The position numbers and the translations under genes were made by a program. A DNA stretch of 64,000 nucleotides from an uncultured Hyphomicrobiales bacterium (GTDB lineage Bacteria; Pseudomonadota; Alphaproteobacteria; UBA7879): the NCBI GenBank assembly GCA_964402405.1, contig CAYOCE010000001.1, positions 435-64,434 of the forward strand, written 5' to 3'. Shown here one piece after another: positions 1 through 64,000 of this stretch (its first letter is position 1; each line of letters starts with the position of its first letter). Below the pieces are notes generated by a model. It made no database searches, had not been told where the DNA came from, and worked only from the letters and a program-made list of their open reading frames with translations.

Positions 1-89
1 AACATTGTAAATACAAGGATTATGAAAAAGTGATGCCATGTGGCGCGACTGGCTACACCCTGCGAAAATCAGAAAAAAGCATAAAAAAA

Positions 90-124
90 CCCGGAGAACT
101 GGTTGGTCCTCCGGGTTTTTTTTC
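90..124. terminator. Bidirectional rho-independent terminator downstream of nrdJ
   Basis: Hairpin cccggag(90-96)/ctccggg(109-115), flanked by an A-run on the 5' side and T9 on the 3' side. It lies about 70 nt past the nrdJ stop. Confidence 0.6.
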
Positions 125-191
125 GTCCAAAATCTGTCCGGCAATAAATCCTACGCGGTTTATTTTTATGTATTTTTTTAAGTAAGTCTTA

Positions 192-3100
192 TCAGGAACA
201 ACCACTGGTGCTGCCGCATGTATCACACTTCATGCAGGTGCCATTGCGCACTAGGGTGAAATTGCCACAATCCTGACAGGCATCTCCGGCGTATCCCTGA
301 ATACGGGCACGGCGAACCTTTTCCTCGGTGCCCCCCGCTTTACTAGCCGAAGATATGGTCGATCCAGAAGTAGATCCCTTGGCAGGGGCTATATTTCCAT
401 TGGCAAAGGTCTCGCCCCCCACAACGTACAGATTACTGCGCATATAACCGGTGCTGGCACCTGCAGCCATTTCTGGTTGTGGAGCTCTCTCTACTAATTT
501 GCTTTCTTGGCTTGCGTTTCCAATGCTATCAGGGGTGAGGCTGCTTTTGTCTACATGGGCCAAATCCGTACGACCCAAATAGGAAATAGCCAACTCACGG
601 AACAAATAATCCAGGATAGACGTTGCCATCTTGATGGCATTATTCCCAGTAACCAATCCTGAAGGCTCAAAGCGCGTAAAGGTAAAGGCCTCAACAAACT
701 CCTCAAGCGGCACGCCGTATTGCAACCCAATGGAAATGGACATGGCAAAGCTGTTCATTAGGCTGCGGAAGGCAGCCCCTTCTTTGTGCATATCAATGAA
801 GATTTCCCCAACGGCCCCATTTTCATATTCCCCCGTGCGCAGGTAAACCTTGTGGCCCCCAACAGTTGCCTTCTGGGTATACCCCGTACGCCTGGCGGGC
901 AAACTGCGTCGCTCGGCCCGATGGAAAATCTTTTCCACAATGCGTTCCACGATCTTGGTGGTTTGTTGATGCTTGGAAGAATCGGTAAAGGCATCAATCT
1001 CATCCTCATCATCAAAAAGAACGCTGGCGTTCAAAGGCTGGGACAGCTTGGATCCATCGCGATACAAGGCATTGGCCTTGATCCCCAGGCGCCAGGATAG
1101 CATATAAGCATCCTTGCATTCCTCGATGGTGGCCCGGGCTGGCATATTCACGGTTTTGGAGATGGCACCTGAAAGGAATGGCTGGCATGCCGCCATCATT
1201 TTAATGTGGCTTTCTACAGAGAGGAACCGTTTCCCGATGCGGCCACAAGGATTGGCGCAATCGAAAACAGGTAGATGCTCATCCTTCAAATGAGGGGCAT
1301 CCTCAAGGGTCATCGCCCCACAGCAATAGGTGTTGGCGGATTCAATGTGTTCTGTTGAAAACCCTAAAGCCCGTAGCATATCAAAGGAAGGATCATTCAA
1401 TTGATCTTGGGTAAATCCAAGAGTCTTGGTACAAAACTCTTCGCCCAGGGTCCATTTATTAAAGGCAAATTTAACGTCAAAGGCAGATTTCAACGCACTC
1501 TTCAGCGCCTTGATTTCCTTATCTCCAAAGCCCTTTTCCTTTAGCATCTTAAAACTGACAGCTGGCGAATTTTCAAGGGTGCCATGGCCTGTTGCATAAA
1601 TAATAATCTCATCGATCTGAGATTTAGTGTACCCCAGGGTTTTCAAGGCATTGGGAACCATTTGGTTGATGATTTTGAAATACCCACCCCCGGCTAATTT
1701 CTTAAACTTCACCAACGCGAAATCAGGTTCAATGCCCGTTGTATCGCAATCCATCACCAGACCAATAGTACCTGTTGGGGCGGTTAATGTTGTCTGGGCG
1801 TTTCTATATCCGTATTTCTCCCCCAGCTCTAAAGCCTGGTCCCATGCCTGTTGGGCAGCTTCAACCAATCCCTCTACAGGGCAATTTTTAGTATCCAATG
1901 GAACGGGGAGAATATCCAATTTCTCATAGCCTTGGGATTCGCCATAGGCTGCGCGTCGATGGTTTCTGATGACCCGCAACATATCTGGGGCATTGTGCTC
2001 ATACCTTGGAAAGGCCCCTAATTCTTTGGCCATTTCAGCAGAAGTGGCGTAACTGACCCCTGTCATCAGGGCGGAAATTGCCCCTGCATAGGCCCTCCCC
2101 ACTTCGCTATCATAAGAAAGACCAGAGGACATCAACAAGCCCCCAATATTGGCAAATCCAAGTCCTAGGGTACGATAGTTATAGGTTCCCCAGGCAATTT
2201 CCTTGGAGGGGAGCTGGGACATTTGAACAGCCAGCTCTAAAACAATGGTCCATAGGCGTGTCGCATACGCGAAGCCCTCTGTATCAAAATGAATCTCATT
2301 AGGTTCTGGATTATGGTAAAACTGCATCAAATTAAGAGAGGCAAGGTTGCACGCTGTATCATCTAAAAATAGATATTCCGAACAAGGATTGGAAGCTTTA
2401 ATTCGACCGTCCTTAGGGCATGTATGCCAATCATTAATGGTTGTATCATATTGGATTCCTGGATCCGCACAGGACCAGGCAGCATAGGCAATTTTGTCCC
2501 ATAAATCTTTGGCTTTTATTTTTTTGAAAACGCTGCCATCGGTTCTGGCAATGAGGTTCCAGTCTTCATCCTTCAAGACCTTGTTCAAAAACTCATCTGT
2601 AACGCGGATGGAGTTATTGGAATTTTGCCCTGAAACTGTGAGGTAGGCTTCGGACTGCCAATCTGTGTCATAGACCTGAAAATCGATGTCTTCTTTGCCT
2701 TGGATCAAAACTTGCAATACGCGATTTATATAACTTTCAGGAACCAGGTCTTTGCGTGCATCGCGAATGGCTGATTTCAATACAGGATTTTTATGGGGAT
2801 CAGCACAGTGATCATTGTCTTGAACAGCTTTGACAATAATAGCCAAGTGTTTTTTGATTTGCTTGGATCCAGCAACGAGGGACGCCACTTTTTGCTCCTC
2901 GATCACCTTCCAATCAATGAATTCCTCAACATCCGGGTGATCCACATCAATCACCACCATCTTGGCCGCACGTCTGGTTGTGCCTCCTGATTTGATCGCG
3001 CCTGCAGCCCTATCTCCAATTTTCAGAAAGCTCATCAAGCCAGAAGATTTTCCACCCCCAGAAAGTTTTTCCCCTTTGCCTCTCAGGTTTGAAAAGTTTG

Positions 3101-3797
3101 TGCCCGTTCCAGACCCGAATTTAAAGAGGCGTGCCTCCCGAACCCATAGGTCCATGATGCCACCATCGCTAACTAAATCATCGCGGATGCTTTGAATAAA
3201 ACAAGCATGGGGCTGAGGACGAGCATAGGAACTGCCTGATGCGACGAGTTCATTTGTTTTGGGATCAACATAATAATGACCCTGAGCAGGCCCATCGATG
3301 CCATAGGCCCAATGAAGCCCCGTATTAAACCATTGAGGAGAGTTTGGAGCACACATCTGCATGGCCAGCATGTATCGCATCTCATCAAAAAACGTACGCG
3401 CATCTTCCTCGGTGTTAAAATATCCACCCTTCCAACCCCAGTAGGTCCAAGTGCCTGCCAAACGATCAAAAACTTGACAGGATGATATTTCACCCCCAAA
3501 GCGTTCTGCAGGATCTAATTTTTCTAAAGCCTCTTGATCTGCCCCATGGCACCATAACCAAGAAGGAACACCTTCTTCAGGAAGGGGCTTTAGAAACTTT
3601 GGAACACCTGCTTTGCGAAAATATTTTTGAGCTAAAACATCAGAGGCTACTTGAGACCATTTGGAAGGAACCAAAACGTTTTCCAGCTTGAAAACAGAAC
3701 CCCCATCAGGGTTTTTAATGTCACAATTGATTGATTTAAATTCGATACCTTCGTAGGGGGACTGATTGGCCACAGTAAAGCGCCTAGCAATATACAT
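192..3797 (-). CDS. nrdJ: Class II (adenosylcobalamin-dependent) ribonucleotide reductase, ~1200 aa
   Basis: 1201-aa ORF with the RNR 10-stranded barrel region (motifs ...PCSEY..., ...CNLASLNL...) and a Cys-rich C-terminal tail ([28 protein letters not shown]) typical of long alphaproteobacterial NrdJ. Upstream RBS is aaggaga. Confidence 0.9.
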
Positions 3798-3834
3798 AGT
3801 TAATTCTCCTTAAAAATCCTTAATAACACGCTTC

Positions 3835-3920
3835 GTCTTTTGAGCTGTGGTCATTAAATTTCCGGCACCTTCGTCGGGCATGTACTATAGTACATTATCC
3901 CTCCTCGGCCCCTCATTTAA
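3835..3920 (-). promoter_or_regulatory. Conserved structured leader element, copy A, in the nrdJ 5' UTR
   Basis: ~85 nt closed by ctgtgg/ccacag and attaaat/atttaat stems, with an internal perfect 16-nt palindrome atgtactatagtacat (3870-3885). It is about 85% identical to the element upstream of fdxA (14940-15024), in the same orientation relative to the gene. Confidence 0.4.
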
Positions 3921-4288
3921 TCTCCCACAGTTCAAAATACTTCAGCTATTTATGCTCTAAATTTTGAAACGTAGGCAACGTATTATTATCAAAATACATT
4001 TGAAATCGTTGGGCTCAACCGTGCACCTTAAAAGCCTAATTTTCCAATCAAGCTTTTAGCACGAAACACATCCCCAAAAAAAAGCCCCAAACACAACATA
4101 TAGTTTTATATTTCTTTTATGATAACTATATATTGATATGAGTACCCCATTTTTACCCCCCATGCAAGGAAAAAAATTTCTTTTTTGAAAGATATTTATC
4201 CCATAAAAAATTTATGAGATAATGGCCTATATCAGTCTATTGACAACCTTTTTATATAGAATACACTTAAAATCACTATAAAAATGGA

Positions 4289-4801
4289 ATGCCTATTTAC
4301 AAAAAGGAAAGAATCAAAATGAAAACAAGCAAAATGAATATCCTGGAAACTTTTTTGGGAGGAGCAGTTCTTGTTTTTGCAGGCGTTCTATTAATTTTTG
4401 CCTATATAAGAAATGAAAAAGATACTATCAAAGGATATGTCATAACAGCCAAATTTGATAAGATTGATGGGTTGGTAGCAGGATCTGATGTGCGGATGAG
4501 TGGTATTAAGATTGGGAGTGTTGCGAATCAAGCACTAGATCCCACCTCTTATTTAGCTATTGTGAATATGAATATTGCTAATCACGTGAAGATTCCTACA
4601 GATTCATCGGCCTCTGTTGTGAGCGAAAGTCTTTTAGGGGGAAAATATATGGATGTTGTCCCCGGTGGTGATGATACGTTTCTAAAGCCAGGCGAAGCAA
4701 TTCAACACACTCAATCCTCAGTAAACTTTGAAAAAATGATTGGGCAAGCTATCTTTAGTAGTAAAGATAGCAAGGATAAAAAAGAAGAAACCAATAATTG
4801 A
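4289..4801 (+). CDS. mlaD: MlaD (Mce-domain) outer-membrane lipid asymmetry protein
   Basis: N-terminal TM anchor followed by an Mce domain (ITAKFDKIDGLVAGSDVRMSGIKIGSV...YLAIVNMNI). The true start is probably the internal Met at ~4319 (MKTSKMNILE). Confidence 0.8.
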   Translation: MPIYKKERIKMKTSKMNILETFLGGAVLVFAGVLLIFAYIRNEKDTIKGYVITAKFDKIDGLVAGSDVRMSGIKIGSVANQALDPTSYLAIVNMNIANHVKIPTDSSASVVSESLLGGKYMDVVPGGDDTFLKPGEAIQHTQSSVNFEKMIGQAIFSSKDSKDKKEETNN

Positions 4802-4804
4802 TCC

Positions 4805-5212
4805 ATGAACCAAATTACAAAATTATTTTTTTTGCTTCTTCTTTTGCTGTGTTCTCTAGGGATCTGTGCGCAAGAAAAGACCGATAGCGTAATTTTACAG
4901 GGTCTTGATAAGGTAACAGCCAAGGTTTACTCGGTGAACGCCCCCATAGGGTCCGTTGTGAAGTTTGGAAACCTTAAAATCATCGTGCACCAATGTCATA
5001 AAAGCAATCCAGAGGATCCCCCTGAATCCGTTGCCTATTTAGCAATTATAGACGCTAAAACCGGAGAGGATGAGCAAGTTATTTTTGATGGATACATGTT
5101 TGCTTCGTCCCCTGCAATTTCTTGTCTGGAACATCCTGTTTATGATGTGTGGATTAAAGAATGTAAGAGCTTGCCCAAGCATCGGACCTCCTCAGCAGAA
5201 GTCGGAGCTTAG
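4805..5212 (+). CDS. DUF2155-family secreted protein, the conserved MlaD neighbour in alphaproteobacteria
   Basis: Signal peptide plus LQGLDKVTAKV...HQCHK...PPESVAYLAI motifs characteristic of DUF2155. It sits immediately downstream of mlaD. Confidence 0.65.
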   Translation: MNQITKLFFLLLLLLCSLGICAQEKTDSVILQGLDKVTAKVYSVNAPIGSVVKFGNLKIIVHQCHKSNPEDPPESVAYLAIIDAKTGEDEQVIFDGYMFASSPAISCLEHPVYDVWIKECKSLPKHRTSSAEVGA

Positions 5213-5313
5213 ATACAGATCCTGGTTTTCACCAGAGTACAATTCATTTTTAAGTTGCCAAATATATGATTTATATTATATAGTAATAGTATAATAAATA
5301 AAAAGGTGTAAAA

Positions 5314-6078
5314 ATGATATATTATGTAAGGGAGTGCTCATCAAAAATAAATAGAAATATTTTTTCTTTTGTTTTTTTTCTTATATTATTTGCATTAATC
5401 TGTTTCTTTTCCTTGTCTTATATAGATCAACAAAACACATTGGAATTCTATAATAAGCAGCTCCAAATACTAACCGTAGATCTCAAAAAGTCTACCTCAA
5501 AGGAACTCGGAGAAGCTGAGCAAATTAAAGACTTGGAAAGAATCGTAGCTCAAGAAAAAAATATTATAGGGTCAGATGAAAATAAAATTAAAGAATACAA
5601 AAACTTATTGCAGGGGATTATGTCATCCGCTCAATATCAAGTATATAAATACTTTAAAGAAAACGTAAAAGAATACCCTGATATTTCTTTCTCAAATGAC
5701 AAATTTTTATTTAATCAAAAGGTTTATTTTTCCCCAGGATCCACGCGCCTAAGTAAAGAAGATCAAAAAACCATAGATCAAATAATACCAATTCTTAATC
5801 AGATGGAATCAAGGGTTCCACAACATCTAAATTGGGCACTACGAATTGAAGGTCATACAGATAACAAACCAGTTGATACAGATTTATACCCTTCAAATTG
5901 GTACCTTTCAACAGCACGAGCAGCTAAAGTAGTGGAATATCTAATTAAAAAGGGAATTAATTCCAAACACTTAATTGCTATAGGGTTTGGGGATAATAAT
6001 CCCATTTCAGACAATCAAACAACTGAAGGTAAATCTCAAAACAGACGTGTTGAATTTGTAATTGGATTCAAAGACTAA
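5314..6078 (+). CDS. OmpA/MotB-domain peptidoglycan-binding membrane protein
   Basis: N-terminal TM helix, a coiled-coil segment, and a C-terminal OmpA-like domain (NWALRIEGHTDNKPV...LSTARAAKVVEYLIKKGI...NRRVEFVI). Confidence 0.7.
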   Translation: MIYYVRECSSKINRNIFSFVFFLILFALICFFSLSYIDQQNTLEFYNKQLQILTVDLKKSTSKELGEAEQIKDLERIVAQEKNIIGSDENKIKEYKNLLQGIMSSAQYQVYKYFKENVKEYPDISFSNDKFLFNQKVYFSPGSTRLSKEDQKTIDQIIPILNQMESRVPQHLNWALRIEGHTDNKPVDTDLYPSNWYLSTARAAKVVEYLIKKGINSKHLIAIGFGDNNPISDNQTTEGKSQNRRVEFVIGFKD

Positions 6079-6155
6079 TACTATTTCCCAGAAATAAGCA
6101 TCCATCTGACCTGCAGCATTTTGGTCATTTGAATACTTATTTCTGGGAAATAGTA
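6079..6155. repeat. Perfect 20-bp inverted repeat (37-nt loop) immediately after the OmpA-family gene stop
   Basis: tactatttcccagaaataag (6079-6098) is the exact reverse complement of cttatttctgggaaatagta (6136-6155). No U-tract follows. It separates the OmpA-family gene from the three-gene cluster below. Confidence 0.6.
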
Positions 6156-6237
6156 TAAGAAAGTTCTTAAGAGAAAACTACAGAGGTATTGCATCTCTCT
6201 ATCAATTCATATACTCTAAAATAAATATAAAAAACTT

Positions 6238-7074
6238 TTGGGGGGAATTTTGATAAAGAGCATCCACATTTTTTCGTGCCTTTTTTTGGTGTTTTTGGGA
6301 GGATGTACCCGATTATCACAAAAGGAGAGTTTTTCCTTAAATAAAGGATCAAAACTAGGGCAATTTAAATACGTTATTCTAAAAGAACAAGATTTTTCCG
6401 GGTATAAAATAATAGGGCTATATGCTTTTTCTTCAGATTTCCGAAATTGTATATTTAAGAAAACGAACCTAAGTAGCAGTTCATTTATTAACTCAAATAT
6501 GAAAAATTCAGATTTTTCAGGAGCAATTTTAAATCAGATTATTTTTGATAAAAGCAACTTAGAGAACTCTAATTTCAACAATACAATGTCTACCTATCCC
6601 TCTTTTGAAAATGTAAATATCAACGAAAGTTCATTTGAAAATGCGTCTTATCAACTGGCAAATTTTTATAGTGCTCTGGGTGAAAAAGCTAGCTTTAATA
6701 AAGCACATATGATGTCTGCAACTTTTATGAACACTAATTTACGGGGCAGTTCTTTTGTTGAGGCGAATCTCAGTAATTCTAATTTTGAAAATGCTCAGTT
6801 AAAAGAAGCAGATTTTAGTAATGCCATTTTGAGTCGTTCTAATTTCAAAAATGCTGATCTAGGAGGGTGTGACTTCACGGGCGCGGATCTTAGTTTTGCA
6901 AATTTAAGTGGTGCAAATATGAGTGGGGCAACTTTCTCTAATACAAATCTTGTGGGAGCAAAAATTTGCGATGCGACTTTATCTGATGGCCAAAGGTCAA
7001 ATTTCTGTTCATCAAATTTTCCTAAACCATCAGGGGTCATGACAATTCTGGAACATACTAGGGCAGCCAAATGA
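6238..7074 (+). CDS. Pentapeptide-repeat lipoprotein
   Basis: Lipoprotein signal (LVFLGGC) followed by ~200 aa of tandem A(D/N)LSxxNFxxA pentapeptide repeats (ANLSNSNFENAQLKEADFSNAILSRSNFKNADLGGCDFTGADLSFANLSGANMSGATFSNTNL). The stop overlaps the next start (atga). Confidence 0.8.
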   Translation: MGGILIKSIHIFSCLFLVFLGGCTRLSQKESFSLNKGSKLGQFKYVILKEQDFSGYKIIGLYAFSSDFRNCIFKKTNLSSSSFINSNMKNSDFSGAILNQIIFDKSNLENSNFNNTMSTYPSFENVNINESSFENASYQLANFYSALGEKASFNKAHMMSATFMNTNLRGSSFVEANLSNSNFENAQLKEADFSNAILSRSNFKNADLGGCDFTGADLSFANLSGANMSGATFSNTNLVGAKICDATLSDGQRSNFCSSNFPKPSGVMTILEHTRAAK

Positions 7075-8021
7075 ACCGAAAAATTTTATTAATCTTTGTT
7101 TTCTTAGCTTTTGGATCTCGCTCTATTTTAGCGGATGGATCTCATTTTGTCATGGGAACAAACTTAGTAAGTCAGCTTTATTGGGTAATTGGAGCAAACT
7201 TATGTCAACTGATGCACTCCAAGAATGCTGGATTTGAATGTTTAGCAGAAAAATCAGATGGTTCTGTTGCTAATGTCTGGGGGCTTAAAGAAGGGCTATT
7301 TGATATAGCTTTAGCAGGAAAAGATACCGTTGAGCGTATGTATAAAGGGGATCCAGAAAATGGAGTTAATCCAATTTCTTCTCTTCGATTAATTATGCCC
7401 CTTTATGTCAATAAATTTACGATCATTACAAACCCTCAATCAAAAATTGGTACCCCCAATGACTTAAAAGGAAAAAAAATTGATATTGGTGTCAGAGGGT
7501 CAGAATCCTATAGGGCTTTTAAAGATTTTATGAAAATTAAAGGATGGACTGATAAAGATTTTGGAAAAATTTATGCATCAGAGCCATTTACACAAAAATC
7601 TAATTTATTAAAAAACAAAGTTGATGCCATTACTATATTTGAAGGAAGTCCAAATTCATGGGTTTGGCGTATTCTAGATGTATATCCTGGGCATATTCTA
7701 TCTTTAGATGCCCAAGATATATCAGCATTAAGTCAAAAATTCAAAAATTACATTCCTGTAACTATGGATGCAAAAATGTACCCCAATAATAACTATGTTA
7801 TTCAAACATTTGGAACAGAAGTATATTTGGTCGCAACAGAATCAACAAATCCAGATATTATATATACGTTCTTAAAAACAGTAGATCAAAATATGTATGA
7901 GTTAAAAAAAACGCACCCCGTTCTAGCAGATGTTTATACTTATAATGTAAAAAGAGAGAAACCGATCATTCCTCTGCATCTGGGTGCTGAACGTTACTTG
8001 ATTGAAAGAGGCATACTATGA
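7071..8021 (+). CDS. Periplasmic solute-binding-protein-like, TAXI/TRAP-type family, with no cognate permease nearby
   Basis: Signal peptide. GTNLVSQLYWVIGANL near the N-terminus and DLKGKKIDIGVRGSESYRAFKDFMKIKGW resemble TAXI-family receptors. The start overlaps the upstream gene and the stop overlaps the downstream secretin gene. Confidence 0.45.
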   Translation: MNRKILLIFVFLAFGSRSILADGSHFVMGTNLVSQLYWVIGANLCQLMHSKNAGFECLAEKSDGSVANVWGLKEGLFDIALAGKDTVERMYKGDPENGVNPISSLRLIMPLYVNKFTIITNPQSKIGTPNDLKGKKIDIGVRGSESYRAFKDFMKIKGWTDKDFGKIYASEPFTQKSNLLKNKVDAITIFEGSPNSWVWRILDVYPGHILSLDAQDISALSQKFKNYIPVTMDAKMYPNNNYVIQTFGTEVYLVATESTNPDIIYTFLKTVDQNMYELKKTHPVLADVYTYNVKREKPIIPLHLGAERYLIERGIL

Positions 8022-9847
8022 GTAAAAATGTGAAAATGGGGTTGTTTTCTAGTATGATTTTGGCTTTTGTGGCGTGTACCCCTCAAAAGAACCAACATAC
8101 TTTGGATCCTAAATCAAAAGCTAAAGCGGAAGATTTTATTGTGATGCTAAAAGAAAGCACTAACAATACTCTTAGCACTCATGAAATTGAAGGAATAGAG
8201 CTACTTTATAAGGGATCCTATCAGAAGGCATCTGAAAAATTTAGTTTGGCTCTGGCTTTTTCGCCCCAGTCTGGATCTGCTCATTTTTTAAATGCTCTTG
8301 CGTATCATTTATTGGCTAAAGAGGGAAATACAAGTAAAAATGAATTAGCTGAAGTTGGATATGGTCTTGCTAAAAACTTTTCACCCGATAATGTTTATGC
8401 ATCTTATTATCATGGTATTTTAAATTTTGAAAACAAGAAATATCGGGAAGCCCAACAAAACTTTGCAGATGCTCTAATTCTAAGGCCAAATGATCCTAAA
8501 ATTCTGTATGCTTTGAGTGTTGCCTCTTATTATTCCCATGATTTACAGGTGGCAGCGGGCGCTATTGCACAAGCTATACGTTTAGATCCAGCTTCTGCAA
8601 AGTATTTACATGCGGCAGCGTTAATTATGGCTGCGGAAGGCAAAGAACAAGAAGCCCAAGAATATACAAACAAATTAATAGAATCTGGGGCCTCTAAAGG
8701 ACAACTAGAATTTTTGTCGAAGAGAATTAAAGAGTGGAAACAATTTCATAACGGTCTGTTAAAAAAAGCAAGCTGGAGCATTGAAAATACTCAGGGTGCC
8801 CAATCAGATAAAACTGATTCAACAGAAGAAAAAAATCATGATGATGATATGATTATTGTAGATGTGGTGATTGTTTTGGCTCAAGAAAACCTCAATGAGG
8901 CGCAAGGCATGAATCTATTGTCTGGATTACAATTAACATTTGGGGCACCCAATACGACTATTACCGGTGGTACACAAACCCCTGGTTATTCAAACACGCG
9001 AAACATTGGAACTGCAGGTTCATTTTCTAAAAGTATTGTAACAAATATCAGTATTCCCGCAATTACCTATCAATTAAATATAGCCAATATACAAGGATCC
9101 AATACAGAGGTTCTCGCACGCCCCAGTCTGGTGGCGCGTAATGGAAAAATGTCCAAATTTTTTTCAGGAGACGTCTTAACAATTGGACTTGCAGGAAGTG
9201 CAGGAGGAAACCCTACTTATAAAGATAACAAGGTTGGGGTTAATTTACAGGTAACCCCTCGCATTTTAGAAGATGGTCAGGTCAATTTGCAAATTACTGC
9301 TTCTAGAAACTTTTTTACATCAACTAATACGAATGTTACTGGTGGTAATAATTCTTTCCAAAACAGCCTTCAGGTATCTGATACGGAAATCACTGCAGAT
9401 GTGGTTTTAAATATCGGAGATACTTTGATTCTAGGGGGGCTTAGCGAAAAACAACAACAAGTAAATACAGACTCCACGCCAATTTTAGGAGATATTCCCA
9501 TCATACAACATTTATTTAGTGCAAAAAAAACAGCGCTCATAAATCGGTCCGTTATTATTTTGGTAACACCTCGTTTTCCTTCTTACACTTATCAAACACA
9601 GAATACCCGGAAAAAAAATGCCCACTTTAAAGATGGAGATAACAAGCCTAGCAATCTTGATGAATTAAAGGCCCGTTATATTGATTGGTTCAAGCCCTAT
9701 CCTAACCTAGCTTCGGCCTTTCATCATATTGATAACTATAATCTCTATCGAGAGTTTAGGACAGGAGACGTACAACTAGAGCAATGGAATCGCATGGATG
9801 ATTTAATGGATCGCATACAATCAAGTATGGAGTTCTTATATTATTAG
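8018..9847 (+). CDS. TPR-repeat (pilotin-like) lipoprotein fused to a secretin C-domain
   Basis: Lipobox (ILAFVAC) and ~250 aa of TPR-like repeats, followed by a secretin domain (ARPSLVARNGKMSKFFSGDV...VGVNLQVTPRILEDGQVNL...TPILGDIPIIQHLFS...RSVIILVTPRF). No recognisable N0/N1 secretin domains. Confidence 0.7.
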   Translation: MSKNVKMGLFSSMILAFVACTPQKNQHTLDPKSKAKAEDFIVMLKESTNNTLSTHEIEGIELLYKGSYQKASEKFSLALAFSPQSGSAHFLNALAYHLLAKEGNTSKNELAEVGYGLAKNFSPDNVYASYYHGILNFENKKYREAQQNFADALILRPNDPKILYALSVASYYSHDLQVAAGAIAQAIRLDPASAKYLHAAALIMAAEGKEQEAQEYTNKLIESGASKGQLEFLSKRIKEWKQFHNGLLKKASWSIENTQGAQSDKTDSTEEKNHDDDMIIVDVVIVLAQENLNEAQGMNLLSGLQLTFGAPNTTITGGTQTPGYSNTRNIGTAGSFSKSIVTNISIPAITYQLNIANIQGSNTEVLARPSLVARNGKMSKFFSGDVLTIGLAGSAGGNPTYKDNKVGVNLQVTPRILEDGQVNLQITASRNFFTSTNTNVTGGNNSFQNSLQVSDTEITADVVLNIGDTLILGGLSEKQQQVNTDSTPILGDIPIIQHLFSAKKTALINRSVIILVTPRFPSYTYQTQNTRKKNAHFKDGDNKPSNLDELKARYIDWFKPYPNLASAFHHIDNYNLYREFRTGDVQLEQWNRMDDLMDRIQSSMEFLYY

Positions 9848-9854
9848 TATACCC

Positions 9855-9937
9855 CTCGTCTTTCAAACTGTGGATCGCAAAATTTACTGATTCACGCATT
9901 ACAACTACCAATCCACCCATTACATTTGTGGATTGTT
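9855..9937. repeat. Mosaic short repeat, copy C, with hairpins; shares modules with the nrdJ/fdxA leader elements
   Basis: ctcgtctttcaaactgtgg (9856-9875) matches the 5' module of elements A and B. tgattcacgcattaca and caatccac...gtggattg (9889-9936) match the tgattcacgcgttacacttgtgaatca module at 15022-15048. It lies between two convergent genes. Confidence 0.35.
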
Positions 9938-10045
9938 GCCTAACGGCCGTGGATCATTGCCTAAAGGTCTGAAATACTGTGGGTATAGTAGGACCTTTGC
10001 ATAACTCTTTCTTACCGGCGGAAGCCAGGGTGGTTGCAAACTAAC

Positions 10046-10081
10046 AAAAAACCCAGAAGATTACTCTTCTGGGTTTTTTAT
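10046..10081. terminator. Bidirectional rho-independent terminator between the secretin gene and tlc
   Basis: cccagaag(10052-10059)/cttctggg(10066-10073) hairpin with an A6 run upstream and a T6 run downstream. Confidence 0.65.
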
Positions 10082-10101
10082 TGTTTAGTAGATTAAAAGT
10101 C

Positions 10102-11646
10102 TCAAGACTTTTCTGCAGCCTTTTGTTCTTCAACCAAGGTTGTAAAGCGCTTGTTAAGGCGTATAACCGAGAACATCCAAATAAGACAAATCACGATCAC
10201 TGTGGGGCCTAAGATATAGGTGAGGCTTGCCAAAGAGACACTCCCACCAATTACCGCAAGCATCGTTGATTGAATGAATGCTCCACCGGATTTACCCAGG
10301 CGTCCACCGATAACCTCAACCGCTGCTTGACCCTTGGTCTTAGCCTCAGGATCCAGAGGGATATAAGCCATCTGCTTAGTGGAATCAAATAGGGAGTACT
10401 TGGTTCCCTTGGACATCACGTTTTGGATCAATCCAACAATCACAGCCACCATGACAACCGTCGTTCCCATCAATGGCATTGTTGGATCATGGGTCACTCC
10501 ATCCCAAACAACGAGGAAGAAAATAGAGGATGTCACCAAGATCATCAATGGCGTAATGATCGCAGCCTTGAGCCAGCTGAAGCGACGCAAGATATTGTTT
10601 CCCACAACCATCAGAGCAATCGTAATCGCCCCTGTCCATGTGGTGAATACACCCATGAAGTTGTTATAGTCGTTCTTGTCTGGGAACGCGATCTTCATCT
10701 GTCCCTTCCACACGCCCTCAACCAAGTTAATGGCGATTCCATAGGATAGAACCAAAACAGCAATGAGCAAAAGATAAGGGTTGCTGAGGATATATTTAAA
10801 GCTTTGACCAACAGAAAGCTTTTCTTTCTTTTTCTTACCAGATCCTTGACCTGGTTGATAAAGAGCTGGGTCAGTTAAAACGTTCTTGTTCATCCAACGA
10901 TAGATGGTCAGAATTAAAAGTCCAGAAACCATAACTGCCCCCATGAGGAATTTTAGGTTGATACCAAAGGTATCCACGTTAGCTGGAAGACTTTTAGCAT
11001 ACTGGGCACACATCATAATAGTAGGACCAGCAACCACCAATCCCAGGTTTCCAATCATGCCAAACAATCCATAAAAACGCTTAGCTTCGTTAACTTTGGT
11101 AATTTCGTTGGCAAACTGCCAGAACAACATAGACAACACCACACTTCCCCATAGTTCTGAGAAAATGTAGAAGAGGCTAAAGCTCCAGTTACCCACAACA
11201 GGGATTGCCCAGTGGAGGTTAGGAAGCTTTGCTTGCCACGTGGTAATTGTGTCTAAGCTTGCATGAAAAAGTTCTATATTAGGGTAGATCAAAAAGGCAA
11301 AAGACCCGAAGAAAATCAAGAAAGGCGCCACAATGACATAGAATAATTTTTCCCGATCAAACACGTTTGCAAGCTTGATGAAAATAACCATAAACAAAAT
11401 AGCCGAAGGTGTAACCCCATAAAGCTTGAGGAATCCAAGGCTTTCTGCCCCGCCTCCTGGCATGTTCACAACCAACGTATCCTTGGTATCACGAACAATG
11501 TTGTATATAAAAAGGATACACATCATCATAAGGCCCATGGGTAAGAACTTCTTTATTTCGAAGTTATAAATGGGCCAGAATATTGCTTTAAAACCCGAAA
11601 ACTCTGGCTTATCAGCAGCTTTATTGGTAGATGACATGATTTTCAC
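10102..11646 (-). CDS. tlc: ATP/ADP translocase (nucleotide transporter, NTT/Tlc family)
   Basis: 514-aa 12-TM protein with the characteristic Tlc N-terminus (FWPIYNFEIKKFLPMGLMMMCILFIYNIVRDTKDTLVV) and overall Tlc-family architecture. Confidence 0.9.
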   Translation of the reverse strand: MKIMSSTNKAADKPEFSGFKAIFWPIYNFEIKKFLPMGLMMMCILFIYNIVRDTKDTLVVNMPGGGAESLGFLKLYGVTPSAILFMVIFIKLANVFDREKLFYVIVAPFLIFFGSFAFLIYPNIELFHASLDTITTWQAKLPNLHWAIPVVGNWSFSLFYIFSELWGSVVLSMLFWQFANEITKVNEAKRFYGLFGMIGNLGLVVAGPTIMMCAQYAKSLPANVDTFGINLKFLMGAVMVSGLLILTIYRWMNKNVLTDPALYQPGQGSGKKKKEKLSVGQSFKYILSNPYLLLIAVLVLSYGIAINLVEGVWKGQMKIAFPDKNDYNNFMGVFTTWTGAITIALMVVGNNILRRFSWLKAAIITPLMILVTSSIFFLVVWDGVTHDPTMPLMGTTVVMVAVIVGLIQNVMSKGTKYSLFDSTKQMAYIPLDPEAKTKGQAAVEVIGGRLGKSGGAFIQSTMLAVIGGSVSLASLTYILGPTVIVICLIWMFSVIRLNKRFTTLVEEQKAAEKS

Positions 11647-11799
11647 CTTTCTTTAAAAATAGTTAACGTTAAAAAATAAAAAACCCCTTTAAGGATAGAC
11701 TAGCATCAAATTTTTGATTTTCAAAGTATCCAGAAAAGGCCATAGATTCTAAGAAATAATCTTAGAAGAACAAACCTATATACCTAAAAAATTTCCTTG

Positions 11800-13101
11800 T
11801 CAATCCCCACCTTTCTTCAAATCAATTGGATATTTTTTGGTTAAATAATGGAGGACAATTAATCCTGGAATGGCAGCCAGAATAGAGATGGCAAAAAACT
11901 GGGGCCATGTTGTATTATCGGCGATAAAGCCAGAGGTGGATTGCACCCCAATCCGGGTAAATGCCATGAGAGAGGAGAACAAGGCATATTGGGTGGCTGT
12001 AAAGGAGATATTGCAGAGGCTGGAAAGATAGGCCACAAAAGCCCCCGTCATCATACCCCCAGATAACCCTTCAAATCCCACAGATACATATAGCCAGAAA
12101 ATAGAAGGCCCTGTTTCAGCAAGAACAAAGAACATAGCATTGGAAATTGCATGAAGGACACCGCTAATCAAGAGCGTTTTCATTAGCCCGAAGCGAGCAG
12201 AAAGAACGCCCACCAACATGCCTCCAAATAAGGCAACGAATACCCCAAAAGATTTGGAGGCGGTTCCTATGTCCGTTAAACTAAAGCCGAGTTCCTTGTA
12301 AAATATATTCCCCATGGGGCCTATGATGTTATCTCCAAAGCGATACAGAAGAATAAACAACAGAATTAATGGCCAACCGGGTTTTTTCATGAAATCCAAG
12401 AAAGGGTTGAAGACAGCATCCTGAACCCAGGCCATTATATTGGGATAAGAATGCTCAACTTGTCGACTGATGGTAGGTTCTTTACACAAAAGAGTTGTTA
12501 CAATTCCAACCCCTACACAAATGGCCATGATAATATACATGGTTTCCCAACCATAGGTGTCTGCTAACACCAAAGCGCCACCCCCTGCCATAATCATACC
12601 CAGGCGGTATCCATTGACCTCCATGGCGCCAGCAGCGGCTAATTCTTCGCGGGGAACCGTTTCAATACGATAGGCATCGATCACAATGTCTTGACTTGCG
12701 GAAGCAAAAGCGACTAACACTGCCCAAATAGCTGTTTGATGAAGATGATGAAGAGGGTCAGAAAATCCAAGCCCCAAGATAGCCACAACCAAGGCTAACT
12801 GAGTCAGTAATAACCACGACCGACGTCGACCTAAAAGGTTATGGAGAATGGGAATCTTAACTTTGTCAATAATAGGAGACCAGGTGAACTTCCACATATA
12901 GGCACTCCCCACAAGGGTGAAAAGGCCAATGGTTGATTTACTAAGGCCGAAGGACTGCAACCACATGGAAAGAGTGGAAAGAGTTAGTAATAGAGGCAAT
13001 CCACTTGAAAACCCTAATAACCCAATCACCAACATCCTGGGTTGGATATAAAGGGCAAAGGTAGAAAGGATGGATTTACGGTTATTTGAAACGGATGACA
13101 T
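11800..13101 (-). CDS. ampG: AmpG-family MFS muropeptide permease
   Basis: LGFSSGLPLLLTLSTLSMWL...GLFTLVGSAYMWKFTWSPIIDKV...LGRRRSWLLLTQ matches AmpG signature regions. Confidence 0.75.
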   Translation of the reverse strand: MSSVSNNRKSILSTFALYIQPRMLVIGLLGFSSGLPLLLTLSTLSMWLQSFGLSKSTIGLFTLVGSAYMWKFTWSPIIDKVKIPILHNLLGRRRSWLLLTQLALVVAILGLGFSDPLHHLHQTAIWAVLVAFASASQDIVIDAYRIETVPREELAAAGAMEVNGYRLGMIMAGGGALVLADTYGWETMYIIMAICVGVGIVTTLLCKEPTISRQVEHSYPNIMAWVQDAVFNPFLDFMKKPGWPLILLFILLYRFGDNIIGPMGNIFYKELGFSLTDIGTASKSFGVFVALFGGMLVGVLSARFGLMKTLLISGVLHAISNAMFFVLAETGPSIFWLYVSVGFEGLSGGMMTGAFVAYLSSLCNISFTATQYALFSSLMAFTRIGVQSTSGFIADNTTWPQFFAISILAAIPGLIVLHYLTKKYPIDLKKGGD

Positions 13102-13135
13102 AAGTTACTCCTTTTTATGGCTAGCTTACTTAAGC

Positions 13136-14398
13136 CTAGCCGATTAAAACACTAAATGGCAAGGCAATTAAAGAGTCAGAAAATTTTAAAGGCTCTTGCC
13201 CGCCGTATAAAATTAGCCCTTTGGTAGTTGATGAAGAAGTCGCCTCAATAAAATCTTTTAACCCCTCAAAATCTTTTTGAGTTAATGATTCTGCAAATTT
13301 GATTTCTATTCCCCAGAGCTGAGTTCCTCTTTCTAAAACAAAATCTACTTCTTTTCCAAGATACGTTCTATAAAAATAGATTTGTGTAGGAATTGTTGCA
13401 TAAATTATTTTTCTTAACTCTGCATATACCCATGTTTCAACCACTGCTCCCAACTGAGGATGATCTTTCAAATGATTAGGAGAGAGTATGCTAAGCAAAA
13501 AACACATAATCGCCGAATCATTCACATACGTTTTTGACATCTTCACGAGTCTTTTTTTTGTGTTTTGATGCCATGGTTGTAACTCATGAGACTGGAAGGT
13601 TATTTTTAGGATTTCCAAATATCGCGCTACTGTACGCTGATCTAGACTTGTGTCTAAGGCTAAGTTATTCATGTTGAGAAGATTACCGCTCCTCATCCCA
13701 ACCAACCTTAAAAGTTTACTGAATCCAACAATATCTATGAGATTATTTAAATTCCTTACATCTTTTTCTATATACGCCTGTTGATAAGAAGAACACCATC
13801 GATGCGTAAAATCAGTCTGCTGCGTAAGAGCAAGATTTGGAAATCCTCCAAAATAGCATTTCTCTAAAATGGCATCTCGCTTTAGGGGGGTAATTTCTTT
13901 TAATTTTCTTCTGTAATAAGAAATAATAGACTCTACATCACTTGTTTCAAATAATTTAGTTAGTAAATCGGAAGGTGATTTTTTTAAGTAAAGCTCGGAC
14001 ATACTAAGCCCTTCCAAGGTCACAATGTCCATACGCCCTGCCAAGCTTTCCATCACCCCTGGATAGGATAATATGTTGGCCGAGCCGGTTAGTAAAAAGC
14101 GACCAGGAGCGCGATTTTGATCAATATTTTTTTTAAGAGCCCGCATCAAATCTGGGACGCGCTGGATTTCATCTATCGCAACAGATCCCTCGAATTGACT
14201 CAAGAATCCATCAGGGTCGGCAGACGCTGCCTCCAATGCCCCCAAGTCATCTAGACTGACATAATGATCTACTAGCTTTTCTGCCACAAGTTGCCCAATC
14301 ATAGTAGATTTGCCAACTTGCCGAGCTCCGTTAATCAAAACAGCCGGAAAATACTTTAAGGACTCATATACATGTTTTATAAGGTGTCTTTTGATCAT
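13136..14398 (-). CDS. AAA+ ATPase with C-terminal DUF4143 domain
   Basis: Walker A (INGARQVGKST) and the DUF4143-type C-terminus (EVDFVLERGTQLWGIEIKFAES). Confidence 0.7.
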   Translation of the reverse strand: MIKRHLIKHVYESLKYFPAVLINGARQVGKSTMIGQLVAEKLVDHYVSLDDLGALEAASADPDGFLSQFEGSVAIDEIQRVPDLMRALKKNIDQNRAPGRFLLTGSANILSYPGVMESLAGRMDIVTLEGLSMSELYLKKSPSDLLTKLFETSDVESIISYYRRKLKEITPLKRDAILEKCYFGGFPNLALTQQTDFTHRWCSSYQQAYIEKDVRNLNNLIDIVGFSKLLRLVGMRSGNLLNMNNLALDTSLDQRTVARYLEILKITFQSHELQPWHQNTKKRLVKMSKTYVNDSAIMCFLLSILSPNHLKDHPQLGAVVETWVYAELRKIIYATIPTQIYFYRTYLGKEVDFVLERGTQLWGIEIKFAESLTQKDFEGLKDFIEATSSSTTKGLILYGGQEPLKFSDSLIALPFSVLIG

Positions 14399-14591
14399 AA
14401 TGTATAATATAGCATACCTATGCTGTAATTTACAACATATCTATGCTATTTTTTACCTAATATTCTAGGAATGTAGTGATTTCAGGGATTTTCGGTGAGG
14501 ACGAGAAGCAAGTGTGCCATACTCTCCTCCTTCTACCATCAGCCCTCCTAATTTCTTTTCTTCCTAGTTTCTGGGAAATGGTAGGAGGTGT

Positions 14592-14918
14592 TTATTCTGA
14601 GGTAGGTTTAAAATAGGCCATCTTATCTTCTTTCTTGGCCCATTCGTCCGCATCTGGCAAAGGGGGTTTTTGTTCAGTAATCCGGGGCCAGAGAGATGAA
14701 TATTTTTTGTTAAAAGCAACCCATTCCTCGGATCCAGGGGTTGTATCAGGAATAATGGCGTTGGCAGGACATTCTAGCTCACATACCCCACAGTCAATGC
14801 ATTCCTCGGGGTTAATCACCAACATATTATCCCCTTCATAGAAACAATCCACAGGGCAAACCGTTACACAATCCGTATATTTACAGTTAATACAAGCACT
14901 TGTTACAACGTACGTCAT
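14592..14918 (-). CDS. fdxA: 7Fe ferredoxin ([3Fe-4S][4Fe-4S], FdxA type)
   Basis: [29 protein letters not shown]...[12 protein letters not shown] cysteine pattern. Confidence 0.9.
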
Positions 14919-14939
14919 CTCTACTCTTCGCCTTTCAAA

Positions 14940-15048
14940 CTATGGTCATTAAATTTCGAGTACCTTCGTCGCGCATGTATGAAGGATACACTATCGCTCC
15001 TCGGTCTCTCATTTAAATTAATGATTCACGCGTTACACTTGTGAATCA
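14940..15048 (-). promoter_or_regulatory. Conserved structured leader element, copy B, in the fdxA 5' UTR, plus an appended hairpin module
   Basis: ctatggtcattaaatttcgagtaccttcgtcgcgcatgta...ctcctcggtctctcatttaaattaatga aligns with the nrdJ leader. The variable hairpin (gtat-gaagg-atac) replaces the nrdJ palindrome and shows covariation. The element is followed by the tgattcacgcgttacacttgtgaatca hairpin. Confidence 0.4.
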
Positions 15049-15115
15049 CTGATCAGCCTCCCCTAAAGTTTTAGGGTAGGCAGATTCCCATATTTTGAAA
15101 TCCGAAGAGTATTTT

Positions 15116-15775
15116 TTATCTTAGGGCATTAATATTATTTCCATATTCCAGAGAGTCTCCCTCAAAAATGGCGCTTCCGGCAATTAAAACATTAGCTCCT
15201 TTTGCCCGGGCAAGGGGGGCCGTCAAAGGCGTAATGCCTCCATCCACCGCAATATCAACCACACGATTTAAGCTAGCAACCATTTTATGAATTTCCTTGA
15301 TTTTTGGCAACATGCTTTCCATAAAGGGCTGTCCTCCAAATCCAGGATCCACCGTCATGATTAAGATCATATCCACATATTCCAAAAAGGGCTTTAAAGC
15401 AGCAGCGGGAGTACTTGGTTTTAAAGATAAGCCCGCCTTTACGCCTCCGGATTTTATTTTATTTAATAATTTTAAAGGGGATTCCGAAGCCTCCACATGA
15501 AAGGTAATCTGATCTGCTCCTGACCTAATGAAGGGATCAATAAACAAATCCACAGATTCAATCATTAAATGAACATCAAAAAATAAGGGGGATAGAAGTC
15601 GCAAATCCTTTACCACATTGGGTCCCATGGATAGATTAGGCACAAAATGCCCATCCATAATATCGAAGTGGACCCCATCTGCCCCTGCCTCATGAATTGC
15701 CACGATTTCTGCTCCTAACCGTGAAAAATCTGCCGATAGCAAAGAGGGGAAAATTAAAGTTTTATCATTCAGCAT
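15116..15775 (-). CDS. rpe: Ribulose-phosphate 3-epimerase
   Basis: HFDIMDGHFVPNLSMGP...HLMIE...VDGGI motifs. Confidence 0.9.
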   Translation of the reverse strand: MLNDKTLIFPSLLSADFSRLGAEIVAIHEAGADGVHFDIMDGHFVPNLSMGPNVVKDLRLLSPLFFDVHLMIESVDLFIDPFIRSGADQITFHVEASESPLKLLNKIKSGGVKAGLSLKPSTPAAALKPFLEYVDMILIMTVDPGFGGQPFMESMLPKIKEIHKMVASLNRVVDIAVDGGITPLTAPLARAKGANVLIAGSAIFEGDSLEYGNNINALR

Positions 15776-15889
15776 GTTATACCCGTTTTGACGTTAAAAT
15801 CACCAAAAGGAGCCGTTTTGAAAAAGCTCTATTGTTGTTACTTGACACCCTATACCCTAACACAGTATAGATCTATCTTACAACCTCGT

Positions 15890-15966
15890 GGCGGGGTAGC
15901 TCAGTTGGTTAGAGCAGCGGAATCATAATCCGCGTGTCGGGGGTTCGAGTCCCTTTCCCGCTACCA
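15890..15966 (+). tRNA. tRNA with CAU anticodon (elongator Met, or lysidine-modified Ile2)
   Basis: 77-nt cloverleaf GGCGGGGTAGCTCAGTTGGTTAGAGC...anticodon loop aTCATAa...GGTTCGAGTCC...CCA. The anticodon stem lacks the three consecutive G:C pairs of initiator tRNA. The CCA end is encoded. Confidence 0.8.
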
Positions 15967-15976
15967 TTCCCTTCTC

Positions 15977-17422
15977 TTATGCCCCATCTCCTTTTTTCAC
16001 ATTCCCTTTTCTAAGAAATGCGGGGATTTCAAGGACGTCTTCATTGTTATCTAAATTTTCCACATCTAAGGTGGGTTGAGTTGATGACATTGCCTCCTTA
16101 GGGGAATGATTTCCTAAATCTTGCCATCTATCCTCACGAGGTATTTCTTCTTTCTTTGGCTTGCTTCCAAAACCTAATCGCCTTAAGAAGGATGGTTTTT
16201 CTTCTTTGACTGCGGCTACATGTTGATTTTCATGGGTCATAGAATTTTCATCAAGGGAAGCAATACTCACCACTTCTACTTCTAGTTCTTGAACAGAATT
16301 ATCAACAACAGAAAGGGAAGGAGGTGTCGTATTATCTTCTTGAGATTCGTCAATTCCCATGTGACGCCCCAATCTGAAATTCAATTCAGGAGACGTTTCT
16401 TGAGATTTCGCATCGAAAGAGCCAGCTTTTTGTAGGTTTACAACTTTGGACTTACTCATATGATTTTTGCTTTCGATTCCGGTTGCTACAACGGATACCC
16501 GCATGAGACCACTCATACGTTCGTCAAAAGTAGATCCAAAAATGATATTGGCTTCGGAATCTACTTCTTCGCGGATGCGATTGGCTGCTTCATCAACTTC
16601 GAATAAGGTCATATCAAGACCCCCGGTGATGTTGATCAATACACCCTTTGCGCCCCGCATGGAAACATCATCGAGCAACGGATTCGAGATAGCAGCTTCA
16701 GCAGCCTCAATGGCGCGGTTATCGCTAGAAGCTTCGCCTGTTCCCATCATAGCCTTGCCCATTTCCGCCATCACAGTTCTAACGTCTGCAAAGTCCAAGT
16801 TAATGAGACCTGGCATAATCATTAAATCGGTCACGCCGCGTACGCCAGAGTACAAAACATGGTCTGCCATATTAAAGGCATCCGCAAAGGTTGTGCGATC
16901 ATTGGCAATCCGGAATAAATTCTGGTTTGGAATTACAATTAGCGTATCCACATGCTGTTGCATTTCATCGATACCACGTTCAGCGGTTTTCATACGATGG
17001 GTGCCTTCAAAATGGAACGGCTTCGTGACAACCCCAACAGTCAGAATGCCCATGTCGCGTGCCGTTCTTGCAATCACGGGTGCGGCGCCTGTTCCTGTTC
17101 CTCCACCCATACCAGCAGTGATGAACAGCATATGGCTGCCTTTTATTTGCTTTTGGAGCTCTTCTAAATCTTCCTCGGCCGAGGCACGACCAACTTCAGG
17201 CTTGGAACCTGCTCCTAACCCTTCGGTGCATTCGGTTCCTATTTGAATACGACGCTCGGTCAAGGATCCCTTCAGGGCCTGGGCATCTGTGTTGCAGACG
17301 ATAAATTCAACCCCTTCCAACTTGGAACGGATCATATTATTAACGGCATTGCCTCCCGCACCCCCGACACCAATTACGGTAATCCTGGGTTTTAAACTGT
17401 CGAAATGATGATTATCTGCCAT
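15977..17422 (-). CDS. ftsZ: Cell division GTPase FtsZ
   Basis: [13 protein letters not shown]...[13 protein letters not shown] tubulin signature, with a long disordered linker and a C-terminal peptide. Confidence 0.95.
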
Positions 17423-17477
17423 GTGTATATACTCCTAATACCTTAATTTAAATTTACCATAAAATTTTTAAAATCAC

Positions 17478-18737
17478 TTAAAAATTTTCTTCGATCCAAT
17501 TTTTGGCTTTTTGAAAAAAGCCATCAGTCTCCTGATTTTCTTGGGTTCGCTCATTTAACCCAAATAATAAAAGCCCCGCGCAGGTGGAAAAGGCACCCCC
17601 TGAAGAAATTTCGGATGTTCCCTGAATGCTCAGAGGCCTTCCTAGACGTACTTGGTTATTTAAAATACGACTGGAAAGTTCGCGAATGCCGGGCATATGA
17701 CTGGTGCCACCCGTTAAAACAAACCGCCTACCTGCAACCTTGGAAGTATTACTATTTTCCAACTGCAGCCGCACTAACTCAAATAATTCCTCAAGCCTAG
17801 GTTCAATAATGGATGTTAGAACATCCAAGCTTTCTTGCTTGGCGTAAATATTATGGTCCTCGCCCAATCTAGGAACTGTAATTCCATGTTTTTTATCATC
17901 TGGCGTCACCATGGCTGCCCCATGAAGGATTTTCAAGCGTTCCGCATGACTAAAGGTGGTTGTAAGGCCCCGGGTAATATCATTGGTAATGTGTCGACCC
18001 CCAACAGGGATCGTATCTATATGAACAGGACGACCCTCATGAAATTGGGCAATGTGGGTTAATCCTCCCCCCACATCAATTACCGTCACCCCCATATTCA
18101 TTTCATCTTCCGTAAGGCAGGCAATACCAGAGGCAATGGGCGTTGCGCACACTCCCAATACGTTTAAATGAGTACGCCTGACACTAGAAACCAAATTCCG
18201 GATAGGCGTTGTGGAGCCTGTAATGACATGGAGAATCCCTGAAAGCTTATTACCAAACATTCCCCGAGGGTCCCGTACTTGATGACGATCATCAATGCGA
18301 TATCCCATGGGAAATAAATGGACGATATCGAACCCCTTAGATCCTTTCAAAAGGGTTTCTCGATCTAAGATTTTTTCTATATCATGATCATCAATTTCAT
18401 GACCACTAACAGACAGGTTGACCTCTACGCGTTCAGACATGAGGTGAGTTCCAGAAATATTGATGATAACTTGATCGATGGTCTCACCGGCATTTTGTTC
18501 AGCCACATGCACGGCATGTAAAACGGCATCCTCAACCGCATCCATATCAATGATTTCACCTGCCTTCATCCCTTGATTGGGGTGATAACCCGTCCCAATG
18601 AGGCGGAGTGTTTTCAAAGAAAAATCATATTGAGCAATTGCAGCTACAACCTTAGTTGTTCCAATGTCAACAGCCGCAATAATCCCATTTTTTATCTTTT
18701 TCATTCTTCCAAACTTTTCATATCCACTAGAATCCAT
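17478..18737 (-). CDS. ftsA: Cell division protein FtsA
   Basis: Actin-fold ATPase (AAVDIGTTKVVAAIA...) located immediately upstream of ftsZ. The likely start is the internal Met (MKKIKNG). Confidence 0.9.
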   Translation of the reverse strand: MDSSGYEKFGRMKKIKNGIIAAVDIGTTKVVAAIAQYDFSLKTLRLIGTGYHPNQGMKAGEIIDMDAVEDAVLHAVHVAEQNAGETIDQVIINISGTHLMSERVEVNLSVSGHEIDDHDIEKILDRETLLKGSKGFDIVHLFPMGYRIDDRHQVRDPRGMFGNKLSGILHVITGSTTPIRNLVSSVRRTHLNVLGVCATPIASGIACLTEDEMNMGVTVIDVGGGLTHIAQFHEGRPVHIDTIPVGGRHITNDITRGLTTTFSHAERLKILHGAAMVTPDDKKHGITVPRLGEDHNIYAKQESLDVLTSIIEPRLEELFELVRLQLENSNTSKVAGRRFVLTGGTSHMPGIRELSSRILNNQVRLGRPLSIQGTSEISSGGAFSTCAGLLLFGLNERTQENQETDGFFQKAKNWIEENF

Positions 18738-19330
18738 TTAGAAGGCTTGGATTTCGTATCTTTTTCAAAGGTCCAGACATCCGTAACCTTATCAATGGCA
18801 TTGGGATCCCCTTCTACGATTTTTTCTTTGCTGTCATGGATCAATAAAACCTGCTCGGATACAAACTCAACGGTAACTCGGGCAATATGATCTTCAAAAG
18901 TGGACTCCAAAATTTCTGCAGAAACCAAACGAAAAAAATTCAAATCAGCTGTACGCTTTAATTTTTCTCTCTCTGCAATCGCCTGTTCTAGGGTTTCCTG
19001 GGCATCACCCCCCACAAGTCCCTTCAATTGAGAGCGATCGCCGGCAACAAAACCTTTGACAACTGTTTCAAATATTTTTTGAGCGACGTCCAAAAAATGT
19101 TCTGGGTTAAACAAACGATCTGCCGTACTAATTTTTTTAAGACCTGTAATCAACGGGGCCATTTCAATCGTTTTTCCTTCTTTAGGTTTGGCTCCAAAGC
19201 CAAATTTATTCTTGAAATCAGGCTTTTTTTCATGACCTGTTCTAACGCCCATCATAGAATACATCTTATATCCAATAAATAAAGCTAACAATAAAAATAT
19301 AATATCTATAATAGAAAATCCATCAACCAT
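18701..19330 (-). CDS. Tim44-like domain membrane protein, in the position where ftsQ is usually found
   Basis: N-terminal TM followed by an NTF2-like Tim44 domain ending ...DVWTFEKDTKSKPSKWILVDM. The stop overlaps the ftsA start. Confidence 0.5.
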   Translation of the reverse strand: MVDGFSIIDIIFLLLALFIGYKMYSMMGVRTGHEKKPDFKNKFGFGAKPKEGKTIEMAPLITGLKKISTADRLFNPEHFLDVAQKIFETVVKGFVAGDRSQLKGLVGGDAQETLEQAIAEREKLKRTADLNFFRLVSAEILESTFEDHIARVTVEFVSEQVLLIHDSKEKIVEGDPNAIDKVTDVWTFEKDTKSKPSKWILVDMKSLEE

Positions 19331-19416
19331 ACTTTATTTACTCCAATAATTTTTTTCTGGCAAGTTAATCTTAAACCAGGTAAGAATACACCTAAGTTAG
19401 ATAAGAGTATACCTTA

Positions 19417-20778
19417 GTGAAAAACCCATACTTGAGTCTCACGATAAAATTATGGTATATTTGCCTCCATGTCAAAACCAAAAAGCAATTGAAGGAAATA
19501 ATGTTGAAATCAAAATTTGATCAGGATGCTTTGGACTTCCACAAAAATGGAAAACCAGGCAAGTTAGAAATTTGCGCAACGAAACCCCTTGAGACCCAGC
19601 GGGACTTATCACTCGCCTATTCTCCGGGGGTTGGGACGCCCTGCCTTGCCATTCAGGCTGATCCGGATATGGCTTATGAGTACACAGCCAAGGGCAATTT
19701 AGTGGCGGTCATTTCCAATGGTACAGCTGTCTTGGGATTGGGGAACTTAGGAGCACTCGCTTCCAAACCCGTTATGGAGGGCAAGGCTGTCTTGTTCAAA
19801 CGTTTTTCAGGGGTTGATTCCATTGATCTTGAAGTAAATACAGAAGACCCAGAAATGTTTATCCAGGCCGTTCGTTTGCTTGAACCTAGTTTTGGCGGCA
19901 TTAACCTTGAGGATATCAAGGCGCCTGAATGTTTCATTATTGAAAGTGCCCTAAAATCTCAAATGAATATCCCCGTGTTTCATGATGATCAGCATGGAAC
20001 CGCCATTGTCGTAGCGGCTGGTTTATTGAATGCGCTGGATATCACAGGGAAAAAATTGTCTGAGATTAAGGTTGTGGTGAATGGGGCAGGGGCTGCCTCT
20101 ATTGCCTGTGTAACTCTGTTGAAAGGACTCGGAATAAAGTCTGATCATGTTATTCTGATCGATCGCAGTGGGGTTGTGTATCATAACCGCTTGGAAGGCA
20201 TGAACCGGTGGAAAACCCACCATGCAAATGACACTCCCCATAGAACCTTAGGGGAGGCCATTGTAGGGGCAGATGTATTTATCGGACTTTCAGCCAAGGG
20301 AGCTATGACACCCGATATGGTCAAAAGCATGGCGCCAAACCCCATCATTTTTGCCATGGCCAATCCAAATCCAGAAATCACGCCGGAAGAGGCTCACGCC
20401 GTTAGGGATGATGTAATTATTGCCACAGGCAGGTCCGATTATCCCAATCAAATCAATAATCTTCTGGCTTTTCCCTATATTTTTAGAGGCGCCTTAGATG
20501 TTCGTTCCTCTGCTATTAATGAGGAAATGAAATTGGCCGCGGCTTATGCTTTGTCAGATCTTGCCAGGAAACCAGTTCCTACAGAAGTCCAGGAAATTTA
20601 CAAGGGTCGAGATTTGGTCTACGGAAAGAATTATATTATTCCAACACCTTTTGATCCACGTCTGATCGGCATTGTTTCCCGCGCAGTCGCCGAAGCGGCT
20701 ATCAAAACAGGCGTTGCCCAAAAACCTATTGCGGATCTGGATGCCTATGAGGCTGGATTATCTAGGTTGTTGAGGTAA
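19417..20778 (+). CDS. NAD(P)-dependent malic enzyme, short form without a PTA-like domain
   Basis: LAYSPGVGTPCLAI...NGTAVLGLGNLGALASKPVMEGKAVLFKRF...VVNGAGAA motifs of the MaeB N-terminal domain. The probable start is at 19501 (MLKSKF). Confidence 0.85.
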   Translation: MKNPYLSLTIKLWYICLHVKTKKQLKEIMLKSKFDQDALDFHKNGKPGKLEICATKPLETQRDLSLAYSPGVGTPCLAIQADPDMAYEYTAKGNLVAVISNGTAVLGLGNLGALASKPVMEGKAVLFKRFSGVDSIDLEVNTEDPEMFIQAVRLLEPSFGGINLEDIKAPECFIIESALKSQMNIPVFHDDQHGTAIVVAAGLLNALDITGKKLSEIKVVVNGAGAASIACVTLLKGLGIKSDHVILIDRSGVVYHNRLEGMNRWKTHHANDTPHRTLGEAIVGADVFIGLSAKGAMTPDMVKSMAPNPIIFAMANPNPEITPEEAHAVRDDVIIATGRSDYPNQINNLLAFPYIFRGALDVRSSAINEEMKLAAAYALSDLARKPVPTEVQEIYKGRDLVYGKNYIIPTPFDPRLIGIVSRAVAEAAIKTGVAQKPIADLDAYEAGLSRLLR

Positions 20779-20995
20779 GGTCAATCCTTACATCGTCCCC
20801 ACCGTCGCGTAAAGCTTTGGTGGGCGGGCTGTTCCTCGTCCTCCGACCTGTCTGCCATAGCTTTAGCGAAGGCAGAAGCTTTATCTACCTACGCCAAGGC
20901 TTCGGTAGACAAGGCGTAGGAGGGCCAAATCTCGCTCGCTACCGCTCGCGGTTTGGGATTGTAAGTTGAAAGTATGGGGAGTAAACCCATCTTCA
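20779..20995. other. GC-rich, highly structured intergenic island; candidate small RNA or repeat
   Basis: ~215 nt with markedly higher GC than the surroundings. It has several stems (ccacc...ggtgg; tctgcc...ggcaga; ctacgcc...ggcgtag), a direct repeat cgctcgc x2, and agcttt x3. Confidence 0.3.
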
Positions 20996-21067
20996 TCGGA
21001 AGGATCGGACAATCAACTTGCTATTTGCACCAATTGTATCCATGCTTGTGACAGGTAAAATTTTATC

Positions 21068-21096
21068 CTTGAAATGCTGAAAAAGATTATGTATAA
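21068..21096 (+). promoter_or_regulatory. Sigma70-like promoter for the MFS gene
   Basis: TTGAAA(21068-21073)-N17-TATAAA(21091-21096), 38 nt upstream of the ATG. Confidence 0.35.
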
Positions 21097-21134
21097 AACT
21101 ACTTTCTTTACTTAAGGTATGAAAGCGATTTTTC

Positions 21135-22325
21135 ATGAAGGCCTTCGCCAAAAAATTCTCCCTAACACTTCCTAGAGGCATTCTTTTTCTCTCCATCGCT
21201 GGGTTTTGTATTAACATTGCTACAACCATGGTATATAGCCAGCTTCCCATGTACTTAACAAATGTCTTGGGGTTTTCTGCTTATAATGTGGGGATGCTTG
21301 ATGGGATCGTAGAATGCTTATCCCATATCACCCGCATTTTATCTGGAAGCTTTAGCGATTTTTTGCGCCAAAGAAAAATGATTCTCCTTGCAGGATACAG
21401 CCTTTCTTTCTTAGCAAAACCCATATTAATTTTTGCAGGCTCCATTGGATGGGTGTTCTGTTCCCAGGCCCTTGATCGTTTTAGCAATGGGATGCAAGCA
21501 TCTCCACGGGATGCGTTGGTAGGGGATCTGATTGACAAAGAAAAACGAGGAGCAGGCTATGGATTCATGAGGTCCTTACGGACAGCTGGATCATGGATGG
21601 GGGCCTTAGTCGCCATGACCCTAATGATCTTCTTTTGTAATAATTTTCAGATGGTATTTGCCTTGTCCCTTATTCCCTGTGGTCTTGCCATTATATTGCT
21701 ATATACAGGGGTAAAAGAGCCAAAAAAAACCAACTCTTCAAAGCATTATAAAATAACTTTTGCCCACTTGAAGTTGTTAAATGCACCGTATTGGAAGCTT
21801 ATTCTCATGGCAAGTTTCTTTGAAATGGCCCATTTTAGTGAATCCTTCCTTAGCTTGCGTGCCCACCAAGTTGGCCTTGAAGTATCCCATATGGGATTTG
21901 TCATGATTGTCATGAATGTGGGTCAATTTCTTGTTTCCTATCCGTTGGGTATTTTGTCGGATCGATTTAATCGAAAGATATTTCTAGGAATTGGATTTGT
22001 GATGATGATCCTTGCCAATTGTTTCATGGCTCTTCCCAACAATATTTATTATGTATTGGTAGGGGTTTTCTTGTGGGGGGCCCAAATGGGAACCACCCAA
22101 AGTATCTTTTTAACAATGATTAGCGACACTGTTCCCAAGGAATTACGAGGAACAGGTTTTGGAATTTTTTACTTCCTTACAGGTCTTTGTTATTTATTAT
22201 CTAGTATGATCGCTGGAAAAATTTGGGATACTGTCGGATCTTTGTATACCTTTATGAGCAGTGGCATAATTGCAATTTTATCTTTTGGAATCTTACTGTT
22301 TATGCTACGGTCTAGAAAGCGCTAA
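21135..22325 (+). CDS. MFS transporter
   Basis: 12-TM profile with MFS loop motifs (GSFSDFLRQRK...; GILSDRFNRK). Confidence 0.7.
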   Translation: MKAFAKKFSLTLPRGILFLSIAGFCINIATTMVYSQLPMYLTNVLGFSAYNVGMLDGIVECLSHITRILSGSFSDFLRQRKMILLAGYSLSFLAKPILIFAGSIGWVFCSQALDRFSNGMQASPRDALVGDLIDKEKRGAGYGFMRSLRTAGSWMGALVAMTLMIFFCNNFQMVFALSLIPCGLAIILLYTGVKEPKKTNSSKHYKITFAHLKLLNAPYWKLILMASFFEMAHFSESFLSLRAHQVGLEVSHMGFVMIVMNVGQFLVSYPLGILSDRFNRKIFLGIGFVMMILANCFMALPNNIYYVLVGVFLWGAQMGTTQSIFLTMISDTVPKELRGTGFGIFYFLTGLCYLLSSMIAGKIWDTVGSLYTFMSSGIIAILSFGILLFMLRSRKR

Positions 22326-22467
22326 TTTAATATATCCGAACTATTTTGAAGTGTGGGAAACTAAATGAGGAATCAAAGAACGTAAGTATATTCTTTATAC
22401 ATGTGTACCGCAGATTTCCAAAATTTAGTGATCCACAATTCAAAAGAGGAGGAAGAAGGGTTGCATA

Positions 22468-22884
22468 ATGTTTTGGGCACTAGATGTACAATTACAGATG
22501 GATACGATCAAAATTGTTGATTTAGACTTGTGCCAGGCACGCTTGATGAATGATCAAAGGCTCCCCTGGATTATACTGATCCCCAAACGTGAAGGAATTG
22601 AAGAAATCTATCAACTCAATAAAAACGATCAGATTTCTTTAATGAGAGAGATTGAAATTACGTCTCATGTTTTACGAGAGGCCTTTAATCCCTACAAACT
22701 AAATATCGCTGCCCTTGGCAACATGGTCAGGCAGCTGCATGTTCATGTTATCGTTCGGTTTGAACAGGATCATGCCTGGCCCAAGCCTGCCTTTGGGCAC
22801 GGGGAAGCTGTTCCCTATGACAAAGATAAGCTAAGTCATCAAATTGCCATGCTACAGACCCGTTTTGAAGAACATCGGGGATAG
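22468..22884 (+). CDS. HIT-family (histidine triad) hydrolase
   Basis: HVHVIVR histidine-triad motif. The start is possibly the internal Met at 22498. Confidence 0.7.
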   Translation: MFWALDVQLQMDTIKIVDLDLCQARLMNDQRLPWIILIPKREGIEEIYQLNKNDQISLMREIEITSHVLREAFNPYKLNIAALGNMVRQLHVHVIVRFEQDHAWPKPAFGHGEAVPYDKDKLSHQIAMLQTRFEEHRG

Positions 22885-22892
22885 ACTACACT

Positions 22893-23552
22893 TTAGGATT
22901 TCTTTCTGACCAAGGTTACCCCATCGCCTATGGGCAGCATTGACATAGTCACACGGGGATCTTCATGAATATATTTATTTAATTTATCAATGGCTTGAGC
23001 TGAAGGTGCTTGGGTATTTGGAAGATAAGCCCCATGATATCCAAGGGTATTATCAATGGCTATAATGCCTAGGGGATTAAGGAGGGACAGCCCCAATTCG
23101 TAATAGTCTAAATAGTCCGATTTATTAGCATCAATGAAAATAAAATCAAAACGAGTATTCCTTTTCTGAAGATCTTTGAGAGTATCTAGGGCCGGACCCA
23201 ATTTAAAATCAACTTTATCAGCGACTCCGGATTCCTCCCAAAAAGGTTGAACAACTTTAACAGCAGAGGCATCAATATCACAAGTTGTAAGATATCCATC
23301 AATGGGCAAAGCTAAAGCCATCCACAGAGTTGAATACCCATGAAAAGTCCCCAATTCTAAGACTGCTTTAGCCCCGATGGCTTGAATCAAAAATGCCAAC
23401 AATTGCCCCACTTCTGGGGCAATTCGCATATGGCTACCGGGGAGATTTTCTGTATGCTCTCGAAGGGATTTTAAAACCGAAGGCTCATGACACCCAAAGG
23501 TTTGAAGGTAGGCATAGGTCTCAGGGGTCATGGCTAATGTTTGTTTTGACAT
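22893..23552 (-). CDS. Class I SAM-dependent O-methyltransferase (caffeoyl-CoA OMT-like, family 3)
   Basis: VLELGTFHGYSTLWMA...FDFIFIDANK motifs. Confidence 0.8.
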   Translation of the reverse strand: MSKQTLAMTPETYAYLQTFGCHEPSVLKSLREHTENLPGSHMRIAPEVGQLLAFLIQAIGAKAVLELGTFHGYSTLWMALALPIDGYLTTCDIDASAVKVVQPFWEESGVADKVDFKLGPALDTLKDLQKRNTRFDFIFIDANKSDYLDYYELGLSLLNPLGIIAIDNTLGYHGAYLPNTQAPSAQAIDKLNKYIHEDPRVTMSMLPIGDGVTLVRKKS

Positions 23553-23762
23553 AGCCTAAAATATACTCTCCAAAAAACTTTGTCTAGAGATAGCTATAAA
23601 AAACAGCAGGTTTTAAAAGTTTAAAAGCAAAAAATAAATTTGACAAATATTAAAATATATACGTAAAATACTCAAAATTTTTAATACCTCTTTGATTACA
23701 AAGAAGCTTTAAGAAATTTAAAATTTAATATAATTCAAAATAAATATAGAGGATATAAGGAT

Positions 23763-24662
23763 ATGAAGAAATTTATTGCAGCCACCTTGATTATAGGATT
23801 GATTTTTAACACCACTGTTTTATCTTGCCAGGGGATGAATGATCCATTCGCACCTAACTCTGCCCCTGTTACACCAGTAAAAACAAGTAGGAGCGCATCG
23901 GTAACAAGCTCACCCAGTGGAAGTGTTGCCAGCGAAGATAGTGTAGATGATAAAGCGGCCCTTGAGAATGCTAAAAAGAGGATTGCTCGCTTCGAAATAC
24001 AAGTTAAAGAAAATAATCGTTTGCTTGGGGAAGTATTTAACGTATTGGGCTCTTGGAGAAAAGACCCTGTATTAGATGAGGCCATAGCGCACCATCCCTG
24101 GAAAAATTTAATAAAGGGAAAAATTGGTAGTCAGCACCTCTCCGAGTTGTTACAAATAGTTTCAACCCATTTTGAACGAAAAGGCGAAGAACTACGCACA
24201 CGTCTTGGAGGGTTAGTTTCTGGGAAACAAGATGCTGCGGCTTCTTCTGCTGAAACTGCTCTGGAACCAGTATTGGCAGGCCCTCTTGGTGATGCAGAAC
24301 AGGAAATGAGAAAAATAAGACAAGAATTAGCAGAATTAGAAAGTCTTAAAGAAGAGCTAAGAGTAGCAACGCAAGCTCAAGAAAGGTTAACTAAAGAAAA
24401 AAGTGTATTGGAAGAGGCTAAAGAACAACAAGCTAGAGAATTGGAACGATTAAGGAAAGAGTTGGAAGACGAAAGAAAGGCAAGAGCCTCTACTGCGGCA
24501 TCTAGTTCTGGAGTAGTAGTGACAAAAGACACTTCCTCAGGATATACGTCTAGAGATCTTATATGCGCAGGAGTTGGGGCTGCAGCAACACTCCTAGGTG
24601 TTTTTCTGTGGAGTTATATGAGATCCGTTCCAGCTGCTGCAGGAGTGCCATCAGACCTTTAG
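23763..24662 (+). CDS. Lipoprotein with a Ser-rich low-complexity region, a long coiled coil and a C-terminal TM anchor (hypothetical)
   Basis: Signal/lipobox (TVLSC), an S/T-rich tract, a heptad-rich segment (ELAELESLKEELRVATQAQERLTKEKSVLEEAKEQQARELERLRKELEDERK), and a C-terminal hydrophobic helix. Confidence 0.5.
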   Translation: MKKFIAATLIIGLIFNTTVLSCQGMNDPFAPNSAPVTPVKTSRSASVTSSPSGSVASEDSVDDKAALENAKKRIARFEIQVKENNRLLGEVFNVLGSWRKDPVLDEAIAHHPWKNLIKGKIGSQHLSELLQIVSTHFERKGEELRTRLGGLVSGKQDAAASSAETALEPVLAGPLGDAEQEMRKIRQELAELESLKEELRVATQAQERLTKEKSVLEEAKEQQARELERLRKELEDERKARASTAASSSGVVVTKDTSSGYTSRDLICAGVGAAATLLGVFLWSYMRSVPAAAGVPSDL

Positions 24663-25480
24663 AAATGATAAGCAACCCCCACGCTTAGGGTGCGAACCCT
24701 AGGCGTGATGCTTTCTATATCAGGATTTCCAGCGCCGTCGGCGTTGTTAACAGTCATTGTTTTTCGGTTATAAAAGGCTACGTCATATTGTAGCCTGAGG
24801 CTAATGTCGTTGTTTACCATATAGTCTACCCCCAATCCTGGGACAAATGCCTGGTAATTTGTTTCTTGATTAACCCCTGGAAAGGCTGGACTACCGGTGA
24901 TAAAGGCCTTTAATCTAATTTTTTGCTGGCGATAGCCCAAGGAAATATAGGGAATGAAGCCCTGGACAACTTGGAACCCAGCCCGAAAGGCACATCCCCA
25001 CACATGATTACTGGTAAAGGTTGTATTGGCTTGACTAACTCCCCCAGAGCTATTGAATTCATTGTAGCTTTTTGATTTATCAAAGATATAAAGACCTTCA
25101 ACCCCAACCATCACATCCCCAAATAGGGCTTGTATTCCTGGGAACAAGCTTAGGGTTGCGGTGTCATTGGAAGGATTAATATTCAGCAAGTCTCCTTCTG
25201 CGTTCTGAGCATAGTTGTACTGGTGATTGGCATAGCCAGCAGCAACACCTATGTACACACTAGATTTCATTCCCACCATACTCGCCAGGGATGTGTGTGT
25301 TTCAACATTGATTTGGCGGGGTTCCTCAGGGGCAGCAGGCTTGTTCCATTCATTAACCTGATCGGTCTGAATAGGTTTATCCTGAGCCTGCACTTGATCC
25401 TTCTGCGAGAGGATCTTTGCATTTGCAGGCAAATAAATCGCAAATAGAAAAAATAAATGTGTGAGTAAGGTTCGTTTCAT
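24659..25480 (-). CDS. Outer-membrane beta-barrel protein (OmpA-like/opacity-family barrel)
   Basis: Signal peptide, alternating amphipathic beta-strands, and a C-terminal ...VGVAYHF with terminal Phe. Confidence 0.6.
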   Translation of the reverse strand: MKRTLLTHLFFLFAIYLPANAKILSQKDQVQAQDKPIQTDQVNEWNKPAAPEEPRQINVETHTSLASMVGMKSSVYIGVAAGYANHQYNYAQNAEGDLLNINPSNDTATLSLFPGIQALFGDVMVGVEGLYIFDKSKSYNEFNSSGGVSQANTTFTSNHVWGCAFRAGFQVVQGFIPYISLGYRQQKIRLKAFITGSPAFPGVNQETNYQAFVPGLGVDYMVNNDISLRLQYDVAFYNRKTMTVNNADGAGNPDIESITPRVRTLSVGVAYHF

Positions 25481-25626
25481 AGTATTCCCGGTTTATTTTT
25501 TAATTATCATACTTAAATTGTATAAATATATGTATAACATGTCAAAGTGTATTTTTTACAATTAATTGACATTTTCCAAAAATATTTGCAAACTAGAATT
25601 ATCTAATCTTTAAGGAGGCTTAAAAA

Positions 25627-26220
25627 ATGATCATATCACGCATTCAATTTCTAAACTTTATTCGTAAAAAGAAAGAGACTAATGTGGGAGAGGATGCCCT
25701 TACCTCATCCACCCGCTATTACTTGAGAAAATTTGATCAGTATGGAAGTGCGTCTTCTTCCTTTATTTCTTGGAATTGGGCGGCGGCGTTCTTTCCTGTT
25801 TCATGGCTGTTATATCGACGGATGTACCTTTATACATTTTTATGGATGTTGATTAGTGCCGCTGGTTCTTGGTCATTTGGATTCTCCATGGTTTCAGCAT
25901 TATTGCCTTTTTTCTTAATGGGGGCTCTTGGGAATGCTATGTATTTTCAATTTGTCAAATCCAAGATAAAACAAGGGATTACAAGCAGGCCTCCTAGTGG
26001 ATGGGCATTATGGTTGTATTTTGTTTTTGCCCCCCTCGTTTCTATTACGATGTTAATGATTTCCCATGAGGAAAAAAAGAATTTTGATACCCTTGAGCCC
26101 TCGTATAAACTTGTATATATTATCGAAAGTAGAGAGGCAGCAAAGCACATGAAACTTTTGGATCAGCAGTTCCGCCTTTATTTAATGGATCATTACAAAA
26201 TTAAAAAAATGGAAGTATGA
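25627..26220 (+). CDS. DUF2628-family membrane protein
   Basis: [22 protein letters not shown] motif typical of DUF2628. Confidence 0.55.
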
Positions 26221-27212
26221 CGAAAAAAATAATATTAACAGGTGATCGGCCCACTGGAAAACTGCACTTGGGCCATTATGTGGGATCTCTTGCGAATAGG
26301 GTTAAATTACAAGACACCTATGATCAGTATGTCATGATTGCGGATATTCAGGCGCTCACCGATAACTTTGAGCATCCTGAAAAAATAACCCAAAATGTTT
26401 TCGAAGTGGCCCGTGATTATCTAGCGGTGGGGATTGATCCCACCAAGTCTACGATTCTGATTCAATCCCAAATTCCAGAACTTGCCGAGCTAACCATCTA
26501 TTATATGAACCTGGTAACCCTGGGTAGGCTGGAGCGTAATCCAACGGTCAAAACCGAGATTGCCCAAAAGGGCTATGATGACTCCATTCCGGCAGGCTTC
26601 TTTTGCTACCCCATTAGCCAAGCAGCGGATATTACCGCCTTCAAGGCCGAGGTTGTTCCGGTGGGGGAGGATCAAGTCCCCATGATCGAGCAAACCAATG
26701 AAATCGTCCGTCGATTCAATCGCATCTATAATACGAATTGTTTGAAGGAATCAAAGGTGTTGCTGAGTCAGACCCCCCGATTGGTGGGGATTGATGGCAA
26801 AGGCAAGGCTGGAAAGTCGACAGGTAATGCCATCTTCTTATCCGACAGTGCTGTGGATATTAAACAAAAAGTCTTTGCCATGTTTACAGATCCGGATCAT
26901 TTAAAGGTTAGCGATCCCGGTAAGATCGAAGGCAATGTGGTTTTTGCTTACTTGGATGCCTTCCATCCCGATGCGGCAGAGGTAAAATCCTTAAAAGATC
27001 ATTATAGTCAGGGGGGATTAGGGGATGTCACAATCAAAAATATTCTGAATGAGACTCTACAACAGCTGCTGGGCCCCATGCGAGAAAAGCGTGAGTCTAT
27101 TTCCCATCAAGAGGTATTGGATATGCTGCGGGAAGGAACCAAAAAGGCTCGCCTCGTTGCCCAAGCGACCTTGCAAGAAGTCAGAAGTGCCATAGGGATT
27201 TGCTATTGGTGA
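26217..27212 (+). CDS. trpS: Tryptophan--tRNA ligase
   Basis: Class I aaRS of TrpRS size (331 aa) with the HIGH-type motif [13 protein letters not shown] and GEDQ. The KMSKS region is degenerate (GKAGKST). Confidence 0.75.
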
Positions 27213-27232
27213 GTTGAGGTAGGGGTGATGAG

Positions 27233-28102
27233 CTATTTAAGATATTTTTTTAAGCAATCACGCACTTTACATTTAAATGTAAACAAAATTATTTTTACAA
27301 CCTGTAAAAAATTTTTAAAAAAAGGGAGTAGTAATTCTGTAAGATGAAAGTAGCCTTTTTGCCAAACTAGTTTGTACACATAAAATAAGCGAATTATGTA
27401 TTTTAAATTTCTCCTTACAACACTTGAAGCAGTAAAATTTGAAAATCTAGCGTCTCCAGAGTAGTAAAGAAGTAAATGCTCTTCTATACAAAATAACTGG
27501 GTTTTCTTTGAAATACGCAAAACAAGCTCAAAATCTTCAGCGCCCGCAATTTTTTTTGTTTCATCAAACCATTCAGTTTTTTTTAAAAGAGCTTTTTTAA
27601 TAACAACAGAAGATAAAGGAACTGTATTTTTATACAAAAGATTTTTACTAGTGATGAGGGCAGGGCCTTCCTCCTCAAGATTAATCCATTCTTTTTTTTC
27701 ATTAAATCGCTTCATTTTTGTACAGCATAAACCAAAGTTTGGATTTTTCGATAAAAATGATAGCTGTTTTTCTAGTTTTTCTGGCAACCAAATATCATCA
27801 TCATCACAAAAAGCAATATAATTACCTTTAGAAATGCGTATTCCATGATTTCTCGGGGAGGCGGGGCTACCACTACCTTCTTGAAAAATAAATTTTATTC
27901 TTGGATCTTGAAAACTTTTAACAACGGCTTCTGAATCATCTGTTGATCCATTGGAAACAACAATAATTTCATAATCTGAGTACGTTTGATTTAAGATACC
28001 TTCAATGGTCTTCTTTAAAAGAGAGGCTCTATTAAACGTAGGAATTATAATACTGACTTCAGGCATCTTTGTCCCATTTAAAATGTATCTGATTGGTATC
28101 AA
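27233..28102 (-). CDS. Family 2 glycosyltransferase
   Basis: VSIIIPTFNRASLLKKTIEGILNQTYSDYEIIVVSNGSTD...CDDDD. Confidence 0.85.
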   Translation of the reverse strand: MIPIRYILNGTKMPEVSIIIPTFNRASLLKKTIEGILNQTYSDYEIIVVSNGSTDDSEAVVKSFQDPRIKFIFQEGSGSPASPRNHGIRISKGNYIAFCDDDDIWLPEKLEKQLSFLSKNPNFGLCCTKMKRFNEKKEWINLEEEGPALITSKNLLYKNTVPLSSVVIKKALLKKTEWFDETKKIAGAEDFELVLRISKKTQLFCIEEHLLLYYSGDARFSNFTASSVVRRNLKYIIRLFYVYKLVWQKGYFHLTELLLPFFKNFLQVVKIILFTFKCKVRDCLKKYLK

Positions 28103-28487
28103 TTGGTAATCGTTCTACCTCATTTGGATCATATACCCCATTTAGGATATTAGCTATTAGAGCAGGATTGTCATCTAAAGATTTAAATGCATACCAAACC
28201 CCAATTGGGATTTTAATGAGGCCATAATTTTCCTTAGTGATATTAATGATGGAAAACTTATTTGCTTTTTCATCAAATAAAACCACCTGAAGGTTTGCTG
28301 TAGGACTTGTCATGTAAGAGGTATTTATACTGTGGCGATACCATCCTTTAATAAACCCAGGGTTTATCCAGGAAAAATAACTTTCTCCAAAAGAATCAAA
28401 AAAGAAGTCTGTGGACTTTAGAAAGTGAAGTACTTTTCCTCTTTCATCTTCTATATATTTCAGGGGAAAAAAATTAATTTGATTCAT
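28059..28487 (-). CDS. WxcM/FdtA-like cupin (NDP-sugar 3,4-ketoisomerase family)
   Basis: ~140-aa cupin with ERG...HF...RG/W.YRH pattern. Family assignment is tentative. Confidence 0.45.
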   Translation of the reverse strand: MNQINFFPLKYIEDERGKVLHFLKSTDFFFDSFGESYFSWINPGFIKGWYRHSINTSYMTSPTANLQVVLFDEKANKFSIINITKENYGLIKIPIGVWYAFKSLDDNPALIANILNGVYDPNEVERLPIDTNQIHFKWDKDA

Positions 28488-29397
28488 TTTCTTTTAACTT
28501 TTGAGTATGTTTAATACACTCTGTGATCCCATCTTCTATAGAAATGGTGGGAGCATATTTTAAAACTTGAAAAGAGTCCGTAATATCTAAAATAGCGCCA
28601 AACCCAGAAACTTGTTGCGCGCCGATCTTTACTGTATCCTTTTCCTCCATTTTTTTCTTAAAAAAAGACTCTATAAAACTTTGTATATCCCTTAAATTAT
28701 ATCCTTTTCCTCCACCCACATTAATAATGCCCGTATGGTTGGAAAATAAAGCAGAACAGACACCTTTTGCTGCATCTTCTACATGTACAAAATCTACTAC
28801 TGCATCAGGGTTGTTTAAAGCTACAGTTTTATTTTTTATAGCATTAGCAATAAGTGTGGGTAGTAACTTATGCGCATGATCATCTGGTCCATATACATTG
28901 GAGAGTCTTACCCAACCAAACGAAATATGTTTTAAAGTATGATTTAAAAGAGCCTGCATGCAATCGTAAACATGTTTTTTACATATTCCATACAGAGTTG
29001 TTGGTAACGCTCCTTTAAAATCATTTGGAACTTTTCCACTTGTTGTTCCAGTTTCATGAATACTTCCCGTAAAAATAATTCTAGAAGAGGGGTTTTTGTG
29101 TGCAAATTTAGCTATAAAATCAAGGCTTGTTGCAGCAAAGTTAACATGATCAAGGGAATTATGAGGAGGGGTCAATGGCCATGCAAGATAAACTAAATGG
29201 GAATAGCTAGTCTGATTTAAAAATTTTTCTACACCCTCAACATCACAAATATCTAATTGATAGTACGTATGTTTTTTTGATTTTAGAAAGTTAAATGAAG
29301 GTAGTCTGCCAATAATCGACACATCATAGGTTAATAAATTATTTAAACATGCACGCCCTAAAACGCCTGATCCACCAACAAATAATATCTTTTCCAA
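28474..29397 (-). CDS. NAD-dependent epimerase/dehydratase (SDR), probably an NDP-4-keto-sugar reductase
   Basis: Rossmann motif VGGSGVLG and a YGICK catalytic dyad. Confidence 0.65.
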   Translation of the reverse strand: MEKILFVGGSGVLGRACLNNLLTYDVSIIGRLPSFNFLKSKKHTYYQLDICDVEGVEKFLNQTSYSHLVYLAWPLTPPHNSLDHVNFAATSLDFIAKFAHKNPSSRIIFTGSIHETGTTSGKVPNDFKGALPTTLYGICKKHVYDCMQALLNHTLKHISFGWVRLSNVYGPDDHAHKLLPTLIANAIKNKTVALNNPDAVVDFVHVEDAAKGVCSALFSNHTGIINVGGGKGYNLRDIQSFIESFFKKKMEEKDTVKIGAQQVSGFGAILDITDSFQVLKYAPTISIEDGITECIKHTQKLKENESN

Positions 29398-29399
29398 TG

Positions 29400-30476
29400 T
29401 TATTTTTCCATAAATTCCATAATTTGTTTGCGCGTTATTTGAACGGCTTCTTCATCTTGCTGAATGCGCTGATACCATTCACCCGTTTTCATAACAGCTT
29501 CATTAAAGGGAAGTTTTGGTCCCCATTTCAACAGTGTCTGGGCTTTATCAATGGAGAGGTGAAGCAAGTTGGATTCATAGGGTTGATTAGGATCTGATTC
29601 AATCTGAACCTTAGCATCTTTCCATAAAGATTTTAGGACGTTAGTTAGTTCCAAAACAGTTTTAATGGATTGATTTGAAGGTCCAAAGTTCCACGACTCC
29701 CCATTATATTGATTTGAATTTTTATACAGATGTGCCCCTAAGCATAAATAACCATGCAAGGGGTCTAAAACATGCTGCCATGGTCGGGTAGATTGGGGAT
29801 TTCTAAGAATAATGGGGTTTTTACTTTCGACCGCTCTAATTATATCAGGTACGATACGATCTCGGGACCGATCTCCTCCCCCTATAACATTTCCAGCCCT
29901 GGTTGAGCCACATCCAAAATTTTTTCGATCTTTAAAATAAGATAAATAATAACTCTTGAATACATGTTCGGCAGAAGCCTTGGAGGCACTATAAGGATCG
30001 GGACCGCCTAGTTCATCATTTTCCCGATAACCCCAAACCCATTCTTTATTCCAATAACACTTATCGGATGTTATATAGACCAAGGAACGTACAGAAGGAC
30101 ACTCTCGAATAGATTCTAATATGTTTACCGACCCCATAACGTTTGTACTAAAGGTCAGCCGGGGATCTTGGTATGAGCGTCTTACGAGGGCCTGAGCAGC
30201 AAGATGAAAAACAAATTCAGCCTTAGATTTTATCAATGATTCTTTTAGGTTTTCATAATCTCTGATATCACCCACGATATGAGTTATACGTTCAGATAAC
30301 CTGAGTTTATCAAACAGAGAATCTTCATACTCCGGAGCAAGAGCATAACCTGTAACCTCTGCACCAAGTTCGTTCAACCAAAAGGCAAGCCAGGCTCCTT
30401 TAAAGCCTGTATGTCCTGTAATAAAAACTTTTTTTCCTTTATAAAACTCTGTAAGGTTCATTTCCATGTTTTCCAA
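29400..30476 (-). CDS. rfbG: CDP-glucose 4,6-dehydratase
   Basis: VFITGHTGFKGAWLAFWLNELGAEVTGYAL N-terminal signature, with an adjacent cytidylyltransferase. Confidence 0.8.
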   Translation of the reverse strand: MENMEMNLTEFYKGKKVFITGHTGFKGAWLAFWLNELGAEVTGYALAPEYEDSLFDKLRLSERITHIVGDIRDYENLKESLIKSKAEFVFHLAAQALVRRSYQDPRLTFSTNVMGSVNILESIRECPSVRSLVYITSDKCYWNKEWVWGYRENDELGGPDPYSASKASAEHVFKSYYLSYFKDRKNFGCGSTRAGNVIGGGDRSRDRIVPDIIRAVESKNPIILRNPQSTRPWQHVLDPLHGYLCLGAHLYKNSNQYNGESWNFGPSNQSIKTVLELTNVLKSLWKDAKVQIESDPNQPYESNLLHLSIDKAQTLLKWGPKLPFNEAVMKTGEWYQRIQQDEEAVQITRKQIMEFMEK

Positions 30477-31237
30477 GGTGCTTTATTCTGCTCCCACAAC
30501 TGATTTAAAAGTTGATATTCTCGTGATGTATCCATTGGATGCCAAAAGTCTTGATGCTTATAGACCATCAACTGACCGTCTTTGACGATATTTGTAATCG
30601 GTTCTTTTTCAAAAATTAAATCTTCATTCGGGGTAAGATAATCCAAAACTTTACGATTGCACACAAAAAAGCCCGCTGAAATCCAACCTTCTGTTACCTG
30701 AGGTTTTTCATTAAATCCAACAACCTGATTCCCATCCAATTCTAATTCTCCAAATCTTCCTGGAGGATGGGCTGCTGTTATGGTCATCAATTTGCCATGT
30801 GATTTATGAAACTCTACAAGCTGTTTTATGTCAACGTTTGAAACACCATCTCCATATGTTAACATGAAAAGATCGTCATTTTGAACATATTGCTTGATCC
30901 TAAAAACCCTAGCACCTGTTAAAGAATTCAGACCTGTTTCTGCAAATGTAATTTTCCAATCATCAATCACACGATGAGAATGATCTTCGATTGATTTATT
31001 TTTTAAATCTAAGGTAAAATCATTTTGACGTTTCTGATAATTTAAAAAATAATCTTTAATGAGGTCGCTTTTATAGCCCAAACACAAAACAAATTCTTTA
31101 AACCCATAATGCGAGTATTGCTTCATAATGTGCCAGAGAATGGGATAATTTCCAATAGGAATCATCGGTTTTGGTAGGTCACTCGTCACATCACGAATCC
31201 GGGTTCCATACCCACCTGCAAGAATTACTGTTTTCAC
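30458..31237 (-). CDS. rfbF: Glucose-1-phosphate cytidylyltransferase
   Basis: MKTVILAGGYGTRIRDVTSDLPKPMIPIG...EKP nucleotidyltransferase signature. Confidence 0.85.
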   Translation of the reverse strand: MKTVILAGGYGTRIRDVTSDLPKPMIPIGNYPILWHIMKQYSHYGFKEFVLCLGYKSDLIKDYFLNYQKRQNDFTLDLKNKSIEDHSHRVIDDWKITFAETGLNSLTGARVFRIKQYVQNDDLFMLTYGDGVSNVDIKQLVEFHKSHGKLMTITAAHPPGRFGELELDGNQVVGFNEKPQVTEGWISAGFFVCNRKVLDYLTPNEDLIFEKEPITNIVKDGQLMVYKHQDFWHPMDTSREYQLLNQLWEQNKAPWKTWK

Positions 31238-31242
31238 TTTAT

Positions 31243-32205
31243 CTACCGTTTTTTAATTTTAATTAAAATCTGATTGCCATAATTGTATTTCTCAATCATC
31301 TCTTGATACTTCATCTCAAAATCATTAAGGAGACTAGAAATGCTTTCCCCTAACTTACTGTTAGTTGTATAGAGGGATTTCTGAATGTTTTCTAACAATT
31401 GGTCCCCCCCCACCAAAACATTATTGTTAATAGGTCTGTTATTAAAATACCAATGCAGGTGATTATAAATACTATATCCTTGCTTCGTCTCAGCTACCCC
31501 GGAGATATTAAGCATATTGTTCTTAAGCCGTGCAAACAAACTTTTAATAGCATTTAATGAGTAGTAAGCTACAGCACATTCATCATAAAAAAAGCTTTTG
31601 TAGCCTTCATTGCACCAAACATCTTTTAAAACATCATCAAGATTAGGCGTAATAAAAATTATTTCTCCGTTTGTCTCTAACATAGAAATCAGAGATTCAA
31701 AATATTTTATTGGGTTTTGTATGTACTCAAGACAGTAAAATGAAAATATTTTTTTAAATTTTATATTTTCTGAAAGATATTTATCTAAGCTTTCAACGCA
31801 CGGAATATTCAAATTTGATTGAACAAATTGCGCTCGAACAGGATTAATTTCTAATCCATATGGTACACAACCATTTTCTTGTAAGGCCTTTAAAAAATAC
31901 CCCCAAGAACACCCGATTTCTAGAACATTTTCCCCCATATCGTCTGATGAGATGTATTCTTTAATATAACCTTGAGATTGGTTGTACCCATTTTGAAAAT
32001 CCTTTTCTTGCTTTGGGATATCTAAGCCAGCTGATTCAAGACGAGTTTTATCTAGTTGATTGGTAGAAAGCAGAGAAATATTTTCGTGGTCGAAAAATTC
32101 AAAATGACAGTGTTCACAATAATTTATAACTGCTTGCTTTTTTGATCGCAACTGAACAGATTTTTGTTGTGTTTCACCACTACATAACCAACATTTTATA
32201 CTCAT
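31243..32205 (-). CDS. Class I SAM-dependent methyltransferase with an N-terminal Cys4 zinc-ribbon (sugar C- or O-methyltransferase candidate)
   Basis: CWLC...CEHCHF ribbon and motif I VLEIGCSWGYFL. Confidence 0.5.
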   Translation of the reverse strand: MSIKCWLCSGETQQKSVQLRSKKQAVINYCEHCHFEFFDHENISLLSTNQLDKTRLESAGLDIPKQEKDFQNGYNQSQGYIKEYISSDDMGENVLEIGCSWGYFLKALQENGCVPYGLEINPVRAQFVQSNLNIPCVESLDKYLSENIKFKKIFSFYCLEYIQNPIKYFESLISMLETNGEIIFITPNLDDVLKDVWCNEGYKSFFYDECAVAYYSLNAIKSLFARLKNNMLNISGVAETKQGYSIYNHLHWYFNNRPINNNVLVGGDQLLENIQKSLYTTNSKLGESISSLLNDFEMKYQEMIEKYNYGNQILIKIKKR

Positions 32206-33140
32206 ACTTTGTCCTCAACAATTTGATCTGCCCAATTTTTAAATTCCTGCAACCCACGAATTAAATCATATTTAGGTGAATATCCAATCACATGGGAAGC
32301 CTTAGAAATATCTGCATAACATCCCATTATATCACCTGGCGTATTCCCAATGACCTCTACTTTTACTTCTTTATTGTATATAGAAGCAATTAAATTTATT
32401 AACTCACCAATGGTGGTTTTAACACCTGACCCAATATTAAAAATTTGATTGGGGATATTCTTCTTAAGACACAATATCCAAGCATCCACAATATCATCGA
32501 TATATACAAGATCCCTGAATCTTTCTAGTTTTCCTTGAACCGGAATATAGTTTCCTTCTTTTACATAACTCAGAAAAATGCTCACAATTCCTTGATCTTT
32601 TCTGGATAAATCTTGTCCAGGCCCATACACATTAAACATCCTTAAGGCATTCCAGGAAATGCCAAGTTTCTCTGCATATATTTTTAAATAATACTCACCC
32701 GTTAGCTTTCCTAATCCATAAAGAGATTTTGGATCACATGGTAAATCCTCGCTTAACATTTCATGTTGAGCATTATCCCCGTAAACTGTGAAGGATGATG
32801 CAAATAAAATTCTGGGAACTTTCAAATGATCACATAAACGAATCATGTTTAACGTTCCTAAAATATTTACTCTAAGATCATGTTCTGGATCTTTAAAAGA
32901 GGCCACGCCAGAAGATTGTGCAGCAAGATGTAACACGGCATCAAAACCGTTACTCAGCTCAATTTTTTTTAAGGATTCAAAATCTGTTATATCTGCTTTT
33001 ACAACATGCCTATTGCTCGTATCAGTTACAATATTGGTCGAAAAATTATCCAGGATAGTCACTTCATAATTTTCTTGTTCAAGTTTTTGAACAATTCGGG
33101 ATCCAATATATCCCATTCCACCAGTTACTAAAATTTTCAT
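32202..33140 (-). CDS. NAD-dependent sugar epimerase/dehydratase (SDR)
   Basis: VTGGMGYIGSRIV and YGLGK. Confidence 0.7.
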   Translation of the reverse strand: MKILVTGGMGYIGSRIVQKLEQENYEVTILDNFSTNIVTDTSNRHVVKADITDFESLKKIELSNGFDAVLHLAAQSSGVASFKDPEHDLRVNILGTLNMIRLCDHLKVPRILFASSFTVYGDNAQHEMLSEDLPCDPKSLYGLGKLTGEYYLKIYAEKLGISWNALRMFNVYGPGQDLSRKDQGIVSIFLSYVKEGNYIPVQGKLERFRDLVYIDDIVDAWILCLKKNIPNQIFNIGSGVKTTIGELINLIASIYNKEVKVEVIGNTPGDIMGCYADISKASHVIGYSPKYDLIRGLQEFKNWADQIVEDKV

Positions 33141-34222
33141 GATATTAATCCACTGTTCTTTTGAAATTCTTTCATTTCTACCAGAAAACGATCCATTAAA
33201 TCCTTTATCCCAAGGGTAACTGTAATGTACCTATCCCACGGGGCTGACCAAGGTCCCTTTACATATATTTTTCTTTCGCGCAAAAATTCAACACATTTCT
33301 TGCAGTTTTCAGCTGTCTTCAAATCTATCAAGAGATAATTTCCTTTGTTACCATAAGAAAAAATGCCAAGTTTTTTTAACTCTTCTTTGATATAAGCTCT
33401 TGATTCATTAATTTTATCCGTATAATTTTTCACTATCTCAAAATGATCCAAGAGATATTCAGCAACTGCTGCACTAAGGGCATTTGCTTCATGGGCGAAA
33501 CGTGTTTTTGAAAGCAATTCCATGTTCTCAGTGCTTGAAACCATATATCCTAGACGAATGGACGGAACCCCAAAAGCTTTTGAGAAAGTACGCATAACAA
33601 CTACGTTTTCAAATTCATCCACCAAGGGTATTGCTGATTCTGCTCCAAAGTAGTGGTAAGCTTCATCCACCACGAATAAACACCCTACCTCTAAACATTG
33701 TCTTGCCATATGACGTAACTCCTCCAGAGAGAAACAAGACTCAATTGGCTGATTAGGATTGGGAAGAAAGAAAATCCTGGGATTGGATTTCAAAAAACTC
33801 TTAAAGCTATCTGAGTCCATACTAAAATCTGGCTTGTAATCCACATGAATCATTTTTGCTTGAAATAGCTTAGCGTATACATCGTACATGGCATAAGTAG
33901 GATAAAGAACACCAACACACTCATTGGGTTCTATAAGAACTTCAAAGAGCGTTTTGATGACGCCATCAATCCCAGAAAATACAAGAACTTGCTCTTCTTT
34001 TACACTCAAATGACTTGCCAACTTTTTATACAAACCAGACAAATCTGGATAGATGCTAAAAAAAGCTGCGGGTTTGGATTTTAGAGCTTCAAGAATAAAA
34101 TCTTTAGGCCAATTATCAACTTTCTCATTACGATCAAGCCTTAAGCCGTTGACCAAATCACGTTCTTCAGATATGCGAACTCGCTTTATATCTCGTAGAT
34201 AGCTTTTTTTAGTAAGAAACAT
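33137..34222 (-). CDS. PLP-dependent aminotransferase, class I/II (HisC-like fold)
   Basis: RTFSKAFGVPSIRLGY lysine motif, similar to histidinol-phosphate/threonine-phosphate class enzymes. Unusual inside a sugar locus. Confidence 0.55.
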   Translation of the reverse strand: MFLTKKSYLRDIKRVRISEERDLVNGLRLDRNEKVDNWPKDFILEALKSKPAAFFSIYPDLSGLYKKLASHLSVKEEQVLVFSGIDGVIKTLFEVLIEPNECVGVLYPTYAMYDVYAKLFQAKMIHVDYKPDFSMDSDSFKSFLKSNPRIFFLPNPNQPIESCFSLEELRHMARQCLEVGCLFVVDEAYHYFGAESAIPLVDEFENVVVMRTFSKAFGVPSIRLGYMVSSTENMELLSKTRFAHEANALSAAVAEYLLDHFEIVKNYTDKINESRAYIKEELKKLGIFSYGNKGNYLLIDLKTAENCKKCVEFLRERKIYVKGPWSAPWDRYITVTLGIKDLMDRFLVEMKEFQKNSGLIS

Positions 34223-34231
34223 GGAATTACC

Positions 34232-36037
34232 TCATTTAGTTAAAAGAAATTGAAACATTTTATAGTCGGGTTTTTTATAATAAGCCTCGAAAAAAGATTT
34301 AAATTTTTTACAACACTCAGTATAGTAAGTTTTGTCTTCTAGTAATTTTTCAACAACCTTACTCCCTTCTTCTATGCGACTAATTTGAAAAGATGCATCC
34401 GCCATTTTATCAACATCAATCTGTATATCAGATTTTATGAAAAGAGCAGGTATTCCTCTGGCCGCCGCACTAAAGCTAACAGAGCTTGAATTGTAAAAAA
34501 CTAAATAGCATTCGTCAATGAGGGCATCCCAATTTAAATCAGAAATTACAGAATTAATTTTTTTGTCTTTCAAAGTTTTTTCAATTATTTTTTTTGCATC
34601 TTGTGACATATAAGGGTGAAAATTAACAACCAGCGTTATATTTTTTAAAAGAGAATCAGTAAGATTTTCCATAATTTCAGAGACCTTGTTTACCAGCTCA
34701 AGGGAGTCATTTAGCTGAATAGAACAGCTACATAAAATTTTTCTTTTTGTTGATCTAGAAAATTTTTTAAGATGATCTGTAGCATCTTCTAAAGAAGAAA
34801 GCCTAACATTACCCAGCAATTTATAGTCTAAGAATCCTATATCCTTCAATCTTTTTCCAAATATTTCATCACTTAATAGTATGGTAGGGCTAATTTTTTT
34901 ACTAATGTAGGCTTGGGATGGGTAACATGTTAAATAATCCTGTGCCACAGGAAAATGTTGATAAGCAAAAACCTTACCTTTGGGAAACTGCGTACGAAAA
35001 GAAAGACTTAAGAGTTTTTCCCAAGGTTGATTTTCATAGGGGTATACTAATGTAATGCTAGACTCTTCAATTTCTCTGAAAATATTTTGAGAAGCATAAT
35101 AGGTTTCAAGTGCCAATGACATCCTATAATTTAAGGCATCCTTAAGGCAAAACCACTTCCACAAACTTGAAAAATTTATATCGTCAATCTTAAAGCGGTG
35201 ATTGAAATACCTCAGGAAGCGAAAGGATACGACAAAAGAATAAAGCACTTCCCTAATTTTAACAAAATCTTGGATAAATAAAGAACTTTTATTTTCTTTT
35301 AAAGAATTTTTTATAATTTTATAAAAAGGAAAATTAAAATCTAAGGGTTTCCCTATCACTGCCAAGTCAATATTTGATTTTTTTAGATGAGAAAGAAAAT
35401 CTCCAAAATATCTATCTTTGAAGAATAAATTTTCAGGATTAAATGATTCTAATCCAATCCAATTTACACATAAAACCTTAGATTTTTTAACAATAGATAA
35501 ATCAATGGGTGTCTTATGATAGATTCTTAAAAATTTTAAAATTAAAATTTTCCAAAAAGCTTTAGAAACTTCTCGCATTTTCCTCCATAAAAATCCCAAC
35601 ATTCTTTTAAGGAGGAAAAAATAATTAATCCTGCTACTTACTTCAAATCCATTATTTTTTAAAATTTTAGAATAAATAAAAACCTGTTCATCATCATCAC
35701 AGATAAAAACTACATCTTTATATTTTGGAAGAACCTCCTTGATAATTGCAAGTGAGTTTAAAATGTATAAGGAAAAATTTTCAAGGCAAAGATTATTTTC
35801 AGCAAGATCGCTGGCGAGCCATAAAGAATCTGAAACATCTGGAATGTTTTTATCTAGATTGATAAGAGTGTTTTTATATTCTAATAATATCTTTTTTCTG
35901 TGAACAGATAGATCCTTGACTGGGACTTTTTTCTTTTTGAGATAGAGAAAATTTTTAATTTTTACGCCTAAAAAATAAACATGCGTATGTCTTTCATAAG
36001 TAAAATTTCCTTTTTTTGTTGAAATAACCAGTGTCAT
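34232..36037 (-). CDS. Large GT-B-like 'HP-motif' protein, paralog 1 (KpsS/KpsC/TagF-like capsule glycosyltransferase candidate)
   Basis: C-terminal VVNFHPYMS ... LIDECYLVFYNSSSVSFSAAARGIPAL pattern, shared with 42876-44717 and 52989-54155. Confidence 0.35.
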   Translation of the reverse strand: MTLVISTKKGNFTYERHTHVYFLGVKIKNFLYLKKKKVPVKDLSVHRKKILLEYKNTLINLDKNIPDVSDSLWLASDLAENNLCLENFSLYILNSLAIIKEVLPKYKDVVFICDDDEQVFIYSKILKNNGFEVSSRINYFFLLKRMLGFLWRKMREVSKAFWKILILKFLRIYHKTPIDLSIVKKSKVLCVNWIGLESFNPENLFFKDRYFGDFLSHLKKSNIDLAVIGKPLDFNFPFYKIIKNSLKENKSSLFIQDFVKIREVLYSFVVSFRFLRYFNHRFKIDDINFSSLWKWFCLKDALNYRMSLALETYYASQNIFREIEESSITLVYPYENQPWEKLLSLSFRTQFPKGKVFAYQHFPVAQDYLTCYPSQAYISKKISPTILLSDEIFGKRLKDIGFLDYKLLGNVRLSSLEDATDHLKKFSRSTKRKILCSCSIQLNDSLELVNKVSEIMENLTDSLLKNITLVVNFHPYMSQDAKKIIEKTLKDKKINSVISDLNWDALIDECYLVFYNSSSVSFSAAARGIPALFIKSDIQIDVDKMADASFQISRIEEGSKVVEKLLEDKTYYTECCKKFKSFFEAYYKKPDYKMFQFLLTK

Positions 36038-36101
36038 TTTATTAATTTATTTTTCAGAAAAAAATAAATGGTTGCTTAAATTGCATCTATAATTAGAGTT
36101 T

Positions 36102-36917
36102 TCATTTTTTAATCAGAGCTCCTCCAAAAGGTAAATACATGAAAAAGCTTGGGTTTTCTTTTTCAATAAAATCATCAGTAGCTTTTTTAGCACCAGGAAA
36201 TTGACTTATTCCATAATCATCCAAACATATTATTCCTCCGTCAACTAATCTGGGATAAAAAAATTCTAGTGAATTTTTGATTGGCTGGTATAAGTCAACG
36301 TCAATATGAACAAAAATAAATTTTTCTTTCTCTATCTCATGAAATTTTGTTGGAATCCATCCTTTATAATACTCTATAAATTTAAACTCTTTTAGATTTT
36401 TTTTAACTAAATCTAAGCCTGCAGAAAATTGTTTTTTTAAATTTTTTACTTCTTCTTCAGAAATTTTTTTAATTTCATTCTGGTCTTCCAAATCAATATT
36501 TGATAAACCTTCAAATGAATCAAATACAAAAAATTTATTTTTGAAATTATTTTCCTTTAAAATAGTTGCCAATCCATAAGTAGATTGTCCTTTAAAGCAC
36601 CCACACTCTACAACATGGCCATTGGTATGATTTTGCAGCGTACTTCTCAATAGCTGGAATAATATATAATGCCTTAAGCGCTTTGAAAGATTATCATCAT
36701 TCTGCTGACTAGTTGCCTTAATAGATTTTTCATATAACCTGACTTCGGGAGAGTTTTTATTATAAAAACTGAAAAGAGAAAAATCAAAAATATCTATATG
36801 GTTTGGTTTTGATTTTTTAATATTTTTCAAACTCATATGATAATTAAGAGATTTTTTATGAAATAAAATATAAACAATATCGCTTAGTAGGTCTGCAATT
36901 TTGGATTTTAAAGTCAT
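36102..36917 (-). CDS. TylF/MycF-like SAM-dependent O-methyltransferase
   Basis: GHVVECGCFKGQSTYGLA...FVFDSFEGL. Confidence 0.45.
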   Translation of the reverse strand: MTLKSKIADLLSDIVYILFHKKSLNYHMSLKNIKKSKPNHIDIFDFSLFSFYNKNSPEVRLYEKSIKATSQQNDDNLSKRLRHYILFQLLRSTLQNHTNGHVVECGCFKGQSTYGLATILKENNFKNKFFVFDSFEGLSNIDLEDQNEIKKISEEEVKNLKKQFSAGLDLVKKNLKEFKFIEYYKGWIPTKFHEIEKEKFIFVHIDVDLYQPIKNSLEFFYPRLVDGGIICLDDYGISQFPGAKKATDDFIEKENPSFFMYLPFGGALIKK

Positions 36918-36963
36918 TTTTGTTCTTTCCTATTAAAAATGTATATTTTGAAATGTGGTTATT

Positions 36964-38181
36964 TTAAATTTTTACTTTATTTTTGATAACAGCGTAAAAA
37001 AGATCTGCCATAATTTCCATTCCTTTTTCATTTAAATGAACCTCGTCTATAAAATTTGATTTATTATGAGAGAGCAGTTTTGGCACTTCAATAATTGATA
37101 TAGAGTGCTTAGAAGCTAGTTCTCTTATAATATTATTTTCCTTTTGAACTAAATCATGAAATTTAATATGGATAGGGCTATTTTTGATTTCGTCATAAAG
37201 ATAGTAGCAATAAGTTGATAAAATCAATTGGATTTTTTTCCCTTGGCAGACATAAATTAATGTTTCTAAGTTACGCCTGAATGTGTCTAGTCCCTCAGGG
37301 TTTTTTTCCCTATTTATTTTATCATTCTTATTGATATTACGTATAAAATCTTCTTTAATGTTAAAATAACTTAGATATTCGCCAACAAGATATCTTAAAA
37401 CCCATAGCCCAAAAGTAGGTATAAAGCTAGCAACTTTCACTTTTTTGGGATAAGTAGAGGGGATGGTTTTGCGAAAATGAGAAAAATCTCTTTCAAACCC
37501 ATCTGTAAGATATCCCCTTACATTAACAAAGGCATGATAAAGAATAATCATATCCGGTTCTGTATCAATAGTATCAATAAGAAATTTTATTAAAATTTCA
37601 TTTGTGTTATAAGCTCCCTGAGCACAATTATTTACTTCAATTTTTTTATTTATCTTTTTGAGCTTTGATTCAAGTATTAAAGGCCAGCTAATAAAATGAT
37701 TTTCGTTTATTTTTACATAATTACTAGTAGCAGAGTCCCCTAAACAGATAATTCTAAATACATCAGAAGGCTTAGGAATTTTTACTTCCCTACTACCATC
37801 TGGGCCATTTATCTGCCTTAAATTGTTTGTTTTTAGTCCCCCATTCATAAACCCAGCTGCCTCTTCGCTGCATATCTTTTTATTTGAAGGTGGAATATAG
37901 TTTTTTTTGTATACCCACGGTAGATATGGGTGACTTTCGAAGGGAAGATCCTCCTCCTTTAAGGGAAATTTTTTAGGAAGATCCTTCCCATGCCATTTTC
38001 TATAAATATATCTAAAGGAAATTTCATATAATATGAAAAAAGAGAGCATTATAATAATACTAAAAAAAGAAAAATAATTCATATATAAGAAAAAAATTCC
38101 TACTAAGAAAAAACTTATAAAATAAAAAAGATATTTTCTTTTTTCTGGCTTAACTAAAAAATGTACTGTTTTTTTTATCAT
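36964..38181 (-). CDS. SGNH/GDSL-family hydrolase with N-terminal TM segments
   Basis: ICLGDSATSNY GDS(x) block after two hydrophobic helices. Confidence 0.4.
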   Translation of the reverse strand: MIKKTVHFLVKPEKRKYLFYFISFFLVGIFFLYMNYFSFFSIIIMLSFFILYEISFRYIYRKWHGKDLPKKFPLKEEDLPFESHPYLPWVYKKNYIPPSNKKICSEEAAGFMNGGLKTNNLRQINGPDGSREVKIPKPSDVFRIICLGDSATSNYVKINENHFISWPLILESKLKKINKKIEVNNCAQGAYNTNEILIKFLIDTIDTEPDMIILYHAFVNVRGYLTDGFERDFSHFRKTIPSTYPKKVKVASFIPTFGLWVLRYLVGEYLSYFNIKEDFIRNINKNDKINREKNPEGLDTFRRNLETLIYVCQGKKIQLILSTYCYYLYDEIKNSPIHIKFHDLVQKENNIIRELASKHSISIIEVPKLLSHNKSNFIDEVHLNEKGMEIMADLFYAVIKNKVKI

Positions 38182-38182
38182 T

Positions 38183-38788
38183 TCAATATCTAATCCAAAT
38201 TGATTTTTTATAAACAGACCTTAAAGGGGATAAAAATAAATTTTCTGTATCAATAAATTTATTTTTTTCCTCTCCAACAACTAACATGTATATTTTTGAA
38301 GCCTGCAGAAGTGTTCCTTCTGTTAAGCTTATCCTATTAGGATTTTGCTTCTTTGTTTTAAAAATTTCGGTTCTCTTATTTTTCCAATCTTGGGCCTCTT
38401 CAGGAAACAAGGACGCCACATGCCCATCTTTACCCATACTTAGGATTGTTATTGTTGGAAATCCTTGCATTTGCGCAAGAAGCTCTTCATTTAAGGAGCA
38501 ATAATTGTAGTTAGGTAGAAAATCTAAGAAATACTGTTTCAATTGTCTTTCATTGCTCATCTCATGGTCCGAAGATACACAACGCTCATCAGTTAGTCCA
38601 ATCGTAATTTTGTCCCAAGGGGCATTTATTGATATAAGATAAGGAAAAAACAGTTTAATGCTATTTCCCCCAGGTAGAATTAAAACAGCATGACCAGAGG
38701 TTTTGATGCACTGAATCAAATCTTTTTCAATCTCTTGTTTTAGAAACTCTCCCGCTTCTTGGACAGTTTGAAATCTGTAATCTTCCAT
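38183..38788 (-). CDS. 6-phosphogluconolactonase / NagB-family sugar-phosphate isomerase-like
   Basis: LILPGGNS...TDERCV...MGKDGHVASLFP motifs. Confidence 0.55.
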   Translation of the reverse strand: MEDYRFQTVQEAGEFLKQEIEKDLIQCIKTSGHAVLILPGGNSIKLFFPYLISINAPWDKITIGLTDERCVSSDHEMSNERQLKQYFLDFLPNYNYCSLNEELLAQMQGFPTITILSMGKDGHVASLFPEEAQDWKNKRTEIFKTKKQNPNRISLTEGTLLQASKIYMLVVGEEKNKFIDTENLFLSPLRSVYKKSIWIRY

Positions 38789-39435
38789 TAGTTTAAATCT
38801 TTAAAGCTCTCTATTATAGGGATAGACAAATCAAAAGGACTTACTTCTCCTTTAGGAACTCGTCCAATAAATAATACATTCATCGCCGTGGCAGCCTTAA
38901 AATCACTTACACTATCACCTACAAAAATTGCCTCTTCTCTGCCCAAATTACACTCTCGCATAATATTCTTACCCACTACACTTTTTTCATGGGGAGAGCC
39001 ATATATGCCCTGAAAACTATTTAATAAGTTTCTTTTGTCGCAAATGGTAAGGAGCTCTTCCTGAGGGGTTGCTGATAGTAAAAAAACAGGAATCTTATCA
39101 GCTGTCATTTTCCTCAAAAAGCTATTAACTCCTTCAACAAAAGGGCAACCCAGAATTTTTTGAAAAACGATGTCCGAAAATTTCTTTGATAGCTCTAATT
39201 TTTCGCTATCTTGACATTCTCTATTCAAAAAAAGCTTGTGTATGGCTTCGAACTTTTTAGCCCGATTAACTCCTTGGTATCTAATGTGGTATTCTCTCGC
39301 CTTTTCTGCAATCTCGGAACTATAGGGCAAGTATAGGTCATAGAACGCCTGAGTTTTAATATCTGCCGATTCTAAGACCACTCCATCAAAATCTAAAAAA
39401 ACACTTTTAAGGTTTTTGGGGAGTATATTTTTCAT
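38788..39435 (-). CDS. HAD-superfamily phosphatase
   Basis: Motif I FLDFDGVV and GDSVSD. Confidence 0.7.
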   Translation of the reverse strand: MKNILPKNLKSVFLDFDGVVLESADIKTQAFYDLYLPYSSEIAEKAREYHIRYQGVNRAKKFEAIHKLFLNRECQDSEKLELSKKFSDIVFQKILGCPFVEGVNSFLRKMTADKIPVFLLSATPQEELLTICDKRNLLNSFQGIYGSPHEKSVVGKNIMRECNLGREEAIFVGDSVSDFKAATAMNVLFIGRVPKGEVSPFDLSIPIIESFKDLN

Positions 39436-40327
39436 GTATTTCTTCCATGCAATTTAAAATTCCCTGACCAAATTCCAGATACTCTCGACTTACTAGCTTT
39501 TTAGAAATTTGCGGCTTAAAAACATACGGAGTGAATTTATAATGGCCATGTAGTCTATCAATTTCGGGTTTTTGTGTTTCAATCTTAATATCTCCGCCAA
39601 GCATCTCGTTAATTATATTTAGTAACTCCCCACGGCTAATGTGCTGATAACCTGTTAGCATAACATGAGTGTTTTTATAATTTTCTGCAAGGATATCCAC
39701 ACTCATGCGCGCTGCATCATAAACATGAATATAATCTCTTTTTTCATCACTGCCATATCCAAGCTTGATAGTCTTTTCTATAATTGCCTGCTTAATAATA
39801 CGATGGATTAAATTTCGTTCGTCTGCTCGGGGACCATAAAGTGATCCATATCTTAAAATCGTATAGTTAATCCCAAAATTCTTTTGATACTCTTCAATGA
39901 TAATTTCACAAGCTTGTTTACTTGCTCTATAAAAACCACCCACATTAGAATATACATAAATTGTGGATGCAAAAACAAACCGTTCCACACCATGCTTATG
40001 ACAAGATTCTAGAATATTTATTGTTCCTTGTATATTCAGGGAAAGGGTTTTTTTCGGCTCTTCAAAACCTATCCCTATATCTGCTTGCCCAGCTAAGTGA
40101 TATATATAATCTTTCCCTTCAATTGCTTTATCAACCAAATCTTGATCGAGAATACTTCCCTGAACAAAGCTTTGTTTGTCATTAACAAATTTAGAAGGTT
40201 GAATATCAAAAATAGTTGTTTCTATACCAGCGTTTGTGAGGGCATCTGCTACATGACTACCAACAAACCCAGATCCACCAAATACTATTGCTTTTTTCAT
40301 TTTAACACCTAGTAAAATTAAATTCAT
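39407..40327 (-). CDS. NAD-dependent epimerase/dehydratase (SDR)
   Basis: VFGGSGFVGSHV and YRASK. Confidence 0.7.
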   Translation of the reverse strand: MNLILLGVKMKKAIVFGGSGFVGSHVADALTNAGIETTIFDIQPSKFVNDKQSFVQGSILDQDLVDKAIEGKDYIYHLAGQADIGIGFEEPKKTLSLNIQGTINILESCHKHGVERFVFASTIYVYSNVGGFYRASKQACEIIIEEYQKNFGINYTILRYGSLYGPRADERNLIHRIIKQAIIEKTIKLGYGSDEKRDYIHVYDAARMSVDILAENYKNTHVMLTGYQHISRGELLNIINEMLGGDIKIETQKPEIDRLHGHYKFTPYVFKPQISKKLVSREYLEFGQGILNCMEEIHEKYTPQKP

Positions 40328-41261
40328 TGAGAGGCCTCAATAAAGGCTCCCCCTTTAAAAAACGCACCACATCTTCAACAACTTGCTCCTCCATAAGATC
40401 TCTTACTTCTTGTGCTAAAGAACCCAAATGAGAAGTTAGCAAACAATTCTCTAGTTCAGTTAATCTACCTTGATAGGGCTCAGTTTCAAACACATCTATT
40501 GCTGCCCCTGCCAGATGATTACTCTTAAGCATTTGATATAGTATAGATTCATCTACAATACCACCCCGAGATGTATTAACAAAATAGCTTTCTTTTTTCA
40601 TAAGACTTAAGAGTTTTCCTCCTACTAAGCCCTTGGTTTTAGCATTTAAGGGTAGATGAAGGGAAATAAGATCACTTTCTCGAAAAAGATGTTCGATACT
40701 GCATTTGGTTGCATGCTCAGTAAACTCCACGTAGGGATCATAAAATAAAATATCTGACGAAGGGACTATCAATTTAATAAGTTGTATAATTTTAGCGCCG
40801 ATTTTGCCTGCGCCAACAATTCCTACTTTTAATGAAGATAGCATATGTCCCATAGGACGATGCCAAATTTTTTGATGCATTTTTCGATCTGAAGCTGAAA
40901 TTTGTTTCAAAAGGTTGAGAATAAGAGCAAGTGTAAATTCAGGTACCGCTTCAGAGGGAGCGTCTGGTGTGTAGCTTATACTGATCTTTTTCTCTTTAGC
41001 AGCCTCAAGATCAATGCTATCTACCCCCACACCTACACGAGCAATAAGTTTCAAATGAGGGGCATGCTCAATCACAGATCGAGTGATTTTTTCTGTTCCA
41101 GCAATCAAAACATCTGCATCAGAAATATGCTCGATAAAATCCTTTTCCGTATAGCGAATTCCCTCTGTATTTAAAAAGACATTTCCAAAATTTTGTAATT
41201 CTTTTAAAAGGTTAGGGGATTTACTACAAAATCCTATATTAGATACAAGAATATTATGCAT
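40302..41261 (-). CDS. D-isomer-specific 2-hydroxyacid dehydrogenase
   Basis: GIVGAGKIGAKI NAD-binding motif and a catalytic R/E/H-containing C-terminal half. Confidence 0.75.
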   Translation of the reverse strand: MHNILVSNIGFCSKSPNLLKELQNFGNVFLNTEGIRYTEKDFIEHISDADVLIAGTEKITRSVIEHAPHLKLIARVGVGVDSIDLEAAKEKKISISYTPDAPSEAVPEFTLALILNLLKQISASDRKMHQKIWHRPMGHMLSSLKVGIVGAGKIGAKIIQLIKLIVPSSDILFYDPYVEFTEHATKCSIEHLFRESDLISLHLPLNAKTKGLVGGKLLSLMKKESYFVNTSRGGIVDESILYQMLKSNHLAGAAIDVFETEPYQGRLTELENCLLTSHLGSLAQEVRDLMEEQVVEDVVRFLKGEPLLRPLNEFNFTRC

Positions 41262-42012
41262 ATTTTTTTACTAATTCATCCTGTAATAAAATTTTAGAAG
41301 CACGCTCTAAATCATAGGGCACATCAACTGCAACTGTTTCTTGATCTGTGTAGACAACCCTCAAGGGTTTTCCGTGCTCAAGGATTCTTAACATATCAAT
41401 TGATTCCACTTTTTCCAAAGGTGTTTGGGGTAAATTACTAAATTCATTAAGAAAAATTCGCGAAAAGCCTATAACTCCAGTTTGTTGATAAATAATAGCT
41501 CCCTTATCCCTGTAAGTTGATGGTATCGGTGCTCGAGAAAAATAAAGGGCTCGTTGATCAGGAGAAGAAACCACTTTCACAACATTTGGATCTTCATGAT
41601 CTGCCGTAGTATAAATTCTTGATAAAAGATTAACTACAGGAAGGTAATTGTTCTCATAATCATTGATCACAGCATCAATCATATCGGGCGTAACAAGAAT
41701 TTCATCACCCTGAACCATTATAATAAAATCTTTATCACTTAAACTAAAATCAAGTTTTTCAATTGCCTCACTGACCCGATCTGTGCAGCGTTCATGCTTA
41801 TCACTTGTCATAATCACTGGAATATCATATTGTTCGCAAACTTGCTGTATTTCCTTATCGCAAGTAGCAACACCAACATAGTCAAGTTGGGGGGAAAGGC
41901 AACAACGCTTTGCAACATGTATAACAACTGGAATATTCAAAGCCTTAGCAAGTGGTTTTCCGGGAAATCTTGAAGATCCCATCCGGGCGGGTATGATGCA
42001 AATTTTTTTCAT
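41254..42012 (-). CDS. CMP-ulosonic acid cytidylyltransferase (KdsB/NeuA family)
   Basis: ICIIPARMGSSRFPGKPL N-terminal signature. Confidence 0.75.
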   Translation of the reverse strand: MKKICIIPARMGSSRFPGKPLAKALNIPVVIHVAKRCCLSPQLDYVGVATCDKEIQQVCEQYDIPVIMTSDKHERCTDRVSEAIEKLDFSLSDKDFIIMVQGDEILVTPDMIDAVINDYENNYLPVVNLLSRIYTTADHEDPNVVKVVSSPDQRALYFSRAPIPSTYRDKGAIIYQQTGVIGFSRIFLNEFSNLPQTPLEKVESIDMLRILEHGKPLRVVYTDQETVAVDVPYDLERASKILLQDELVKKYA

Positions 42013-42716
42013 TTCTTAATACCTTGTAAAGAGCATCTTAAAGCAACAATATCTGTACCGTAGGCAATGAAATCATACCCTTCTTCAACACGTTTTTTTA
42101 ATGAGTCTAGGTTTGGCTCTACCTGATGGTACCCAATCATCTTTTTACTTTTTCTTGTTTCTTCGACTATTGAATTACATATATCTTTAAACGCAAAATC
42201 TTCAAAACATCCGGCTTTTCCAAGACTTGCCGTTAGATCATAAGGACCAATCATGATCCCATCTAAAAATTGAGAAGAAATAATATTTTTTATATTTTCA
42301 GCACCCACTTTTGTTTCAATTTGGGCAATAAGAATTGGTTTAAATTCACTAAAATATTTCTCTAAATTTTCTCCCCAGGCATTTGCCCGCATGAGACCTA
42401 AACCCCTTTTTCCTTTTGGAGGAAAAAAACAATGTTCTGCAAATTCATCAAATTTTTCTAATGACTCTACGACGGGCACCAATAGCCCCACCGCTCCCGA
42501 ATCTAATAGACGCCTTGCTAAATAAGGGTCTGCTGAAGGCAATCTTACAAGGGGTTTCGTATTATGCCGTTCGGCTGCTATAAAAATAGATTCGGCTTCT
42601 TGGGTTGTAATGCAAGAATGCTCAAGATCAACAACTATCCAATCAAATCCCAAGCTCGCCATAGCAATAGTCACTTGTGGGGATGGAAGCTGTTGCCACG
42701 CAGCAAGAATAGTCAT
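42009..42716 (-). CDS. HpcH/HpaI-family class II pyruvate aldolase
   Basis: LGFDWIVVDLEHS...VRLP...LDSGAVGLLVP motifs. Confidence 0.7.
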   Translation of the reverse strand: MTILAAWQQLPSPQVTIAMASLGFDWIVVDLEHSCITTQEAESIFIAAERHNTKPLVRLPSADPYLARRLLDSGAVGLLVPVVESLEKFDEFAEHCFFPPKGKRGLGLMRANAWGENLEKYFSEFKPILIAQIETKVGAENIKNIISSQFLDGIMIGPYDLTASLGKAGCFEDFAFKDICNSIVEETRKSKKMIGYHQVEPNLDSLKKRVEEGYDFIAYGTDIVALRCSLQGIKK

Positions 42717-42875
42717 CTATATCTCTCTCTTTAAAATTGCTTTGATCCACGCCCAAAAATAACTTTTATTATTGGCATACATTTCAAGAAACTCTTTTCT
42801 AACACTTTGTATCTTCTCATCATACCACCATTTTTTATATCATTCATTTTTTAAATTCCACTTAGTAAATAAAGC

Positions 42876-44717
42876 CTATTTTGGTATAATATTAAGAAGC
42901 CTTTCGTAGGACATTGTATCATTAAATGGATTGTAATAATTTTTTAAAAAAGATGATCCATTAATGTAACTCAGAGGCTGTCTTTTTTCTGTGCATTCTA
43001 ACAAATCCTTGTGAAGAGTGGTGACAAGATCATCAGAGTTCTTAAAAAGAACCCCATCTTGCAGTAAGGATTTTTTGCATTCATCTGTATAAAATTCTGA
43101 TTGTATCAAGCAGTAAGACTTTAAACCGCAAGCCATAGCTTCTAGTAAAGAGGTAGACGGACGATCGGTAATGAAATAATCCCCTTCCACTAAAAAATTT
43201 TCTAGTGGTAAAGAATTAACAAAATAAACTCTTAGATCATCTCTGAAAAGAAATCTGAGGGCTGAGTGATAACCATCACCACTAGGGTGGCCTTTTAAAA
43301 TTAGGTCAAAATCTACATCAGTTTTTAGTAGAGACTTTATCAATTCCCTTTGTTGATCAAAGTCTTTAAGACTTGGAGGATGATCAAGTGTTACTCTTAC
43401 TCCATCATTAACTGCTTGAATTAAATAAATAATTAAAGGCTTTCCTGATTTTTTATAAATTGATTTACTTTTTTTATTTAATACTTCTTTTCTTAAATAA
43501 TCTATCTGTGGGGATCCTATAGAATGAATATTAATTTTATCAAAATTCCCCTCTTGCTTTATTTGCTTTTGGACTTGATTCCCCCAAACAAAGTAGTCTG
43601 TAACAAAGGGGTATTCCAAAAAAGCATTAAGCTTATCCTTCAGTATCCCTAAGGATCCATGATGAAAGCAATATACTTTTTTATTATGAAAGATAAATAT
43701 TTTGGCTAAAGCCTTTGATTCAAACGTATTGAACCCTGTAGATAAAATACACCTCCAAGTCATTTCCTTGGTTTTTTTTTCATAAAATTTTATTGTTTTA
43801 AATGCGCTTTGTAAGAAGGAATCCATAGTAGATACAAGTATCCCCTTGTAATATTCCTGGTAATTCACTCTCATAATTTCAAAATCATTGGGCTGTAGGT
43901 TGCTATTAACTATATCATCGACGTCAAATTTTTTTGATGTAAGTTGTGGAATATTATTTATCGTATCAAAATTTTTCAACTTTCCAAAAAAATCTCGATT
44001 ATATACGCCGATACATAATATGTGTTTTTTTGAAAAAACTTTTTGTAAAAAATTCTTGCATCTCCCTATAAAAGACACAGGAATTGAATTATCTGCAAAT
44101 TGCTTAAGGATTGTTTTAGATTCTAATTCAGGTCTATAACCTGATATACTATTTTTTGGATCGTAGTAGCCAACTTTAGTTAGGTTTCTATCTTTAAATA
44201 CTGAATTTATTTCAAGATCCAAAGAGTGGTGTGTATGGTATGGATAGCTAGGGTAGGAAAAACTGGGTTCCTTAAAAGGAACATAGTATATATCCACAAT
44301 AGCACCCAATTTTTTTTTCAAGGCCAAAAATTCATATATCCTTAATTCAATGCTATCACACCATGTTCGTAAGTAATAAAATGCAAACTGAGAAAATACC
44401 ATGTCATATTTTTTGAGTTCTGGATAATTGTCAAATATCTTTTCATCTAATTTACTTACTATTTTTGAAAGAGATTCGTAAGACTCATCAAAAATATAAT
44501 GCTGGAAACTATTATAGTTGTAGAAATCTGTAATTCTTGCAATTTTAACATTTTCTTTTTCAAGAAACAAAAGAGCTGTATCCGTGATTGCTACCCATAG
44601 AATGTCATTTTCTGCTATTTTTGTTTGAGAAAAATATTCTTTAAATATATTAATTTGTTCAGGGAACTGAACAATAGCAATCCCTTTAAAATCACCTAAT
44701 ATTTCAGTCATTAACAC
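42876..44717 (-). CDS. Large GT-B-like 'HP-motif' protein, paralog 2
   Basis: ILKGHPSG ... ITDRPSTSLLEAMACGLKSY pattern, as in paralogs 1 and 3. Confidence 0.35.
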   Translation of the reverse strand: MLMTEILGDFKGIAIVQFPEQINIFKEYFSQTKIAENDILWVAITDTALLFLEKENVKIARITDFYNYNSFQHYIFDESYESLSKIVSKLDEKIFDNYPELKKYDMVFSQFAFYYLRTWCDSIELRIYEFLALKKKLGAIVDIYYVPFKEPSFSYPSYPYHTHHSLDLEINSVFKDRNLTKVGYYDPKNSISGYRPELESKTILKQFADNSIPVSFIGRCKNFLQKVFSKKHILCIGVYNRDFFGKLKNFDTINNIPQLTSKKFDVDDIVNSNLQPNDFEIMRVNYQEYYKGILVSTMDSFLQSAFKTIKFYEKKTKEMTWRCILSTGFNTFESKALAKIFIFHNKKVYCFHHGSLGILKDKLNAFLEYPFVTDYFVWGNQVQKQIKQEGNFDKINIHSIGSPQIDYLRKEVLNKKSKSIYKKSGKPLIIYLIQAVNDGVRVTLDHPPSLKDFDQQRELIKSLLKTDVDFDLILKGHPSGDGYHSALRFLFRDDLRVYFVNSLPLENFLVEGDYFITDRPSTSLLEAMACGLKSYCLIQSEFYTDECKKSLLQDGVLFKNSDDLVTTLHKDLLECTEKRQPLSYINGSSFLKNYYNPFNDTMSYERLLNIIPK

Positions 44718-45375
44718 ACCGTATCATCAAAAAAGCTTCAGCTTTCCTTAGTCCAACAGAGGCTCCCCTATGTTCTGCTAATGATTGTAAATGCTCCATT
44801 GAGCGCGTATGGGGAAATGGTCGCATCTCTTGATTGTAGGCATTAATCGCAGTTACTTTTTTGTCCCAATAATCTTCAATATTAATAAAATAATTGGGTA
44901 TAAATAGATTATTGCCTAAACTCCATTCTGTTGCAGATAACACCTCGTAAGTATAGATTTCTTTAACATAGCTTCCAGGAATTGGTCTACATGCAGTTAG
45001 AGTTGATCTGTGTACTATAGCATGATCTACATTCAAATCTCCATAGTGATGAGTGTATACAACACTAGGTTGAAAATCCTCGATAACTTTCTCAATTTTT
45101 TGAACTATATCTAACAGAGGAATAGTATCCAAACGATTATCAGGAAAATCGAAAAATCCTAAACTTTCTGCCCCTAAAATTCTTAAAGCATTTTCAGCGG
45201 CGTGTTTTCTTTTCTTTAAATTTTCTGCAAATGCATCATTTCGAGCCCCCACCCCATCAGCTATAAACAATACTCCTATCCGATCTCCCTTTGCAGAGTG
45301 TTTAGAAATTGTCCCGCCGCAACCTAATGCTTCGTCATCTGGATGTGCTGCAATTACAAGTATATTTTTAGTCAT
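44704..45375 (-). CDS. PIG-L/LmbE-family N-acetylsugar deacetylase
   Basis: ILVIAAHPDDEALGCGGT. Confidence 0.85.
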   Translation of the reverse strand: MTKNILVIAAHPDDEALGCGGTISKHSAKGDRIGVLFIADGVGARNDAFAENLKKRKHAAENALRILGAESLGFFDFPDNRLDTIPLLDIVQKIEKVIEDFQPSVVYTHHYGDLNVDHAIVHRSTLTACRPIPGSYVKEIYTYEVLSATEWSLGNNLFIPNYFINIEDYWDKKVTAINAYNQEMRPFPHTRSMEHLQSLAEHRGASVGLRKAEAFLMIRCVND

Positions 45376-46054
45376 TTGTTAAAACCTCCAAAGATCGTTT
45401 TCCACAATTTGCAATAAGATCCAAACAAGATAAATAAGGAATAAACTGATTCGAATGCTGAGGATAAACTGGATGGACATAACCATCAAAAATAACCTCT
45501 ATATTAGCTTCCTTAAATTTATCCAATTCTAAATAATCTCTTCCAAAAGGACCCGAAATGTATTTTGTGGCTTTAAATTTATTACATATTTCTAAAACAA
45601 GCTCACTTTTTGTTTGTTTAAAATTATAATCCGAAGAAAACTCAATAGGAGTTGTAACCTCTAAATATTGAATAAAAAATTTCAAAGATTGTCTTAAAAT
45701 ATCATTTAAAATCTCGGAAGTAGAAAAATACATTTTACTTAATTCTTCACCAAATTCTGACCAATGGGGCGATTTAGAATAGGCTTGCTCAATGGATAAC
45801 CAGTGCTTTCTTCTCCAATTGATTTTTGGATCTATATTTAGAGCATTAATTCTTAAATTATCTGATTTTCCTTTTGTTAAAACAGGGATGGTCAGCCAGG
45901 TAGGGTTTTGATTTAAAAGAATTTTATTTCGATTTGTAAAGCTATTTTTTTCAAACTGAACATGATCAAGCACAATATGTAAGTCGCTTTTTACAATGCG
46001 ATTAAAATATCCAAGCCATGGTAGATAGGCAGGTTGATTGATCGAAATAATCAT
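45368..46054 (-). CDS. WbqC-family protein
   Basis: ISINQPAYLPWLGYFNRI N-terminus typical of the WbqC-like family. Confidence 0.65.
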   Translation of the reverse strand: MIISINQPAYLPWLGYFNRIVKSDLHIVLDHVQFEKNSFTNRNKILLNQNPTWLTIPVLTKGKSDNLRINALNIDPKINWRRKHWLSIEQAYSKSPHWSEFGEELSKMYFSTSEILNDILRQSLKFFIQYLEVTTPIEFSSDYNFKQTKSELVLEICNKFKATKYISGPFGRDYLELDKFKEANIEVIFDGYVHPVYPQHSNQFIPYLSCLDLIANCGKRSLEVLTND

Positions 46055-46648
46055 TTATTTATACATGTAAATTGTGAAATCATGGGGTAAATACTCATGC
46101 CTTAAAACAATTTTTTTTGTTAATCCTGCACAAAACTCCAATGTCTTAATGGGATCTGCATAAAACTCATTCTCTTCTTGGTGTAGGGCCCAAGAACTAA
46201 GAGAATTGAATGCTACACCCTTTTGAGCTAAGGAGAACATATGTTTTATTAAATCTTTCATAGTTTCTTCAGGGTTTGATTGAATTAAGTAAAAAATTCC
46301 ATTAGCAATGAGAAAATCTTTTTTCTTTGTATAGTCTAACAGATTTTTGTGTTTAAAAAGATCCTTATCATATTTTGATTTGCATAGATTTATCATCTTT
46401 TCAGAAAGATCAATACCTTCATATTGAACCTCTCCAAATTTTTTTTTCAAATATACATAAAAATCTCCCGTACCACACCCAACATCTAAGATATTAATTG
46501 GTTCTTGATCAAAAAAATCTAAAAATACCTTAAATTTTCTTTCCTGACTTTCTTTACGCCCATAATCGCATGATTGGTGGGAGTCACCATATTTTTCAAC
46601 AAGAGTGTCATAATATTTTCCAATATCTGTACGATTATCTATCTGCAT
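46055..46648 (-). CDS. Class I SAM-dependent methyltransferase
   Basis: ILDVGCGTGDF motif I. Confidence 0.7.
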   Translation of the reverse strand: MQIDNRTDIGKYYDTLVEKYGDSHQSCDYGRKESQERKFKVFLDFFDQEPINILDVGCGTGDFYVYLKKKFGEVQYEGIDLSEKMINLCKSKYDKDLFKHKNLLDYTKKKDFLIANGIFYLIQSNPEETMKDLIKHMFSLAQKGVAFNSLSSWALHQEENEFYADPIKTLEFCAGLTKKIVLRHEYLPHDFTIYMYK

Positions 46649-47678
46649 GAAAATACTCCCGTATATGTTTTATGACCAATGCTTGTTCCCTCTTTTTTAG
46701 GCTAGGATAAAGAGGTAAAGACAAGTTTTTTAAAAATGAAATTTGGGCATTTGGATAATCCTTAAACGAATCGGCCCAAGGATGGACTGGTAGTTCTGCA
46801 AAAATTCCTTGAGAATTTAGATGCTTCTTAAGACTGACTATTTCATTTTCAGATATACGTAATACATAGCGATACCAAATTCTGCCTATAGAATTTTTTG
46901 GTAATTGAACCCCATATTGTTCTAGGTCTTTCAGTTGCTCATTATATCTTGTTGCGAGATGAGTCCTCTTTTCTATTATTTCTCCTAATTTATTTAACTG
47001 ACAGATCCCTAAAGCACCTTCAATATCTGTCATTTTATTATTAAATTTGGATTTATCGGGCTTTTGATCTACATAGCTACGCCATTCTGTTATTTTTTCT
47101 TTATAGCTCTCAGAGTTTGTTAAAATTGCCCCCCCTTCACCTGTTCCTATAAGCTTTGTTGCATAAAATGATAAGACTACAAAATCTCCCACTGACCCAT
47201 ATAATTTTCCATCAAAAGCATGTGCGCAATCTTCAATGATAGGAATGTTCGTTTTTTCTTTTACTTTTCTTATATTAACAGGCTCTCCAAAAGTATGAAC
47301 CACGATTAAGGCCTTCAATTCAGAAAAATTGGAGCACTCATCAATCGTATCGCTATCGAAAGAGTTATCCAAAGGAACAGGTATTGCCCCTACGGATAAT
47401 ATGGCATTAACTATAGCAACACATGAATATGCTGGAAAACCCACCTTATCATTTTCTTTTATATTTATAGAAATTAAAGAAAGCCGTAACGCAGAAAAAC
47501 CAGAATCTAGACAAATTGCAAACTTTTTATCCACTGTTGCAGCTAATTTTTCCTCAAACTCCTTGACCTTTTTACCCATAGCTATATGACCAGATTGGAT
47601 AACTTGCTTAACCGCTTTTTCTTCGAATTGATCTAAGTATGGTTTGCTGTGAGGTATTAACATTTTCATATGAAACAT
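46635..47678 (-). CDS. pseC: DegT/DnrJ/EryC1-family PLP aminotransferase (PseC candidate)
   Basis: DegT fold with the SFYATK lysine motif, adjacent to the pseH, I, G, F and B candidates. Confidence 0.75.
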   Translation of the reverse strand: MFHMKMLIPHSKPYLDQFEEKAVKQVIQSGHIAMGKKVKEFEEKLAATVDKKFAICLDSGFSALRLSLISINIKENDKVGFPAYSCVAIVNAILSVGAIPVPLDNSFDSDTIDECSNFSELKALIVVHTFGEPVNIRKVKEKTNIPIIEDCAHAFDGKLYGSVGDFVVLSFYATKLIGTGEGGAILTNSESYKEKITEWRSYVDQKPDKSKFNNKMTDIEGALGICQLNKLGEIIEKRTHLATRYNEQLKDLEQYGVQLPKNSIGRIWYRYVLRISENEIVSLKKHLNSQGIFAELPVHPWADSFKDYPNAQISFLKNLSLPLYPSLKKREQALVIKHIREYFHADR

Positions 47679-47809
47679 CGTTCTTTACTAAAGTTCGAAT
47701 TTATTAAGGTACACAAGAGAACTAGACATCTAACGCTGTATATTTAAGAACCCTTAAAGAACCGCTACACTGAAGATAGAATTCTTCATTTTTTTCATGA
47801 AGTTCCAAG

Positions 47810-48256
47810 TCATATTGTTTTTTTCAAGTAGTAATGATTTTCATCATTATCAATAATGAGAAATCCATTTTTTATAAAAAAACACTTGGATGTGCTGTTA
47901 TCAATTGATACATCCGCTAAAATACTCTGATTTTTTTCTAAAACATTTTGTATTAGGTATGAAAGAACTTGAGAGCCAATGTTTTTTCCTCTAAATTGGC
48001 TCAGTAAAAAAATAGAAATTTTATAAACACCCTCTGTAACAAAATTTAATCTCACTTGCCCAACTTTTACAGTATCATTAATAATAATAAAATTAAAGCT
48101 GCGTAAATCAGAAAGAACGTTTTGAAACCATATATCATGTTCTTCTCTGGTAACTTTTCTCTTTTCGCTTCCTAAAGGCCATATAGACGGATCATTTCGC
48201 CATAGAAATAGAGTATCAGCATCAGATTGTTCTATTCTTTTTAAAAGCAAAGACAT
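47810..48256 (-). CDS. pseH: GNAT N-acetyltransferase (PseH candidate)
   Basis: FRGKNIGSQVL acetyl-CoA motif, 148 aa, immediately downstream of the NeuB-family synthase. Confidence 0.6.
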   Translation of the reverse strand: MSLLLKRIEQSDADTLFLWRNDPSIWPLGSEKRKVTREEHDIWFQNVLSDLRSFNFIIINDTVKVGQVRLNFVTEGVYKISIFLLSQFRGKNIGSQVLSYLIQNVLEKNQSILADVSIDNSTSKCFFIKNGFLIIDNDENHYYLKKTI

Positions 48257-49305
48257 TATAAAAAATCGTTCAATATTAATGTTGAAAAAGCTTTAACAGG
48301 ATTTTTTACCCTTCTTCCCACTATATAATTTGCTAATTTGGGAGGAATTCCTCTCCCTGGGCGGATAAATAATAAATCATTTTTTGATAAAATATCTCCT
48401 GGGTTCAACTCTCTTGCGGCACAGCAAGAAAGACGAAAGCTTTCTCGTGAACCATATTCATGCTCAGTAGGTCCTAATTGTGGCTTGCCAATGGCTTTTT
48501 CCATATACCTAACACCTTCCACCATCTGGGAAAATTCTTTGGCATCAGATGAAAATCTGTGATCAGGCCCGGGCAAATTTTTATCAAGGGTAAAATGTTT
48601 TTCAATCCAGGCAGCAGCATATGGAATTGACCCAACTGCTGCCCAAGCCCCCTCTGAGTGATCACTAAACCCTGTAACAACCCCAAAGGCATCTTTGAGA
48701 GTTTTAATTTTTTCAAGATGAATATCCTCGGCTGGCGTGGGATAACGAGAGGTGCAATGAAGCAAAATAAGGTTATTATTTCCCGTGCTTCTGAAAATAT
48801 TCACAGCATCGTCAATTTCACTAATCAACGCCATCCCCGTTGATAGGACTGTGGGGAGTCCTGATTTACCCATATACTCAACAAGATCAAGATTTGTTAA
48901 GTAATCTGATCCATTTTTTAACACGGCGACGCCTATTTTTTTTAGTAAATCCACCCCCTGAAAATTAGTGGGGGTTGAGTGAAAATCTATATGGTTGGCA
49001 TCACAAAAGGATTTTAAATCAATAAGTTGTTCATCGCTCAGCTCATAGCGCTTGAACATATCATATTGAAATTCTTTAACTACTTTTCCTTGAAAAATAT
49101 ACTCATATTCTAGATTTTTTGTTGGAACAAAATCTTCCGTTTTGTAATTTTGAAATTTTACAGCATCAGCTCCAGCTTCTTTAGCTGCAAGAATCGCTTT
49201 TTTGGCAAGATTCATATCTCCATTATGATTAATGCCAATCTCTGCAACAATATATGCAGGGTATCCTACCCCAATCTTTTTTAATCCTAAATTAATACAG
49301 CTCAT
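48256..49305 (-). CDS. pseI: Nonulosonic acid synthase, NeuB family (pseudaminic acid synthase candidate)
   Basis: AYIVAEIGINHNGD TIM-barrel N-terminus plus a C-terminal SAF domain. Confidence 0.8.
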   Translation of the reverse strand: MSCINLGLKKIGVGYPAYIVAEIGINHNGDMNLAKKAILAAKEAGADAVKFQNYKTEDFVPTKNLEYEYIFQGKVVKEFQYDMFKRYELSDEQLIDLKSFCDANHIDFHSTPTNFQGVDLLKKIGVAVLKNGSDYLTNLDLVEYMGKSGLPTVLSTGMALISEIDDAVNIFRSTGNNNLILLHCTSRYPTPAEDIHLEKIKTLKDAFGVVTGFSDHSEGAWAAVGSIPYAAAWIEKHFTLDKNLPGPDHRFSSDAKEFSQMVEGVRYMEKAIGKPQLGPTEHEYGSRESFRLSCCAARELNPGDILSKNDLLFIRPGRGIPPKLANYIVGRRVKNPVKAFSTLILNDFL

Positions 49306-50264
49306 GAATACCCTCTAAAACTAGCTTAACGCCATTACCATCGCAAATTTCTGCAGCATTTTTTTGTAGTGATCGAAGCCCATCTTTATTTTTGATTAGA
49401 TTATTTATTAGTTCAGGCCCACAGCTTCTTTCAGTATTTTCAATATCTTTAATCAACAAAGCGGCTCCACTTTCCTCAAGATTTTTGGCAATTAATTCTT
49501 GATCTGGACTTAAAACAACCATAATTGTAGGAAGTCCTAATGAGCATCTTTCCCACACACTACTACCCGCAGCCCCTATAGCTAAATCTGCATCATATAT
49601 CAGTTTTGACATATTGGGATTTATATGAATAGCATATTCATTAGGCATAGTAGCAATATACTCTTTAATAAGATAGGCGTTTTGATCAGAAAAACCTAAA
49701 ATAATATCTATTGAACCTGTGAATTCAGAGCGTTTAATCATCTCTAGAGCTTTTAAGGTATAATTTTTAGGGTCGCTCCCCCCCATCGAAATTAAAATAC
49801 GTTTAACTTCCTGTGTTTTCTTCCTTTTTTCAAGAGCCATTGGACGCAGTTCCGTAAATTCCTTGCGCAACAAAATATAATCACTGCCTGTAAAAATTTT
49901 ACAATGCTCTGGAGCTAACTGTCGATAGTCAGTAGCCTTTCGACCATATGTTTGATCTAGTAAAATATCACAGTCATGCTTTCTATTGGCAAGATCATCA
50001 ATTACCATAATTTTTTTTGCATGGAGTCTAAAATGTTTCTCATATTGCTCATCAAACCCATAGCCATCGATCACGAGCAAATCACAAGATATAGGATGCT
50101 CATAAAAGTGAGTCGGATCAAGTCTTTTGAAGCGATTCAAAGCTGGAATAAACTCACAGGTTTCAGAGGATGTTATAATTTGACATATCCATCCCTGCTC
50201 AACCAAAGCATCTGCAATAACACCCGAACGTATAGCATGTCCTGCCCCTATTGAAATAGAACCC

Positions 50265-50290
<26 letters not shown>
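49292..50290 (-). CDS. pseG: PseG-like UDP-sugar hydrolase (GT-B fold)
   Basis: N-terminal SISIGAGHAIRS motif of the PseG/MurG-like family. Confidence 0.6.
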
Positions 50291-51937
<1,647 letters not shown>

Positions 51938-52198
51938 TTAAGGGTTTAACTCTTAAATCTAGCTATTGATAAATATTTGTCAGCAATTTCTGATGGATTA
52001 GGGGTTTGTGTAAATGCTGTGGGTGTTTTATCTCATTCACCACAGCTGCCGCAGTCTGGGTGAAAATCACCAAGACTACAAAATTTGTAGCTTTATTACA
52101 TTCAATCCCTGAATAACCCATCAGAAAGATTGATTCAGAGATTTTTAGATCCCCATGTTAACCATACGAATGGCATGTTCAGTCATAGAATCCTTTTC

Positions 52199-52774
52199 TT
52201 ATACAGCTTCCACGGCATAAGAAGGAAGCGAAATATGCATCTCTCGCCCTAAAAAGGTTAACAACAGTTGAACACGCTGTTTATCACTCATAAGCTCTAA
52301 TACACCTGTGTGGTCTTTAAAGACGCCCTCTAATACACGAACTTTATCACCTTTTGTGAACGTCGCCAAGCTGTTTACAGAAACGATCCCGCTCTCTATT
52401 TCTTGTGATTTTAAATCCTCAATAATTTGCATCGATAGGTATGCAGGATGTTTATCGCTTTCCATTAATAAATAAGACACACCCCGGGTTCCATTGATAC
52501 TGCGCCACCTGGTAGTTTCTAAATTCACTCCCACAAACAAATATCGAGGGAACAATGGCGCCAAGACTTCTTCCACCTTGCGTGCGTGACGGCGCAGTCT
52601 TTTAAATCTTGGTAAATAAACCTCAAACCCTTGATCAAGTAAATTCTTTTGGGCTATGAGTTCTTTTGAAGGTTGTGTATAGGCAACGCACCAATTGGTC
52701 AGAGAGGGATCTTCGTGAGATGTAGTAATATTCCTTAGCTTTTTTTCCTCCAAAGTATTTTGGAAAATTGCCAT
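52199..52774 (-). CDS. NusG-paralog transcription antiterminator (RfaH/UpxY-like) at the head of the polysaccharide locus
   Basis: NGN domain (WCVAYTQPSKE...GFEVYLPRF) plus a KOW motif (FTKGDKVRVLEGVFKDHTGVLE). It is followed by a 288-nt untranslated spacer before pseB. Confidence 0.7.
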   Translation of the reverse strand: MAIFQNTLEEKKLRNITTSHEDPSLTNWCVAYTQPSKELIAQKNLLDQGFEVYLPRFKRLRRHARKVEEVLAPLFPRYLFVGVNLETTRWRSINGTRGVSYLLMESDKHPAYLSMQIIEDLKSQEIESGIVSVNSLATFTKGDKVRVLEGVFKDHTGVLELMSDKQRVQLLLTFLGREMHISLPSYAVEAV

Positions 52775-52909
52775 TTAGAGCACCCCTTAAAAACCAGAAA
52801 ACAAAATTATGTTCATGAACAAAACTTATCTTAAATTGTCACACTAGTCAACGGTACCTTGAAATTTTTTATGTTCAACTGCATTTCCTCTACTTTAAAA
52901 GAAATGAGT

Positions 52910-52937
52910 CCTCTTTTCCAAAATTTTGGAAAAGAGG
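52910..52937. terminator. Perfect 28-bp palindrome between the upstream GT-B gene and the NusG paralog (terminator or operator)
   Basis: cctcttttccaaaattttggaaaagagg equals its own reverse complement. A T-rich tract follows on the minus strand. Confidence 0.5.
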
Positions 52938-52988
52938 AACCACCGACTACAGTTTATAAAATATAAGTAAAACTTTCTGACTTACGAT

Positions 52989-54155
52989 CTACGTATTAGA
53001 AATCACTTTTTCGCGTACATAATCCGCCACAATGTCTGAGCCTCCTCGAGGCATCCCAATTTTTGCACATACATCTACTTTTTTCACTTTAGCTCCAGAG
53101 CCAACTATCCCATCAATAGCAACGCGGAGTGTACCAGCATCGGCAACTCGAGAGGCAATACCCACCGCCGTTGCAAAGTTTTTATAGTCAGGCCCCGCCA
53201 CATACAGCACGGGAATTCCCATATAAAGCGCCTGCATCCCAACACTAGATTTATGGGTCAAAATTATATCCACAATTGTTGCAATTTGAGGTGTTGTAGC
53301 AACCTTAGAATCGACGATTTGTACGTGTTCCAGTCCTTCAGCAGCAGATTTCTCAAGATTTCCTGTCATCTTGGGGTGCGTTGTAACCAATATTTGAATA
53401 TTTTTCATCTCTCGAATCGCGTCAAAAAAGGTTTGTAAATATTTTGGATACTCTCCTTCATACGCCCCTCCCACAAACAAAATGGTTTTCTTTTTCTCAT
53501 CCAGCTTTAGCTTGGGTTTCAAGGCATTCACATCTGTTTTAGCAAAAGCTTTCTCCCAATCCTCAAGAGCGGGTTGTCCAGACACAATAATTTCAGCCTT
53601 TTGATTCTTAGCTTTCAGCTTGGTTTTCAACAGTTCTACTAATCCCTGATGGGGGACCATGTAGGCATCAATTGAGCCAATTTCCTCAAAGAATGGTTCC
53701 GCATAAGGTGTCGAATCAAAGGGGTCAAAATTATCATAAAACGCCACCACATGGACCCCCTTGGATTTAAAGTGATTTAAAATTTGGGCTTGGACTTTAG
53801 AGGCCATTCCTGCAATCACCAGTTTTGGTTCTACCTCTTGATCCAGCTGATGCAATTCTTCAACCGACAAAGTATCAGTCCGTTTCATGTGACGCACATC
53901 TTTTTGGATAATAAAATCCAACACGGCGGGATGGGTCTTTAGTTGTTCTTTTGAAATACCAAACGCCAAAATTTTATATCGAATACCTTTCTTTTGCCCA
54001 GGGGCTTTCTTCTTTAATTTTGCCGTCATGGGAAGCAACCCATTTTTATCCCCCGTATCATACGTTGAAATTAACAGATCCACCTTTTGAGGCGTTGAAA
54101 AAACGGGGAAGATAAAGAACAGCAGATAGAGAGTCGTAAAAATGAGGTGTAACAT
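52989..54155 (-). CDS. GT-B 'HP-motif' protein, paralog 3 (KpsS-like, alternatively LpxB-like), with an N-terminal hydrophobic segment
   Basis: IQILVTTHPKMTG ... IVDIILTHKSSVGMQALYMGIPVLYV pattern. The N-terminal LLISTYDTGD...RYKILAFG also weakly resembles the LpxB N-terminus. Confidence 0.35.
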   Translation of the reverse strand: MLHLIFTTLYLLFFIFPVFSTPQKVDLLISTYDTGDKNGLLPMTAKLKKKAPGQKKGIRYKILAFGISKEQLKTHPAVLDFIIQKDVRHMKRTDTLSVEELHQLDQEVEPKLVIAGMASKVQAQILNHFKSKGVHVVAFYDNFDPFDSTPYAEPFFEEIGSIDAYMVPHQGLVELLKTKLKAKNQKAEIIVSGQPALEDWEKAFAKTDVNALKPKLKLDEKKKTILFVGGAYEGEYPKYLQTFFDAIREMKNIQILVTTHPKMTGNLEKSAAEGLEHVQIVDSKVATTPQIATIVDIILTHKSSVGMQALYMGIPVLYVAGPDYKNFATAVGIASRVADAGTLRVAIDGIVGSGAKVKKVDVCAKIGMPRGGSDIVADYVREKVISNT

Positions 54156-54316
54156 AGAAAATCTCCTTTAAAATTATAGATAACCTAAAACACTAATCGG
54201 GACCATACTAAACTCTAAAACCTTTTTCAAGATGTATTATCATAAAAAATTATAAAAATTATGTTGATTTTTTTAATAACTTCTCATATTCTCCCCTACG
54301 TTCTTTTGTATAGACT

Positions 54317-54425
54317 CTCTCTGGACCACCCCGTTCTTGAACCATCCCGACGAAAGTCGGGATCCAAGAGCTCCAGAGTACTATTCAAGGTACTTGGACC
54401 CCGGCTTTCGCCGGGGTGGTTCTTA
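54317..54425. other. GC-rich double-hairpin structured element in the divergent promoter region upstream of comM
   Basis: Outer stem ctctgga/tccagag. Hairpin atcccgac-GAAA-gtcgggat (54344-54363) and hairpin accccggc-tttc-gccggggt (54398-54417). GC is far above the local background. Confidence 0.35.
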
Positions 54426-54476
54426 GAAAAAAATGGTTTGGTTATGTAAGAAGTTTATTTTTGAAAGGAGATAACT

Positions 54477-55973
54477 ATGGCTGCAAGAGTTTGGACGGTT
54501 GCGTTTTCAGGGATTGACGTTATCCCCATCGAGGTACAGGTACAGGTAACACCAGGTCTCCCGGCGTTTGTTATTGTGGGACTACCCGACAAGGCTGTGG
54601 GGGAATCCAAAGAACGTATCCGAAATGCCCTGCATGCCATTGGCTTGATGATCCCCCTACAGCACATCACTGTAAACCTAGCTCCGGCAGATATCCAAAA
54701 AGGAGGTAGCCATTATGACTTGGCGGTGGCAGTTTGTTTGTTGGGGATTATGGATGTGCTGCCTCTTCAAGAAATTAACCAATATATGATGATGGGAGAA
54801 CTGGCGTTGGATGGGTCTATCCGAGGGGTTACAGGGGTTTTACCCGCGGCCATGGCTGCCTTCAATCGAAATCTGAAATTCATTTGTCCCCATAGCTCGG
54901 GACCAGAGGCCGCTTGGATTAAGGACTTAAATATCCTGGCCCCCAATAGTTTACTGGCTTTAGTTAACCATTTTAAGGGCGTGCAAACCCTGACCCCGCC
55001 TATCCCTGGAATTGCGGAGAAGCCAGCCTCTATAAAAGATTTAAAGGATATCAAAGGCCAAGAAACGGCAAGGCGTGCCCTGGAGATTGCAGCAGCAGGA
55101 GGGCATAACATGTTGATGATGGGACCGCCGGGATCAGGAAAATCCATGCTGGCATCGCGCTTGCCGGGAATCCTACCGCCACTTACCCCCAATGAGGCAT
55201 TGGAGTTGACTATGATTTATAGTGTTGCCGGTATGCTGAAGGAAGGACAATTATTGAGTCATCGACCCTTTCGAGATCCCCATCATTCAGCGTCCTTGCC
55301 CTCGTTAGTGGGAGGGGGAATTCATGCAAAACCTGGGGAGGTATCCTTGGCCCATACGGGCGTCTTGTTTTTAGACGAGCTTCCTGAATTTTCGCGCGCT
55401 GGATTGGAATCGTTGCGTCAACCCCTGGAATCCAAACGGGCTGTCATATCCAGGGCCAATGCCCATGTTAGTTATCCCGCCAATATTCAATTGGTGGCCG
55501 CCATGAATCCCTGTATGTGTGGGTATTTAGATGATCCTGAGCGCGCCTGTTCCAGGGCCCCCAAATGTGGCGAGTTTTATCAATCCCGCATCTCAGGGCC
55601 TTTGATGGATCGTATTGATTTACACGTATATGTACGGGGGGTCTCTCCCGTGGATCTAGCAAAAAAAGAAGGCGGGGAGCCCACATCTGTGGTTGCCGCA
55701 CGGGTTAAAAAAGCTCGCGAGGCCCAATTGGATCGATATAAAGGTTTAGACTTTTCAATCAATGCACAATTGGATGGAGATTTACTATCCAAGTTTGTGC
55801 GCTTAACTGATAAGGCCGCAGAAATGCTAGAGGCTGCTGCTACAAAGGATCAGTTTTCTGCAAGACGATATTATAGGATTTTAAAAGTTGCTCGCACAAT
55901 CGCGGATTTGGAAGGGGTGGATTTAATTCAAGAAAATCACTTGGCTGAAGCTTTGTTTTTTAGGGGTGTGTGA
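54477..55973 (+). CDS. comM: YifB/ComM-family Mg-chelatase-like AAA+ ATPase
   Basis: Lon-like N-domain, Walker A GPPGSGKSM, and a C-terminal Mg-chelatase helical domain. Confidence 0.9.
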   Translation: MAARVWTVAFSGIDVIPIEVQVQVTPGLPAFVIVGLPDKAVGESKERIRNALHAIGLMIPLQHITVNLAPADIQKGGSHYDLAVAVCLLGIMDVLPLQEINQYMMMGELALDGSIRGVTGVLPAAMAAFNRNLKFICPHSSGPEAAWIKDLNILAPNSLLALVNHFKGVQTLTPPIPGIAEKPASIKDLKDIKGQETARRALEIAAAGGHNMLMMGPPGSGKSMLASRLPGILPPLTPNEALELTMIYSVAGMLKEGQLLSHRPFRDPHHSASLPSLVGGGIHAKPGEVSLAHTGVLFLDELPEFSRAGLESLRQPLESKRAVISRANAHVSYPANIQLVAAMNPCMCGYLDDPERACSRAPKCGEFYQSRISGPLMDRIDLHVYVRGVSPVDLAKKEGGEPTSVVAARVKKAREAQLDRYKGLDFSINAQLDGDLLSKFVRLTDKAAEMLEAAATKDQFSARRYYRILKVARTIADLEGVDLIQENHLAEALFFRGV

Positions 55974-55999
55974 TACTATACCATTTTCCGAAAATAATA

Positions 56000-56686
56000 T
56001 TAGACCTTAAACGCCTGGGGGTTAATGCGATATCCCTGACCCCAAACAGTTTGAATATAGTCGTCCTTAATCCCAAAATTTTTAAGCTTTTTCCGAAGGT
56101 GCCAAACAAAGGCATCGATGATGCGCACCCCAGGTTCATCAATCCCCCCATACAGGCGATCCAGCAGCATTTCCTTTGTGGAAATTTCCCCTTTGCGCAT
56201 AACGAGGCTTTCAAAAACCATATATTCTTTTTTTGTTAAAGGGATTACCACATTTTCAATTGTAACATTGCTGTTAGCCGGGGATATTTTCAAGGAACCG
56301 ACCTGAATTTCTGTAGAGGAAAAACCTTTGGATCTGCGAATGATGGAAAAAATTTTGGCATAAAGCTCTTCGTGATCATAAGGCGCTATGAAAACATCAT
56401 CCGCCCCCTTATTTAAAAGATGAATGGATTGTTCTTTTAAGGTATTTTCGGGCAGCAACACAATCACGGGTATTTTGGAAATTTCGTGAATTTTCTCAAA
56501 AATGTTTTCGATTCCGTCTGTTTCAAAATCGGTGAGGATCGTCAGGTCATGGGAATAGGATTCAAGGAGACTTTTTAAATTTTCAAACGAATGGGTGCAT
56601 GTCAAAGAAAGATTTGTTTTGGTTCCCAAAAATTCTTTGATCAGATACGTATCTATTTTTTCGTTTTCATATAAAATAATATTCAT
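56000..56686 (-). CDS. OmpR/PhoB-family winged-helix regulator with an atypical receiver domain
   Basis: C-terminal VWHLRKKLK...TVWGQGYRI DNA-binding domain. The receiver lacks the usual acidic pocket (IILYENEK instead of DD). Confidence 0.65.
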   Translation of the reverse strand: MNIILYENEKIDTYLIKEFLGTKTNLSLTCTHSFENLKSLLESYSHDLTILTDFETDGIENIFEKIHEISKIPVIVLLPENTLKEQSIHLLNKGADDVFIAPYDHEELYAKIFSIIRRSKGFSSTEIQVGSLKISPANSNVTIENVVIPLTKKEYMVFESLVMRKGEISTKEMLLDRLYGGIDEPGVRIIDAFVWHLRKKLKNFGIKDDYIQTVWGQGYRINPQAFKV

Positions 56687-56800
56687 TGTTCAATATTAAG
56701 TAAAAAATTATTAATTACATAATATATATTACCACAAATATGTATTTTTGTCTAATCCGAACAAAATAGATGACATCGTTTTGGCTTTTTAATGGCAGGA

Positions 56801-57916
56801 CTAATACCTCTCCAGTCTTTGATCACCATTTACGTCTGCATTTAGTAAAAAGCCAAAGCCAATCATCAGGGTCGTGAGGGCTGTTCCTCCATAGGATACC
56901 AAGGGTAATGGGATTCCTACCACAGGCAATAATCCCATCACCATAGCCATATTTACAAAGACGTAGATGAATAGGGTCATGACGATGCCAACGGCAATCA
57001 ACCTTGCAAAAATACTTTGGCATTGGAGGGCGATCTTGGTGCCGTAAAATAGCATCAATCCATAAAAGCTGATTAAAATTAATGCCCCCATCATGCCGAA
57101 TTCCTCGCAGAACATGGTGAAAATGAAATCAGTTTGTTTTTCCGGCAAGTAATTCAAATGACTCTGGGTTCCGTGCATATATCCCTTACCAAAGATGCCT
57201 CCTGAGCCTAAGGCAATTTTAGATTGAAGGATATGGTAGCCAGATCCTAAAGGATCATTTTCTGGATTTAGGAAGGTTAGGATTCGTTTCTTTTGATAGT
57301 CCCTTAGAAAAAACCATCCAAAGGGCATAACAGCACCGGCCCCTAACCCAATGCCTATAAAATAAAGCCTTGGGACGCCTGCCACAAAAAATATACTGAT
57401 GCCAATCATTGTCAGTAGAAGGGCTGTTCCCAAATCGGGTTGTTTTGAAACCAAGAGAACAGGTATCAGAATCATTAAGAAAGGCGGCAGCAAGAACGAT
57501 GGTTTTTTGACATCCTCCAAGGTAGATCGGTGAAAATAACACGCCAGCGCTAGGACCAGTGCGATACGCATCAGCTCAGACGGTTGGAGGCGAATGATAT
57601 ATAGATCCAACCACCGCTGCCCCCCTTTTCCTATTAAACCAAAAATCTCAACCCCTAATAATAAGGCAAAACTAAGCCCATAAATCCAATAGGCAAACCT
57701 TAGCCACACACGCATGGGGCTAATAGCAATTCCTAACATGACGCCGAATACAGCCAGAAACCTAAAAATTTGGGGGAGTGCCCAAGGATTAAGATTGCCC
57801 CCCCCTGCGGAATACAACATCACAAAGCCAAGGAGGGCAACAAGTGTAATCAAGGCAATGTAGCCATAATTCAACTGCATCAGTCGTTGATAGAGCGTTT
57901 GGTGATCATACCTCAT
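56801..57916 (-). CDS. rodA: Rod-shape determining SEDS protein RodA
   Basis: FtsW/RodA-family 10-TM protein immediately downstream of PBP2. Confidence 0.85.
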   Translation of the reverse strand: MRYDHQTLYQRLMQLNYGYIALITLVALLGFVMLYSAGGGNLNPWALPQIFRFLAVFGVMLGIAISPMRVWLRFAYWIYGLSFALLLGVEIFGLIGKGGQRWLDLYIIRLQPSELMRIALVLALACYFHRSTLEDVKKPSFLLPPFLMILIPVLLVSKQPDLGTALLLTMIGISIFFVAGVPRLYFIGIGLGAGAVMPFGWFFLRDYQKKRILTFLNPENDPLGSGYHILQSKIALGSGGIFGKGYMHGTQSHLNYLPEKQTDFIFTMFCEEFGMMGALILISFYGLMLFYGTKIALQCQSIFARLIAVGIVMTLFIYVFVNMAMVMGLLPVVGIPLPLVSYGGTALTTLMIGFGFLLNADVNGDQRLERY

Positions 57917-59720
57917 CTGAATTCCCTTGATTTAGTTGTTGAGCCTTTAAGAGTAAATCTCGGGCAATGGGGGCTGCGACTTGGGACCCCCATCCCCCAT
58001 GTTCCACCAAAACAAAGACCGCATATTTGGGATCTTGGATGGGGGCAAAGCCTACGAACATGGCATGATCCCGCAGATGCCACGGCATTTGGGATTGGGT
58101 GCGCACGCCCCGTAATCGTTCTTCCTTAGAAATTCGACACACTTGGGCTGTGGCTGTCTTTCCCCCCATCTCAAGCCCAGCATAGGGGATACGGGCCCCA
58201 TAGGAAGATCCCCCTTCTTTATTGGTGGCACCCGCAAGACCAGCCAAGATAGCCATTCTCGATTTTTCAGAAATTTCCAGAGAAGTCTTATTAAAGTGCT
58301 TATCCGAGGATACCAAATGGGGTTTTATCTTATACCCCCCATTTGCCAGACTTGCCATCATGGTGATCAGTTGCAAAGGCGTTACTAAAATCCCTCCTTG
58401 TCCAATGGACATAAGGACGGTGTCCCCTACATACCAGGGTTGATTTCTCACCCGTTTCTTCCAGGTGGGATCGGGTATAAACCCCGTTTTTTCGGCGGGC
58501 ATATCGATGCCTGTTTTCGCCTCAAATCCTAATTTCTTTGCCATGTTGATAATAGCCGTTGATCCCACCCGTTTAGCCAACTCATAGAAATAGACATCAC
58601 AAGATTTTTCGAGAGCTGAAATCATATCTAATGTCCCGTGCCCTTGCTTTTTATAACAATGGAAGGTGTGTTTTCCAATCATAATCTTCCCATGACACGT
58701 ACATGTTTCGCTAGGGTCTATACCCTCTTCAAGGGCAGCCAAAGCCACCACTATTTTAAAGGTAGAGGCCGGACTATAGAGTCCCTGAATAGCCTTGTTA
58801 ATAAGGGGGGACAAAGGATTGTCTGCAAGGGAACGCCAGACCTGCTGATTAACGCCCCCCACAAAAACACTGGGATCATAGGAGGGGGTTGAAACAAAGG
58901 TCAACATCTCCCCGGTGTGAACATCCATGACCAAGGCAACGCCACTTTTATAGGGCGCTAGTTTTTCGCTCGCATATTTCTGCAACTCTAAATCAATGGT
59001 CAGATGAAGATTGTTTCCTGGGATAGGGGGAGTTGACTTTACACACCTGACAGATCTTCCCCGGGCATTGACCTCTACTTCATTTCTTCCAGGAGTACCC
59101 CTTAAAATACTATCATATGTTTTTTCGATGCCCCCTTTGCCAATCATCGCTCCCGGCATCATCAAAGATCGATCGCGTTCAATTTCAGCAGCTGTGGGGT
59201 TTGCCACATATCCCAGTAAGTTTCCAACGGCGTGATGAACTTGATACAATCGATTGGTACGCATGCTAATGCTAAGGCTAGGGTAATGGAGAATGGCGAG
59301 CTCTAAGGCTGTGATTTCATTCACACTAAGATGATCCTTGATTTCAATGGGCACATACGAAGGGGTGCGCTCAGCCGTCTTTTTAATTTGATTCAAATCA
59401 TTGGGTGTTAGATGCAGCAAAGGGGCCATATAGTCCATCACTCCTTCTGTATTTTTAGATCGTTCTCTGAGGAAAGAGGCTGTATAATAGAGAGTGTTCT
59501 CAACAATTAGTTTTCCGTTACGATCAAAAATTTGTCCTCGTTCCGGAAAAATAAATTCAATATTGATGGCGTTATCGTCCGATAGAATTTTATATTTTTC
59601 AGCAAGGATGACCTGTAAATAAAAAAGCCTTAGAATCAATCCAAAAAACAAAATCCCCTGGATTATCAATAAGGCTCTAATTCTAGCATAAAAGGATTTA
59701 TATTGTTTTTGTGCCGTCAT
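57906..59720 (-). CDS. mrdA: Penicillin-binding protein 2 (elongasome transpeptidase)
   Basis: N-terminal TM and dimerisation domain. Transpeptidase motifs STFK, SCD and KTG. Confidence 0.9.
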   Translation of the reverse strand: MTAQKQYKSFYARIRALLIIQGILFFGLILRLFYLQVILAEKYKILSDDNAINIEFIFPERGQIFDRNGKLIVENTLYYTASFLRERSKNTEGVMDYMAPLLHLTPNDLNQIKKTAERTPSYVPIEIKDHLSVNEITALELAILHYPSLSISMRTNRLYQVHHAVGNLLGYVANPTAAEIERDRSLMMPGAMIGKGGIEKTYDSILRGTPGRNEVEVNARGRSVRCVKSTPPIPGNNLHLTIDLELQKYASEKLAPYKSGVALVMDVHTGEMLTFVSTPSYDPSVFVGGVNQQVWRSLADNPLSPLINKAIQGLYSPASTFKIVVALAALEEGIDPSETCTCHGKIMIGKHTFHCYKKQGHGTLDMISALEKSCDVYFYELAKRVGSTAIINMAKKLGFEAKTGIDMPAEKTGFIPDPTWKKRVRNQPWYVGDTVLMSIGQGGILVTPLQLITMMASLANGGYKIKPHLVSSDKHFNKTSLEISEKSRMAILAGLAGATNKEGGSSYGARIPYAGLEMGGKTATAQVCRISKEERLRGVRTQSQMPWHLRDHAMFVGFAPIQDPKYAVFVLVEHGGWGSQVAAPIARDLLLKAQQLNQGNSDEV

Positions 59721-59723
59721 TAA

Positions 59724-60230
59724 TTAAATCCTGAAAATCCTATTTTTCCTAAAGGTATTTATCAAAAGATAAACCCAAGGATATAAAAAAGCCGCAAATA
59801 AATAAGACCCCAAAGAAGAAGAGATATCAAAAAACTCTCCCCCTAAAAGGCAAATAACAAGCCACTCTATAATCATTAAGACAATGCAAGATAAGGAAAA
59901 TACTGCCCACTCCGTATTGAAGGAAAAATTAATCAAGTATCGACGCTCAAATAAAACAAATCCATAAAAGCATAAAAATAAAAAGGCACTCTCCCCAAGG
60001 AAGCAACATCCCATCGTGTCCTGAAGAATTCCTATCAGAAATATAGACCAGGGGGGTAATAAATCTGGTCGATAAATGGACCAATAATAAATAAAGGACA
60101 AACTAAGAAGAGGCGTAACAGGCAGCAGATAAAATAAGCGAGACCCATCCAAAATGGCAGCCGTTAAAAGTGTCAAAGTGGGGATGCTTTTTCGAAAGTT
60201 AACCCTGATGTGGTAAAGTAGCTTCTTCAT
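59724..60230 (-). CDS. mreD: Rod shape-determining protein MreD (membrane)
   Basis: ~165-aa polytopic membrane protein directly upstream of mrdA, which is the canonical mreD position. Confidence 0.5.
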   Translation of the reverse strand: MKKLLYHIRVNFRKSIPTLTLLTAAILDGSRLFYLLPVTPLLSLSFIYYWSIYRPDLLPPWSIFLIGILQDTMGCCFLGESAFLFLCFYGFVLFERRYLINFSFNTEWAVFSLSCIVLMIIEWLVICLLGGEFFDISSSLGSYLFAAFLYPWVYLLINTFRKNRIFRI

Positions 60231-60540
60231 TCAGTAATGTTAGTTACATGTACCGGTTGTTTCAAGAAATATTTGCCTGCAGGCATAAAATACGCGCTTC
60301 TGAAGATTTACGCAACAAAACCCAGAACCATCGATAACCATCTTCATGCTCATATGACACAAATATTAATCTTGAGCAAAATATATTGATTAACTTCACT
60401 GCTCAAGATACACTAATGATTGACTTGAGCATGAAAGGAGATGGGATGTCAGATGCTATCTCATGTGTCTTAGATCCTTATTCACGTTCGCTAAAGCTCA
60501 CGGCTCAGGGTGACGCCGATTTTTAAGAAAAAATTTCTTC

Positions 60541-61269
60541 TCACATTGTAAAATCAATGCCCAAATAGACGCGTCGAACATCCTCGTGAATGATAATGTC
60601 ATTTGCGGGGCCTTCGGTCAAAATCATCCCCTCATTCAAAATATAAGCCCGATCAACGATGTTCAATGTATCCCGCACATTGTGATCAGTCAGAAGAATC
60701 CCAATCCCCCGTTGTTTTAGGTGTAAAATCAGATCACGAATATCATTCACCGCAATAGGATCAATACCTGCTAAGGGTTCATCTAGTAAAATGTATTGGG
60801 GTTTCGTGGCAAGGGCTCTGGCAATTTCACACCGGCGGCGCTCTCCCCCCGATAGGGTGATGGCAAGAGTATGTCGTAGATGGGTAATGGAAAATTCAGC
60901 CAGCAATTCCTCTAATTCAGCTTCTCGTCTATCGGGATCAGGTTCTGCAATTTCTAGAATAGATTTGATATTTTCTTCAACAGTCAATCCCCGGAAAATA
61001 GAGGCCTCTTGGGGTAAATACCCAATGCCAAGCCTTGCCCGCCTAAACATGGGAAGGTTCGTAATATCATGCCCATCTAAAAACACCTGTCCATAATCAG
61101 GTTTGATCATGCCGCAGAAAATATAAAAGCAGGTTGTTTTGCCAGCCCCGTTAGGGCCCAGCAGACCAACGACCTCACCTGGCCGTACATAGACACTCAC
61201 GCCCCGCAGGATCGGCCTTTTTTTAAAAGCTTTACCAACATCTTTAATTTCTAAACCCATATTCATCAA
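60541..61269 (-). CDS. lptB: LPS export ABC transporter ATPase LptB
   Basis: Walker A GPNGAGKTT, signature LSGGERRR, and the LptB-type C-terminus. Confidence 0.85.
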   Translation of the reverse strand: MMNMGLEIKDVGKAFKKRPILRGVSVYVRPGEVVGLLGPNGAGKTTCFYIFCGMIKPDYGQVFLDGHDITNLPMFRRARLGIGYLPQEASIFRGLTVEENIKSILEIAEPDPDRREAELEELLAEFSITHLRHTLAITLSGGERRRCEIARALATKPQYILLDEPLAGIDPIAVNDIRDLILHLKQRGIGILLTDHNVRDTLNIVDRAYILNEGMILTEGPANDIIIHEDVRRVYLGIDFTM

Positions 61270-61276
61270 AATATCT

Positions 61277-62098
61277 TTAAGTCCTTAAAATCAACGCTTC
61301 AACACGATCCGTTTCAGTGCCTTTACTGGATTTATCATAGCCTGGCTTATGCTGCAAGACCCGACTAATCCCGTCGGTTGTTATTTCAGCGTACCCTCCT
61401 TGAATTTGTCCTTTTGAGTCTGATAATTCCACATCTCCCTCTAGATAGGTTTTTCCCTGGTCTTCGTCATGTTCTCCATAGTTTGCAATGGCTACTTGAT
61501 CCGGAAGGATAATTTTCACATTCCCTTTGGCTACCATCTTTTTTAACTTTGTTTTTCCATGGATGGTGGGAGCTTCCGTCGTTGATTTCTGAGAGGCATC
61601 TTCTTCCATATAGGCGATAACCTCATCTGCCATTAGGGTTTGATTCTCTTTTTCAATCTTCACATTCCCAAATGCTTGTGCTTGTTTTGCTTTAGGGGAA
61701 TAGATGATCTTTTCATAAGCGATCATCTTGATACCAGGTTCAACAAAGGTGACAGGGTTGCCTGTTAAAGTAATGGTATCCTGGGGAATATTATAAGTGG
61801 CCCGATCTGCATGAATTTTTCTTGGGGATTCTTCGATTACCACATGGCCCCAAACCTCTAATTGCTGAATAGCAATCTTTTTCTGCTCCCCTTTTGTAAA
61901 GTGAGCTTTCGCGTGATCCGCCTGTAATAGTTGATTCCCCCGCTTTACGACAATTTCCTGATGGGCTTCAATGGTTTGCTTGGCATCATCAATTTCCATT
62001 CCCCCTTTTGCGGAAATATCCACAACGGGTTTTTCATTTGATACGGCATTTAAGGAGAAGAACCCAAAAGCACATAACCCTATAAAACGAATCCTCAT
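61277..62098 (-). CDS. lptA: LptA/OstA-N family periplasmic LPS transport protein
   Basis: Signal peptide and an OstA-like beta-jellyroll repeat pattern, located between lptC and lptB. Confidence 0.55.
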   Translation of the reverse strand: MRIRFIGLCAFGFFSLNAVSNEKPVVDISAKGGMEIDDAKQTIEAHQEIVVKRGNQLLQADHAKAHFTKGEQKKIAIQQLEVWGHVVIEESPRKIHADRATYNIPQDTITLTGNPVTFVEPGIKMIAYEKIIYSPKAKQAQAFGNVKIEKENQTLMADEVIAYMEEDASQKSTTEAPTIHGKTKLKKMVAKGNVKIILPDQVAIANYGEHDEDQGKTYLEGDVELSDSKGQIQGGYAEITTDGISRVLQHKPGYDKSSKGTETDRVEALILRT

Positions 62099-62772
62099 TT
62101 TGCCTCTCCTTCGTTAAAAACAACTCGGGATTTTCCCTTTAAGGAGAGTGTTTTTTTATTATGGTCCAGGGCAAAACCTTCACTCTTCCAGTCCCCATAA
62201 GGACTAGATCCATTGGTAGGATGCCCGCTATTAACGGTATTAGTTGCAAGGTCAACATCGGCCGCCTTTGTTTCAGCCTCATATCCCCCATTGTGGGCAA
62301 TGGTAACACCTCCCGATAATTGAATTTTGCTGTTTTTATCCAAGTTTTCAATTTCTCCATGGGCTGCAGAAATATCAAAACTCTCCCCATCCTTTAGTTG
62401 CATGGCAGCGTCTACATGGTCTAGTTTCACAACTTCATTTTCCCCATGCTCTCCGGATTTTGCTGTGATGACATAGGGCCTCTTTTGTCCATCAACCCCT
62501 ATATATCTAGGGTTTATAACCTTTTTTTCACGAATAGAATCTAAATCATATGGTTTGTAATCTTGCTCAGATGACAACGAGGGAGCCGTAAACTTTTCAA
62601 TAACCCGTTTATATTCCTGACTTAAGAAAAGAATGCCAAACCCTGCTAAAACAATAATGATCAGAAAGAATTTTAAGCGCTTTGGCTTTTTGGCGTTATG
62701 TTTTGCAAGGGCTATGGTGGATTTTTTATGCATCTTTTTTCCAGGTTTTATGAGAGGCCAGCACGCAAACAA
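62095..62772 (-). CDS. lptC: LptC-like inner-membrane-anchored LPS transport protein
   Basis: Single N-terminal TM plus a periplasmic beta-rich domain. Its position follows kdsD-lptC-lptA-lptB synteny. Confidence 0.5.
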   Translation of the reverse strand: MFACWPLIKPGKKMHKKSTIALAKHNAKKPKRLKFFLIIIVLAGFGILFLSQEYKRVIEKFTAPSLSSEQDYKPYDLDSIREKKVINPRYIGVDGQKRPYVITAKSGEHGENEVVKLDHVDAAMQLKDGESFDISAAHGEIENLDKNSKIQLSGGVTIAHNGGYEAETKAADVDLATNTVNSGHPTNGSSPYGDWKSEGFALDHNKKTLSLKGKSRVVFNEGEAK

Positions 62773-63722
62773 TCATGGATATGCAATAACCCAATAGGTT
62801 TCTGATTTGAATCCACAATAAAGAGGCTGGTAATTTTCATTTCATTCATAATATTTAGGGCCTCGGCTGCTAATTTCTGAGGTGGGATCGTTTTGGGATT
62901 TGGGTGCATGACATCAGCCACTGTTTTCTTCAAAAGATCTGGGGACATATGACGTCTTAGGTCTCCGTCTGTTATGATTCCAACCAAAGATCCTTTTTGA
63001 TCAATGATTCCAACGCATCCAAAACTATACTGAGTCATGGTAAGTAAAGCATCTGACATTGTTGATCCAAGGGCAATCAGCGGTAAATCTCCCTCTTGGT
63101 GCATAAGCTCCTGAACATGGAGTAATCCACGACCCAATTGTCCTCCGGGATGCAGGTATTTGTAGTCTTCAGGGCCGAATCCTTTTCGTTTTAAAACGGT
63201 CATTGCAAGAGCATCGCCCAAGGCCAACATCATGAGGCTAGAGGTCGTGGGGGCCAAACGATTGGGGCAGGATTCCTCAACATTTGGAAGAGTCAGCACA
63301 ATATCAGAGGCCAGGGCCAGGGCGCTTTTTGGTTTTTGGGTGATGGTAATAACAGGAATAGATCGCCTACGGGCATAAACTAAAATATCTGATAATTCCT
63401 TGGTTTCCCCAGAATTGGAAAGGGCAAGGACCACATCATTCAGGGTCAGCATTCCCATGTCTCCATGACTTGCCTCTGCCGCGTGAATGAATAAGGCAGG
63501 GGTGCCTGTGGACGCAAAAGTTGCCGCAATCTTGCGACCAATATGCCCACTTTTTCCAATACCTGTAACGGCAAGACGCGCCCCTGATTTTTCAATCAGC
63601 TGAATTGCTTGGATAAAAGAATCACCCAGGGTTTCTGAAAGGGCCAAAACCCCCTCGCATTCGACCCTTAAAACACGCCGAGCTTCCTCTAGAATTAATG
63701 ATTTATCTTCCACATTATCCAT
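62748..63722 (-). CDS. kdsD: Arabinose-5-phosphate isomerase (KpsF/GutQ/KdsD family)
   Basis: SIS domain (GIGKSGHIGRK) plus tandem CBS domains. Confidence 0.85.
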   Translation of the reverse strand: MDNVEDKSLILEEARRVLRVECEGVLALSETLGDSFIQAIQLIEKSGARLAVTGIGKSGHIGRKIAATFASTGTPALFIHAAEASHGDMGMLTLNDVVLALSNSGETKELSDILVYARRRSIPVITITQKPKSALALASDIVLTLPNVEESCPNRLAPTTSSLMMLALGDALAMTVLKRKGFGPEDYKYLHPGGQLGRGLLHVQELMHQEGDLPLIALGSTMSDALLTMTQYSFGCVGIIDQKGSLVGIITDGDLRRHMSPDLLKKTVADVMHPNPKTIPPQKLAAEALNIMNEMKITSLFIVDSNQKPIGLLHIHDCLRAGLS

Positions 63723-63724
63723 AT

Positions 63725-64000
63725 TTAATAATTAGCAGCCCAATTTAAATCATCACTGGGGAATAACCGATCAAAACCCATGTAATTAGGCGGAGGGGCA
63801 TAGGTTTGCATGGAATCCAGATTATCATCATCCCCAACCGTTCCCAAAACTCGGTTAGGATCGGTCTCAGCAACGCTAACCTTTTCATACACAACTACTT
63901 TTTCCACGGTGGCTGGTTTCTTTTCTTCTTTCTGAGAAGCGCATCCAATCAAGGCCAACAATACCCCGATCCACATCCAATTTTGATATTTCATAGACAT
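63725..64000 (-). CDS. Small lipoprotein (hypothetical)
   Basis: Lipobox LIGCAS after a signal peptide. The start codon coincides with the window edge, so the N-terminus may extend beyond it. Confidence 0.4.
   Translation of the reverse strand: MSMKYQNWMWIGVLLALIGCASQKEEKKPATVEKVVVYEKVSVAETDPNRVLGTVGDDDNLDSMQTYAPPPNYMGFDRLFPSDDLNWAANY

Follow-up and report, generated by a model that had tools for sequence, protein, structure and literature searches.

A probable MITE-like palindromic repeat family upstream of nrdJ, fdxA and a HIT-family gene in an uncultured alphaproteobacterium

The sequence shared by the regions just 5' of nrdJ and fdxA in the stretch of DNA analysed here (64,000 nucleotides, hereafter the window) most probably belongs to a lineage-specific family of selfish, non-coding palindromic repeats that is MITE-like and encodes no transposase, a reading to which we assign a probability of about 80%. 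Two interpretations had been offered in the initial annotation: a leader RNA that co-regulates nrdJ and fdxA, and mosaic mobile hairpin repeats resembling the Rickettsia palindromic elements (RPEs). The latter fits all of the evidence, as a likeness in kind, with three full copies in the window and empty sites in relatives. The former was not supported, given that the element is missing from the nrdJ leaders of relatives, that a further copy lies at a HIT-family gene, that the conserved blocks are not shared by all copies and that no Rfam family matches.

Prokaryotic MITEs are shorter than 500 bp, carry terminal inverted repeats of 4–30 bp, lie between genes and give rise to transcripts with stable stem-loops (PMC10969869). 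The family described here has the size of such elements, terminal inverted repeats, a stable stem-loop fold and filled and empty orthologous sites, and it contains no transposase gene. We call it MITE-like because target-site duplication was inconsistent and a cognate transposase was not found among the 28 window proteins scanned. The copies would have spread by transposition, with a transposase acting in trans.

This defines a previously undescribed repeat family for an uncultured Holosporales-like lineage and opens no new mechanism. The striking covarying structure in the leaders of two redox/cofactor-related genes mimics a new riboregulator, which calls for caution in annotation. Such a repeat family can also break assemblies, and it marks recent genome change.

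The window has a GC content of 38.5% and is AT-rich alphaproteobacterial DNA. The presence of a gene for a TLC ATP/ADP translocase (10102..11646) suggests an intracellular lifestyle. Among named organisms, Candidatus Bealeia paramacronuclearis, a member of the Holosporales, gave the best NrdJ match (68% identity); the host thus appears to be Holosporales-like and not Rickettsia.

Census of the repeat family

A census of the family in the window (nhmmer; covariance model, filters off) recovered three full copies together with fragments:

3829..3941, minus strand: full-length copy in the nrdJ 5' leader, ~113 nt (nhmmer E = 1.7e-35; covariance model 126 bits)
14924..15109, minus strand: composite copy in the rpe-fdxA spacer, ~186 nt (nhmmer E = 1e-29; covariance model 100.6 bits)
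22340..22458, plus strand: third full-length copy, in the MFS-HIT spacer, ~119 nt (nhmmer E = 5e-32; covariance model 120.9 bits)
9850..9985, no strand assigned: degenerate mosaic remains of the element (nhmmer E = 2e-4; fold z about -2.5)

Profile (nhmmer) and covariance-model scores of the nrdJ and fdxA copies were 99–126 bits, and the covariance-model E-values were 1e-28 for the nrdJ copy and 1e-22 for the fdxA copy. The window has 23 intergenic regions of 50 nt or more, and copies or fragments are present in 4 of these; all nhmmer and covariance-model matches above noise were intergenic. The neighbouring genes (nrdJ, a 7Fe ferredoxin, a HIT hydrolase and a secretin/TLC pair) are functionally unrelated. 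The full copies measure 113, 119 and 186 nt, with longest stop-free stretches of 37–39 codons, not enough to encode a transposase. A scan of 28 window proteins revealed neither a transposase nor a parent insertion sequence whose ends match.

One frame in each of the nrdJ and HIT copies is free of stop codons over the full length (37 and 39 codons, respectively). RPE-type elements need a stop-free frame to sit inside genes; a stop-free frame over the full length is expected by chance in about half of random AT-rich sequences this long.

A hairpin with 37-nt arms that are 86% complementary was observed at 6075-6159, between genes for an OmpA-family protein and a pentapeptide-repeat protein. It gave a weak covariance-model match on both strands (E about 0.1) and could represent a further palindromic element or else a large terminator.

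The copy at nrdJ

The gene nrdJ (192..3797, minus strand) encodes a class II ribonucleotide reductase. The initial annotation was right that an element is shared 5' of nrdJ and fdxA in gene sense, that is, on the minus strand; the shared core spans ~3829-3941 and 14924-15018. At nrdJ the site had been placed correctly, and its bounds shift from 3821-3935 to ~3829 and ~3941. The copy ends 31 nt from the nrdJ ATG (3795-3797), and the conserved Shine-Dalgarno (SD) site AAGGAG lies downstream of it. Its predicted RNA fold has an energy of -42.1 kcal/mol (z = -6.7 vs shuffles) and includes the following parts, the two arms being paired in the fold:

3835..3850, no strand assigned: terminal inverted repeat arm GTCTTTTGAGCTGTGG, helix 1
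3925..3940, no strand assigned: partner arm CCACAGTTCAAAATAC, helix 1
3880..3895, no strand assigned: apical hairpin, a perfect 16-nt palindrome ATGTACTATAGTACAT (helix columns 48-53 / 59-64)

At the position of the apical hairpin, the fdxA copy carries GTGTAT..ATACAT and the HIT copy GTATA..TATAC. A reading of the palindrome at 3880-3895 as an NrdR box was rejected: it is single, it lies within the insertion, and other hairpins stand in the other copies. In NrdR operators, 16-bp boxes stand in tandem close to the promoter, with a spacing of about three helical turns, and are shared by orthologues; the conserved tandem NrdR-like boxes of nrdJ are those at 4092-4137. We also rejected a reading of the element as a CcrM-site (GANTC) repeat, as GANTC is missing from the nrdJ copy.

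The composite copy at fdxA

The gene fdxA (14592..14918, minus strand) encodes a 7Fe-type ferredoxin (Fer4 + DUF3470). The rpe-fdxA spacer (14919-15115) is wholly filled by the copy, which, with its TA flanks counted, begins 4 nt past the rpe stop codon and stops 3 nt before the fdxA ATG. These flanks are found on both sides (TA|CTCTTCG...CGAAGAG|TA). A 24-nt terminal inverted repeat (14922-14945 / 15088-15111) encloses the copy, within which lie three hairpins: the nrdJ-like core (14946-15018), module 2 (15021-15049) and one more at 15057-15082. It folds as a three-hairpin junction with a closing stem (-72.9 kcal/mol, z = -8.4). The closing stem had earlier been thought to exist in the nrdJ copy only; its partner at fdxA, CCATATTTTGAAATCCGAAGAGTA, is found at 15088-15111, ~70 nt further outward past the two extra hairpins. 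A purine run at the 3' end of the copy abuts the fdxA ATG, and the sole candidate SD site of fdxA (GAAGAG), located in the 3' inverted repeat arm GGCGAAGAG, sits within the closing stem.

Two metagenome contigs from independent assemblies, with an identical fdxA (L001 and L002), both stop inside the element, at window positions ~14975 and ~14984, 9 nt apart and near the apical hairpin. These ends hint at more near-identical copies elsewhere in the genome, with which they are compatible; low coverage is another possible cause. We set these breaks aside as evidence because the same assemblies break within genes too.

The copy at the HIT-family gene and the fragments at 9850-9985

The earlier list of copies was correct for nrdJ, fdxA and the fragment but overlooked the full copy at 22340-22458 on the plus strand. 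This copy follows the stop codon of the gene for an MFS transporter (21135..22325) and precedes the SD site and ATG of a HIT-family gene (22468..22884), and it is 63–67% identical to the other two. Its inverted repeat arms lie at 22341-22356 and 22433-22448, and its fold has an energy of -31.7 kcal/mol (z = -4.2). It retains the terminal repeats, the apical hairpin and the ATTAAAT/ATTTAAT stem, the last with the compensatory change ACTAAAT/ATTTAGT.

The remains at 9850-9985 are situated between the convergent genes for a secretin (8018..9847) and the TLC ATP/ADP translocase. They comprise one element end (9850-9873), a second end-like stretch (9966-9985) and, between them, module-2-like hairpins (9889-9935). 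The dinucleotide TA adjoins the end of the 9850 fragment. Two observations of the initial annotation were borne out here: the 5' module recurs for a third time between convergent genes, at 9854-9873 with 1 mismatch in 20 nt, and a second hairpin module is common to the fragment and the fdxA copy (9889-9903 / 15023-15037). A bidirectional terminator-like palindrome, AAAAAACCCAGAAGA..TCTTCTGGGTTTTTT, was seen at 10046-10079 in the same spacer, adjoining the element fragments.

Sequence and structure conservation

The nrdJ and fdxA cores are 75–79% identical, and they share blocks of 18 nt and 20 nt for which 0–0.02 matches were expected in shuffles. Terminal inverted repeats were found in all three full copies (16 nt at nrdJ and HIT, 24 nt at fdxA), with a consensus of approximately CTTCGNCTTTYRANCTRTGG ... 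CCAYAGNTYRAAAGNCGAAG and with CTCTTCGNNTTTCAAANTATGG as the sequence of the element end. One long imperfect hairpin is common to the three copies, with 36 pairs, 91.7% of cells paired and 6 pairs changed on both sides; this level was reached by only 1 of 500 shuffles, and slid controls were 26–51% paired. In the alignment of the three full copies, the inner hairpins indeed covary between copies, as had been proposed.

The nrdJ and fdxA copies are conserved in blocks, most densely in purine-rich unpaired stretches. The SD-like blocks CCGAGGAG and CGACGAAGGU, earlier put forward as a conserved feature of the element, occur in these two copies and are missing from the HIT copy.

All three full copies are in sense orientation to the downstream gene, just 5' of its start codon, a count that rests on three copies and carries no statistical power. 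In each of them the sense-strand fold beats the antisense fold by 6–10 kcal/mol. The shared orientation and the better sense-strand folds could hint at selection at the RNA level. Counted in the sense strand, 4 G-U pairs and 3 A-C mismatches give no clear sign of strand asymmetry.

Filled and empty sites in relatives

The two closest metagenomic relatives recovered have NrdJ proteins 89% and 84% identical to that of the window. A comparison of orthologous nrdJ upstream regions, which the initial annotation had suggested as a check, found the element missing from both leaders (L013 and L014). The nrdJ leader is conserved nearly base for base in the relatives over a TTGCAT promoter, two NrdR-box-like palindromes, a long 5' UTR block and the SD site AAGGAGAATTAA. 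In the window it is ~80 nt longer, and the difference falls in an otherwise variable segment.

The MFS-HIT spacer measures 142 nt in the window vs 24 nt (L022) and 20 nt (L023) in the two closest relatives. The AAGG SD site of the HIT gene is kept, downstream of the extra 119 nt. From this sequence comparison, the HIT copy is best described as a clean insertion into a short MFS-HIT spacer. The element was absent upstream of HIT in L022, L023 and L024, no element-like sequence was found downstream of the secretin gene in L014, and nhmmer and covariance-model searches of ~48 kb of the relatives' contigs returned zero copies. No matching flanks that would represent a target-site duplication were seen at the nrdJ and HIT copies, even when these were compared with the relatives' empty sites.

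For fdxA, a more distant relative (L021, FdxA 79% identical) has a leaderless gene that overlaps its upstream neighbour. A GC-rich duplicated ferredoxin that was considered as an fdxA orthologue for comparison was discarded as irrelevant. As database searches gave no further copies, the case for mobility comes from four loci in a single 64-kb window and from presence and absence at two sites.

What appears to be the real nrdJ control region lies at 4092-4167 (minus strand), ~300 nt upstream of the ATG, and is conserved in L013 and L014. It consists of the TTGCAT promoter element (4162-4167) followed by the NrdR-box-like 16-nt palindromes atcaatatatagttat (4122-4137) and aaaactatatgttgtg (4092-4107), all of them almost invariant over the three lineages. 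The nrdJ 5' UTR block at ~3990-4090 (minus strand), which includes gagcccaacgatttcaaatg, is non-coding yet invariant in the three lineages, and could be a genuine leader element; it had no Rfam match at E values up to 10.

Alternative explanations

The main mechanistic rival to a cut-and-paste MITE is a single-stranded-DNA route, by which the repeats would be DNA hairpins mobilised by a Y1 (HUH) transposase, either as REP/BIME-like units with a RAYT or as an IS200/IS605-type palindrome-associated element. Such a route would suit the conservation of hairpin structure rather than sequence, the compensatory changes in the inner stems, the mosaic and modular layout of the hairpins, and the nrdJ and HIT copies without a convincing target-site duplication. 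The units of 113–186 nt closed by long terminal inverted repeats, however, contrast with the 20–40-nt units of REP sequences, the fdxA copy has candidate TA flanks, and no RAYT or IS200-type gene was found among the 28 window proteins scanned; we regard this route as distinctly unlikely. Very improbable is a cis-regulatory leader RNA of the riboswitch, protein-binding or thermosensor type, with a regulon made up of nrdJ, fdxA and perhaps the HIT gene. Neither the nrdJ leader nor the MFS-HIT spacer of the two closest relatives contains the element, and in L021 fdxA is leaderless, overlapping the upstream gene. Although the full copies all stand in sense just 5' of start codons, with compensatory changes that preserve the structure and with sense folds more stable than antisense ones, one element end lies between convergent genes and has no downstream gene. 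The blocky conservation in purine-rich unpaired stretches of the nrdJ and fdxA copies is likewise what a leader RNA would display, but the HIT copy is without these conserved unpaired blocks. In addition, nrdJ has its own conserved promoter and NrdR-like boxes ~300 nt upstream, and Rfam matches none of the copies.

It is also conceivable, if doubtful, that a repeat was domesticated, its hairpin and purine-rich 3' end forming a portable intercistronic module that would act as an RNase III processing or stabilising site and as a replacement SD site, and that selection kept this module only in sense orientation before genes. The sense orientation in 3/3 full copies agrees with this but, with n = 3, has no statistical power, and the G-U (4) and A-C (3) counts lack the clear strand asymmetry that would speak for it. 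Two copies fit exactly between a stop codon and the ribosome-binding region of the next gene, the only candidate SD site of fdxA (GGCGAAGAG) is inside the closing stem, and the hairpin is not followed by a U-tract, so that read-through is expected. Correia and ERIC elements, for comparison, are cleaved by RNase III or alter mRNA decay (PMC10969869). Quite unlikely, too, is a reading in which the retained copies are not neutral and the element is a portable RNA module, locked in orientation, that inserts after a stop codon and before the start codon that follows. It would insulate or process polycistronic mRNA through its long hairpin and would supply or mask the SD site of the downstream gene with its purine-rich 3' arm; if true, such a module would reorganise translational coupling in an endosymbiont with a reduced genome.

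Possible effects on neighbouring genes

Under the preferred MITE-like reading, any effects on neighbouring genes would be by-products of insertion and not the expression of a shared regulon. The full copies are probably co-transcribed with their neighbours, because they sit in the nrdJ 5' UTR or in the tight co-oriented rpe-fdxA and MFS-HIT spacers; the nrdJ copy is downstream of the conserved promoter and within the 5' UTR. A role in termination is not indicated: the hairpins are without a U-tract, so transcription would be expected to read through them. Possible side effects include a target for double-strand-specific RNase, changed mRNA stability, and masking or supply of an SD-like purine run. 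By analogy with the Correia and ERIC elements, for which RNase III cleavage or altered mRNA decay is known (PMC10969869), such effects on the expression of nrdJ, fdxA and HIT are plausible. The fdxA copy, as modelled, would be the most suggestive case for the masking or supply of an SD site.

Comparison with known repeat families

The repeats resemble prokaryotic MITEs (e.g. Coxiella QMITE1/2 and the Cardinium MITE; PMC10969869) in size, in the lack of a transposase gene and in intergenic location. They are also alike in their terminal inverted repeats (16–24 nt here), very stable stem-loop, dispersed copies and presence/absence between relatives. They differ in that a parent insertion sequence and a consistent target-site duplication were not found, with copies counted in one 64-kb window.

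With RPE-1 to RPE-10 they share a palindromic form of ~100–150 bp, a host of the obligate-intracellular alphaproteobacterial type, lineage specificity and divergence of sequence while the hairpin is maintained. RPEs are known for inserting in frame into protein-coding genes (PMC10969869), whereas the copies found here are all intergenic and their host appears not to be Rickettsia; the likeness is one of kind.

The Correia elements of Neisseria (CREE/NEMIS) are similar in length (~100–155 bp), in their long terminal inverted repeats and in often lying directly 5' of genes. Further points of likeness are co-transcription, the pairing of the repeat arms into a hairpin and the possible TA flanks at one copy here. 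In contrast to them, no sigma-70-like promoter was found in the nrdJ copy, the only copy scanned (simple consensus scan of 3700-4300), and the TA duplication is inconsistent. The two have no sequence relationship, as neither blast nor the pattern scans yielded anything beyond this lineage.

ERIC/IRU sequences of enterobacteria are also imperfect palindromes (~127 bp) transcribed within operons, and the effects of ERIC on mRNA decay are orientation-dependent. They belong to another phylum and have another sequence, and the family described here includes composite variants such as the three-hairpin fdxA copy. REP/BIME sequences, which are imperfect palindromic units of 20–40 nt associated with RAYT, differ from the elements of 113–186 nt closed by terminal inverted repeats.

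Database and literature searches

A known RNA family, which the initial annotation had named as an objection to novelty, did not emerge from Rfam: no relevant family matched in the whole window at the gathering score, or at the nrdJ and fdxA loci at E values up to 10. With Rfam 15, one tRNA alone reached the gathering score in the whole window. The best sub-threshold match was Guanidine-III at 12 bits (threshold 36), and the fdxA region had none.

The pattern TCATTAAATTTN{4,6}CCTTCGTC gave 10 single matches in 185,579 reference genomes, all in unrelated taxa and judged to be chance. A pattern for the 3' end that fits all three copies had 5 matches in JGI metagenomes, 0 of which contained the other blocks of the element. 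No copy was found in viral contigs (pattern scans) or plasmids (blastn), and the literature searched contained no description of such a repeat family in Holosporales. Because the reference, JGI, viral, plasmid and literature searches gave nothing beyond chance matches, the family seems, on these comparisons, to be restricted to this lineage, or else sampling of the lineage is very sparse.

Other features of the window

A low-GC block at ~27200-52000 (31–37% GC vs 40–46% elsewhere) has nearly all of its ORFs on the minus strand, with a glycosyltransferase gene first. This is a probable surface-polysaccharide cluster, possibly gained by horizontal transfer. A NusG/RfaH-like gene (52199..52774) stands at the head of a long minus-strand cluster, and a perfect 30-nt palindrome, TCCTCTTTTCCAAAATTTTGGAAAAGAGGA, is located in the spacer upstream of this gene at 52909-52938.

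Follow-up and report, generated by a model that had tools for sequence, protein, structure and literature searches.

Three consecutive forward-strand genes in the window, the 64-kb stretch of DNA analysed here, encode a pentapeptide-repeat protein (PRP; 6238/6250-7074), a solute-binding protein (SBP) of the TAXI family (7071-8021) and a protein that combines TPR repeats with a secretin pore domain (8018-9847). The features of the region are as follows.

5314-6078, forward strand: OmpA/MotB-like peptidoglycan-binding protein (N-terminal TM segment, coiled coil, OmpA_C; Pfam OmpA, 1.6e-20).
6075-6159, no strand: inverted repeat between the OmpA-like and PRP genes (37-nt arms, 86% complementary, 11-nt loop).
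6191-6256, forward strand: conserved intergenic block, TTGCATCTCT..AATTCATATACTCTAAAATAAATA..AAAAAA, then GGGGGGA (6240-6246) and TTG 6250.
6238-7074, forward strand: exported PRP lipoprotein (Pfam Pentapeptide PF00805, 9e-34).
7071-8021, forward strand: periplasmic TAXI-family SBP, 316 aa (NMT1_3 PF16868, 4e-50).
8018-9847, forward strand: TPR-liposecretin, 609 aa (Secretin PF00263, 106 bits versus a cut-off of 27.5, plus TPR families).
8018-8077, forward strand: secretin lipoprotein signal peptide, ILAFVA followed by Cys20 at its end (read from the sequence; family consensus L-x-G-C).
8177-8752, forward strand: pilotin-like TPR domain, aa ~54-245, ~6 repeats (TPR_2, TPR_CcmH_CycH and others).
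8849-9577, forward strand: secretin pore core, aa ~278-520 (PF00263 covers aa 359-519, the GspD model 279-519).
9578-9844, forward strand: family-specific C-terminal helical extension, aa 521-609, with the tail ...EFLYY-COOH (conserved block RYxDWFxPYPN...LYREFRTGDV.LE.W).
10046-10079, no strand: G+C-rich 15-bp hairpin with A and T runs on its sides, between the secretin and TLC genes, which converge.

A sequence-only reading had described the three genes as translationally coupled by 4-nt ATGA overlaps. Both junctions were verified: the PRP and TAXI genes share the ATGA at 7071-7074 (gccaaATGAaccg), and the TAXI and secretin genes share that at 8018-8021 (atactATGAgtaaa). Profile searches with Pfam and NCBIfam agreed with its domain assignments for all three proteins (pentapeptide, TAXI-like, TPR plus secretin), and the export signals it had noted were seen by eye in each sequence. 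The module is flanked by housekeeping genes (RNR, MlaD, FtsZ and others), and chromosomal synteny with the window is retained in the related locus L085. The hairpin at 10046-10079 is likely a bidirectional terminator closing the operon.

Upstream, the OmpA/MotB-like gene proposed earlier as an adjacent anchor is real, as its Pfam match confirmed; NCBIfam PRK09039-type matches of its product were under cut-off. It also lies 5′ of PRP in L085 and in a further related locus, L086, but it was not found in 80 genome loci of relatives, and it is a neighbour in the window's own small clade only, outside the widely conserved module. The perfect hairpin reported between this gene and PRP was likewise present, its core being perfect over 21 nt (6078-6098 with 6136-6156; chance expectation, 0 matches), but has no counterpart in L086, whose intergenic region is short. 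The probable role of the hairpin is to terminate or insulate the OmpA-like gene. When the window, L085 and L086 were aligned, 51 columns in the block at 6191-6256 proved invariant, even though the PRP and TAXI coding DNA has diverged across the three beyond the reach of blastn. We infer that this block holds a promoter-like element, a Shine-Dalgarno-like ribosome-binding site and the real PRP start. TTG 6250 is more likely to be this start than 6238, since it is preceded by GGGGGGA in an arrangement kept in L085 and L086; PRP would then be 274 aa long instead of 278.

The C-domain encoded by 8018-9847 does score as a secretin, as had been proposed. Its core matched PilQ, GspD and RcpA in the PDB (6e-16 to 1e-9), and Foldseek retrieved 8jvb, GspD, InvG, RcpA, PilQ and pIV (E 4e-16 to 5e-9). 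Scores against NCBIfam equivalog models were far under the respective cut-offs (GspD 81 versus 351, PilQ 80 versus 284, MshL 63 versus 250, SctC 51 versus 238). No Pfam match to Secretin_N, STN or pil_N was found in the window's secretin or in any family member; this is a secretin without N0-N3 domains, the part that in all known secretins connects the pore with an inner-membrane platform (T2SS, T4P, Tad, T3SS or phage assembly). The TPR domain, separated from the core by a ~30-aa low-complexity linker, gave weak matches to TIGR02521 PilW and to PrsT (a PEP-CTERM TPR lipoprotein). It resembles the PilF/TadD pilotins and is fused to the pore protein. In the AF2 monomer (pLDDT 71) the TPR domain was entirely helical with pLDDT ~90, and confidence was only moderate elsewhere; the C-terminal extension was modelled as helices with low to moderate confidence. 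All 87 homologues at E<1e-50 carried PF00263 and TPR families alone. The family comprises 672 representative clusters (E<=1e-30), compared with 23,753 for secretins generally, and 361 genome loci. A crude pattern located a lipobox in 56 of 84 members, and the aromatic tail F-[LI]-[YFHW]-[YF] occurs in ~60 of 72. Homologues are annotated as PilF/PilW/TadD-type, by JGI as 'PilF' or 'CpaC/TadD', or as 'general secretion pathway protein D'. The TPR-secretins are a distinct full-length family.

The PRP carries a lipobox (...FLVFLGGC), of which LGGC is also found in the L085 and L086 homologues. Behind it, aa ~48-250 form a quadrilateral beta-helix of ~10 coils, and a pair of Cys residues near the C-terminus is conserved (C244...G251...C257). 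The protein matched pentapeptide proteins in the PDB as well as DotG/IcmE. The core, measured from first to last conserved Cys, is 239-240 aa long in 34 of the 41 family PRPs in which both Cys motifs were located, although identity among members is only 25-40%. The exceptions, at 220 and 259 aa, differ by whole 20-aa coil steps, and both the CxxCDLRY motif capping the N-terminus and one coil of 20 aa have been lost from PRPs of the window's clade, as family alignment showed. The pI ranges from 4.3 to 9.9 across the family; a conserved surface charge that would point to a shared interaction is therefore lacking.

The TAXI protein, whose signal peptide spans aa 1-21 (MNRKILLIFVFLAFGSRSILA, followed by DG), scored 168.5 bits against TIGR02122 TRAP_TAXI (cut-off 84.35) and matched TAXI structures in the PDB at 4.5e-33 to 2e-27. 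We compared the 13 positions that correspond by homology to the ligand site of VcGluP with the remaining positions. Module TAXIs of free-living bacteria were preferentially conserved in this cleft (92% versus 44%, p=8e-4; 100% versus 47%, p=8e-5). Together with the replacement of TAXI by a non-homologous SBP family in one clade, this suggests that the module TAXI of relatives is a real ligand binder. In the window's clade the cleft was no better conserved than the rest (69% versus 64%, 31% versus 61%, 46% versus 61%), and the key VcGluP residues Q93, E125 and Y200 are substituted, a pattern suggesting that ligand binding may be altered or lost here. A search of the 64-kb window found no DctM-type TRAP permease, in agreement with the earlier observation of a TAXI protein lacking one nearby; TAXI proteins can serve non-TRAP permeases (PMC12344293).

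Neighbourhood comparison bore out the co-localisation of the trio, with sets of PRP, secretin and SBP genes in many genomes. PRP adjoined the secretin in 35 of the 60 loci having at least 1.5 kb on either side; 19 of these also held a TAXI gene, 6 a family-3-like SBP (SBP3) gene, and 10 no detected SBP. A reverse search starting from the PRP motif alone recovered the secretin in 30 of 37 loci, immediately upstream in 25. In 14/25 loci a 4-nt overlap joins the TAXI stop to the secretin start, PRP-to-SBP3 overlaps of 4 nt or 1 nt occur in L024, L025, L049, L052, L053 and L054 among others, and the PRP-to-TAXI overlap of the window has a TAXI-to-PRP equivalent in L058. Translational coupling occurs in all gene orders, and the set is conserved across many genomes, not a chance grouping. 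Its carriers, hundreds of bacteria, are mainly free-living Alpha-, Beta- and Gammaproteobacteria, Magnetococcales and others. The secretin-adjacent gene is always Sec-exported, and its class follows secretin phylogeny: PRP, tectonin, ricin-B/Cys-rich, or FG-GAP with a giant protein. Sister clades within the secretin family have neither SBP nor PRP, and large exported lectin-like proteins instead (tectonin, ricin-B, and an FG-GAP protein that lies beside a di-haem peroxidase). Thalassospira-type loci resemble an AraC-regulated lectin or toxin cassette. An inner-membrane permease (MFS c10, or cNMP_binding plus Na_sulph_symp/CitMHS, DASS type) lies in or beside the operon in 25 of 160 loci, accompanied in 22 of the 25 by an ABC_sub_bind-like protein; the window has no linked permease.

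Searching by tblastn with E. coli GspC-O, HofB/C and PpdD as queries, we found no homologue of GspC, GspE, GspF, GspG-M, GspO, HofB/C or PpdD in the 64-kb window (E<=0.01), confirming that T2SS/T4P genes are absent beside the secretin. The same queries found no T2SS/T4P genes in 1.38 Mb from 80 genome loci; 0.56 Mb of metagenome loci yielded an isolated prepilin-like match, the sole one in ~1.9 Mb of related loci. Neither the window nor these related loci hold a classical machine that would explain the secretin. The view that no secretin system of this composition has been described also stood, as a full-text literature search found none.

We tentatively propose, at somewhat less than even confidence, that the trio makes up one half, periplasmic and outer-membrane, of a conduit that has no motor and is coupled to a binding protein, with PRP as its strut or plug. 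The secretin would pilot itself to the outer membrane by its own lipid anchor and TPR domain and then form the usual multimeric gated pore; its aromatic C-terminal tail may sit clamped in the TPR groove, as RcpA's tail does in TadD, where the TPR groove takes up the four C-terminal residues (PMC10499894). PRP, a rigid rod of family-wide fixed length, would be placed ~1:1 on the periplasmic TPR face of the secretin and, as strut, ring or plug, would stand in for the missing N-domains and prevent leakage through the pore. TAXI, the periplasmic ligand-binding partner, would capture a small, probably anionic, solute passing the pore and hand it to an inner-membrane secondary permease. In relatives this could be the operon-encoded permease, either an MFS protein whose N-terminus is sensor-like or a DASS-type protein with cNMP binding, each with an anchored ABC_sub_bind-like protein. 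We infer the physical complex, its stoichiometry, the strut or plug role of PRP, which way transport runs and what kind of substrate it carries. There is precedent in cyanobacteria, where a pentapeptide protein of ~30 kDa co-purifies with the PilQ 16-mer and was fitted as the nozzle's lower ring (PMC12475490); SlkA/B plug PilQ (PMC13392014).

The main competing explanation, which we consider rather unlikely, is cargo export: the TPR-secretin would be a stand-alone outer-membrane exporter of the adjacent Sec-delivered protein or proteins, with the TPR domain as periplasmic cargo receptor. The PRP lipoprotein would then end on the cell surface, as does PulA, and the cargo in sister clades would be tectonin/ricin-B lectins and giant adhesin-like proteins. 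Secretins pass folded proteins, and the invariably exported but variable neighbour, together with the cassette-like Thalassospira-type loci, fits this explanation. So does the finding of a TAXI protein in the extracellular biofilm matrix of V. cholerae (PMC12718363). The lectin-like neighbours look more like cargo than like conduit parts, and in L065 a second TAXI-PRP pair beside a single secretin is easier to explain as duplicated cargo. The conduit is further weakened by the limited permease linkage, by the PRP pI spread and by the TAXI cleft of the window's clade. In addition, no secretin is known to act in solute uptake, or to work where a filament, needle or phage machine in the inner membrane is lacking. 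Export, however, lacks motor and pseudopilus genes in the window, with just the one isolated prepilin-like gene in ~1.9 Mb of related loci, and without N0-N3 there is nothing to couple to an unlinked motor. The fixed PRP length and the equimolar-type coupling in every gene order suit a structural subunit better. TAXI repeatedly shares operons with inner-membrane permeases and must therefore act in the periplasm, and PRP occurs with a permease and c14 in L103 and L140, where no secretin is nearby. The PRP length and coupling, together with the relatives' conserved cleft positions and recurrent operon permeases, shift weight from cargo to a stoichiometric structural partner and solute handling.

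Another possibility, of distinctly low probability, is that secretin and PRP ring form an exopolysaccharide exit of the kind proposed for cyanobacterial and myxobacterial slime nozzles, with the TPR domain as scaffold, as in BcsC, PgaA, PelB and AlgK, and energy from inner-membrane polymerisation. A TPR domain with an outer-membrane channel is a hallmark of synthase-dependent polysaccharide exporters, and the weak PrsT match lies in the TPR region. In sister clades the lectin-type neighbours are glycan-binding, 28-52 kb of the window is taken up by a large nonulosonic-acid/polysaccharide gene cluster, and the PilQ-PRP nozzle is again a precedent (PMC12475490). That cluster, however, is 18 kb away on the opposite strand and is not beside the module in relatives; across the 80 genome loci, the neighbour clusters include no recurring gene of glycosyltransferase, synthase or Wza/Wzc type, and SBPs and permeases are left unexplained. 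It is more improbable still that the secretin is a spare part for a T2SS, T4P or Tad machine whose genes lie elsewhere in the genome, with PRP and TAXI as functionally unrelated neighbours. The inspected DNA, 64 kb here and at most 22 kb per relative, leaves room for an unlinked machine, and the annotations of homologues point that way. The two-way linkage with PRP and SBP across phyla, the four-nt overlaps, the missing N-domains (the docking sites for GspC, PilP or the T3SS basal body), the sub-threshold equivalog scores and the match between neighbour class and secretin phylogeny all argue otherwise. Finally, a remnant of a filamentous phage (the secretin as a pIV-like export protein) or of a defence island (the trio as an anti-phage system) was suggested by a PHROG 1012 (M13 protein IV) match at 1.3e-15 and by a weak NCBIfam match of PRP to the Hailong HalA pentapeptide region. 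The PHROG match covers only the generic secretin core, no module relatives were found among 2.9 million viral contigs, PADLOC matched none of the three proteins and no phage genes lie near the module; with its housekeeping flanks and the synteny kept in L085, this origin is effectively refuted.

The sequence-only reading had seen in the module a candidate host-interaction device of an obligate intracellular bacterium. This is unsupported, since most carriers are free-living. Recurring in hundreds of mostly free-living bacteria without a known secretion motor, the set looks like an undescribed envelope machine, not a tool specific to intracellular life. For the source bacterium itself, an intracellular lifestyle is only suggested, by the TLC transporter and by Holosporales/Rickettsiales-like FtsZ relatives.

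Three same-strand ORFs in the window overlap by 4 nt, with ATGA at both junctions, as the sequence-only reading had claimed. They lie among the following features:

6191-6256: conserved intergenic block
6238-7074, plus strand: pentapeptide-repeat lipoprotein gene (PRP)
7071-8021, plus strand: TAXI solute-binding protein gene
8018-9847, plus strand: TPR-secretin gene
10046-10079: strong hairpin separating the operon from a convergent TLC ATP/ADP translocase gene

The assignments made in that reading were borne out by profile searches. Protein 1 matched the pentapeptide family PF00805 (9e-34, repeats aa ~48-250) and protein 2 the TAXI family (PF16868, 4e-50; TIGR02122 over the full length, aa 1-314, at 168.5 bits, the cut-off being 84.35), while protein 3 joined TPR repeats (aa ~54-245) to a C-terminal PF00263 secretin domain above the Pfam gathering threshold (106 bits vs 27.5, aa 359-519). 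Export signals were likewise present on all three products when read by eye: an LGGC lipobox in the PRP, a classical signal peptide (…SILA-DG) in the TAXI protein, and in the secretin a lipobox ending at Cys20, in agreement with the family consensus L-x-G-C. TTG 6250, rather than 6238, is most probably the start of the PRP, since GGGGGGA precedes this codon and the same SD-start arrangement and lipobox occur in the two closest relatives.

MlaD, DUF2155 and OmpA/MotB-like genes lie upstream of the operon, and the hairpin at 10046-10079 marks its end. The intergenic block, ~50 nt long and located 5' of the PRP start, was nearly invariant in three genomes (the window and the two loci of its closest clade, L085:~8208-8275 and L086:~606-690), and the PRP and TAXI coding DNA of the same genomes was beyond blastn alignment; protein identity between the window and these two loci was 60-74%, with synonymous sites saturated. 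The block probably carries the operon promoter (or operator). A second hairpin, with a perfect 21-nt core inside 37-nt arms, lies between the OmpA and PRP genes, and has no counterpart in L086. The OmpA/MotB-like gene was considered as a module member and rejected outside the window's own clade. GC content is 0.33-0.38 in the envelope block from MlaD to the secretin (window 4001-10000) and 0.45-0.48 in the adjoining class II ribonucleotide reductase (1-4000); the shift could reflect membrane-protein gene composition or a different origin.

The secretin fell far below the equivalog cut-offs of the known classes. It scored 81.4 bits against 351.35 for GspD (TIGR02517, with model positions 338-588 alone aligned), 79.5 against 284.35 for PilQ (TIGR02515), 59 against 554 for HofQ (NF010083), 63 against 250 bits for MshL and 50.6 against 238.45 for SctC (TIGR02516). 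Pfam found no Secretin_N, STN, pil_N or BON domain in it, and no Secretin_N PF03958 or PF21305 (N0, N1-N3, the periplasmic domains that couple the pore to an inner-membrane platform) either in it or in 87 full-length homologues. These homologues, recovered at E<1e-50, carry PF00263 and TPR families only; canonical GspD/CpaC-type matches appeared only at E>1e-14, and Secretin_N-type domains were present in distant GspD-type matches, from P0088 onward. The window secretin has neither of the Tad RcpA/CpaC N-terminal domains, PF13629 or PF04972, which CpaC-type matches do carry, and neither the AMIN/N0 domains, the score nor the pilMNOP/pilB/C/pilin linkage of a PilQ. T3SS families were absent among the Pfam matches listed for the rest of the window (in two of the lists, the 25 commonest families). 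When 1.84 billion representatives were searched exhaustively with the profile, 672 proteins matched at E<=1e-30 as against 23,753 at 1e-10, and among the best 150 matches the majority aligned across most of the profile. By domain content and scores, the window secretin is atypical and founds a family of its own.

An AF2 model built on 72 homologues (mean pLDDT 71) predicted a confident TPR superhelix at aa 54-245 (pLDDT about 90), a disordered linker of ~30 residues, a beta-rich secretin core at 278-520, at moderate confidence only, and a helical C-terminal extension at 528-608. Foldseek matched the core to PDB secretins, all at probability 1.00 (8jvb at 4e-16; GspD, PulD, InvG, RcpA, PilQ and pIV at 3e-13 to 5e-9), and the TPR part to generic TPR proteins. 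Tandem TPR-secretin genes occur side by side in four relatives' loci (L007, L027, L031, L046); since one TAXI and one PRP are common to both secretins in L007 and L027, heteromeric pores are possible there.

Self-piloting liposecretins (HxcQ of Pseudomonas aeruginosa, BfpB, TcpC, MshL) keep their N-domains and sit within complete T2SS or T4bP operons. They resemble the window secretin in that the pore protein carries its own N-terminal lipid anchor, so that a separate pilotin is unneeded, whereas the window secretin has neither N-domains nor such an operon. BfpB is described as a lipoprotein (PMC12531336). The pairs RcpA plus TadD (Tad) and PilQ plus PilF/PilW also combine a TPR lipoprotein with a secretin pore, and JGI names the homologues 'CpaC/TadD' or 'PilF'; by sequence as well as by fold, RcpA ranks with the best matches of the window secretin. 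In the window family, however, TPR and secretin form a single polypeptide, pil_N/BON and N0-N3 domains are absent, and the partners are a PRP and a solute-binding protein (SBP), without linked cpaF/tadBC, pilMNOP or pilins. An aromatic C-terminal tail, F-[LI]-[YFHW]-[YF], is kept in about 60 of 72 members and parallels the C-terminus of RcpA, whose last four residues, at its extreme end, are held by the pilotin TadD in a TPR groove (PMC10499894). Because of this likeness, the TPR-secretin looks like a pilotin-secretin fusion that has lost its inner-membrane docking domains. We class it as a known kind of protein in a new architecture; the surrounding system may be a new kind of machine. The reports on a 'secretin-like complex' in Flavobacterium membrane tubes (PMC8455137) and on the A. 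caldus secretin nanopore (8jvb; PMC13031482) are silent on the biology of the TPR-secretin family.

The window PRP is built of tandem A(D/N)LXX repeats in four stretches (PF00805, 115 bits vs 20.2). Unlike Qnr, MfpA, HetL and PipB, which are cytoplasmic or T3SS effectors, it has a lipoprotein signal peptide, and it scored far under the cut-off of each of these equivalogs (HetL 90 vs 260; Qnr 55 vs 240). Pentapeptide repeats are also borne by DotG of the Dot/Icm system. We defined a Cys-capped PRP subfamily by two caps, a 239-aa core and a gene adjoining a TPR-secretin. Its members have an exported N-terminus (mainly a signal peptide, at times a lipobox), an N-terminal CxxCDLRY cap, a C-terminal C-x6-G-x5-C cap and exactly four conserved cysteines. 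The core, from first to last Cys, measured 239-240 aa in the great majority at 25-40% identity, and the exceptions (220 and 259 aa) were one whole 20-residue coil off. For a repeat protein, length so strictly kept points to a structural part with a set geometry. Of the subfamily traits, the window PRP retains the C-terminal cap and the linkage to the secretin; it shows LGQFKY where CxxCDLRY is expected, is one coil shorter, and scored 229 bits on the family HMM vs about 280-410 for typical members. Loss of the CxxC cap and of one coil extends to the window's clade. When the family profile was run against a 5.8-billion-protein set, matches were mostly long generic cyanobacterial pentapeptide proteins. 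A role as a DNA-mimic plug was unsupported, given that the pI spans 4.3 to 9.9 across the family.

The TAXI protein matched solved TAXI structures in the PDB at 4.5e-33. The 13 positions that make up the ligand site of V. cholerae VcGluP (PMC11574862) were mapped onto the module TAXIs. In free-living carriers the cleft positions were far better kept than the rest (92% vs 44%, p=8e-4; 100% vs 47%, p=8e-5), which argues for a real small ligand shared by these proteins, and R and K residues in the cleft point to an anion. One clade has an unrelated SBP family in TAXI's place, so the conserved trait is ligand binding rather than a particular fold surface. Cleft positions in the window's own clade showed no preferential conservation (69% vs 64%, 31% vs 61%, 46% vs 61%), and the key VcGluP residues Q93, E125 and Y200 are substituted there; ligand binding may have changed in this clade. 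Glutamate was rejected as the TAXI ligand because these residues are not kept.

To determine how widely the gene set recurs, we scanned one genome per species, which gave 361 loci, 80 of them fetched. Carriers were mostly Alpha- and Betaproteobacteria; the others included Gammaproteobacteria, Magnetococcales, Mariprofundaceae, Desulfovibrionaceae, Nitrospinaceae and Elusimicrobia, and nearly all of these lineages are free-living; the secretin family also occurs in the predators Micavibrio and Halobacteriovorax. Family HMMs made from neighbour clusters were applied to the 60 loci flanked on either side by at least 1.5 kb.

Scored neighbours of the TPR-secretin gene in 60 loci
PRP and TAXI: 19 loci
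PRP and divergent family-3-like SBP (SBP3): 6 loci
PRP only: 10 loci
Tectonin protein, often accompanied by a Cys-rich ricin-B protein plus an AraC regulator: 13 loci
TAXI and tectonin: 1 locus
None of the scored neighbours: 11 loci

The set proposed by the sequence-only reading is therefore co-localised in relatives, PRP and TAXI together adjoining the secretin in 19 of the 60 loci. The commonest orders were TAXI-secretin-PRP and secretin-PRP-SBP3; PRP-TAXI-secretin, with the OmpA/MotB-like gene in front, is the order in the window and in the two relatives nearest to it (secretin identity 72-74%). The genes are tightly coupled whatever their order: in 14 of 25 loci the TAXI stop and the secretin start share 4 nt, PRP and SBP3 share 4 nt or 1 nt in L024, L025, L049, L052, L053, L054 and others, and between secretin and PRP the usual gap is -3 to 16 nt. 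In a neighbour-joining tree of the secretins, loci clustered by neighbour class. We also ran the test in reverse, searching metagenome contigs for the PRP N-cap motif and nothing else, by a degenerate DNA pattern written by hand: among loci with at least 2.5 kb upstream, a TPR-secretin was found in 30 of 37, immediately upstream in 25. Secretin, PRP and SBP thus form an established, conserved module without a motor.

Several loci depart from these arrangements. PRP-SBP3 pairs in L089, L106, L112, L144, L151 and L165, and MFS-c14-PRP sets (c14, an ABC_sub_bind-like protein) in two loci, L103 and L140, have no secretin in the fetched region, meaning within 7-12 kb in L089, L103, L140 and L151. 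Since such sets occur without a nearby secretin, PRP and binding protein may be the tightest functional unit, with the secretin encoded elsewhere. A sister variant in Thalassospira and relatives (L063, L073, L075, L076, L078, L079, L082; e.g. L073:3271-11526) has the order AraC, Cys-rich/ricin-B lectin protein, secretin, tectonin beta-propeller protein. The ricin-B protein is ~800 aa long with a glycine-rich hydrophobic middle, the tectonin protein 830-1030 aa, and the cassette as a whole resembles a lectin or toxin unit under regulatory control. Another variant (L037, L048, L061; e.g. L048:1504-6817) has a di-haem peroxidase/cytochrome P460 and FG-GAP/ASPIC proteins directly upstream of the secretin. 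A giant ~2100-aa protein belongs to the upstream set in L037 and L061, and a small conserved exported protein of ~170 aa lies downstream in L037 and also in L047 and L062.

Inner-membrane permeases accompany the module in part of the family. Four loci (L104, L128, L137, L148; e.g. L137:1878-9152, minus strand) read TAXI, secretin, GAF protein, a permease combining cNMP_binding with Na_sulph_symp/CitMHS, an anchored ABC_sub_bind-like protein and PRP; other operons read TAXI-secretin-PRP-permease-c14, and further ones start with an MFS protein with a sensor-like N-terminus, followed by c14-TAXI-secretin-PRP. One of the two unrelated permease types was present in 25 of the 160 fetched genome and metagenome loci (also L138, L022, L088, L105; L008, L010, L023, L036, L028, L092, L118), together with c14 in 22 of those 25. 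These permeases are of DASS or MFS type, not TRAP-QM. The window itself holds no module-type permease or c14, and no fused DctQM-type TRAP partner, there being no homologue of DctM, DASS or the MFS family c10; the claim that no TRAP permease lies nearby thus held for DctM within the window. TAXI proteins are known to serve binding-protein-dependent secondary transporters, as in TAXI-TRAP and TAXI-GltS (PMC11574862, PMC12344293), and also non-TRAP permeases (PMC12344293). The window protein resembles these in passing the family cut-off and matching solved TAXI structures, and its relatives in linking TAXI to non-TRAP (DASS-type or MFS) permeases; it differs in having no permease in the window and in not retaining the VcGluP residues that bind glutamate.

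We tentatively read the module as the outer-membrane (OM) and periplasmic half of a binding-protein-coupled trans-envelope pathway, an account that we judge possible, at somewhat under an even chance. The self-piloted TPR-secretin would be a gated pore, the PRP would serve as a fixed-length strut, ring or plug in place of the absent N-domains, and the TAXI protein would be a ligand receptor feeding an inner-membrane permease. The main rival, rather unlikely in our view, is that the neighbours of the secretin are its cargo. Export of neighbours fits the known roles of secretins, the identity of the neighbours shifts in sister clades (tectonin, ricin-B, FG-GAP and giant proteins), and the TAXI-PRP pair has been duplicated in L065, where the secretin is followed by two PRP genes with a second (split) TAXI gene between them (L065:8847-14547). 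The cargo model is opposed by the fixed PRP length, the coupling pattern of the genes, the operon ties of TAXI to permeases and the failure to find a motor or coupling domain. Queries with E. coli GspC, GspE-M, GspO, HofB, HofC and PpdD (tblastn, E<=0.01) gave nothing in the 64 kb of the window and nothing in the 80 genome loci (1.38 Mb), and one isolated prepilin-like gene in the 0.56 Mb of 80 metagenome loci. Of a classical gene set that would account for the secretin, which the sequence-only reading had named as a refutation if it lay just outside, no T2SS/T4P match was present in the window; CpaF, looked for indirectly through the GspE/HofB queries of the same ATPase family, was not found, and the sole PilM_2 match in the window was FtsA. 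That the secretin serves an unlinked machine, the genes of which would lie beyond these stretches, we consider very unlikely. A phage or defence origin is effectively excluded: the match to phrog_1012 (filamentous-phage pIV) was confined to the generic secretin core, no relatives lie on viral contigs and the flanks are housekeeping genes, and PADLOC gave no match for the module proteins.

A polymer nozzle is another reading, and we rate it as quite improbable. The polysaccharide exporters BcsC, PgaA, PelB and AlgK/AlgE (TPR plus barrel) and the curli channel CsgG/CsgE/CsgF, whose cargo is a beta-solenoid, are TPR-linked or lipoprotein OM channels with periplasmic accessory proteins and no OM energy source, as here. 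Their pores are porin-like barrels or CsgG nonamers, unlike the secretin, and synthase or cargo genes are linked to them, whereas none is linked to the window module. The slime nozzle of Arthrospira is a direct precedent for a structural PRP, as in the pathway reading: in it, a ~30-kDa pentapeptide protein, NIES39_A07680, thought by the authors to be specific to cyanobacteria, co-purifies with 16-mer PilQ and was fitted as a massive lower ring (PMC12475490). There, a pentapeptide solenoid is associated with a secretin multimer in a modelled periplasmic ring; the nozzle PilQ is a canonical T4P secretin with N-domains, unlike the TPR-secretin, and gene linkage was not reported (PMC12475490). The periplasmic plugs of PilQ, SlkA and SlkB (PMC13392014), offer a different likeness to the PRP, as small periplasmic proteins in a secretin channel that keep the OM tight without a docked inner-membrane complex. 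Their folds are unrelated to the PRP as far as known, and they serve a motor-coupled T4P secretin before docking, whereas no motor is expected here.

Full-text literature searches found no published description of a TPR-fused secretin or of a secretin-PRP-SBP gene set, in line with the sequence-only reading, which knew of no described secretin system of this composition, and no OM component described for any TAXI system. The boldest form of the pathway reading is a new functional class, a motor-less conduit in which a self-piloted TPR-secretin would be joined to a binding-protein-dependent permease by a ring of fixed-length PRP struts acting as a periplasmic ruler; we regard it as on balance unlikely. 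Secretins are textbook parts of T2SS, T4P, Tad, T3SS and filamentous-phage export, and to our knowledge the secretin is driven by an inner-membrane machine in all of them. A family of about 670 representative clusters working as proposed would widen what secretins do, extending them beyond proteins, pili, phage and DNA to regulated traffic of solutes (or small polymers). Pentapeptide-repeat proteins, a very large family for which we know of almost no assigned periplasmic function, would gain a concrete structural role, TAXI-type transporters would gain an OM partner, and the recent, unexpected PilQ-pentapeptide nozzle finding would gain independent genomic support. Even under the cargo model, a motor-less protein-exporting secretin would be new. 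Cultured carriers allow direct testing: Terasakiella (PRP-type, L033), and Thalassospira and Kiloniella (sister variants).

The window's organism is a deep-branching alphaproteobacterium. The best named relatives of its FtsZ come from a Rickettsiales MAG (62%), Paracaedibacteraceae (61%) and Nucleicultricaceae (59%), a placement that is approximate; because of these relatives and the TLC translocase gene, which suggests energy parasitism, an intracellular lifestyle is plausible. The proposal that the module is a host-interaction device did not stand, since its carriers are chiefly free-living bacteria and it is thus no host-interaction invention. At most, the module has been retained in the window in derived form, the gene order being permuted, the PRP shorter and devoid of the CxxC cap, and the TAXI cleft relaxed. 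If the new-class reading is true, a wide gated pore could be the missing OM route for bulky host metabolites in this TLC-bearing, probably intracellular organism.

The remainder of the window holds the following features:

10102-13101, minus strand: TLC ATP/ADP translocase (PF03219, 2.9e-197) and AmpG-like MFS permease, converging on the secretin operon
13136-14398, minus strand: AAA_14/DUF4143 ATPase gene, adjoining the AmpG-like gene
15890-15963: tRNA gene
23763-24662, plus strand: ORF of 299 aa, no Pfam match
~28000-52000, minus strand: long nonulosonic-acid/polysaccharide cluster, GC 0.28-0.36
42876-44717: ORF of 613 aa in the polysaccharide cluster, no Pfam match

Other genes include a class II RNR, the AAA/DUF4143 protein, Rpe, FtsZ/FtsA, a Tim44-like protein, malic enzyme, MFS transporters, RodA/PBP2 and LptA/B, besides the large nonulosonic-acid/polysaccharide cluster, which encodes NeuB, two cytidylyltransferases, several epimerases/dehydratases, a DegT aminotransferase, WbqC, PIG-L, glycosyltransferases and methyltransferases. 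The TLC adjacency does not recur in L086, where RecG takes its place.

Follow-up and report, generated by a model that had tools for sequence, protein, structure and literature searches.

A family of lipoprotein secretins with an N-terminal TPR domain and no periplasmic N domains

To our knowledge every secretin studied so far is the outer-membrane terminus of a machine that spans the envelope and is driven by ATP, and connects with that machine through its N domains, a periplasmic stack present in all characterised secretins. What, then, might a secretin do that has lost the entire stack and carries a lipid anchor and TPR repeats of its own? This question is raised by a gene in a 64,000-nucleotide stretch of DNA from an uncultured Hyphomicrobiales bacterium, called the window here. 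An AAGAGG-like ribosome-binding site can be read in the sequence 6–13 nt 5' of the start of this gene, whose product, referred to below as the TPR-secretin, is composed as follows.

8018..9847, + strand: TPR-secretin lipoprotein gene; intact open reading frame, ATG start, 609 aa plus stop
8018..8077, + strand: signal peptide and lipobox, aa 1–20, ...ILAFVA-C20; read in the sequence, supported by the Cys column of the family
8108..8773, + strand: TPR domain, aa 31–252, 13 predicted helices
8774..8848, + strand: acidic disordered linker, aa 253–277, pLDDT 31–39
8849..9577, + strand: bare secretin core, aa 278–520; from PF00263, the GspD model, AF2 and Foldseek
9578..9844, + strand: family-specific helical C-terminal domain, aa 521–609; from conservation and predicted helices

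The core is that of a secretin. PF00263 (Secretin) matches aa 359–519 (E 2e-30, 106 bits against a gathering threshold of 27.5) as well as all 46 sampled family members, and the GspD model aligns aa 279–519 to its positions 338–588 of 600. The first barrel hairpin (MIIVDVVIVLAQE..GMNLL) opens the core and the ..VTPRF motif closes it; between them lies PILGDIPIIQHLF at aa 488–500, which conforms to the conserved secretin loop PxLGDIPxxGxLF. In both AF2 models the elements predicted beyond aa 252 and up to aa 519 are beta strands only, save a 4-residue helix inside PILGDIPIIQHLF, and the predicted barrel-forming sheets match the solved secretins 8jvb, GspD (5wq8), InvG (6pee), PilQ (6ve4), RcpA (8odn) and pIV (7ofh) in Foldseek at E 1e-17 to 1e-10. 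N0, N1, N2 and N3 are all absent. Models for PF03958 (Secretin_N), PF07660 (STN), PF21305 (GspD-N0), PF13629, BON and AMIN matched none of the 46 sampled sequences at E<=0.01, and apart from a 3-residue turn AF2 places no helix in aa 253–496, so that a beta-alpha-beta-beta-alpha N domain cannot exist there. The usual combination of N0 with at least one ring-building domain of the N1/N3 type was therefore not found.

The first-pass annotation of this DNA had proposed a secretin-family C-domain reduced to a minimal core without N0/N1, and this holds in the Pfam matches, in the HMM searches of all 46 sequences and in both AF2 models, with the addition that no N domain whatever is left. Three details had to be corrected. 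PF03958, named there as the model for N0, describes the N1–N3-type domain; the PILGDIPIIQHLF region, read as gate or lip, corresponds, going by textbook secretin structures, to the amphipathic helical loop; and the protein does not end at VTPRF, as another 89 conserved residues follow (aa 521–609).

These residues form a domain with the motif LYREFRTGDVxLExW, with F580, G583, D584 and W590 conserved, and with the terminus F-[LI]-[YFHW]-[YF]-COOH, which is FLYY in the protein of the window. The aromatic terminus is shared by about 70 of the 87 members from databases and, among the 83 members from genome loci, by about 78. AF2 predicts five helices at a pLDDT of 46–72, and a second run with an 84-sequence alignment returned the same topology with slightly better confidence for this domain. 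It has no homologue in Pfam, its profile found nothing below E 0.1 in the PDB, and as a query of its own it retrieved seven short fragments (three with a Secretin Pfam match, four without) and no other architecture. The first-pass annotation made no mention of this domain.

At the other end of the protein the lipobox reads F-V-A-C20-T. Across the family this Cys is conserved to at least 90%, within the consensus LxGC, and of the 87 database members, some with a miscalled N-terminus, 58 show a lipobox-like motif. Together with Thr at +2 this corresponds to the outer-membrane lipoprotein signal of TPR pilotins. Pfam TPR models match aa 62–220, and both AF2 models show 13 helices at aa 31–252 (pLDDT about 90), an all-TPR fold of about 5–6 repeats that can be superposed on PilF or PilW, which are among its best natural structural matches. 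N92, Y96, H97, G114, Y115, G133, Y171, R236 and W240 are near-invariant or invariant throughout the family. Judged by its sequence the domain is generic and carries no pilotin-specific signal: it scores 20.6 bits with the PilW model TIGR02521 (cut-off 154), and the best 60 PDB matches of its profile are generic TPR proteins without any pilotin; the TPR region of BcsC is matched at E 7e-9. Thus, of the lipobox and PilF/PilW/TadD-like repeats suggested in the first-pass annotation, the lipobox at Cys20 and the repeats stand, the resemblance to PilF and PilW holds for the structure and not for the sequence, and the supposed direct fusion to the core is interrupted by the disordered acidic linker of about 25 aa (pLDDT 31–39 in AF2). 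The segment between W240 and M278 is 37 aa long here and 30–120 aa in the family (median 68), where it is rich in A, G, P and S. The TPR-secretin consists of a secretin core with barrel and loop motifs and no N domain, linked flexibly to a lipoprotein TPR domain and followed by a C-terminal domain that is conserved, helical and aromatic at its end.

A comparable arrangement is known from two separate proteins, as the C-terminus of the secretin RcpA binds into the groove of the TPR lipoprotein pilotin TadD (PDB 8odn; PMC10499894). In both cases a small secretin goes together with a lipidated TPR protein (about 11 helices), the two secretin cores resemble each other (phmmer E 9e-14, Foldseek E 1e-13), and where RcpA has its pilotin-binding extreme C-terminus the TPR-secretin has the conserved aromatic tetrapeptide. 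In contrast to the TPR-secretin, which is one polypeptide, RcpA also possesses an N-terminal domain and a tad operon with ATPase and pilins, and its C-terminus is unrelated to the 89-aa helical domain described here. By analogy it is plausible that the TPR-secretin may pilot itself. Confident docking of the tail to the TPR domain was absent from the AF2 monomer models. Covariation between tail and groove was also considered; 16 of 84 members without an aromatic tail keep all conserved TPR residues, and covariation therefore gives tail-in-groove binding no support. Liposecretins such as HxcQ from P. aeruginosa and BfpB likewise carry the lipobox at the N-terminus of the secretin polypeptide itself and need no separate pilotin, but they keep N0 and the N-domain stack and are encoded in complete T2SS or T4bP clusters, whereas the TPR-secretin has TPR repeats instead and no such cluster. 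The smallest characterised secretin, pIV of filamentous phages (PDB 7ofh), shares the compact core (Foldseek E 2e-10), yet it retains N0 and N3, which the TPR-secretin lacks, and works with the pI/pXI inner-membrane ATPase complex.

Relatives of the protein occur in 488 of 185,579 species genomes and form about 440 clusters at 50% identity, with about 440 representatives reaching E<=1e-30. Matches within the family (E<=1e-51) are separated by a gap from the classical secretins (E>=4e-14). In a tree built from nothing but the secretin core, with GspD, CpaC and PilQ-type references, the family forms a single clade, and the CpaC-type references form another one apart from it. The first-pass annotation had suggested comparing the core with the known clades, and a separate clade is the outcome. 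Scores stay far from the cut-offs of the models for GspD (TIGR02517, 81.4 against 351 bits), PilQ (TIGR02515, 79.5 against 284), MshL (63 against 250) and SctC (TIGR02516, 50.6 against 238), and the weak match to HofQ also lies far below its cut-off. Neither the AMIN nor the STN domain of PilQ is found in the 46 members, nor are PF13629, BON or adjacent tad genes as for RcpA/CpaC. The family is a distinct, widespread, monophyletic and unnamed secretin clade, and our literature searches found no description of such a TPR-secretin fusion family.

The closest relative shows 74% identity and identical synteny. Members occur in Holosporaceae-like intracellular bacteria as well as many free-living Pseudomonadota, with at least two cultured hosts (Glaciecola punicea ACAM 611, a Limnohabitans isolate); the first-pass annotation had not placed the gene in a large family. 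A mobile-element origin was ruled out, as neither 72,556 plasmids nor 2.9 million viral contigs contain a homologue.

The surroundings of the gene are as characteristic for the family as its domains.

6238..7074, + strand: pentapeptide-repeat protein, 278 aa, TTG start, signal peptide with lipobox FLGG-C; PF00805
7071..8021, + strand: TAXI-family periplasmic solute-binding protein, 316 aa, Sec signal peptide; PF16868, TIGR02122
10046..10079, + strand: hairpin resembling an intrinsic terminator (15-bp stem with a T run), located after the secretin stop and before the convergent TLC gene

The pentapeptide, TAXI and TPR-secretin genes form one translationally coupled operon, since ATGA overlaps, read in the sequence, join the stop of the pentapeptide gene to the start of the TAXI gene and the stop of the latter to the start of the TPR-secretin gene, and the terminator lies 3' of the secretin. 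Orthologues (cluster 1) of the pentapeptide protein (PF00805, E 9e-34) adjoin the secretin in 53 of the 80 loci, as a rule 6–18 bp downstream; the gene is missing from about a third of loci. These partners share the C-terminal motif CxAxMPDGxxGxC (CDATLSDGQRSNFC in the protein of the window) and a second motif, CxxC[DN]LRY. The TAXI protein is a solute-binding subunit by PF16868 (E 4e-50) and TIGR02122 (168.5 bits against a cut-off of 84.35), and solved TAXI proteins in the PDB match it at E 4.5e-33 as a full-length, canonical member; its orthologue (cluster 3) is located directly upstream of the secretin in 33 loci. No fused DctQM-type membrane subunit accompanies it among the neighbours at 4289–14398, and an adjacent membrane subunit is also missing in most related loci. 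Of the 60 loci that extend 1.5 kb or more to either side, 38 have a pentapeptide partner and 33 a partner with a binding-protein fold. The type of neighbour tracks the secretin subclades: TAXI, SBP_bac_3-like and ABC_sub_bind binding proteins recur, many neighbours are solute importers (SDF, DASS, MFS, DctM), and in a sister clade the secretin is paired with giant lectin-like proteins, which carry Sec signal peptides wherever their N-termini are visible. The Glaciecola locus has a DcaP-like porin in the same cluster. The first-pass annotation was silent on these conserved partners. An OmpA/MotB-like gene upstream (5314–6078) was weighed as energiser or anchor. Since only the 74%-identical relative retains it, and it is absent in a Holosporaceae locus (L006) and elsewhere, it is not counted in the module.

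Secretin genes are sometimes unlinked from the systems they serve, and the TPR-secretin could accordingly be an orphan of a T2SS, T4P or Tad machine encoded elsewhere, in which the TPR fusion merely replaces a separate pilotin. Source databases label relatives as 'CpaC/TadD', 'PilF' or 'GspD', and the pairing of TPR lipoprotein and secretin resembles TadD–RcpA and PilF–PilQ. We nevertheless regard this as quite improbable. In classical secretins N0 contacts GspC or PilP-type partners, and here N0 is missing along with all other N domains. Across the 80 related loci no T2SS, T4P, Tad or T3SS gene recurs (GspE/PilB-type ATPase, GspF-like platform, pilin), gsp genes are absent from the scanned parts of the window and from the 80 loci, and the family is a separate clade with conserved, unrelated partners of its own. 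A pore without docking to an inner-membrane platform, as suggested in the first-pass annotation, agrees with this context, as no ATPase, platform or pilin gene was found in the 80 loci and N0 is absent.

We give an even chance to the reading that the TPR-secretin targets itself to the outer membrane and works there as a stand-alone conduit, its periplasmic partners being provided in trans. The protein, predicted to be lipidated at Cys20, would be carried to the outer membrane by the Lol system because residue +2 is Thr, and would oligomerise there into a gated secretin barrel. The lipid would hold the TPR domain at the inner leaflet and the linker would tie it to the base of the barrel, so that it would lie outside the barrel, where the trans-acting pilotins TadD, PilF and AspS sit. 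In this position it may serve as a built-in pilotin or stabilising collar and probably holds the C-terminal domain of its own or a neighbouring subunit. As the N0–N3 stack is missing, coupling to an inner-membrane platform or pseudopilus would not take place, and the rigid pentapeptide beta-helix may instead supply the periplasmic face in trans. [quoted passage not shown] The association is physical there and genetic for the TPR-secretin (6–18 bp in most loci); the secretin of the nozzle is a full-length one of the T4P type that has N and AMIN domains, and the pentapeptide partners of the TPR-secretin carry motifs of their own, CxxC[DN]LRY and CxAxMPDGxxGxC. Several points count against the conduit: no energy source for gating was identified, the AF2 monomer gives the C-terminal domain low to moderate confidence only (pLDDT 46–72), and about one third of the loci have no pentapeptide gene.

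The same nozzle (PMC12475490), where a pentapeptide protein accompanies a secretin, could also point to export of an exopolymer, with the TPR domain guiding a polysaccharide or other polymer to the pore as in AlgK/AlgE, BcsC and PgaA. These systems combine a TPR module (lipidated in AlgK) with an outer-membrane pore and have no dedicated envelope-spanning ATPase machine; the TPR profile matches BcsC (E 7e-9), and the window contains, at a distance of 17 kb, a gene island for nonulosonic acid and glycans. However, their pores are monomeric 16–18-stranded barrels and not secretins, the synthase operons that encode them are absent around the TPR-secretin, none of the recurrent neighbours of the family is a glycosyltransferase, a synthase or of the Wza/Wzc type, and the TPR matches are generic, which makes a polymer nozzle a rather remote reading. 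The glycan island (27–52 kb) was also weighed as a supplier of cargo and rejected, as it lies on the opposite strand, shows no linkage and does not recur in the other loci.

The uptake of a bulky nutrient, an oligomer or polymer fragment, through a gated entry port in the outer membrane has to be taken more seriously, and we consider it possible though unlikely. Periplasmic binding proteins of the TAXI, SBP_bac_3 or ABC_sub_bind type would bind the nutrient and hand it to inner-membrane carriers; these three classes recur beside the gene together with MFS, SDF, DASS and DctM carriers, neighbours that fit uptake as well as, or better than, export, and the TAXI partner is full-length and canonical. 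An ATP/ADP translocase in the genome of the window suggests that host metabolites are scavenged, and HofQ, a DNA-uptake porin whose model matches weakly here, is a precedent for inward traffic through a secretin. Against uptake, no TRAP membrane subunit adjoins the TAXI gene in the window, the sister clade pairs its secretin with giant lectin-like proteins instead of binding proteins, the Glaciecola cluster already has a porin and a mechanism for opening the gate from outside is not apparent.

Returning to the stand-alone conduit, its clients might be the exchangeable neighbours themselves, i.e. TAXI, SBP_bac_3-like and ABC_sub_bind proteins and, in the sister clade, the giant Sec-exported lectin-like proteins. 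This most speculative step is suggested by the Sec signal peptides of the giant neighbours and by the Glaciecola porin, owing to which small solutes would need no secretin there. With the same reserve we slightly favour that folded periplasmic proteins may be released or exposed at the surface over an inward passage of a bulky nutrient to which these proteins would then bind. Taken together, TPR-secretin, disulfide-capped pentapeptide beta-helix and exchangeable binding protein might represent an unrecognised transport system confined to the outer membrane, with neither ATPase nor pseudopilus, for folded proteins on their way out or bulky nutrients on their way in, a proposal that we put forward tentatively and with more doubt than confidence.

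If it is true, this would be a new type of secretion or uptake system that has been retained even in a reduced intracellular alphaproteobacterium. If the protein is functional, either secretin pores can be gated and put to use with no piston, or this task falls to a periplasmic adaptor of a new kind. For studies of secretin targeting and assembly the family provides a pilotin and a secretin joined naturally in one chain, and it represents an unexplained envelope function in Holosporaceae-like intracellular bacteria as well as in many free-living Pseudomonadota.

TPR-secretin is encoded by an intact gene with an AAGAGG-type ribosome-binding site 5' of its ATG. It belongs to a three-gene operon whose members are translationally coupled through ATGA overlaps and whose order is identical in a 74%-identical relative:

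6238-7074, plus strand, pentapeptide-repeat lipoprotein, ATGA overlap with the TAXI gene
7071-8021, plus strand, full-length canonical TAXI solute-binding protein, its stop overlapping the TPR-secretin ATG as ATGA
8018-9847, plus strand, TPR-secretin, 609 aa
10046-10079, strong hairpin terminator 3' of TPR-secretin

The product of a gene 160 bp upstream of the operon (5314-6078, plus strand) has a transmembrane helix at its N-terminus, a coiled coil and a peptidoglycan-binding domain of OmpA/MotB-like type; the gene comes after MlaD and DUF2155 genes and is kept only in the closest relative.

Two AlphaFold2 runs on TPR-secretin, using alignments of 46 and 84 sequences, were concordant:

signal-peptide helix ending at the lipobox F-V-A-C20
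aa 31-252, 13 helices, pLDDT about 90
aa 253-277, acidic disordered linker, pLDDT about 35
aa 278-519, all beta strands, the sole helix being 4 residues within PILGDIPIIQHLF
aa 528-608, five C-terminal helices, pLDDT 46-72

The first barrel hairpin is the segment MIIVDVVIVLAQE..GMNLL. Pfam places Secretin (PF00263) at aa 359-519 with E 2e-30 and puts several TPR models over aa 62-220, support far beyond chance, and Foldseek pairs the core with solved secretins from the T2SS, T3SS, T4P, Tad and phage pIV systems. The first-pass annotation, which had proposed a pilotin-secretin fusion devoid of N0 and N1, was right about both the secretin and the missing domains: none of 46 family members matches Secretin_N, STN, GspD-N0, PF13629, BON or AMIN (HMM, E<=0.01), and aa 279-519 align to positions 338-588 of the 600-position GspD model, so that there is no room for an N3-type domain and still less for N0 to N2. 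N domains are, to our knowledge, common to all characterised secretins. The pilotin-type N-terminal half fared less clearly, as the TPR models and the 13 helices bear out the repeats while the TPR sequence itself is generic by HMM and profile comparison. Its description had to be corrected, since the linker separates the TPR domain from the core, previously described as directly fused, and the protein does not end at the core. The overlooked last 89 residues are conserved family-wide (F580, G583, D584, W590; motif LYREFRTGDVxLExW), and in about 80-95% of members the chain ends in F-[LI]-[YFHW]-[YF]-COOH; neither Pfam nor PDB gave a homologue of this segment.

A word-indexed search returned 87 cluster representatives with the length and architecture of TPR-secretin (E<=1e-51), followed by a gap, classical secretins appearing only at E>=4e-14. 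Exhaustive phmmer against 1.84 billion representatives gave 440 family matches at E<=1e-30, and in a species scan (one genome each) 488 of 185,579 species carried a relative, mostly Rhodospirillales and other Alphaproteobacteria, Burkholderiales and Gallionellaceae, with some Gammaproteobacteria, Desulfuromonas, Bdellovibrionales-like organisms and a few other phyla. Two MAGs (L057, Elusimicrobia GWA2_69_24; L059, Rokubacteria GWC2_70_16) share identical match coordinates, scores and a 1,555-aa neighbour and are probably one contig binned twice or cross-bin contamination, so the phylum-level spread has to be read with caution. No relatives were found on plasmids or viral contigs, and literature searches turned up no description of the family or its operon. 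Source labels vary between 'hypothetical', 'PilF', 'GspD' and 'CpaC/TadD'. TPR-secretin passes secretin-core tests only, failing the N-domain feature and every named subfamily model, with NCBIfam scores far below the cut-offs (GspD 81 vs 351, PilQ 80 vs 284, MshL 63 vs 250, SctC 51 vs 238). The phylogeny that the first-pass annotation had suggested, a neighbour-joining tree of the secretin core alone, places the family apart from GspD, CpaC and PilQ-type references.

The nearest genomes in the species scan are Holosporaceae MAGs (38-39% identity to TPR-secretin), which fits the TLC-family ATP/ADP translocase gene (E 3e-197; 10102-11646, minus strand) convergent with the operon. Such a translocase suggests that the organism is obligately intracellular, again matching Holosporaceae. 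Also convergent is an AmpG muropeptide permease (11800-13101, minus strand), adjoined by an AAA_14 and DUF4143 ATPase gene (13136-14398, minus strand). At 27000-52000 (minus strand) a long co-directional cluster of lower GC (0.31-0.37 vs 0.40-0.46 elsewhere) encodes NeuB (48256-49305), a DegT aminotransferase (46635-47678), a second aminotransferase and a GDSL-like protein and resembles a nonulosonic-acid or surface-glycan island; two of its ORFs (34232-36037 and 42876-44717, about 600 aa each) have no Pfam match.

For the neighbour survey, ORFs were called and clustered in 80 related loci, partner counts resting on the 60 with at least 1.5 kb either side of the secretin. Only ATG was accepted as a start codon, which leaves some gene starts and lengths approximate and is why no secretin ORF was called in five loci. 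A pentapeptide partner lies within two genes of the secretin in 38/60 loci, usually 6-18 bp downstream, and a TAXI gene occurs in 23, mostly with a 4-bp overlap onto the secretin start; SBP_bac_3-like proteins (8/60) and giant proteins of 1,000-3,000 aa (11/60) also recur. Common to the pentapeptide partners are a signal peptide and a CxAxMPDGxxGxC motif at the C-terminus, and most also have an N-terminal CxxC[DN]LRY motif, which makes them a specific periplasmic, disulfide-capped subfamily. Neighbour type tracks the secretin-core tree:

pentapeptide and TAXI
pentapeptide and SBP_bac_3-like
pentapeptide, TAXI, ABC_sub_bind and sensor-MFS fusion
without pentapeptide gene: giant Tectonin or ricin-lectin proteins, FG-GAP/ASPIC proteins and a 170-aa protein

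The pentapeptide-less subclade (L036, L052, L064, L079, L080, L063; also L017, L031, L056, L074, L081, L082, L084) carries giants of 1,000-3,000 aa, an FG-GAP/ASPIC protein and a 170-aa secreted protein beside the secretin, all possible cargo; the giant lectin-like proteins have Sec signal peptides wherever the N-terminus is visible. Adjoining the TAXI-secretin pair in other loci (L003/L004 5002-8936, L033 5958-7892, L013, L016, L040, L043, L050) are an MFS transporter whose fused N-terminal part, about 230 aa long, contains a transmembrane helix, and an ABC_sub_bind protein, an unusual pairing of binding protein and carrier. At least 12 loci have genes for cyclic-nucleotide signalling at a distance of 2-7 genes from the secretin (CHASE2-class III cyclase, cNMP-binding-GGDEF and cNMP-binding-DASS transporter fusions, small cNMP-binding proteins; e.g. 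L046 12655-15877, L039 2704-3249 and 15987-17225, L020 8235-9995, L051 11783-13636). Three loci hold two tandem TPR-secretin paralogues (L012 4027-~7600, L039 7956-11764, L044 5706-end), making hetero-oligomeric pores possible.

Among the recurrent neighbours there is no GspE/PilB-type ATPase, GspF-type platform protein or pilin. It is quite improbable that TPR-secretin serves, as an orphan, a classical machine whose genes lie elsewhere, given that N0 is absent and that the family forms its own clade and has a partner set of its own. A role as an exopolymer nozzle also seems very unlikely, as synthase or glycosyltransferase genes do not recur near family secretins and the glycan island of the window (27-52 kb) is unlinked.

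With composition and genomic context established, we infer the mechanism of TPR-secretin as follows. Lipidation of Cys20, with Thr at +2, is predicted to direct Lol sorting to the outer membrane. One end of the TPR domain would be lipid-fixed at the inner leaflet and the other tied to the periplasmic barrel base by the flexible linker (25-120 aa across the family), so that the domain should lie along the barrel exterior, which is also where TadD, PilF and AspS bind their secretins. The most economical reading is a cis-pilotin or collar gripping the conserved C-terminal domain; covariation within the family gave no support for such a hold, and no confident contact between the two domains was found in the AlphaFold2 runs. 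Its nearest functional counterparts are a liposecretin, or an RcpA-TadD pair reduced to a single chain. Lacking N domains, the pore could not dock on a GspC or PilP-type platform and would act as a stand-alone outer-membrane conduit. If a periplasmic ring or plug is provided in trans, the rigid pentapeptide beta-helix is the strongest candidate, its precedent being a pentapeptide protein that co-purifies with the cyanobacterial PilQ nozzle and was modelled as its lower ring (PMC12475490).

The clients of the TPR-secretin pore may be the exchangeable neighbours, either the three binding-protein classes or the giant lectin-like proteins. Many importer genes near related secretins (SDF, DASS, MFS, DctM) would suit an uptake port for bulky nutrients, which we consider rather doubtful. 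In Glaciecola punicea ACAM 611 (L026 8979-16227; L021 is a Colwellia MAG) the module runs TAXI, secretin, pentapeptide protein, DcaP-like porin, SBP_bac_3 protein and Na+:dicarboxylate symporter. Since this cluster already has a porin for small solutes, and since export also accommodates the giant-protein clade, we lean slightly towards export of the folded periplasmic neighbours, or their release at the surface, rather than uptake. We tentatively suggest that the three-gene module may be a new, ATPase-independent secretin system, for which the cultured G. punicea ACAM 611 offers a convenient experimental entry point.

Follow-up and report, generated by a model that had tools for sequence, protein, structure and literature searches.

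RfaH control is typical of the group-2 capsule operons of E. coli. The protein is recruited via the 12-nt ops element in untranslated leaders (PMC2871177). In Tannerella, members of the BFO_1060 family are genetically required for Pse/Leg transfer (PMC5420450), and the alphaproteobacterium Caulobacter uses Pse for flagellin (PMC7591256). Systems of this kind are well known; the locus described here contains several uncharacterised enzymes and lacks the usual exporter gene. It lies within a stretch of 64,000 nucleotides, the window of this analysis. We consider it probable that the locus is a horizontally acquired operon of the RfaH/ops type, which builds a nonulosonic-acid-containing surface heteroglycan. 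The final address of this glycan is most likely LPS (O-antigen or outer core).

Pfam and NCBIfam profiles, judged by the curated family cut-offs, were applied for identifying the genes. The region 27233-54155 comprises 29 ORFs, every one on the minus strand. A run of 27 closely spaced genes (27233-51910, ~24.7 kb) with junctions of -46 to +159 bp is preceded by the gene for an RfaH-like NusG paralog (52199-52774) and a separate gene for a 388-aa GT-B-like protein (52989-54155). The locus delineated by a sequence-only reading is real: its tight minus-strand arrangement and most of its gene calls are backed by the profiles. A GC profile along the window, a check suggested with that reading, gave 0.339 for the locus versus 0.414 for the flanks (p = 1.2e-7). 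GC3 (0.260 versus 0.387, p = 4e-8) and the fraction of F+Y+N+K+I (0.328 versus 0.270, p = 1.4e-4) differ as well, in agreement with the AT richness and the Lys/Asn/Ile-type bias noted before. At 0.41-0.42, the GC content of the genes for the RfaH-like and the 388-aa protein is native. The 27-gene run was probably acquired horizontally, and it contains 14 terminator-like sites versus 6.4 +/- 2.4 in shuffled sequences.

The RfaH-like protein (191 aa; PF02357 NusG, E 1.6e-15) had its top NCBIfam match in the RfaH profile TIGR01955, at 113 bits and under the cut-off of 144.5, with the UpxY, NusG and LoaP profiles scoring lower. E. coli RfaH was also the best match in the PDB (2e-10 versus 5e-7 for NusG). 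Between this gene and pseB lies an untranslated leader of 288 bp (51911-52198; RNA fold z = -3.1), in which no match to Rfam JUMPstart was found. Alignment with RfaH-bearing relatives revealed a conserved leader element at 52040-52083, with the 18-mer CACCCAGACTGCGGCAGC (52045-52062, minus strand) as its core. A possible upstream hairpin, with one compensatory pair, overlaps it. In L001 and in L090-L096, the 18-mer is present in single copy, on the same strand and just past the RfaH gene. Seven further loci were found to encode an RfaH homolog (55-63% protein identity to that of the window), and the 18-mer follows each of these homologs; it occurs in 0 of 89 other loci. With up to three mismatches allowed, it matched the window once, versus zero matches expected by chance. 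Inside it lies the ops-like octamer GCGGCAGC (52045-52052), which corresponds to positions 2-9 of E. coli ops GGCGGTAGCGTG. This core agrees at 8/8 positions in L093-L096 and at 7/8 in the window, where position 6 is C instead of the T of E. coli ops. The canonical 12-mer had no match within two mismatches in the leader, and its matches across the window are at chance level.

That a NusG/RfaH-type paralog heads the run had been proposed earlier. The best profile and PDB matches agree with this, and the conserved ops-like leader element, which is new and absent from the earlier reading, strengthens it. The conservation of the element with RfaH homologs argues for a genuine RfaH/ops-type operon, for which the mode of control is modelled on E. 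coli RfaH. Transcription would enter upstream of, or inside, the native RfaH-like gene. RNA polymerase would then pause at the ops-like element in the leader, where the RfaH-like protein would load on the non-template strand and carry the polymerase through the foreign, AT-rich run (~24.7 kb) with its many weak internal terminator-like sites.

Three nucleotide-sugar branches had been assigned to the run and are borne out, with PseB, PseG, RfbF, RfbG and a KdsB-like protein above their curated cut-offs. The first branch would produce a tailored CMP-pseudaminic acid by means of PseB, an aminotransferase, a GNAT protein, PseG, a NeuB-type synthase and a cytidylyltransferase. PseB, an inverting UDP-GlcNAc 4,6-dehydratase (50900-51910), reached 508.5 bits with TIGR03589 (cut-off 407.75), and the UDP-sugar hydrolase PseG (49292-50290) 232.8 bits with TIGR03590 (cut-off 153.55). 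In contrast, the genes previously named pseC, pseH and pseI remained below the respective cut-offs. The DegT-family aminotransferase (PseC candidate, 46635-47678; PF01041, E 7e-61) scored 180 bits for PseC (cut-off 423.5) and 168 bits for LegC, and its PDB matches are generic, with H. pylori PseC at just 5e-22. The GNAT N-acetyltransferase (PseH candidate, 47810-48256) scored 42 bits with TIGR03585 (cut-off 93); it had no tblastn match in L082, L083 and L087/L088, where a formyltransferase-like gene (Formyl_trans) is found in the corresponding region. The NeuB-family nonulosonate synthase (PseI candidate, 48256-49305) was under the cut-offs of both NeuB_NnaB (328.8 bits, cut-off 399.65) and PseI (257.8 bits, cut-off 340.25); its best PDB match is the pseudaminic acid synthase 8h2c (1.2e-50). 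For the presumed CMP-Pse synthetase (50265-50945), formerly 'pseF', only CTP_transf_3 was matched (PF02348, E 2e-22; PDB 6oew, 4e-32) and not the PseF model TIGR03584; its start is probably an internal ATG, giving 211 aa as called in L001. Tailoring is ascribed to a putative trio identified by Pfam, consisting of a SAM methyltransferase (46055-46648), a WbqC-like protein (45368-46054) and a PIG-L/LmbE deacetylase (44704-45375). The trio adjoins the large transferase in L082, L083, L087 and L088, and L089 has WbqC and PIG-L as well as the terminal part of the methyltransferase.

The aldolase, dehydrogenase and cytidylyltransferase genes predicted for a second acid branch were recovered in a six-gene module (38183-42716). 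It encodes an HpcH-type pyruvate aldolase (42009-42716; Pfam/NCBIfam), a KdsB-like cytidylyltransferase (41254-42012; NF009905, 273.5 bits, cut-off 255), a D-2-hydroxyacid dehydrogenase (40302-41261), an SDR protein (39407-40327), a HAD phosphatase (38788-39435) and a Pgl/NagB-like protein (38183-38788). Gene order is kept, at 48-80% identity, in L082/84, L085, L087/88 and L089. We infer that it makes a second sugar acid of the CMP-activated 2-keto-3-deoxy type, which would be formed by the pyruvate aldolase rather than by a PEP-dependent synthase and activated by the KdsB-like enzyme. L083 carries a 4-hydroxy-2-oxovalerate-aldolase-like protein in place of the module and retains a KdsB-like cytidylyltransferase, a finding in favour of a CMP-activated keto-deoxy acid being formed by a pyruvate-aldol route. 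The following genes for an SGNH/GDSL hydrolase with two N-terminal TM helices (36964-38181) and a TylF-type O-methyltransferase (36102-36917) have the lowest GC content of the locus (0.27-0.29); the pair is present in L082 and L089, and replaced by Methyltransf_21 in L085 and L087.

The third sugar would be a CDP-6-deoxyhexose made via RfbF (30458-31237; TIGR02623, 344.6 bits, cut-off 300.25), RfbG (29400-30476; TIGR02622, 464.3 bits, cut-off 278.45), an epimerase and a reductase. The branch (28059-31237), in which the SDR reductase/epimerase gene lies at 28474-29397, is present in the P0094 context and absent from L082-L089. The 142-aa cupin (28059-28487) had been described as FdtA-like, but no FdtA match was seen; it resembles RmlC-type proteins, with the dTDP sugar isomerase 3ejk as best PDB match (1.2e-21). 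While rfbF and rfbG were correctly placed in this branch, three neighbouring genes were not. A HisC-like class I/II aminotransferase (33137-34222), a GalE-like SDR (32202-33140) and a methyltransferase (MT320, 31243-32205) follow the 601-aa transferase gene in all related loci, in unchanged order and with 58-93% identity. Since the trio recurs with this transferase in loci devoid of rfbF and rfbG, it belongs to the 601-aa transferase module and lies outside the CDP-hexose branch. As reported before, a GT2 glycosyltransferase gene (27233-28102; PF00535, E 2e-36) closes the run, convergent with trpS; related loci have a GT2 at the equivalent position with 31-39% identity.

Gene order and weak family similarity suggest donor specificities, with a presumed transferase after each module: a 613-aa GT-B protein of a rare family (42876-44717) for Pse, a 601-aa GT-B protein (34232-36037) for the second acid and the GT2 for the CDP-hexose. 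The nearest structures of the 613-aa protein are TarL, UDP-GlcNAc 2-epimerases and TagF, and the large proteins have sequence relatives in the LIC12162, TIGR04396, TIGR04326 and BFO_1060 families, with weak similarity to the latter for the 388-aa and 613-aa proteins. The three GT-B proteins with an 'HP motif' of the sequence-only reading are indeed large GT-B enzymes, but they share no BLASTP similarity and are related at the profile level only. The third of them, placed beyond the head of the run, has one N-terminal TM/anchor helix (residues 1-19) and matches NF046086 BFO_1060_trans (E 6e-10; 38.8 bits versus a cut-off of 200) and Glyphos_transf (E 1e-3); hhalign aligned it, including the HP motif, with the 613-aa family (94.7%, E 6e-8). 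Its gene, native in GC, forms a separate transcription unit, which is ended and set apart from the run by a strong hairpin resembling an intrinsic terminator (52909-52938, minus strand; a 13-bp stem with a loop of 4 and a T-rich tail).

In five other contexts, too, a sugar module is followed by its transferase. With unchanged gene order, the cassette recurs in no fewer than five further contexts from metagenomes, two of them flanked by ParA-like genes; protein identity across unrelated contexts is 47-93%. Furthermore, relatives that share the RfaH/ops head have other sugar genes behind it, which supports the supposed accessory nature of the locus. Six of the eight related RfaH loci encode a fused ABC exporter of the PglK/MsbA type between RfaH and the sugar genes, with PglK as the best family match (322 bits), MsbA next and NulO genes following; in L082 the same exporter, at 60.6% identity, is encoded immediately upstream of pseB. 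No remnant of it was detected by tblastn in the window's leader, where relatives carry the gene. The locus encodes no polytopic membrane protein, and neither it nor the window (~64 kb of genome) contains a flippase, polymerase, initiating phosphoglycosyltransferase, ligase or oligosaccharyltransferase gene. The reported absence of kpsMT/kpsDE, wzx/wzy and wzm/wzt from the window also held. The glycan would be assembled in the cytoplasm, with a lipid as the most likely carrier, and relatives would flip the product by their ABC exporter. As there is no exporter gene at the locus, this genome would have to encode its exporter elsewhere, as well as a ligase or an oligosaccharyltransferase.

An LPS-directed heteroglycan is not the only reading. 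An island for protein glycosylation, transferring the glycan or single Pse-type residues to flagellin, pilin, S-layer or other envelope proteins, is possible, though we regard it as unlikely. Either a cytoplasmic Maf/FlmG-like logic or, as in Tannerella forsythia, a lipid-linked oligosaccharide and an O-oligosaccharyltransferase would be used. It fits the lack of an exporter or polymerase gene at the locus, here and in five related contexts, the PglK resemblance of the relatives' exporter, PglK being the flippase of a protein-glycosylation pathway, the flagellin Pse of alphaproteobacteria such as Caulobacter mentioned above, and the BFO_1060 matches of the 388-aa and 613-aa proteins, since in Tannerella the members of this family attach Pse/Leg derivatives to an O-glycan that is linked to protein. 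Nevertheless, no locus protein has a Maf (PF01973) or TPR/FlmG-type domain, and genes for flagellin, pilin, S-layer or oligosaccharyltransferase were not found in the window. The three sugar branches and the GT2, to which relatives add a GT4, speak for an oligo- or polysaccharide over decoration with single residues, and the related family names (LIC12162, TIGR04326 'O_ant') derive from Leptospira LPS-type loci.

The missing exporter could also mean that the dedicated ABC flippase was lost after acquisition and that a decaying or silent cassette yields no surface glycan in its present host, which is probably genome-reducing and carries tlc. This seems improbable: all 27 genes are intact, with tight or overlapping junctions and lengths matching the orthologs in L082-L089, the RfaH-like gene is likewise intact, as is the ops-like element, and the exporter may be encoded elsewhere. 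Very improbable is a group-2 (Kps-type) or rhizobial K-antigen-like capsule with KpsS/KpsC-like enzymes, a lipid-linked poly-Kdo primer and KpsMT/KpsDE encoded elsewhere. RfaH control, the production of CMP-activated acidic sugars, the KdsB-like CMP-transferase and kdsD within the window (62748-63722) would suit it, but kdsD adjoins lptCAB, an ordinary LPS context. KpsM/T/D/E/S/C domains were not found in the window, none of the large proteins matched Capsule_synth, and the cassette-linked exporter of the relatives is a fused half-transporter of the PglK/MsbA type instead of KpsMT, and this favours a route via a lipid-linked glycan. The KpsS/KpsC logic of the earlier interpretation is therefore not maintained; as a whole that interpretation is partly supported, while the underlying observation is confirmed. 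This applies also to tlc, which was found at 10102-11646 (PF03219, E 3e-197). As the sole pointer to such a lifestyle it suggests an obligate-intracellular host, likely an intracellular alphaproteobacterium.

Between positions 27233 and 54155 of the window, all non-nested open reading frames of at least 90 aa are encoded on the minus strand. Within this stretch 27 genes, from pseB (50900-51910) to a GT2 glycosyltransferase gene (27233-28102), follow each other with junctions of -46 to +159 bp. A non-coding leader of 288 bp separates pseB from the gene for a 191-aa RfaH-like NusG paralog (52199-52774, minus strand), which is in turn separated from a 388-aa gene (52989-54155, minus strand) by a 214-bp spacer containing a strong terminator hairpin (52909-52938). 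The run is bordered by the convergent trpS (26217-27212) and the divergent comM (54477-55973). Mean GC and GC3 are 0.339 and 0.260 in the locus genes compared to 0.414 and 0.387 in 32 flanking genes (Mann-Whitney p ~1e-7 in both cases), and the fraction of F, Y, N, K and I in the encoded proteins is higher (0.328 versus 0.270). The lowest GC values of the locus (0.27-0.29) are found at 34.2-38.2 kb. With GC values of 0.41 and 0.42, respectively, the genes for the RfaH-like and the 388-aa protein are of native composition. Since the RfaH-like gene is of native composition and the run behind it is AT-rich, a native regulator heads a foreign cassette. The sequence-only reading had described a contiguous, AT-rich locus with a Lys/Asn/Ile-type bias and had proposed a GC profile as a check, and on all these points the analysis bore it out. 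Its interpretation as a NusG-paralog-headed pseudaminic acid (Pse) locus was largely right on biochemistry and regulation, but its analogy to Kps systems was wrong.

Among the NCBIfam models, the RfaH model TIGR01955 matched the 191-aa protein best (113 bits, below the cut-off of 144.5), followed by UpxY (75 bits), NusG (68) and LoaP (49). In the PDB, E. coli RfaH (2e-10) was likewise ahead of NusG (5e-7). A metagenome scan revealed homologs with 55-63% identity in eight loci, and sequence comparison identified a block common to the related loci in the DNA just downstream of the RfaH-like genes. The pattern CACCYRGRCTGCGGYAGC occurs in exactly one copy, on the same strand and directly after the RfaH-like gene, in the organism of the window and in seven further loci with an RfaH homolog (L090-L096), and is absent from the other 89 loci compared. 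The single copy in the window is located at 52045-52062; by chance none is expected, even if 3 mismatches are allowed. The core of the element, GCGG(T/C)AGC, corresponds to positions 2-9 of E. coli ops, GGCGGTAGCGTG, with C at ops position 6 in the window, L090 and L091/92 and T in L093-L096.

RfaH is known to be recruited by a 12-nt ops element in untranslated leaders (PMC2871177). The canonical 12-mer GGCGGTAGnnTG was not found in the pseB leader within 2 mismatches, a search of the window for canonical E. coli ops gave matches at chance level and none in the leader, and the Rfam JUMPstart model gave no match at its gathering threshold, nor at E<=10 in 51850-52300. Taken as a whole, the pseB leader forms a more stable fold than shuffled sequences (z = -3.1). 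A hairpin predicted to overlap the ops-like element has one compensatory pair and is put forward tentatively. In two related cassettes without an adjacent RfaH gene (L082, L083), the DNA upstream of pseB has no element in common with the leader of the window. Two further features were seen at these sites: a window-specific hairpin, GCTGTGGTG-N12-CACCCACAGC, lies directly behind the ops-like core (52016-52046), and in L095 a gene for a MarR-family 'EPS-associated' regulator (9453-10031; TIGR04176, 59.5 bits, cut-off 88) extends into the beginning of the RfaH-like gene, which has the same orientation.

As in the RfaH-ops (JUMPStart) systems of E. coli and Salmonella, a NusG paralog matching RfaH best is combined with a short conserved element in the leader of a long, AT-rich, acquired polysaccharide operon. 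In E. coli, rfaH is not known to be linked to the operons it controls, whereas the regulator gene of the window stands in cis, right before the ops-like site and the target, a position which resembles that of UpxY or LoaP. Furthermore, the 12-mer diverges from E. coli ops outside the core, the window has C in place of T6, and the putative pair includes a protein below the TIGR01955 cut-off and a leader without an Rfam match. Genome surveys have already shown RfaH homologs to be common among Alphaproteobacteria, which account for 18% of rfaH genes (PMC7593976), and therefore the regulator as such is not new. What is new here is the cis-linked arrangement of the regulator and the ops-like element, together with its conservation. 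The persistence of the pair in a deep lineage of Alphaproteobacteria suggests that conservation of the RfaH recognition core GCGGTAGC may reach far beyond the enterobacteria, and the window and L093-L096 offer a natural T/C variant at the key ops position.

Cut-offs of the curated models are passed by the inverting UDP-GlcNAc 4,6-dehydratase PseB (TIGR03589 equivalog, 508.5 bits, cut-off 407.75), by the UDP-6-deoxy-AltdiNAc hydrolase PseG (TIGR03590 equivalog, 232.8 bits, cut-off 153.55), by the glucose-1-phosphate cytidylyltransferase RfbF (TIGR02623, 344.6 bits, cut-off 300.25), by the CDP-glucose 4,6-dehydratase RfbG (TIGR02622, 464.3 bits, cut-off 278.45) and by a KdsB-like cytidylyltransferase at the subfamily level (NCBIfam, 273.5 bits, cut-off 255). 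The candidate for PseC is a DegT aminotransferase (E 7e-61) reaching 180 bits with TIGR03588 (cut-off 423.5) and 168 bits with LegC; its match to H. pylori PseC in the PDB is only 5e-22. For the PseH candidate, a GNAT protein, TIGR03585 is the best match (42 bits, cut-off 93), and the protein is 37% identical to the GNAT ending the Pse cluster of L095. The PseI candidate is a NeuB-family synthase with 257.8 bits in the PseI model TIGR03586 (cut-off 340.25) and a higher score in the NeuB model (328.8 bits, cut-off 399.65), while its best PDB match is the pseudaminic acid synthase 8h2c (1.2e-50). The 226-aa cytidylyltransferase does not match the PseF model TIGR03584 and gave matches to CTP_transf_3 and KdsB-like N-termini only; we infer that the CMP-Pse step is taken by this non-orthologous enzyme instead of one of the TIGR03584 type.

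The Pse branch is accepted on the strength of PseB and PseG, the two enzymes that are pathway-specific. Of the route from UDP-GlcNAc to CMP-pseudaminic acid postulated from the sequence, these two steps hold by their cut-offs, while the assignments of PseC, PseH and PseI fall below theirs and that of PseF finds no model match. Four of the six steps are classed as divergent or non-orthologous. The two pathway-specific steps are common to the locus, the Campylobacter/Helicobacter Pse pathway and the Caulobacter flm genes. In the locus, the set is completed by the aminotransferase, the GNAT, the synthase and the cytidylyltransferase, all of them too divergent for assignment by curated models. Behind the Pse genes a PIG-L deacetylase, a WbqC-like protein and a methyltransferase are encoded, which probably tailor N-acyl groups; these additions to the PseBCHGIF set imply a modified Pse. 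Two other assignments were rejected: the 142-aa cupin is not FdtA-like but closest to dTDP-sugar isomerases of the RmlC type (PDB 3ejk, 1.2e-21), and the HisC-like, GalE-like and methyltransferase genes at 31243-34222 (minus strand) are not part of the CDP-hexose branch.

The same gene order was found in five further contexts (L082/L084 from the NCBI MAG GCA_018242545.1, L083, L085/86, L087/88 and L089). Genes for the nonulosonic acid (NulO) and its tailoring are followed by a transferase gene of about 600 codons, then by a six-gene module, a methyltransferase gene, a second transferase gene of this size and genes for HisC-like, GalE-like, methyltransferase(s), GT2, SDR and, in some, GT4 proteins. 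In a further context, P0094, the core is common and the first transferase belongs to another family. In the window the six-gene module (38183-42716, minus strand) encodes an HpcH-type pyruvate aldolase, the KdsB-like cytidylyltransferase, a 2-hydroxyacid dehydrogenase, an SDR, a HAD phosphatase and a Pgl/NagB-like protein. Across the related loci, which are all AT-rich (GC 0.28-0.37), the core is 47-93% identical to that of the window. The closest copy, L083 (76-93% identity), carries in place of the six-gene module the genes for a 4-hydroxy-2-oxovalerate-aldolase-like protein and a KdsB-like cytidylyltransferase. Two types of pyruvate aldolase are thus each paired with a KdsB-like enzyme, which supports a pyruvate-aldol route to a CMP-activated 2-keto-3-deoxy acid as the probable function. 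No polysaccharide module combining HpcH and KdsB was described in the papers found by our literature search.

The rfbF/rfbG branch is absent from L082-L089 and present in the P0094 context, and L082, L083 and L087/L088 contain a formyltransferase-like gene in the region of the window's GNAT, without a GNAT match. The locus is therefore mosaic, being composed of modules that can be exchanged, much like loci which determine serotypes. In L083 the cassette is preceded (1-2158) by a gene for a ParA/MipZ-like ATPase and one for a repeat-rich 409-aa protein, which has no family match and is unrelated to the 388-aa protein; the P0094 context ends with a ParA-like gene and a 497-aa unknown protein. 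The ParA-like genes flanking these two cassettes suggest carriage by a plasmid or mobile element. Inside the Pse cluster of L095 we noticed a 674-aa fusion of unusual architecture (15399-17423), joining a CTP_transf_3 cytidylyltransferase to a class-III (GSA-aminomutase-like) aminotransferase.

The two large transferase candidates of the locus are a 613-aa protein (42876-44717, minus strand), encoded behind the Pse genes, and a 601-aa protein (34232-36037, minus strand). The family of the 613-aa protein is rare: of 1.84 billion cluster representatives, 80 match at E<=1e-3, and almost all of these are 600-650 aa long. The protein has no match in the Pfam copy searched, and neither the protein nor its family profile found a relative among the PDB sequences. 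BLASTP revealed no mutual similarity between the 613-, 601- and 388-aa proteins. Nevertheless, profile-profile comparison detected remote homology that spans the last ~300 residues and includes an aligned HP motif, both between the family profiles of the 613-aa and 601-aa proteins (96.9%, E 1.7e-10) and between the 613-aa family and the 388-aa protein (94.7%, E 6e-8). A TagF/TarL-like GT-B fold, with two Rossmann-like domains and a conserved His-Pro in the nucleotide-binding half, was recovered. Weak family matches link the 613-aa protein to TIGR04396 and BFO_1060, the 388-aa protein to BFO_1060 and the 601-aa protein to TIGR04326. The scores with the BFO_1060 model NF046086 (38.8 bits, E 6e-10, for the 388-aa and 26.9 bits, E 2.5e-6, for the 613-aa protein) are significant but fall far short of the cut-off of 200 and indicate remote relatedness only.

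Proteins of the BFO_1060 family from Tannerella forsythia are genetically required for the addition of Pse/Leg derivatives to the O-glycan and were described as TagB-like GT-B proteins with D/E-D/E-G and HP motifs (PMC5420450). The large proteins have the GT-B/TagB-TagF-like character and the HP motif in the C-terminal half in common with these transferases (Tanf_01245, TFUB4_00887, BFO_1060), and both groups are encoded beside nonulosonic acid genes. In contrast to the Tannerella proteins, the 613-aa and 601-aa proteins have an extra N-terminal region of ~270 residues and fall into separate rare families (LIC12162-like and TIGR04326-like, respectively). The equivalent gene in related contexts bears the newer Pfam label LIC12162. 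A 'Lic12162-family transferase' is encoded beside neuABC in the LPS biosynthesis island of Herbaspirillum seropedicae AU14040 (PMC6679464). With this island and with Leptospira-type loci the locus has in common uncharacterised transferase families encoded beside NulO (neu/pse) genes. The matches are weak, and the likeness to the Leptospira-type loci (LIC12162/PF27859, TIGR04326 'O_ant_LIC13510', TIGR04396) is one of family names alone. Repeatedly co-linear behind the Pse and the pyruvate-aldolase/KdsB-like modules, the two rare families of ~600-aa GT-B proteins are candidate nonulosonic-/ulosonic-acid transferases. To our knowledge, few members of this class of transferases are characterised, and we know of no demonstrated activity for the LIC12162, TIGR04326 and TIGR04396 families.

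Six of the eight loci with a related RfaH-like gene carry a gene for a fused TMD-NBD ABC exporter (587-599 aa) directly behind it, followed by sugar genes. The copies are 61-68% identical to the exporter of L095, whose Pse set also resembles that of the window (PseB 81%, PseG 56%, PseI 73% and GNAT 37% identity). The best families of the exporter are PglK (322 bits, cut-off 1000), MsbA (274) and HepA (266), all below cut-off. L082 carries the same exporter (60.6% identical) directly before pseB. In the window this position is occupied by the 288-bp leader, in which tblastn found no remnant of the exporter gene. Within the locus no protein has more than two predicted TM segments or matches a Pfam family of polytopic flippases or polymerases or of ABC-2 permeases with their ATPase, and the rest of the window, which includes lptB/A/C and kdsD at 60.5-63.7 kb, contains no kps, wzx/wzy or wzm/wzt genes, as the sequence-only reading had already stated. 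The loss of the exporter could mark a locus in decay; however, all 27 genes look intact, and we therefore favour an exporter encoded elsewhere.

The best-supported reading of the locus is an RfaH/ops-type operon for a surface heteroglycan, which would contain a CDP-derived 6-deoxyhexose in addition to two CMP-activated acids, a tailored pseudaminic acid and a second one. The GT-B and GT-A enzymes assembling it would be monotopic or soluble and act on the cytoplasmic side. The product of the relatives would be flipped by their PglK/MsbA-like ABC exporter, and this speaks for an intermediate linked to a lipid. The PglK/Wzk pathways (C. jejuni pgl, H. pylori O-antigen) are comparable in that the cassette of the relatives is headed by an exporter matching PglK best; the glycosyltransferases here are all soluble or monotopic and no Wzy-type polymerase is encoded, and the window differs in that neither the exporter nor an initiating transferase, WaaL or PglB/PglL was found in it. 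Judging from the names of the related families and the literature context, the glycan most likely ends up in LPS, as O-antigen or outer core; protein O-glycosylation of the Tannerella type is a serious rival. A Kps-type capsule, proposed from the sequence by analogy to the rhizobial K-antigen and group-2 kps loci with KpsS/KpsC-like large proteins, is not supported: Pfam and NCBIfam searches of 61 open reading frames of the window revealed no KpsM/KpsT, KpsD/KpsE or KpsS/KpsC (Capsule_synth), and none of the three large proteins matches Capsule_synth, so that their identity as KpsS/KpsC was rejected. Nor does the window contain an exporter resembling KpsMT or the RkpRST proteins of the rhizobial rkp-3 K-antigen region. 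By class, the locus belongs to the RfaH-controlled, horizontally exchanged nonulosonic-acid glycan loci, a type of system that is already known. Of most use beyond this are four leads: the ops-like element with its conservation, the absence of the flippase, the two rare GT-B families and the uncharacterised sugar-acid module.

The window encodes a Tlc protein (PF03219, E 3e-197), a Tim44-like protein and DUF2155, and the best ComM relatives are 54-62% identical and mostly from Alphaproteobacteria MAGs and Rhodospirillales-type genera, with none above 62% in the genome contigs searched. According to this the organism is an alphaproteobacterium, and an intracellular, energy-parasitic lifestyle is plausible. 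No link of pseudaminic acid to Holosporales-like or Rickettsiales-like symbionts was found in the papers retrieved. If the bacterium is an energy parasite, as is probable, its retention of 27 intact genes for an elaborate acidic glycan argues that the surface coat matters in host association. A joint reading, to which we give rather less than even chances, would take the six-gene module as encoding a pathway not yet described, which dispenses with PEP and leads to a new 2-keto-3-deoxy sugar acid in CMP-activated form; a dedicated, Pfam-less family of ~600-aa GT-B enzymes would install this acid. With the LIC12162-like Pse transferases added, the whole would be a mobile cassette of the type 'sugar module then transferase', inserted behind an RfaH/ops landing pad that is conserved in the lineage, and the PglK-like flippase would have been lost in the tlc-bearing host. 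If so, the host would have had to change to a different way of export or to an acceptor in the cytoplasm.

Several other features of the window were recorded. Between the 388-aa gene and comM lies a near-perfect extended palindrome of ~115 nt (54320-54437), whose RNA fold (-62 kcal/mol, z = -5.6) was matched in stability by none of 200 shuffled sequences; it has no Rfam match, and a REP/RPE-like element or a small RNA are conceivable identities. Near tlc, a gene for an AAA_14/DUF4143 ATPase (13136-14398; GC 0.38, below that of its neighbours) is located between the genes for an AmpG-like MFS transporter and a ferredoxin. A 57-nt direct repeat (3828-3884 and 14923-14979, 82% identical) stands in the 5′ leaders of two minus-strand genes, encoding a class II ribonucleotide reductase (192-3797) and the ferredoxin (14592-14918), and may be a shared regulatory leader. 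A second low-GC island on the plus strand (4289-9847, gene GC 0.31-0.42) encodes MlaD, DUF2155, OmpA-family and pentapeptide-repeat proteins, a TAXI-type TRAP solute-binding protein and a TPR-secretin. At the end of its OmpA-family gene starts a 37-nt inverted repeat (6075-6159, 86% complementary, 11-nt loop), possibly a terminator.
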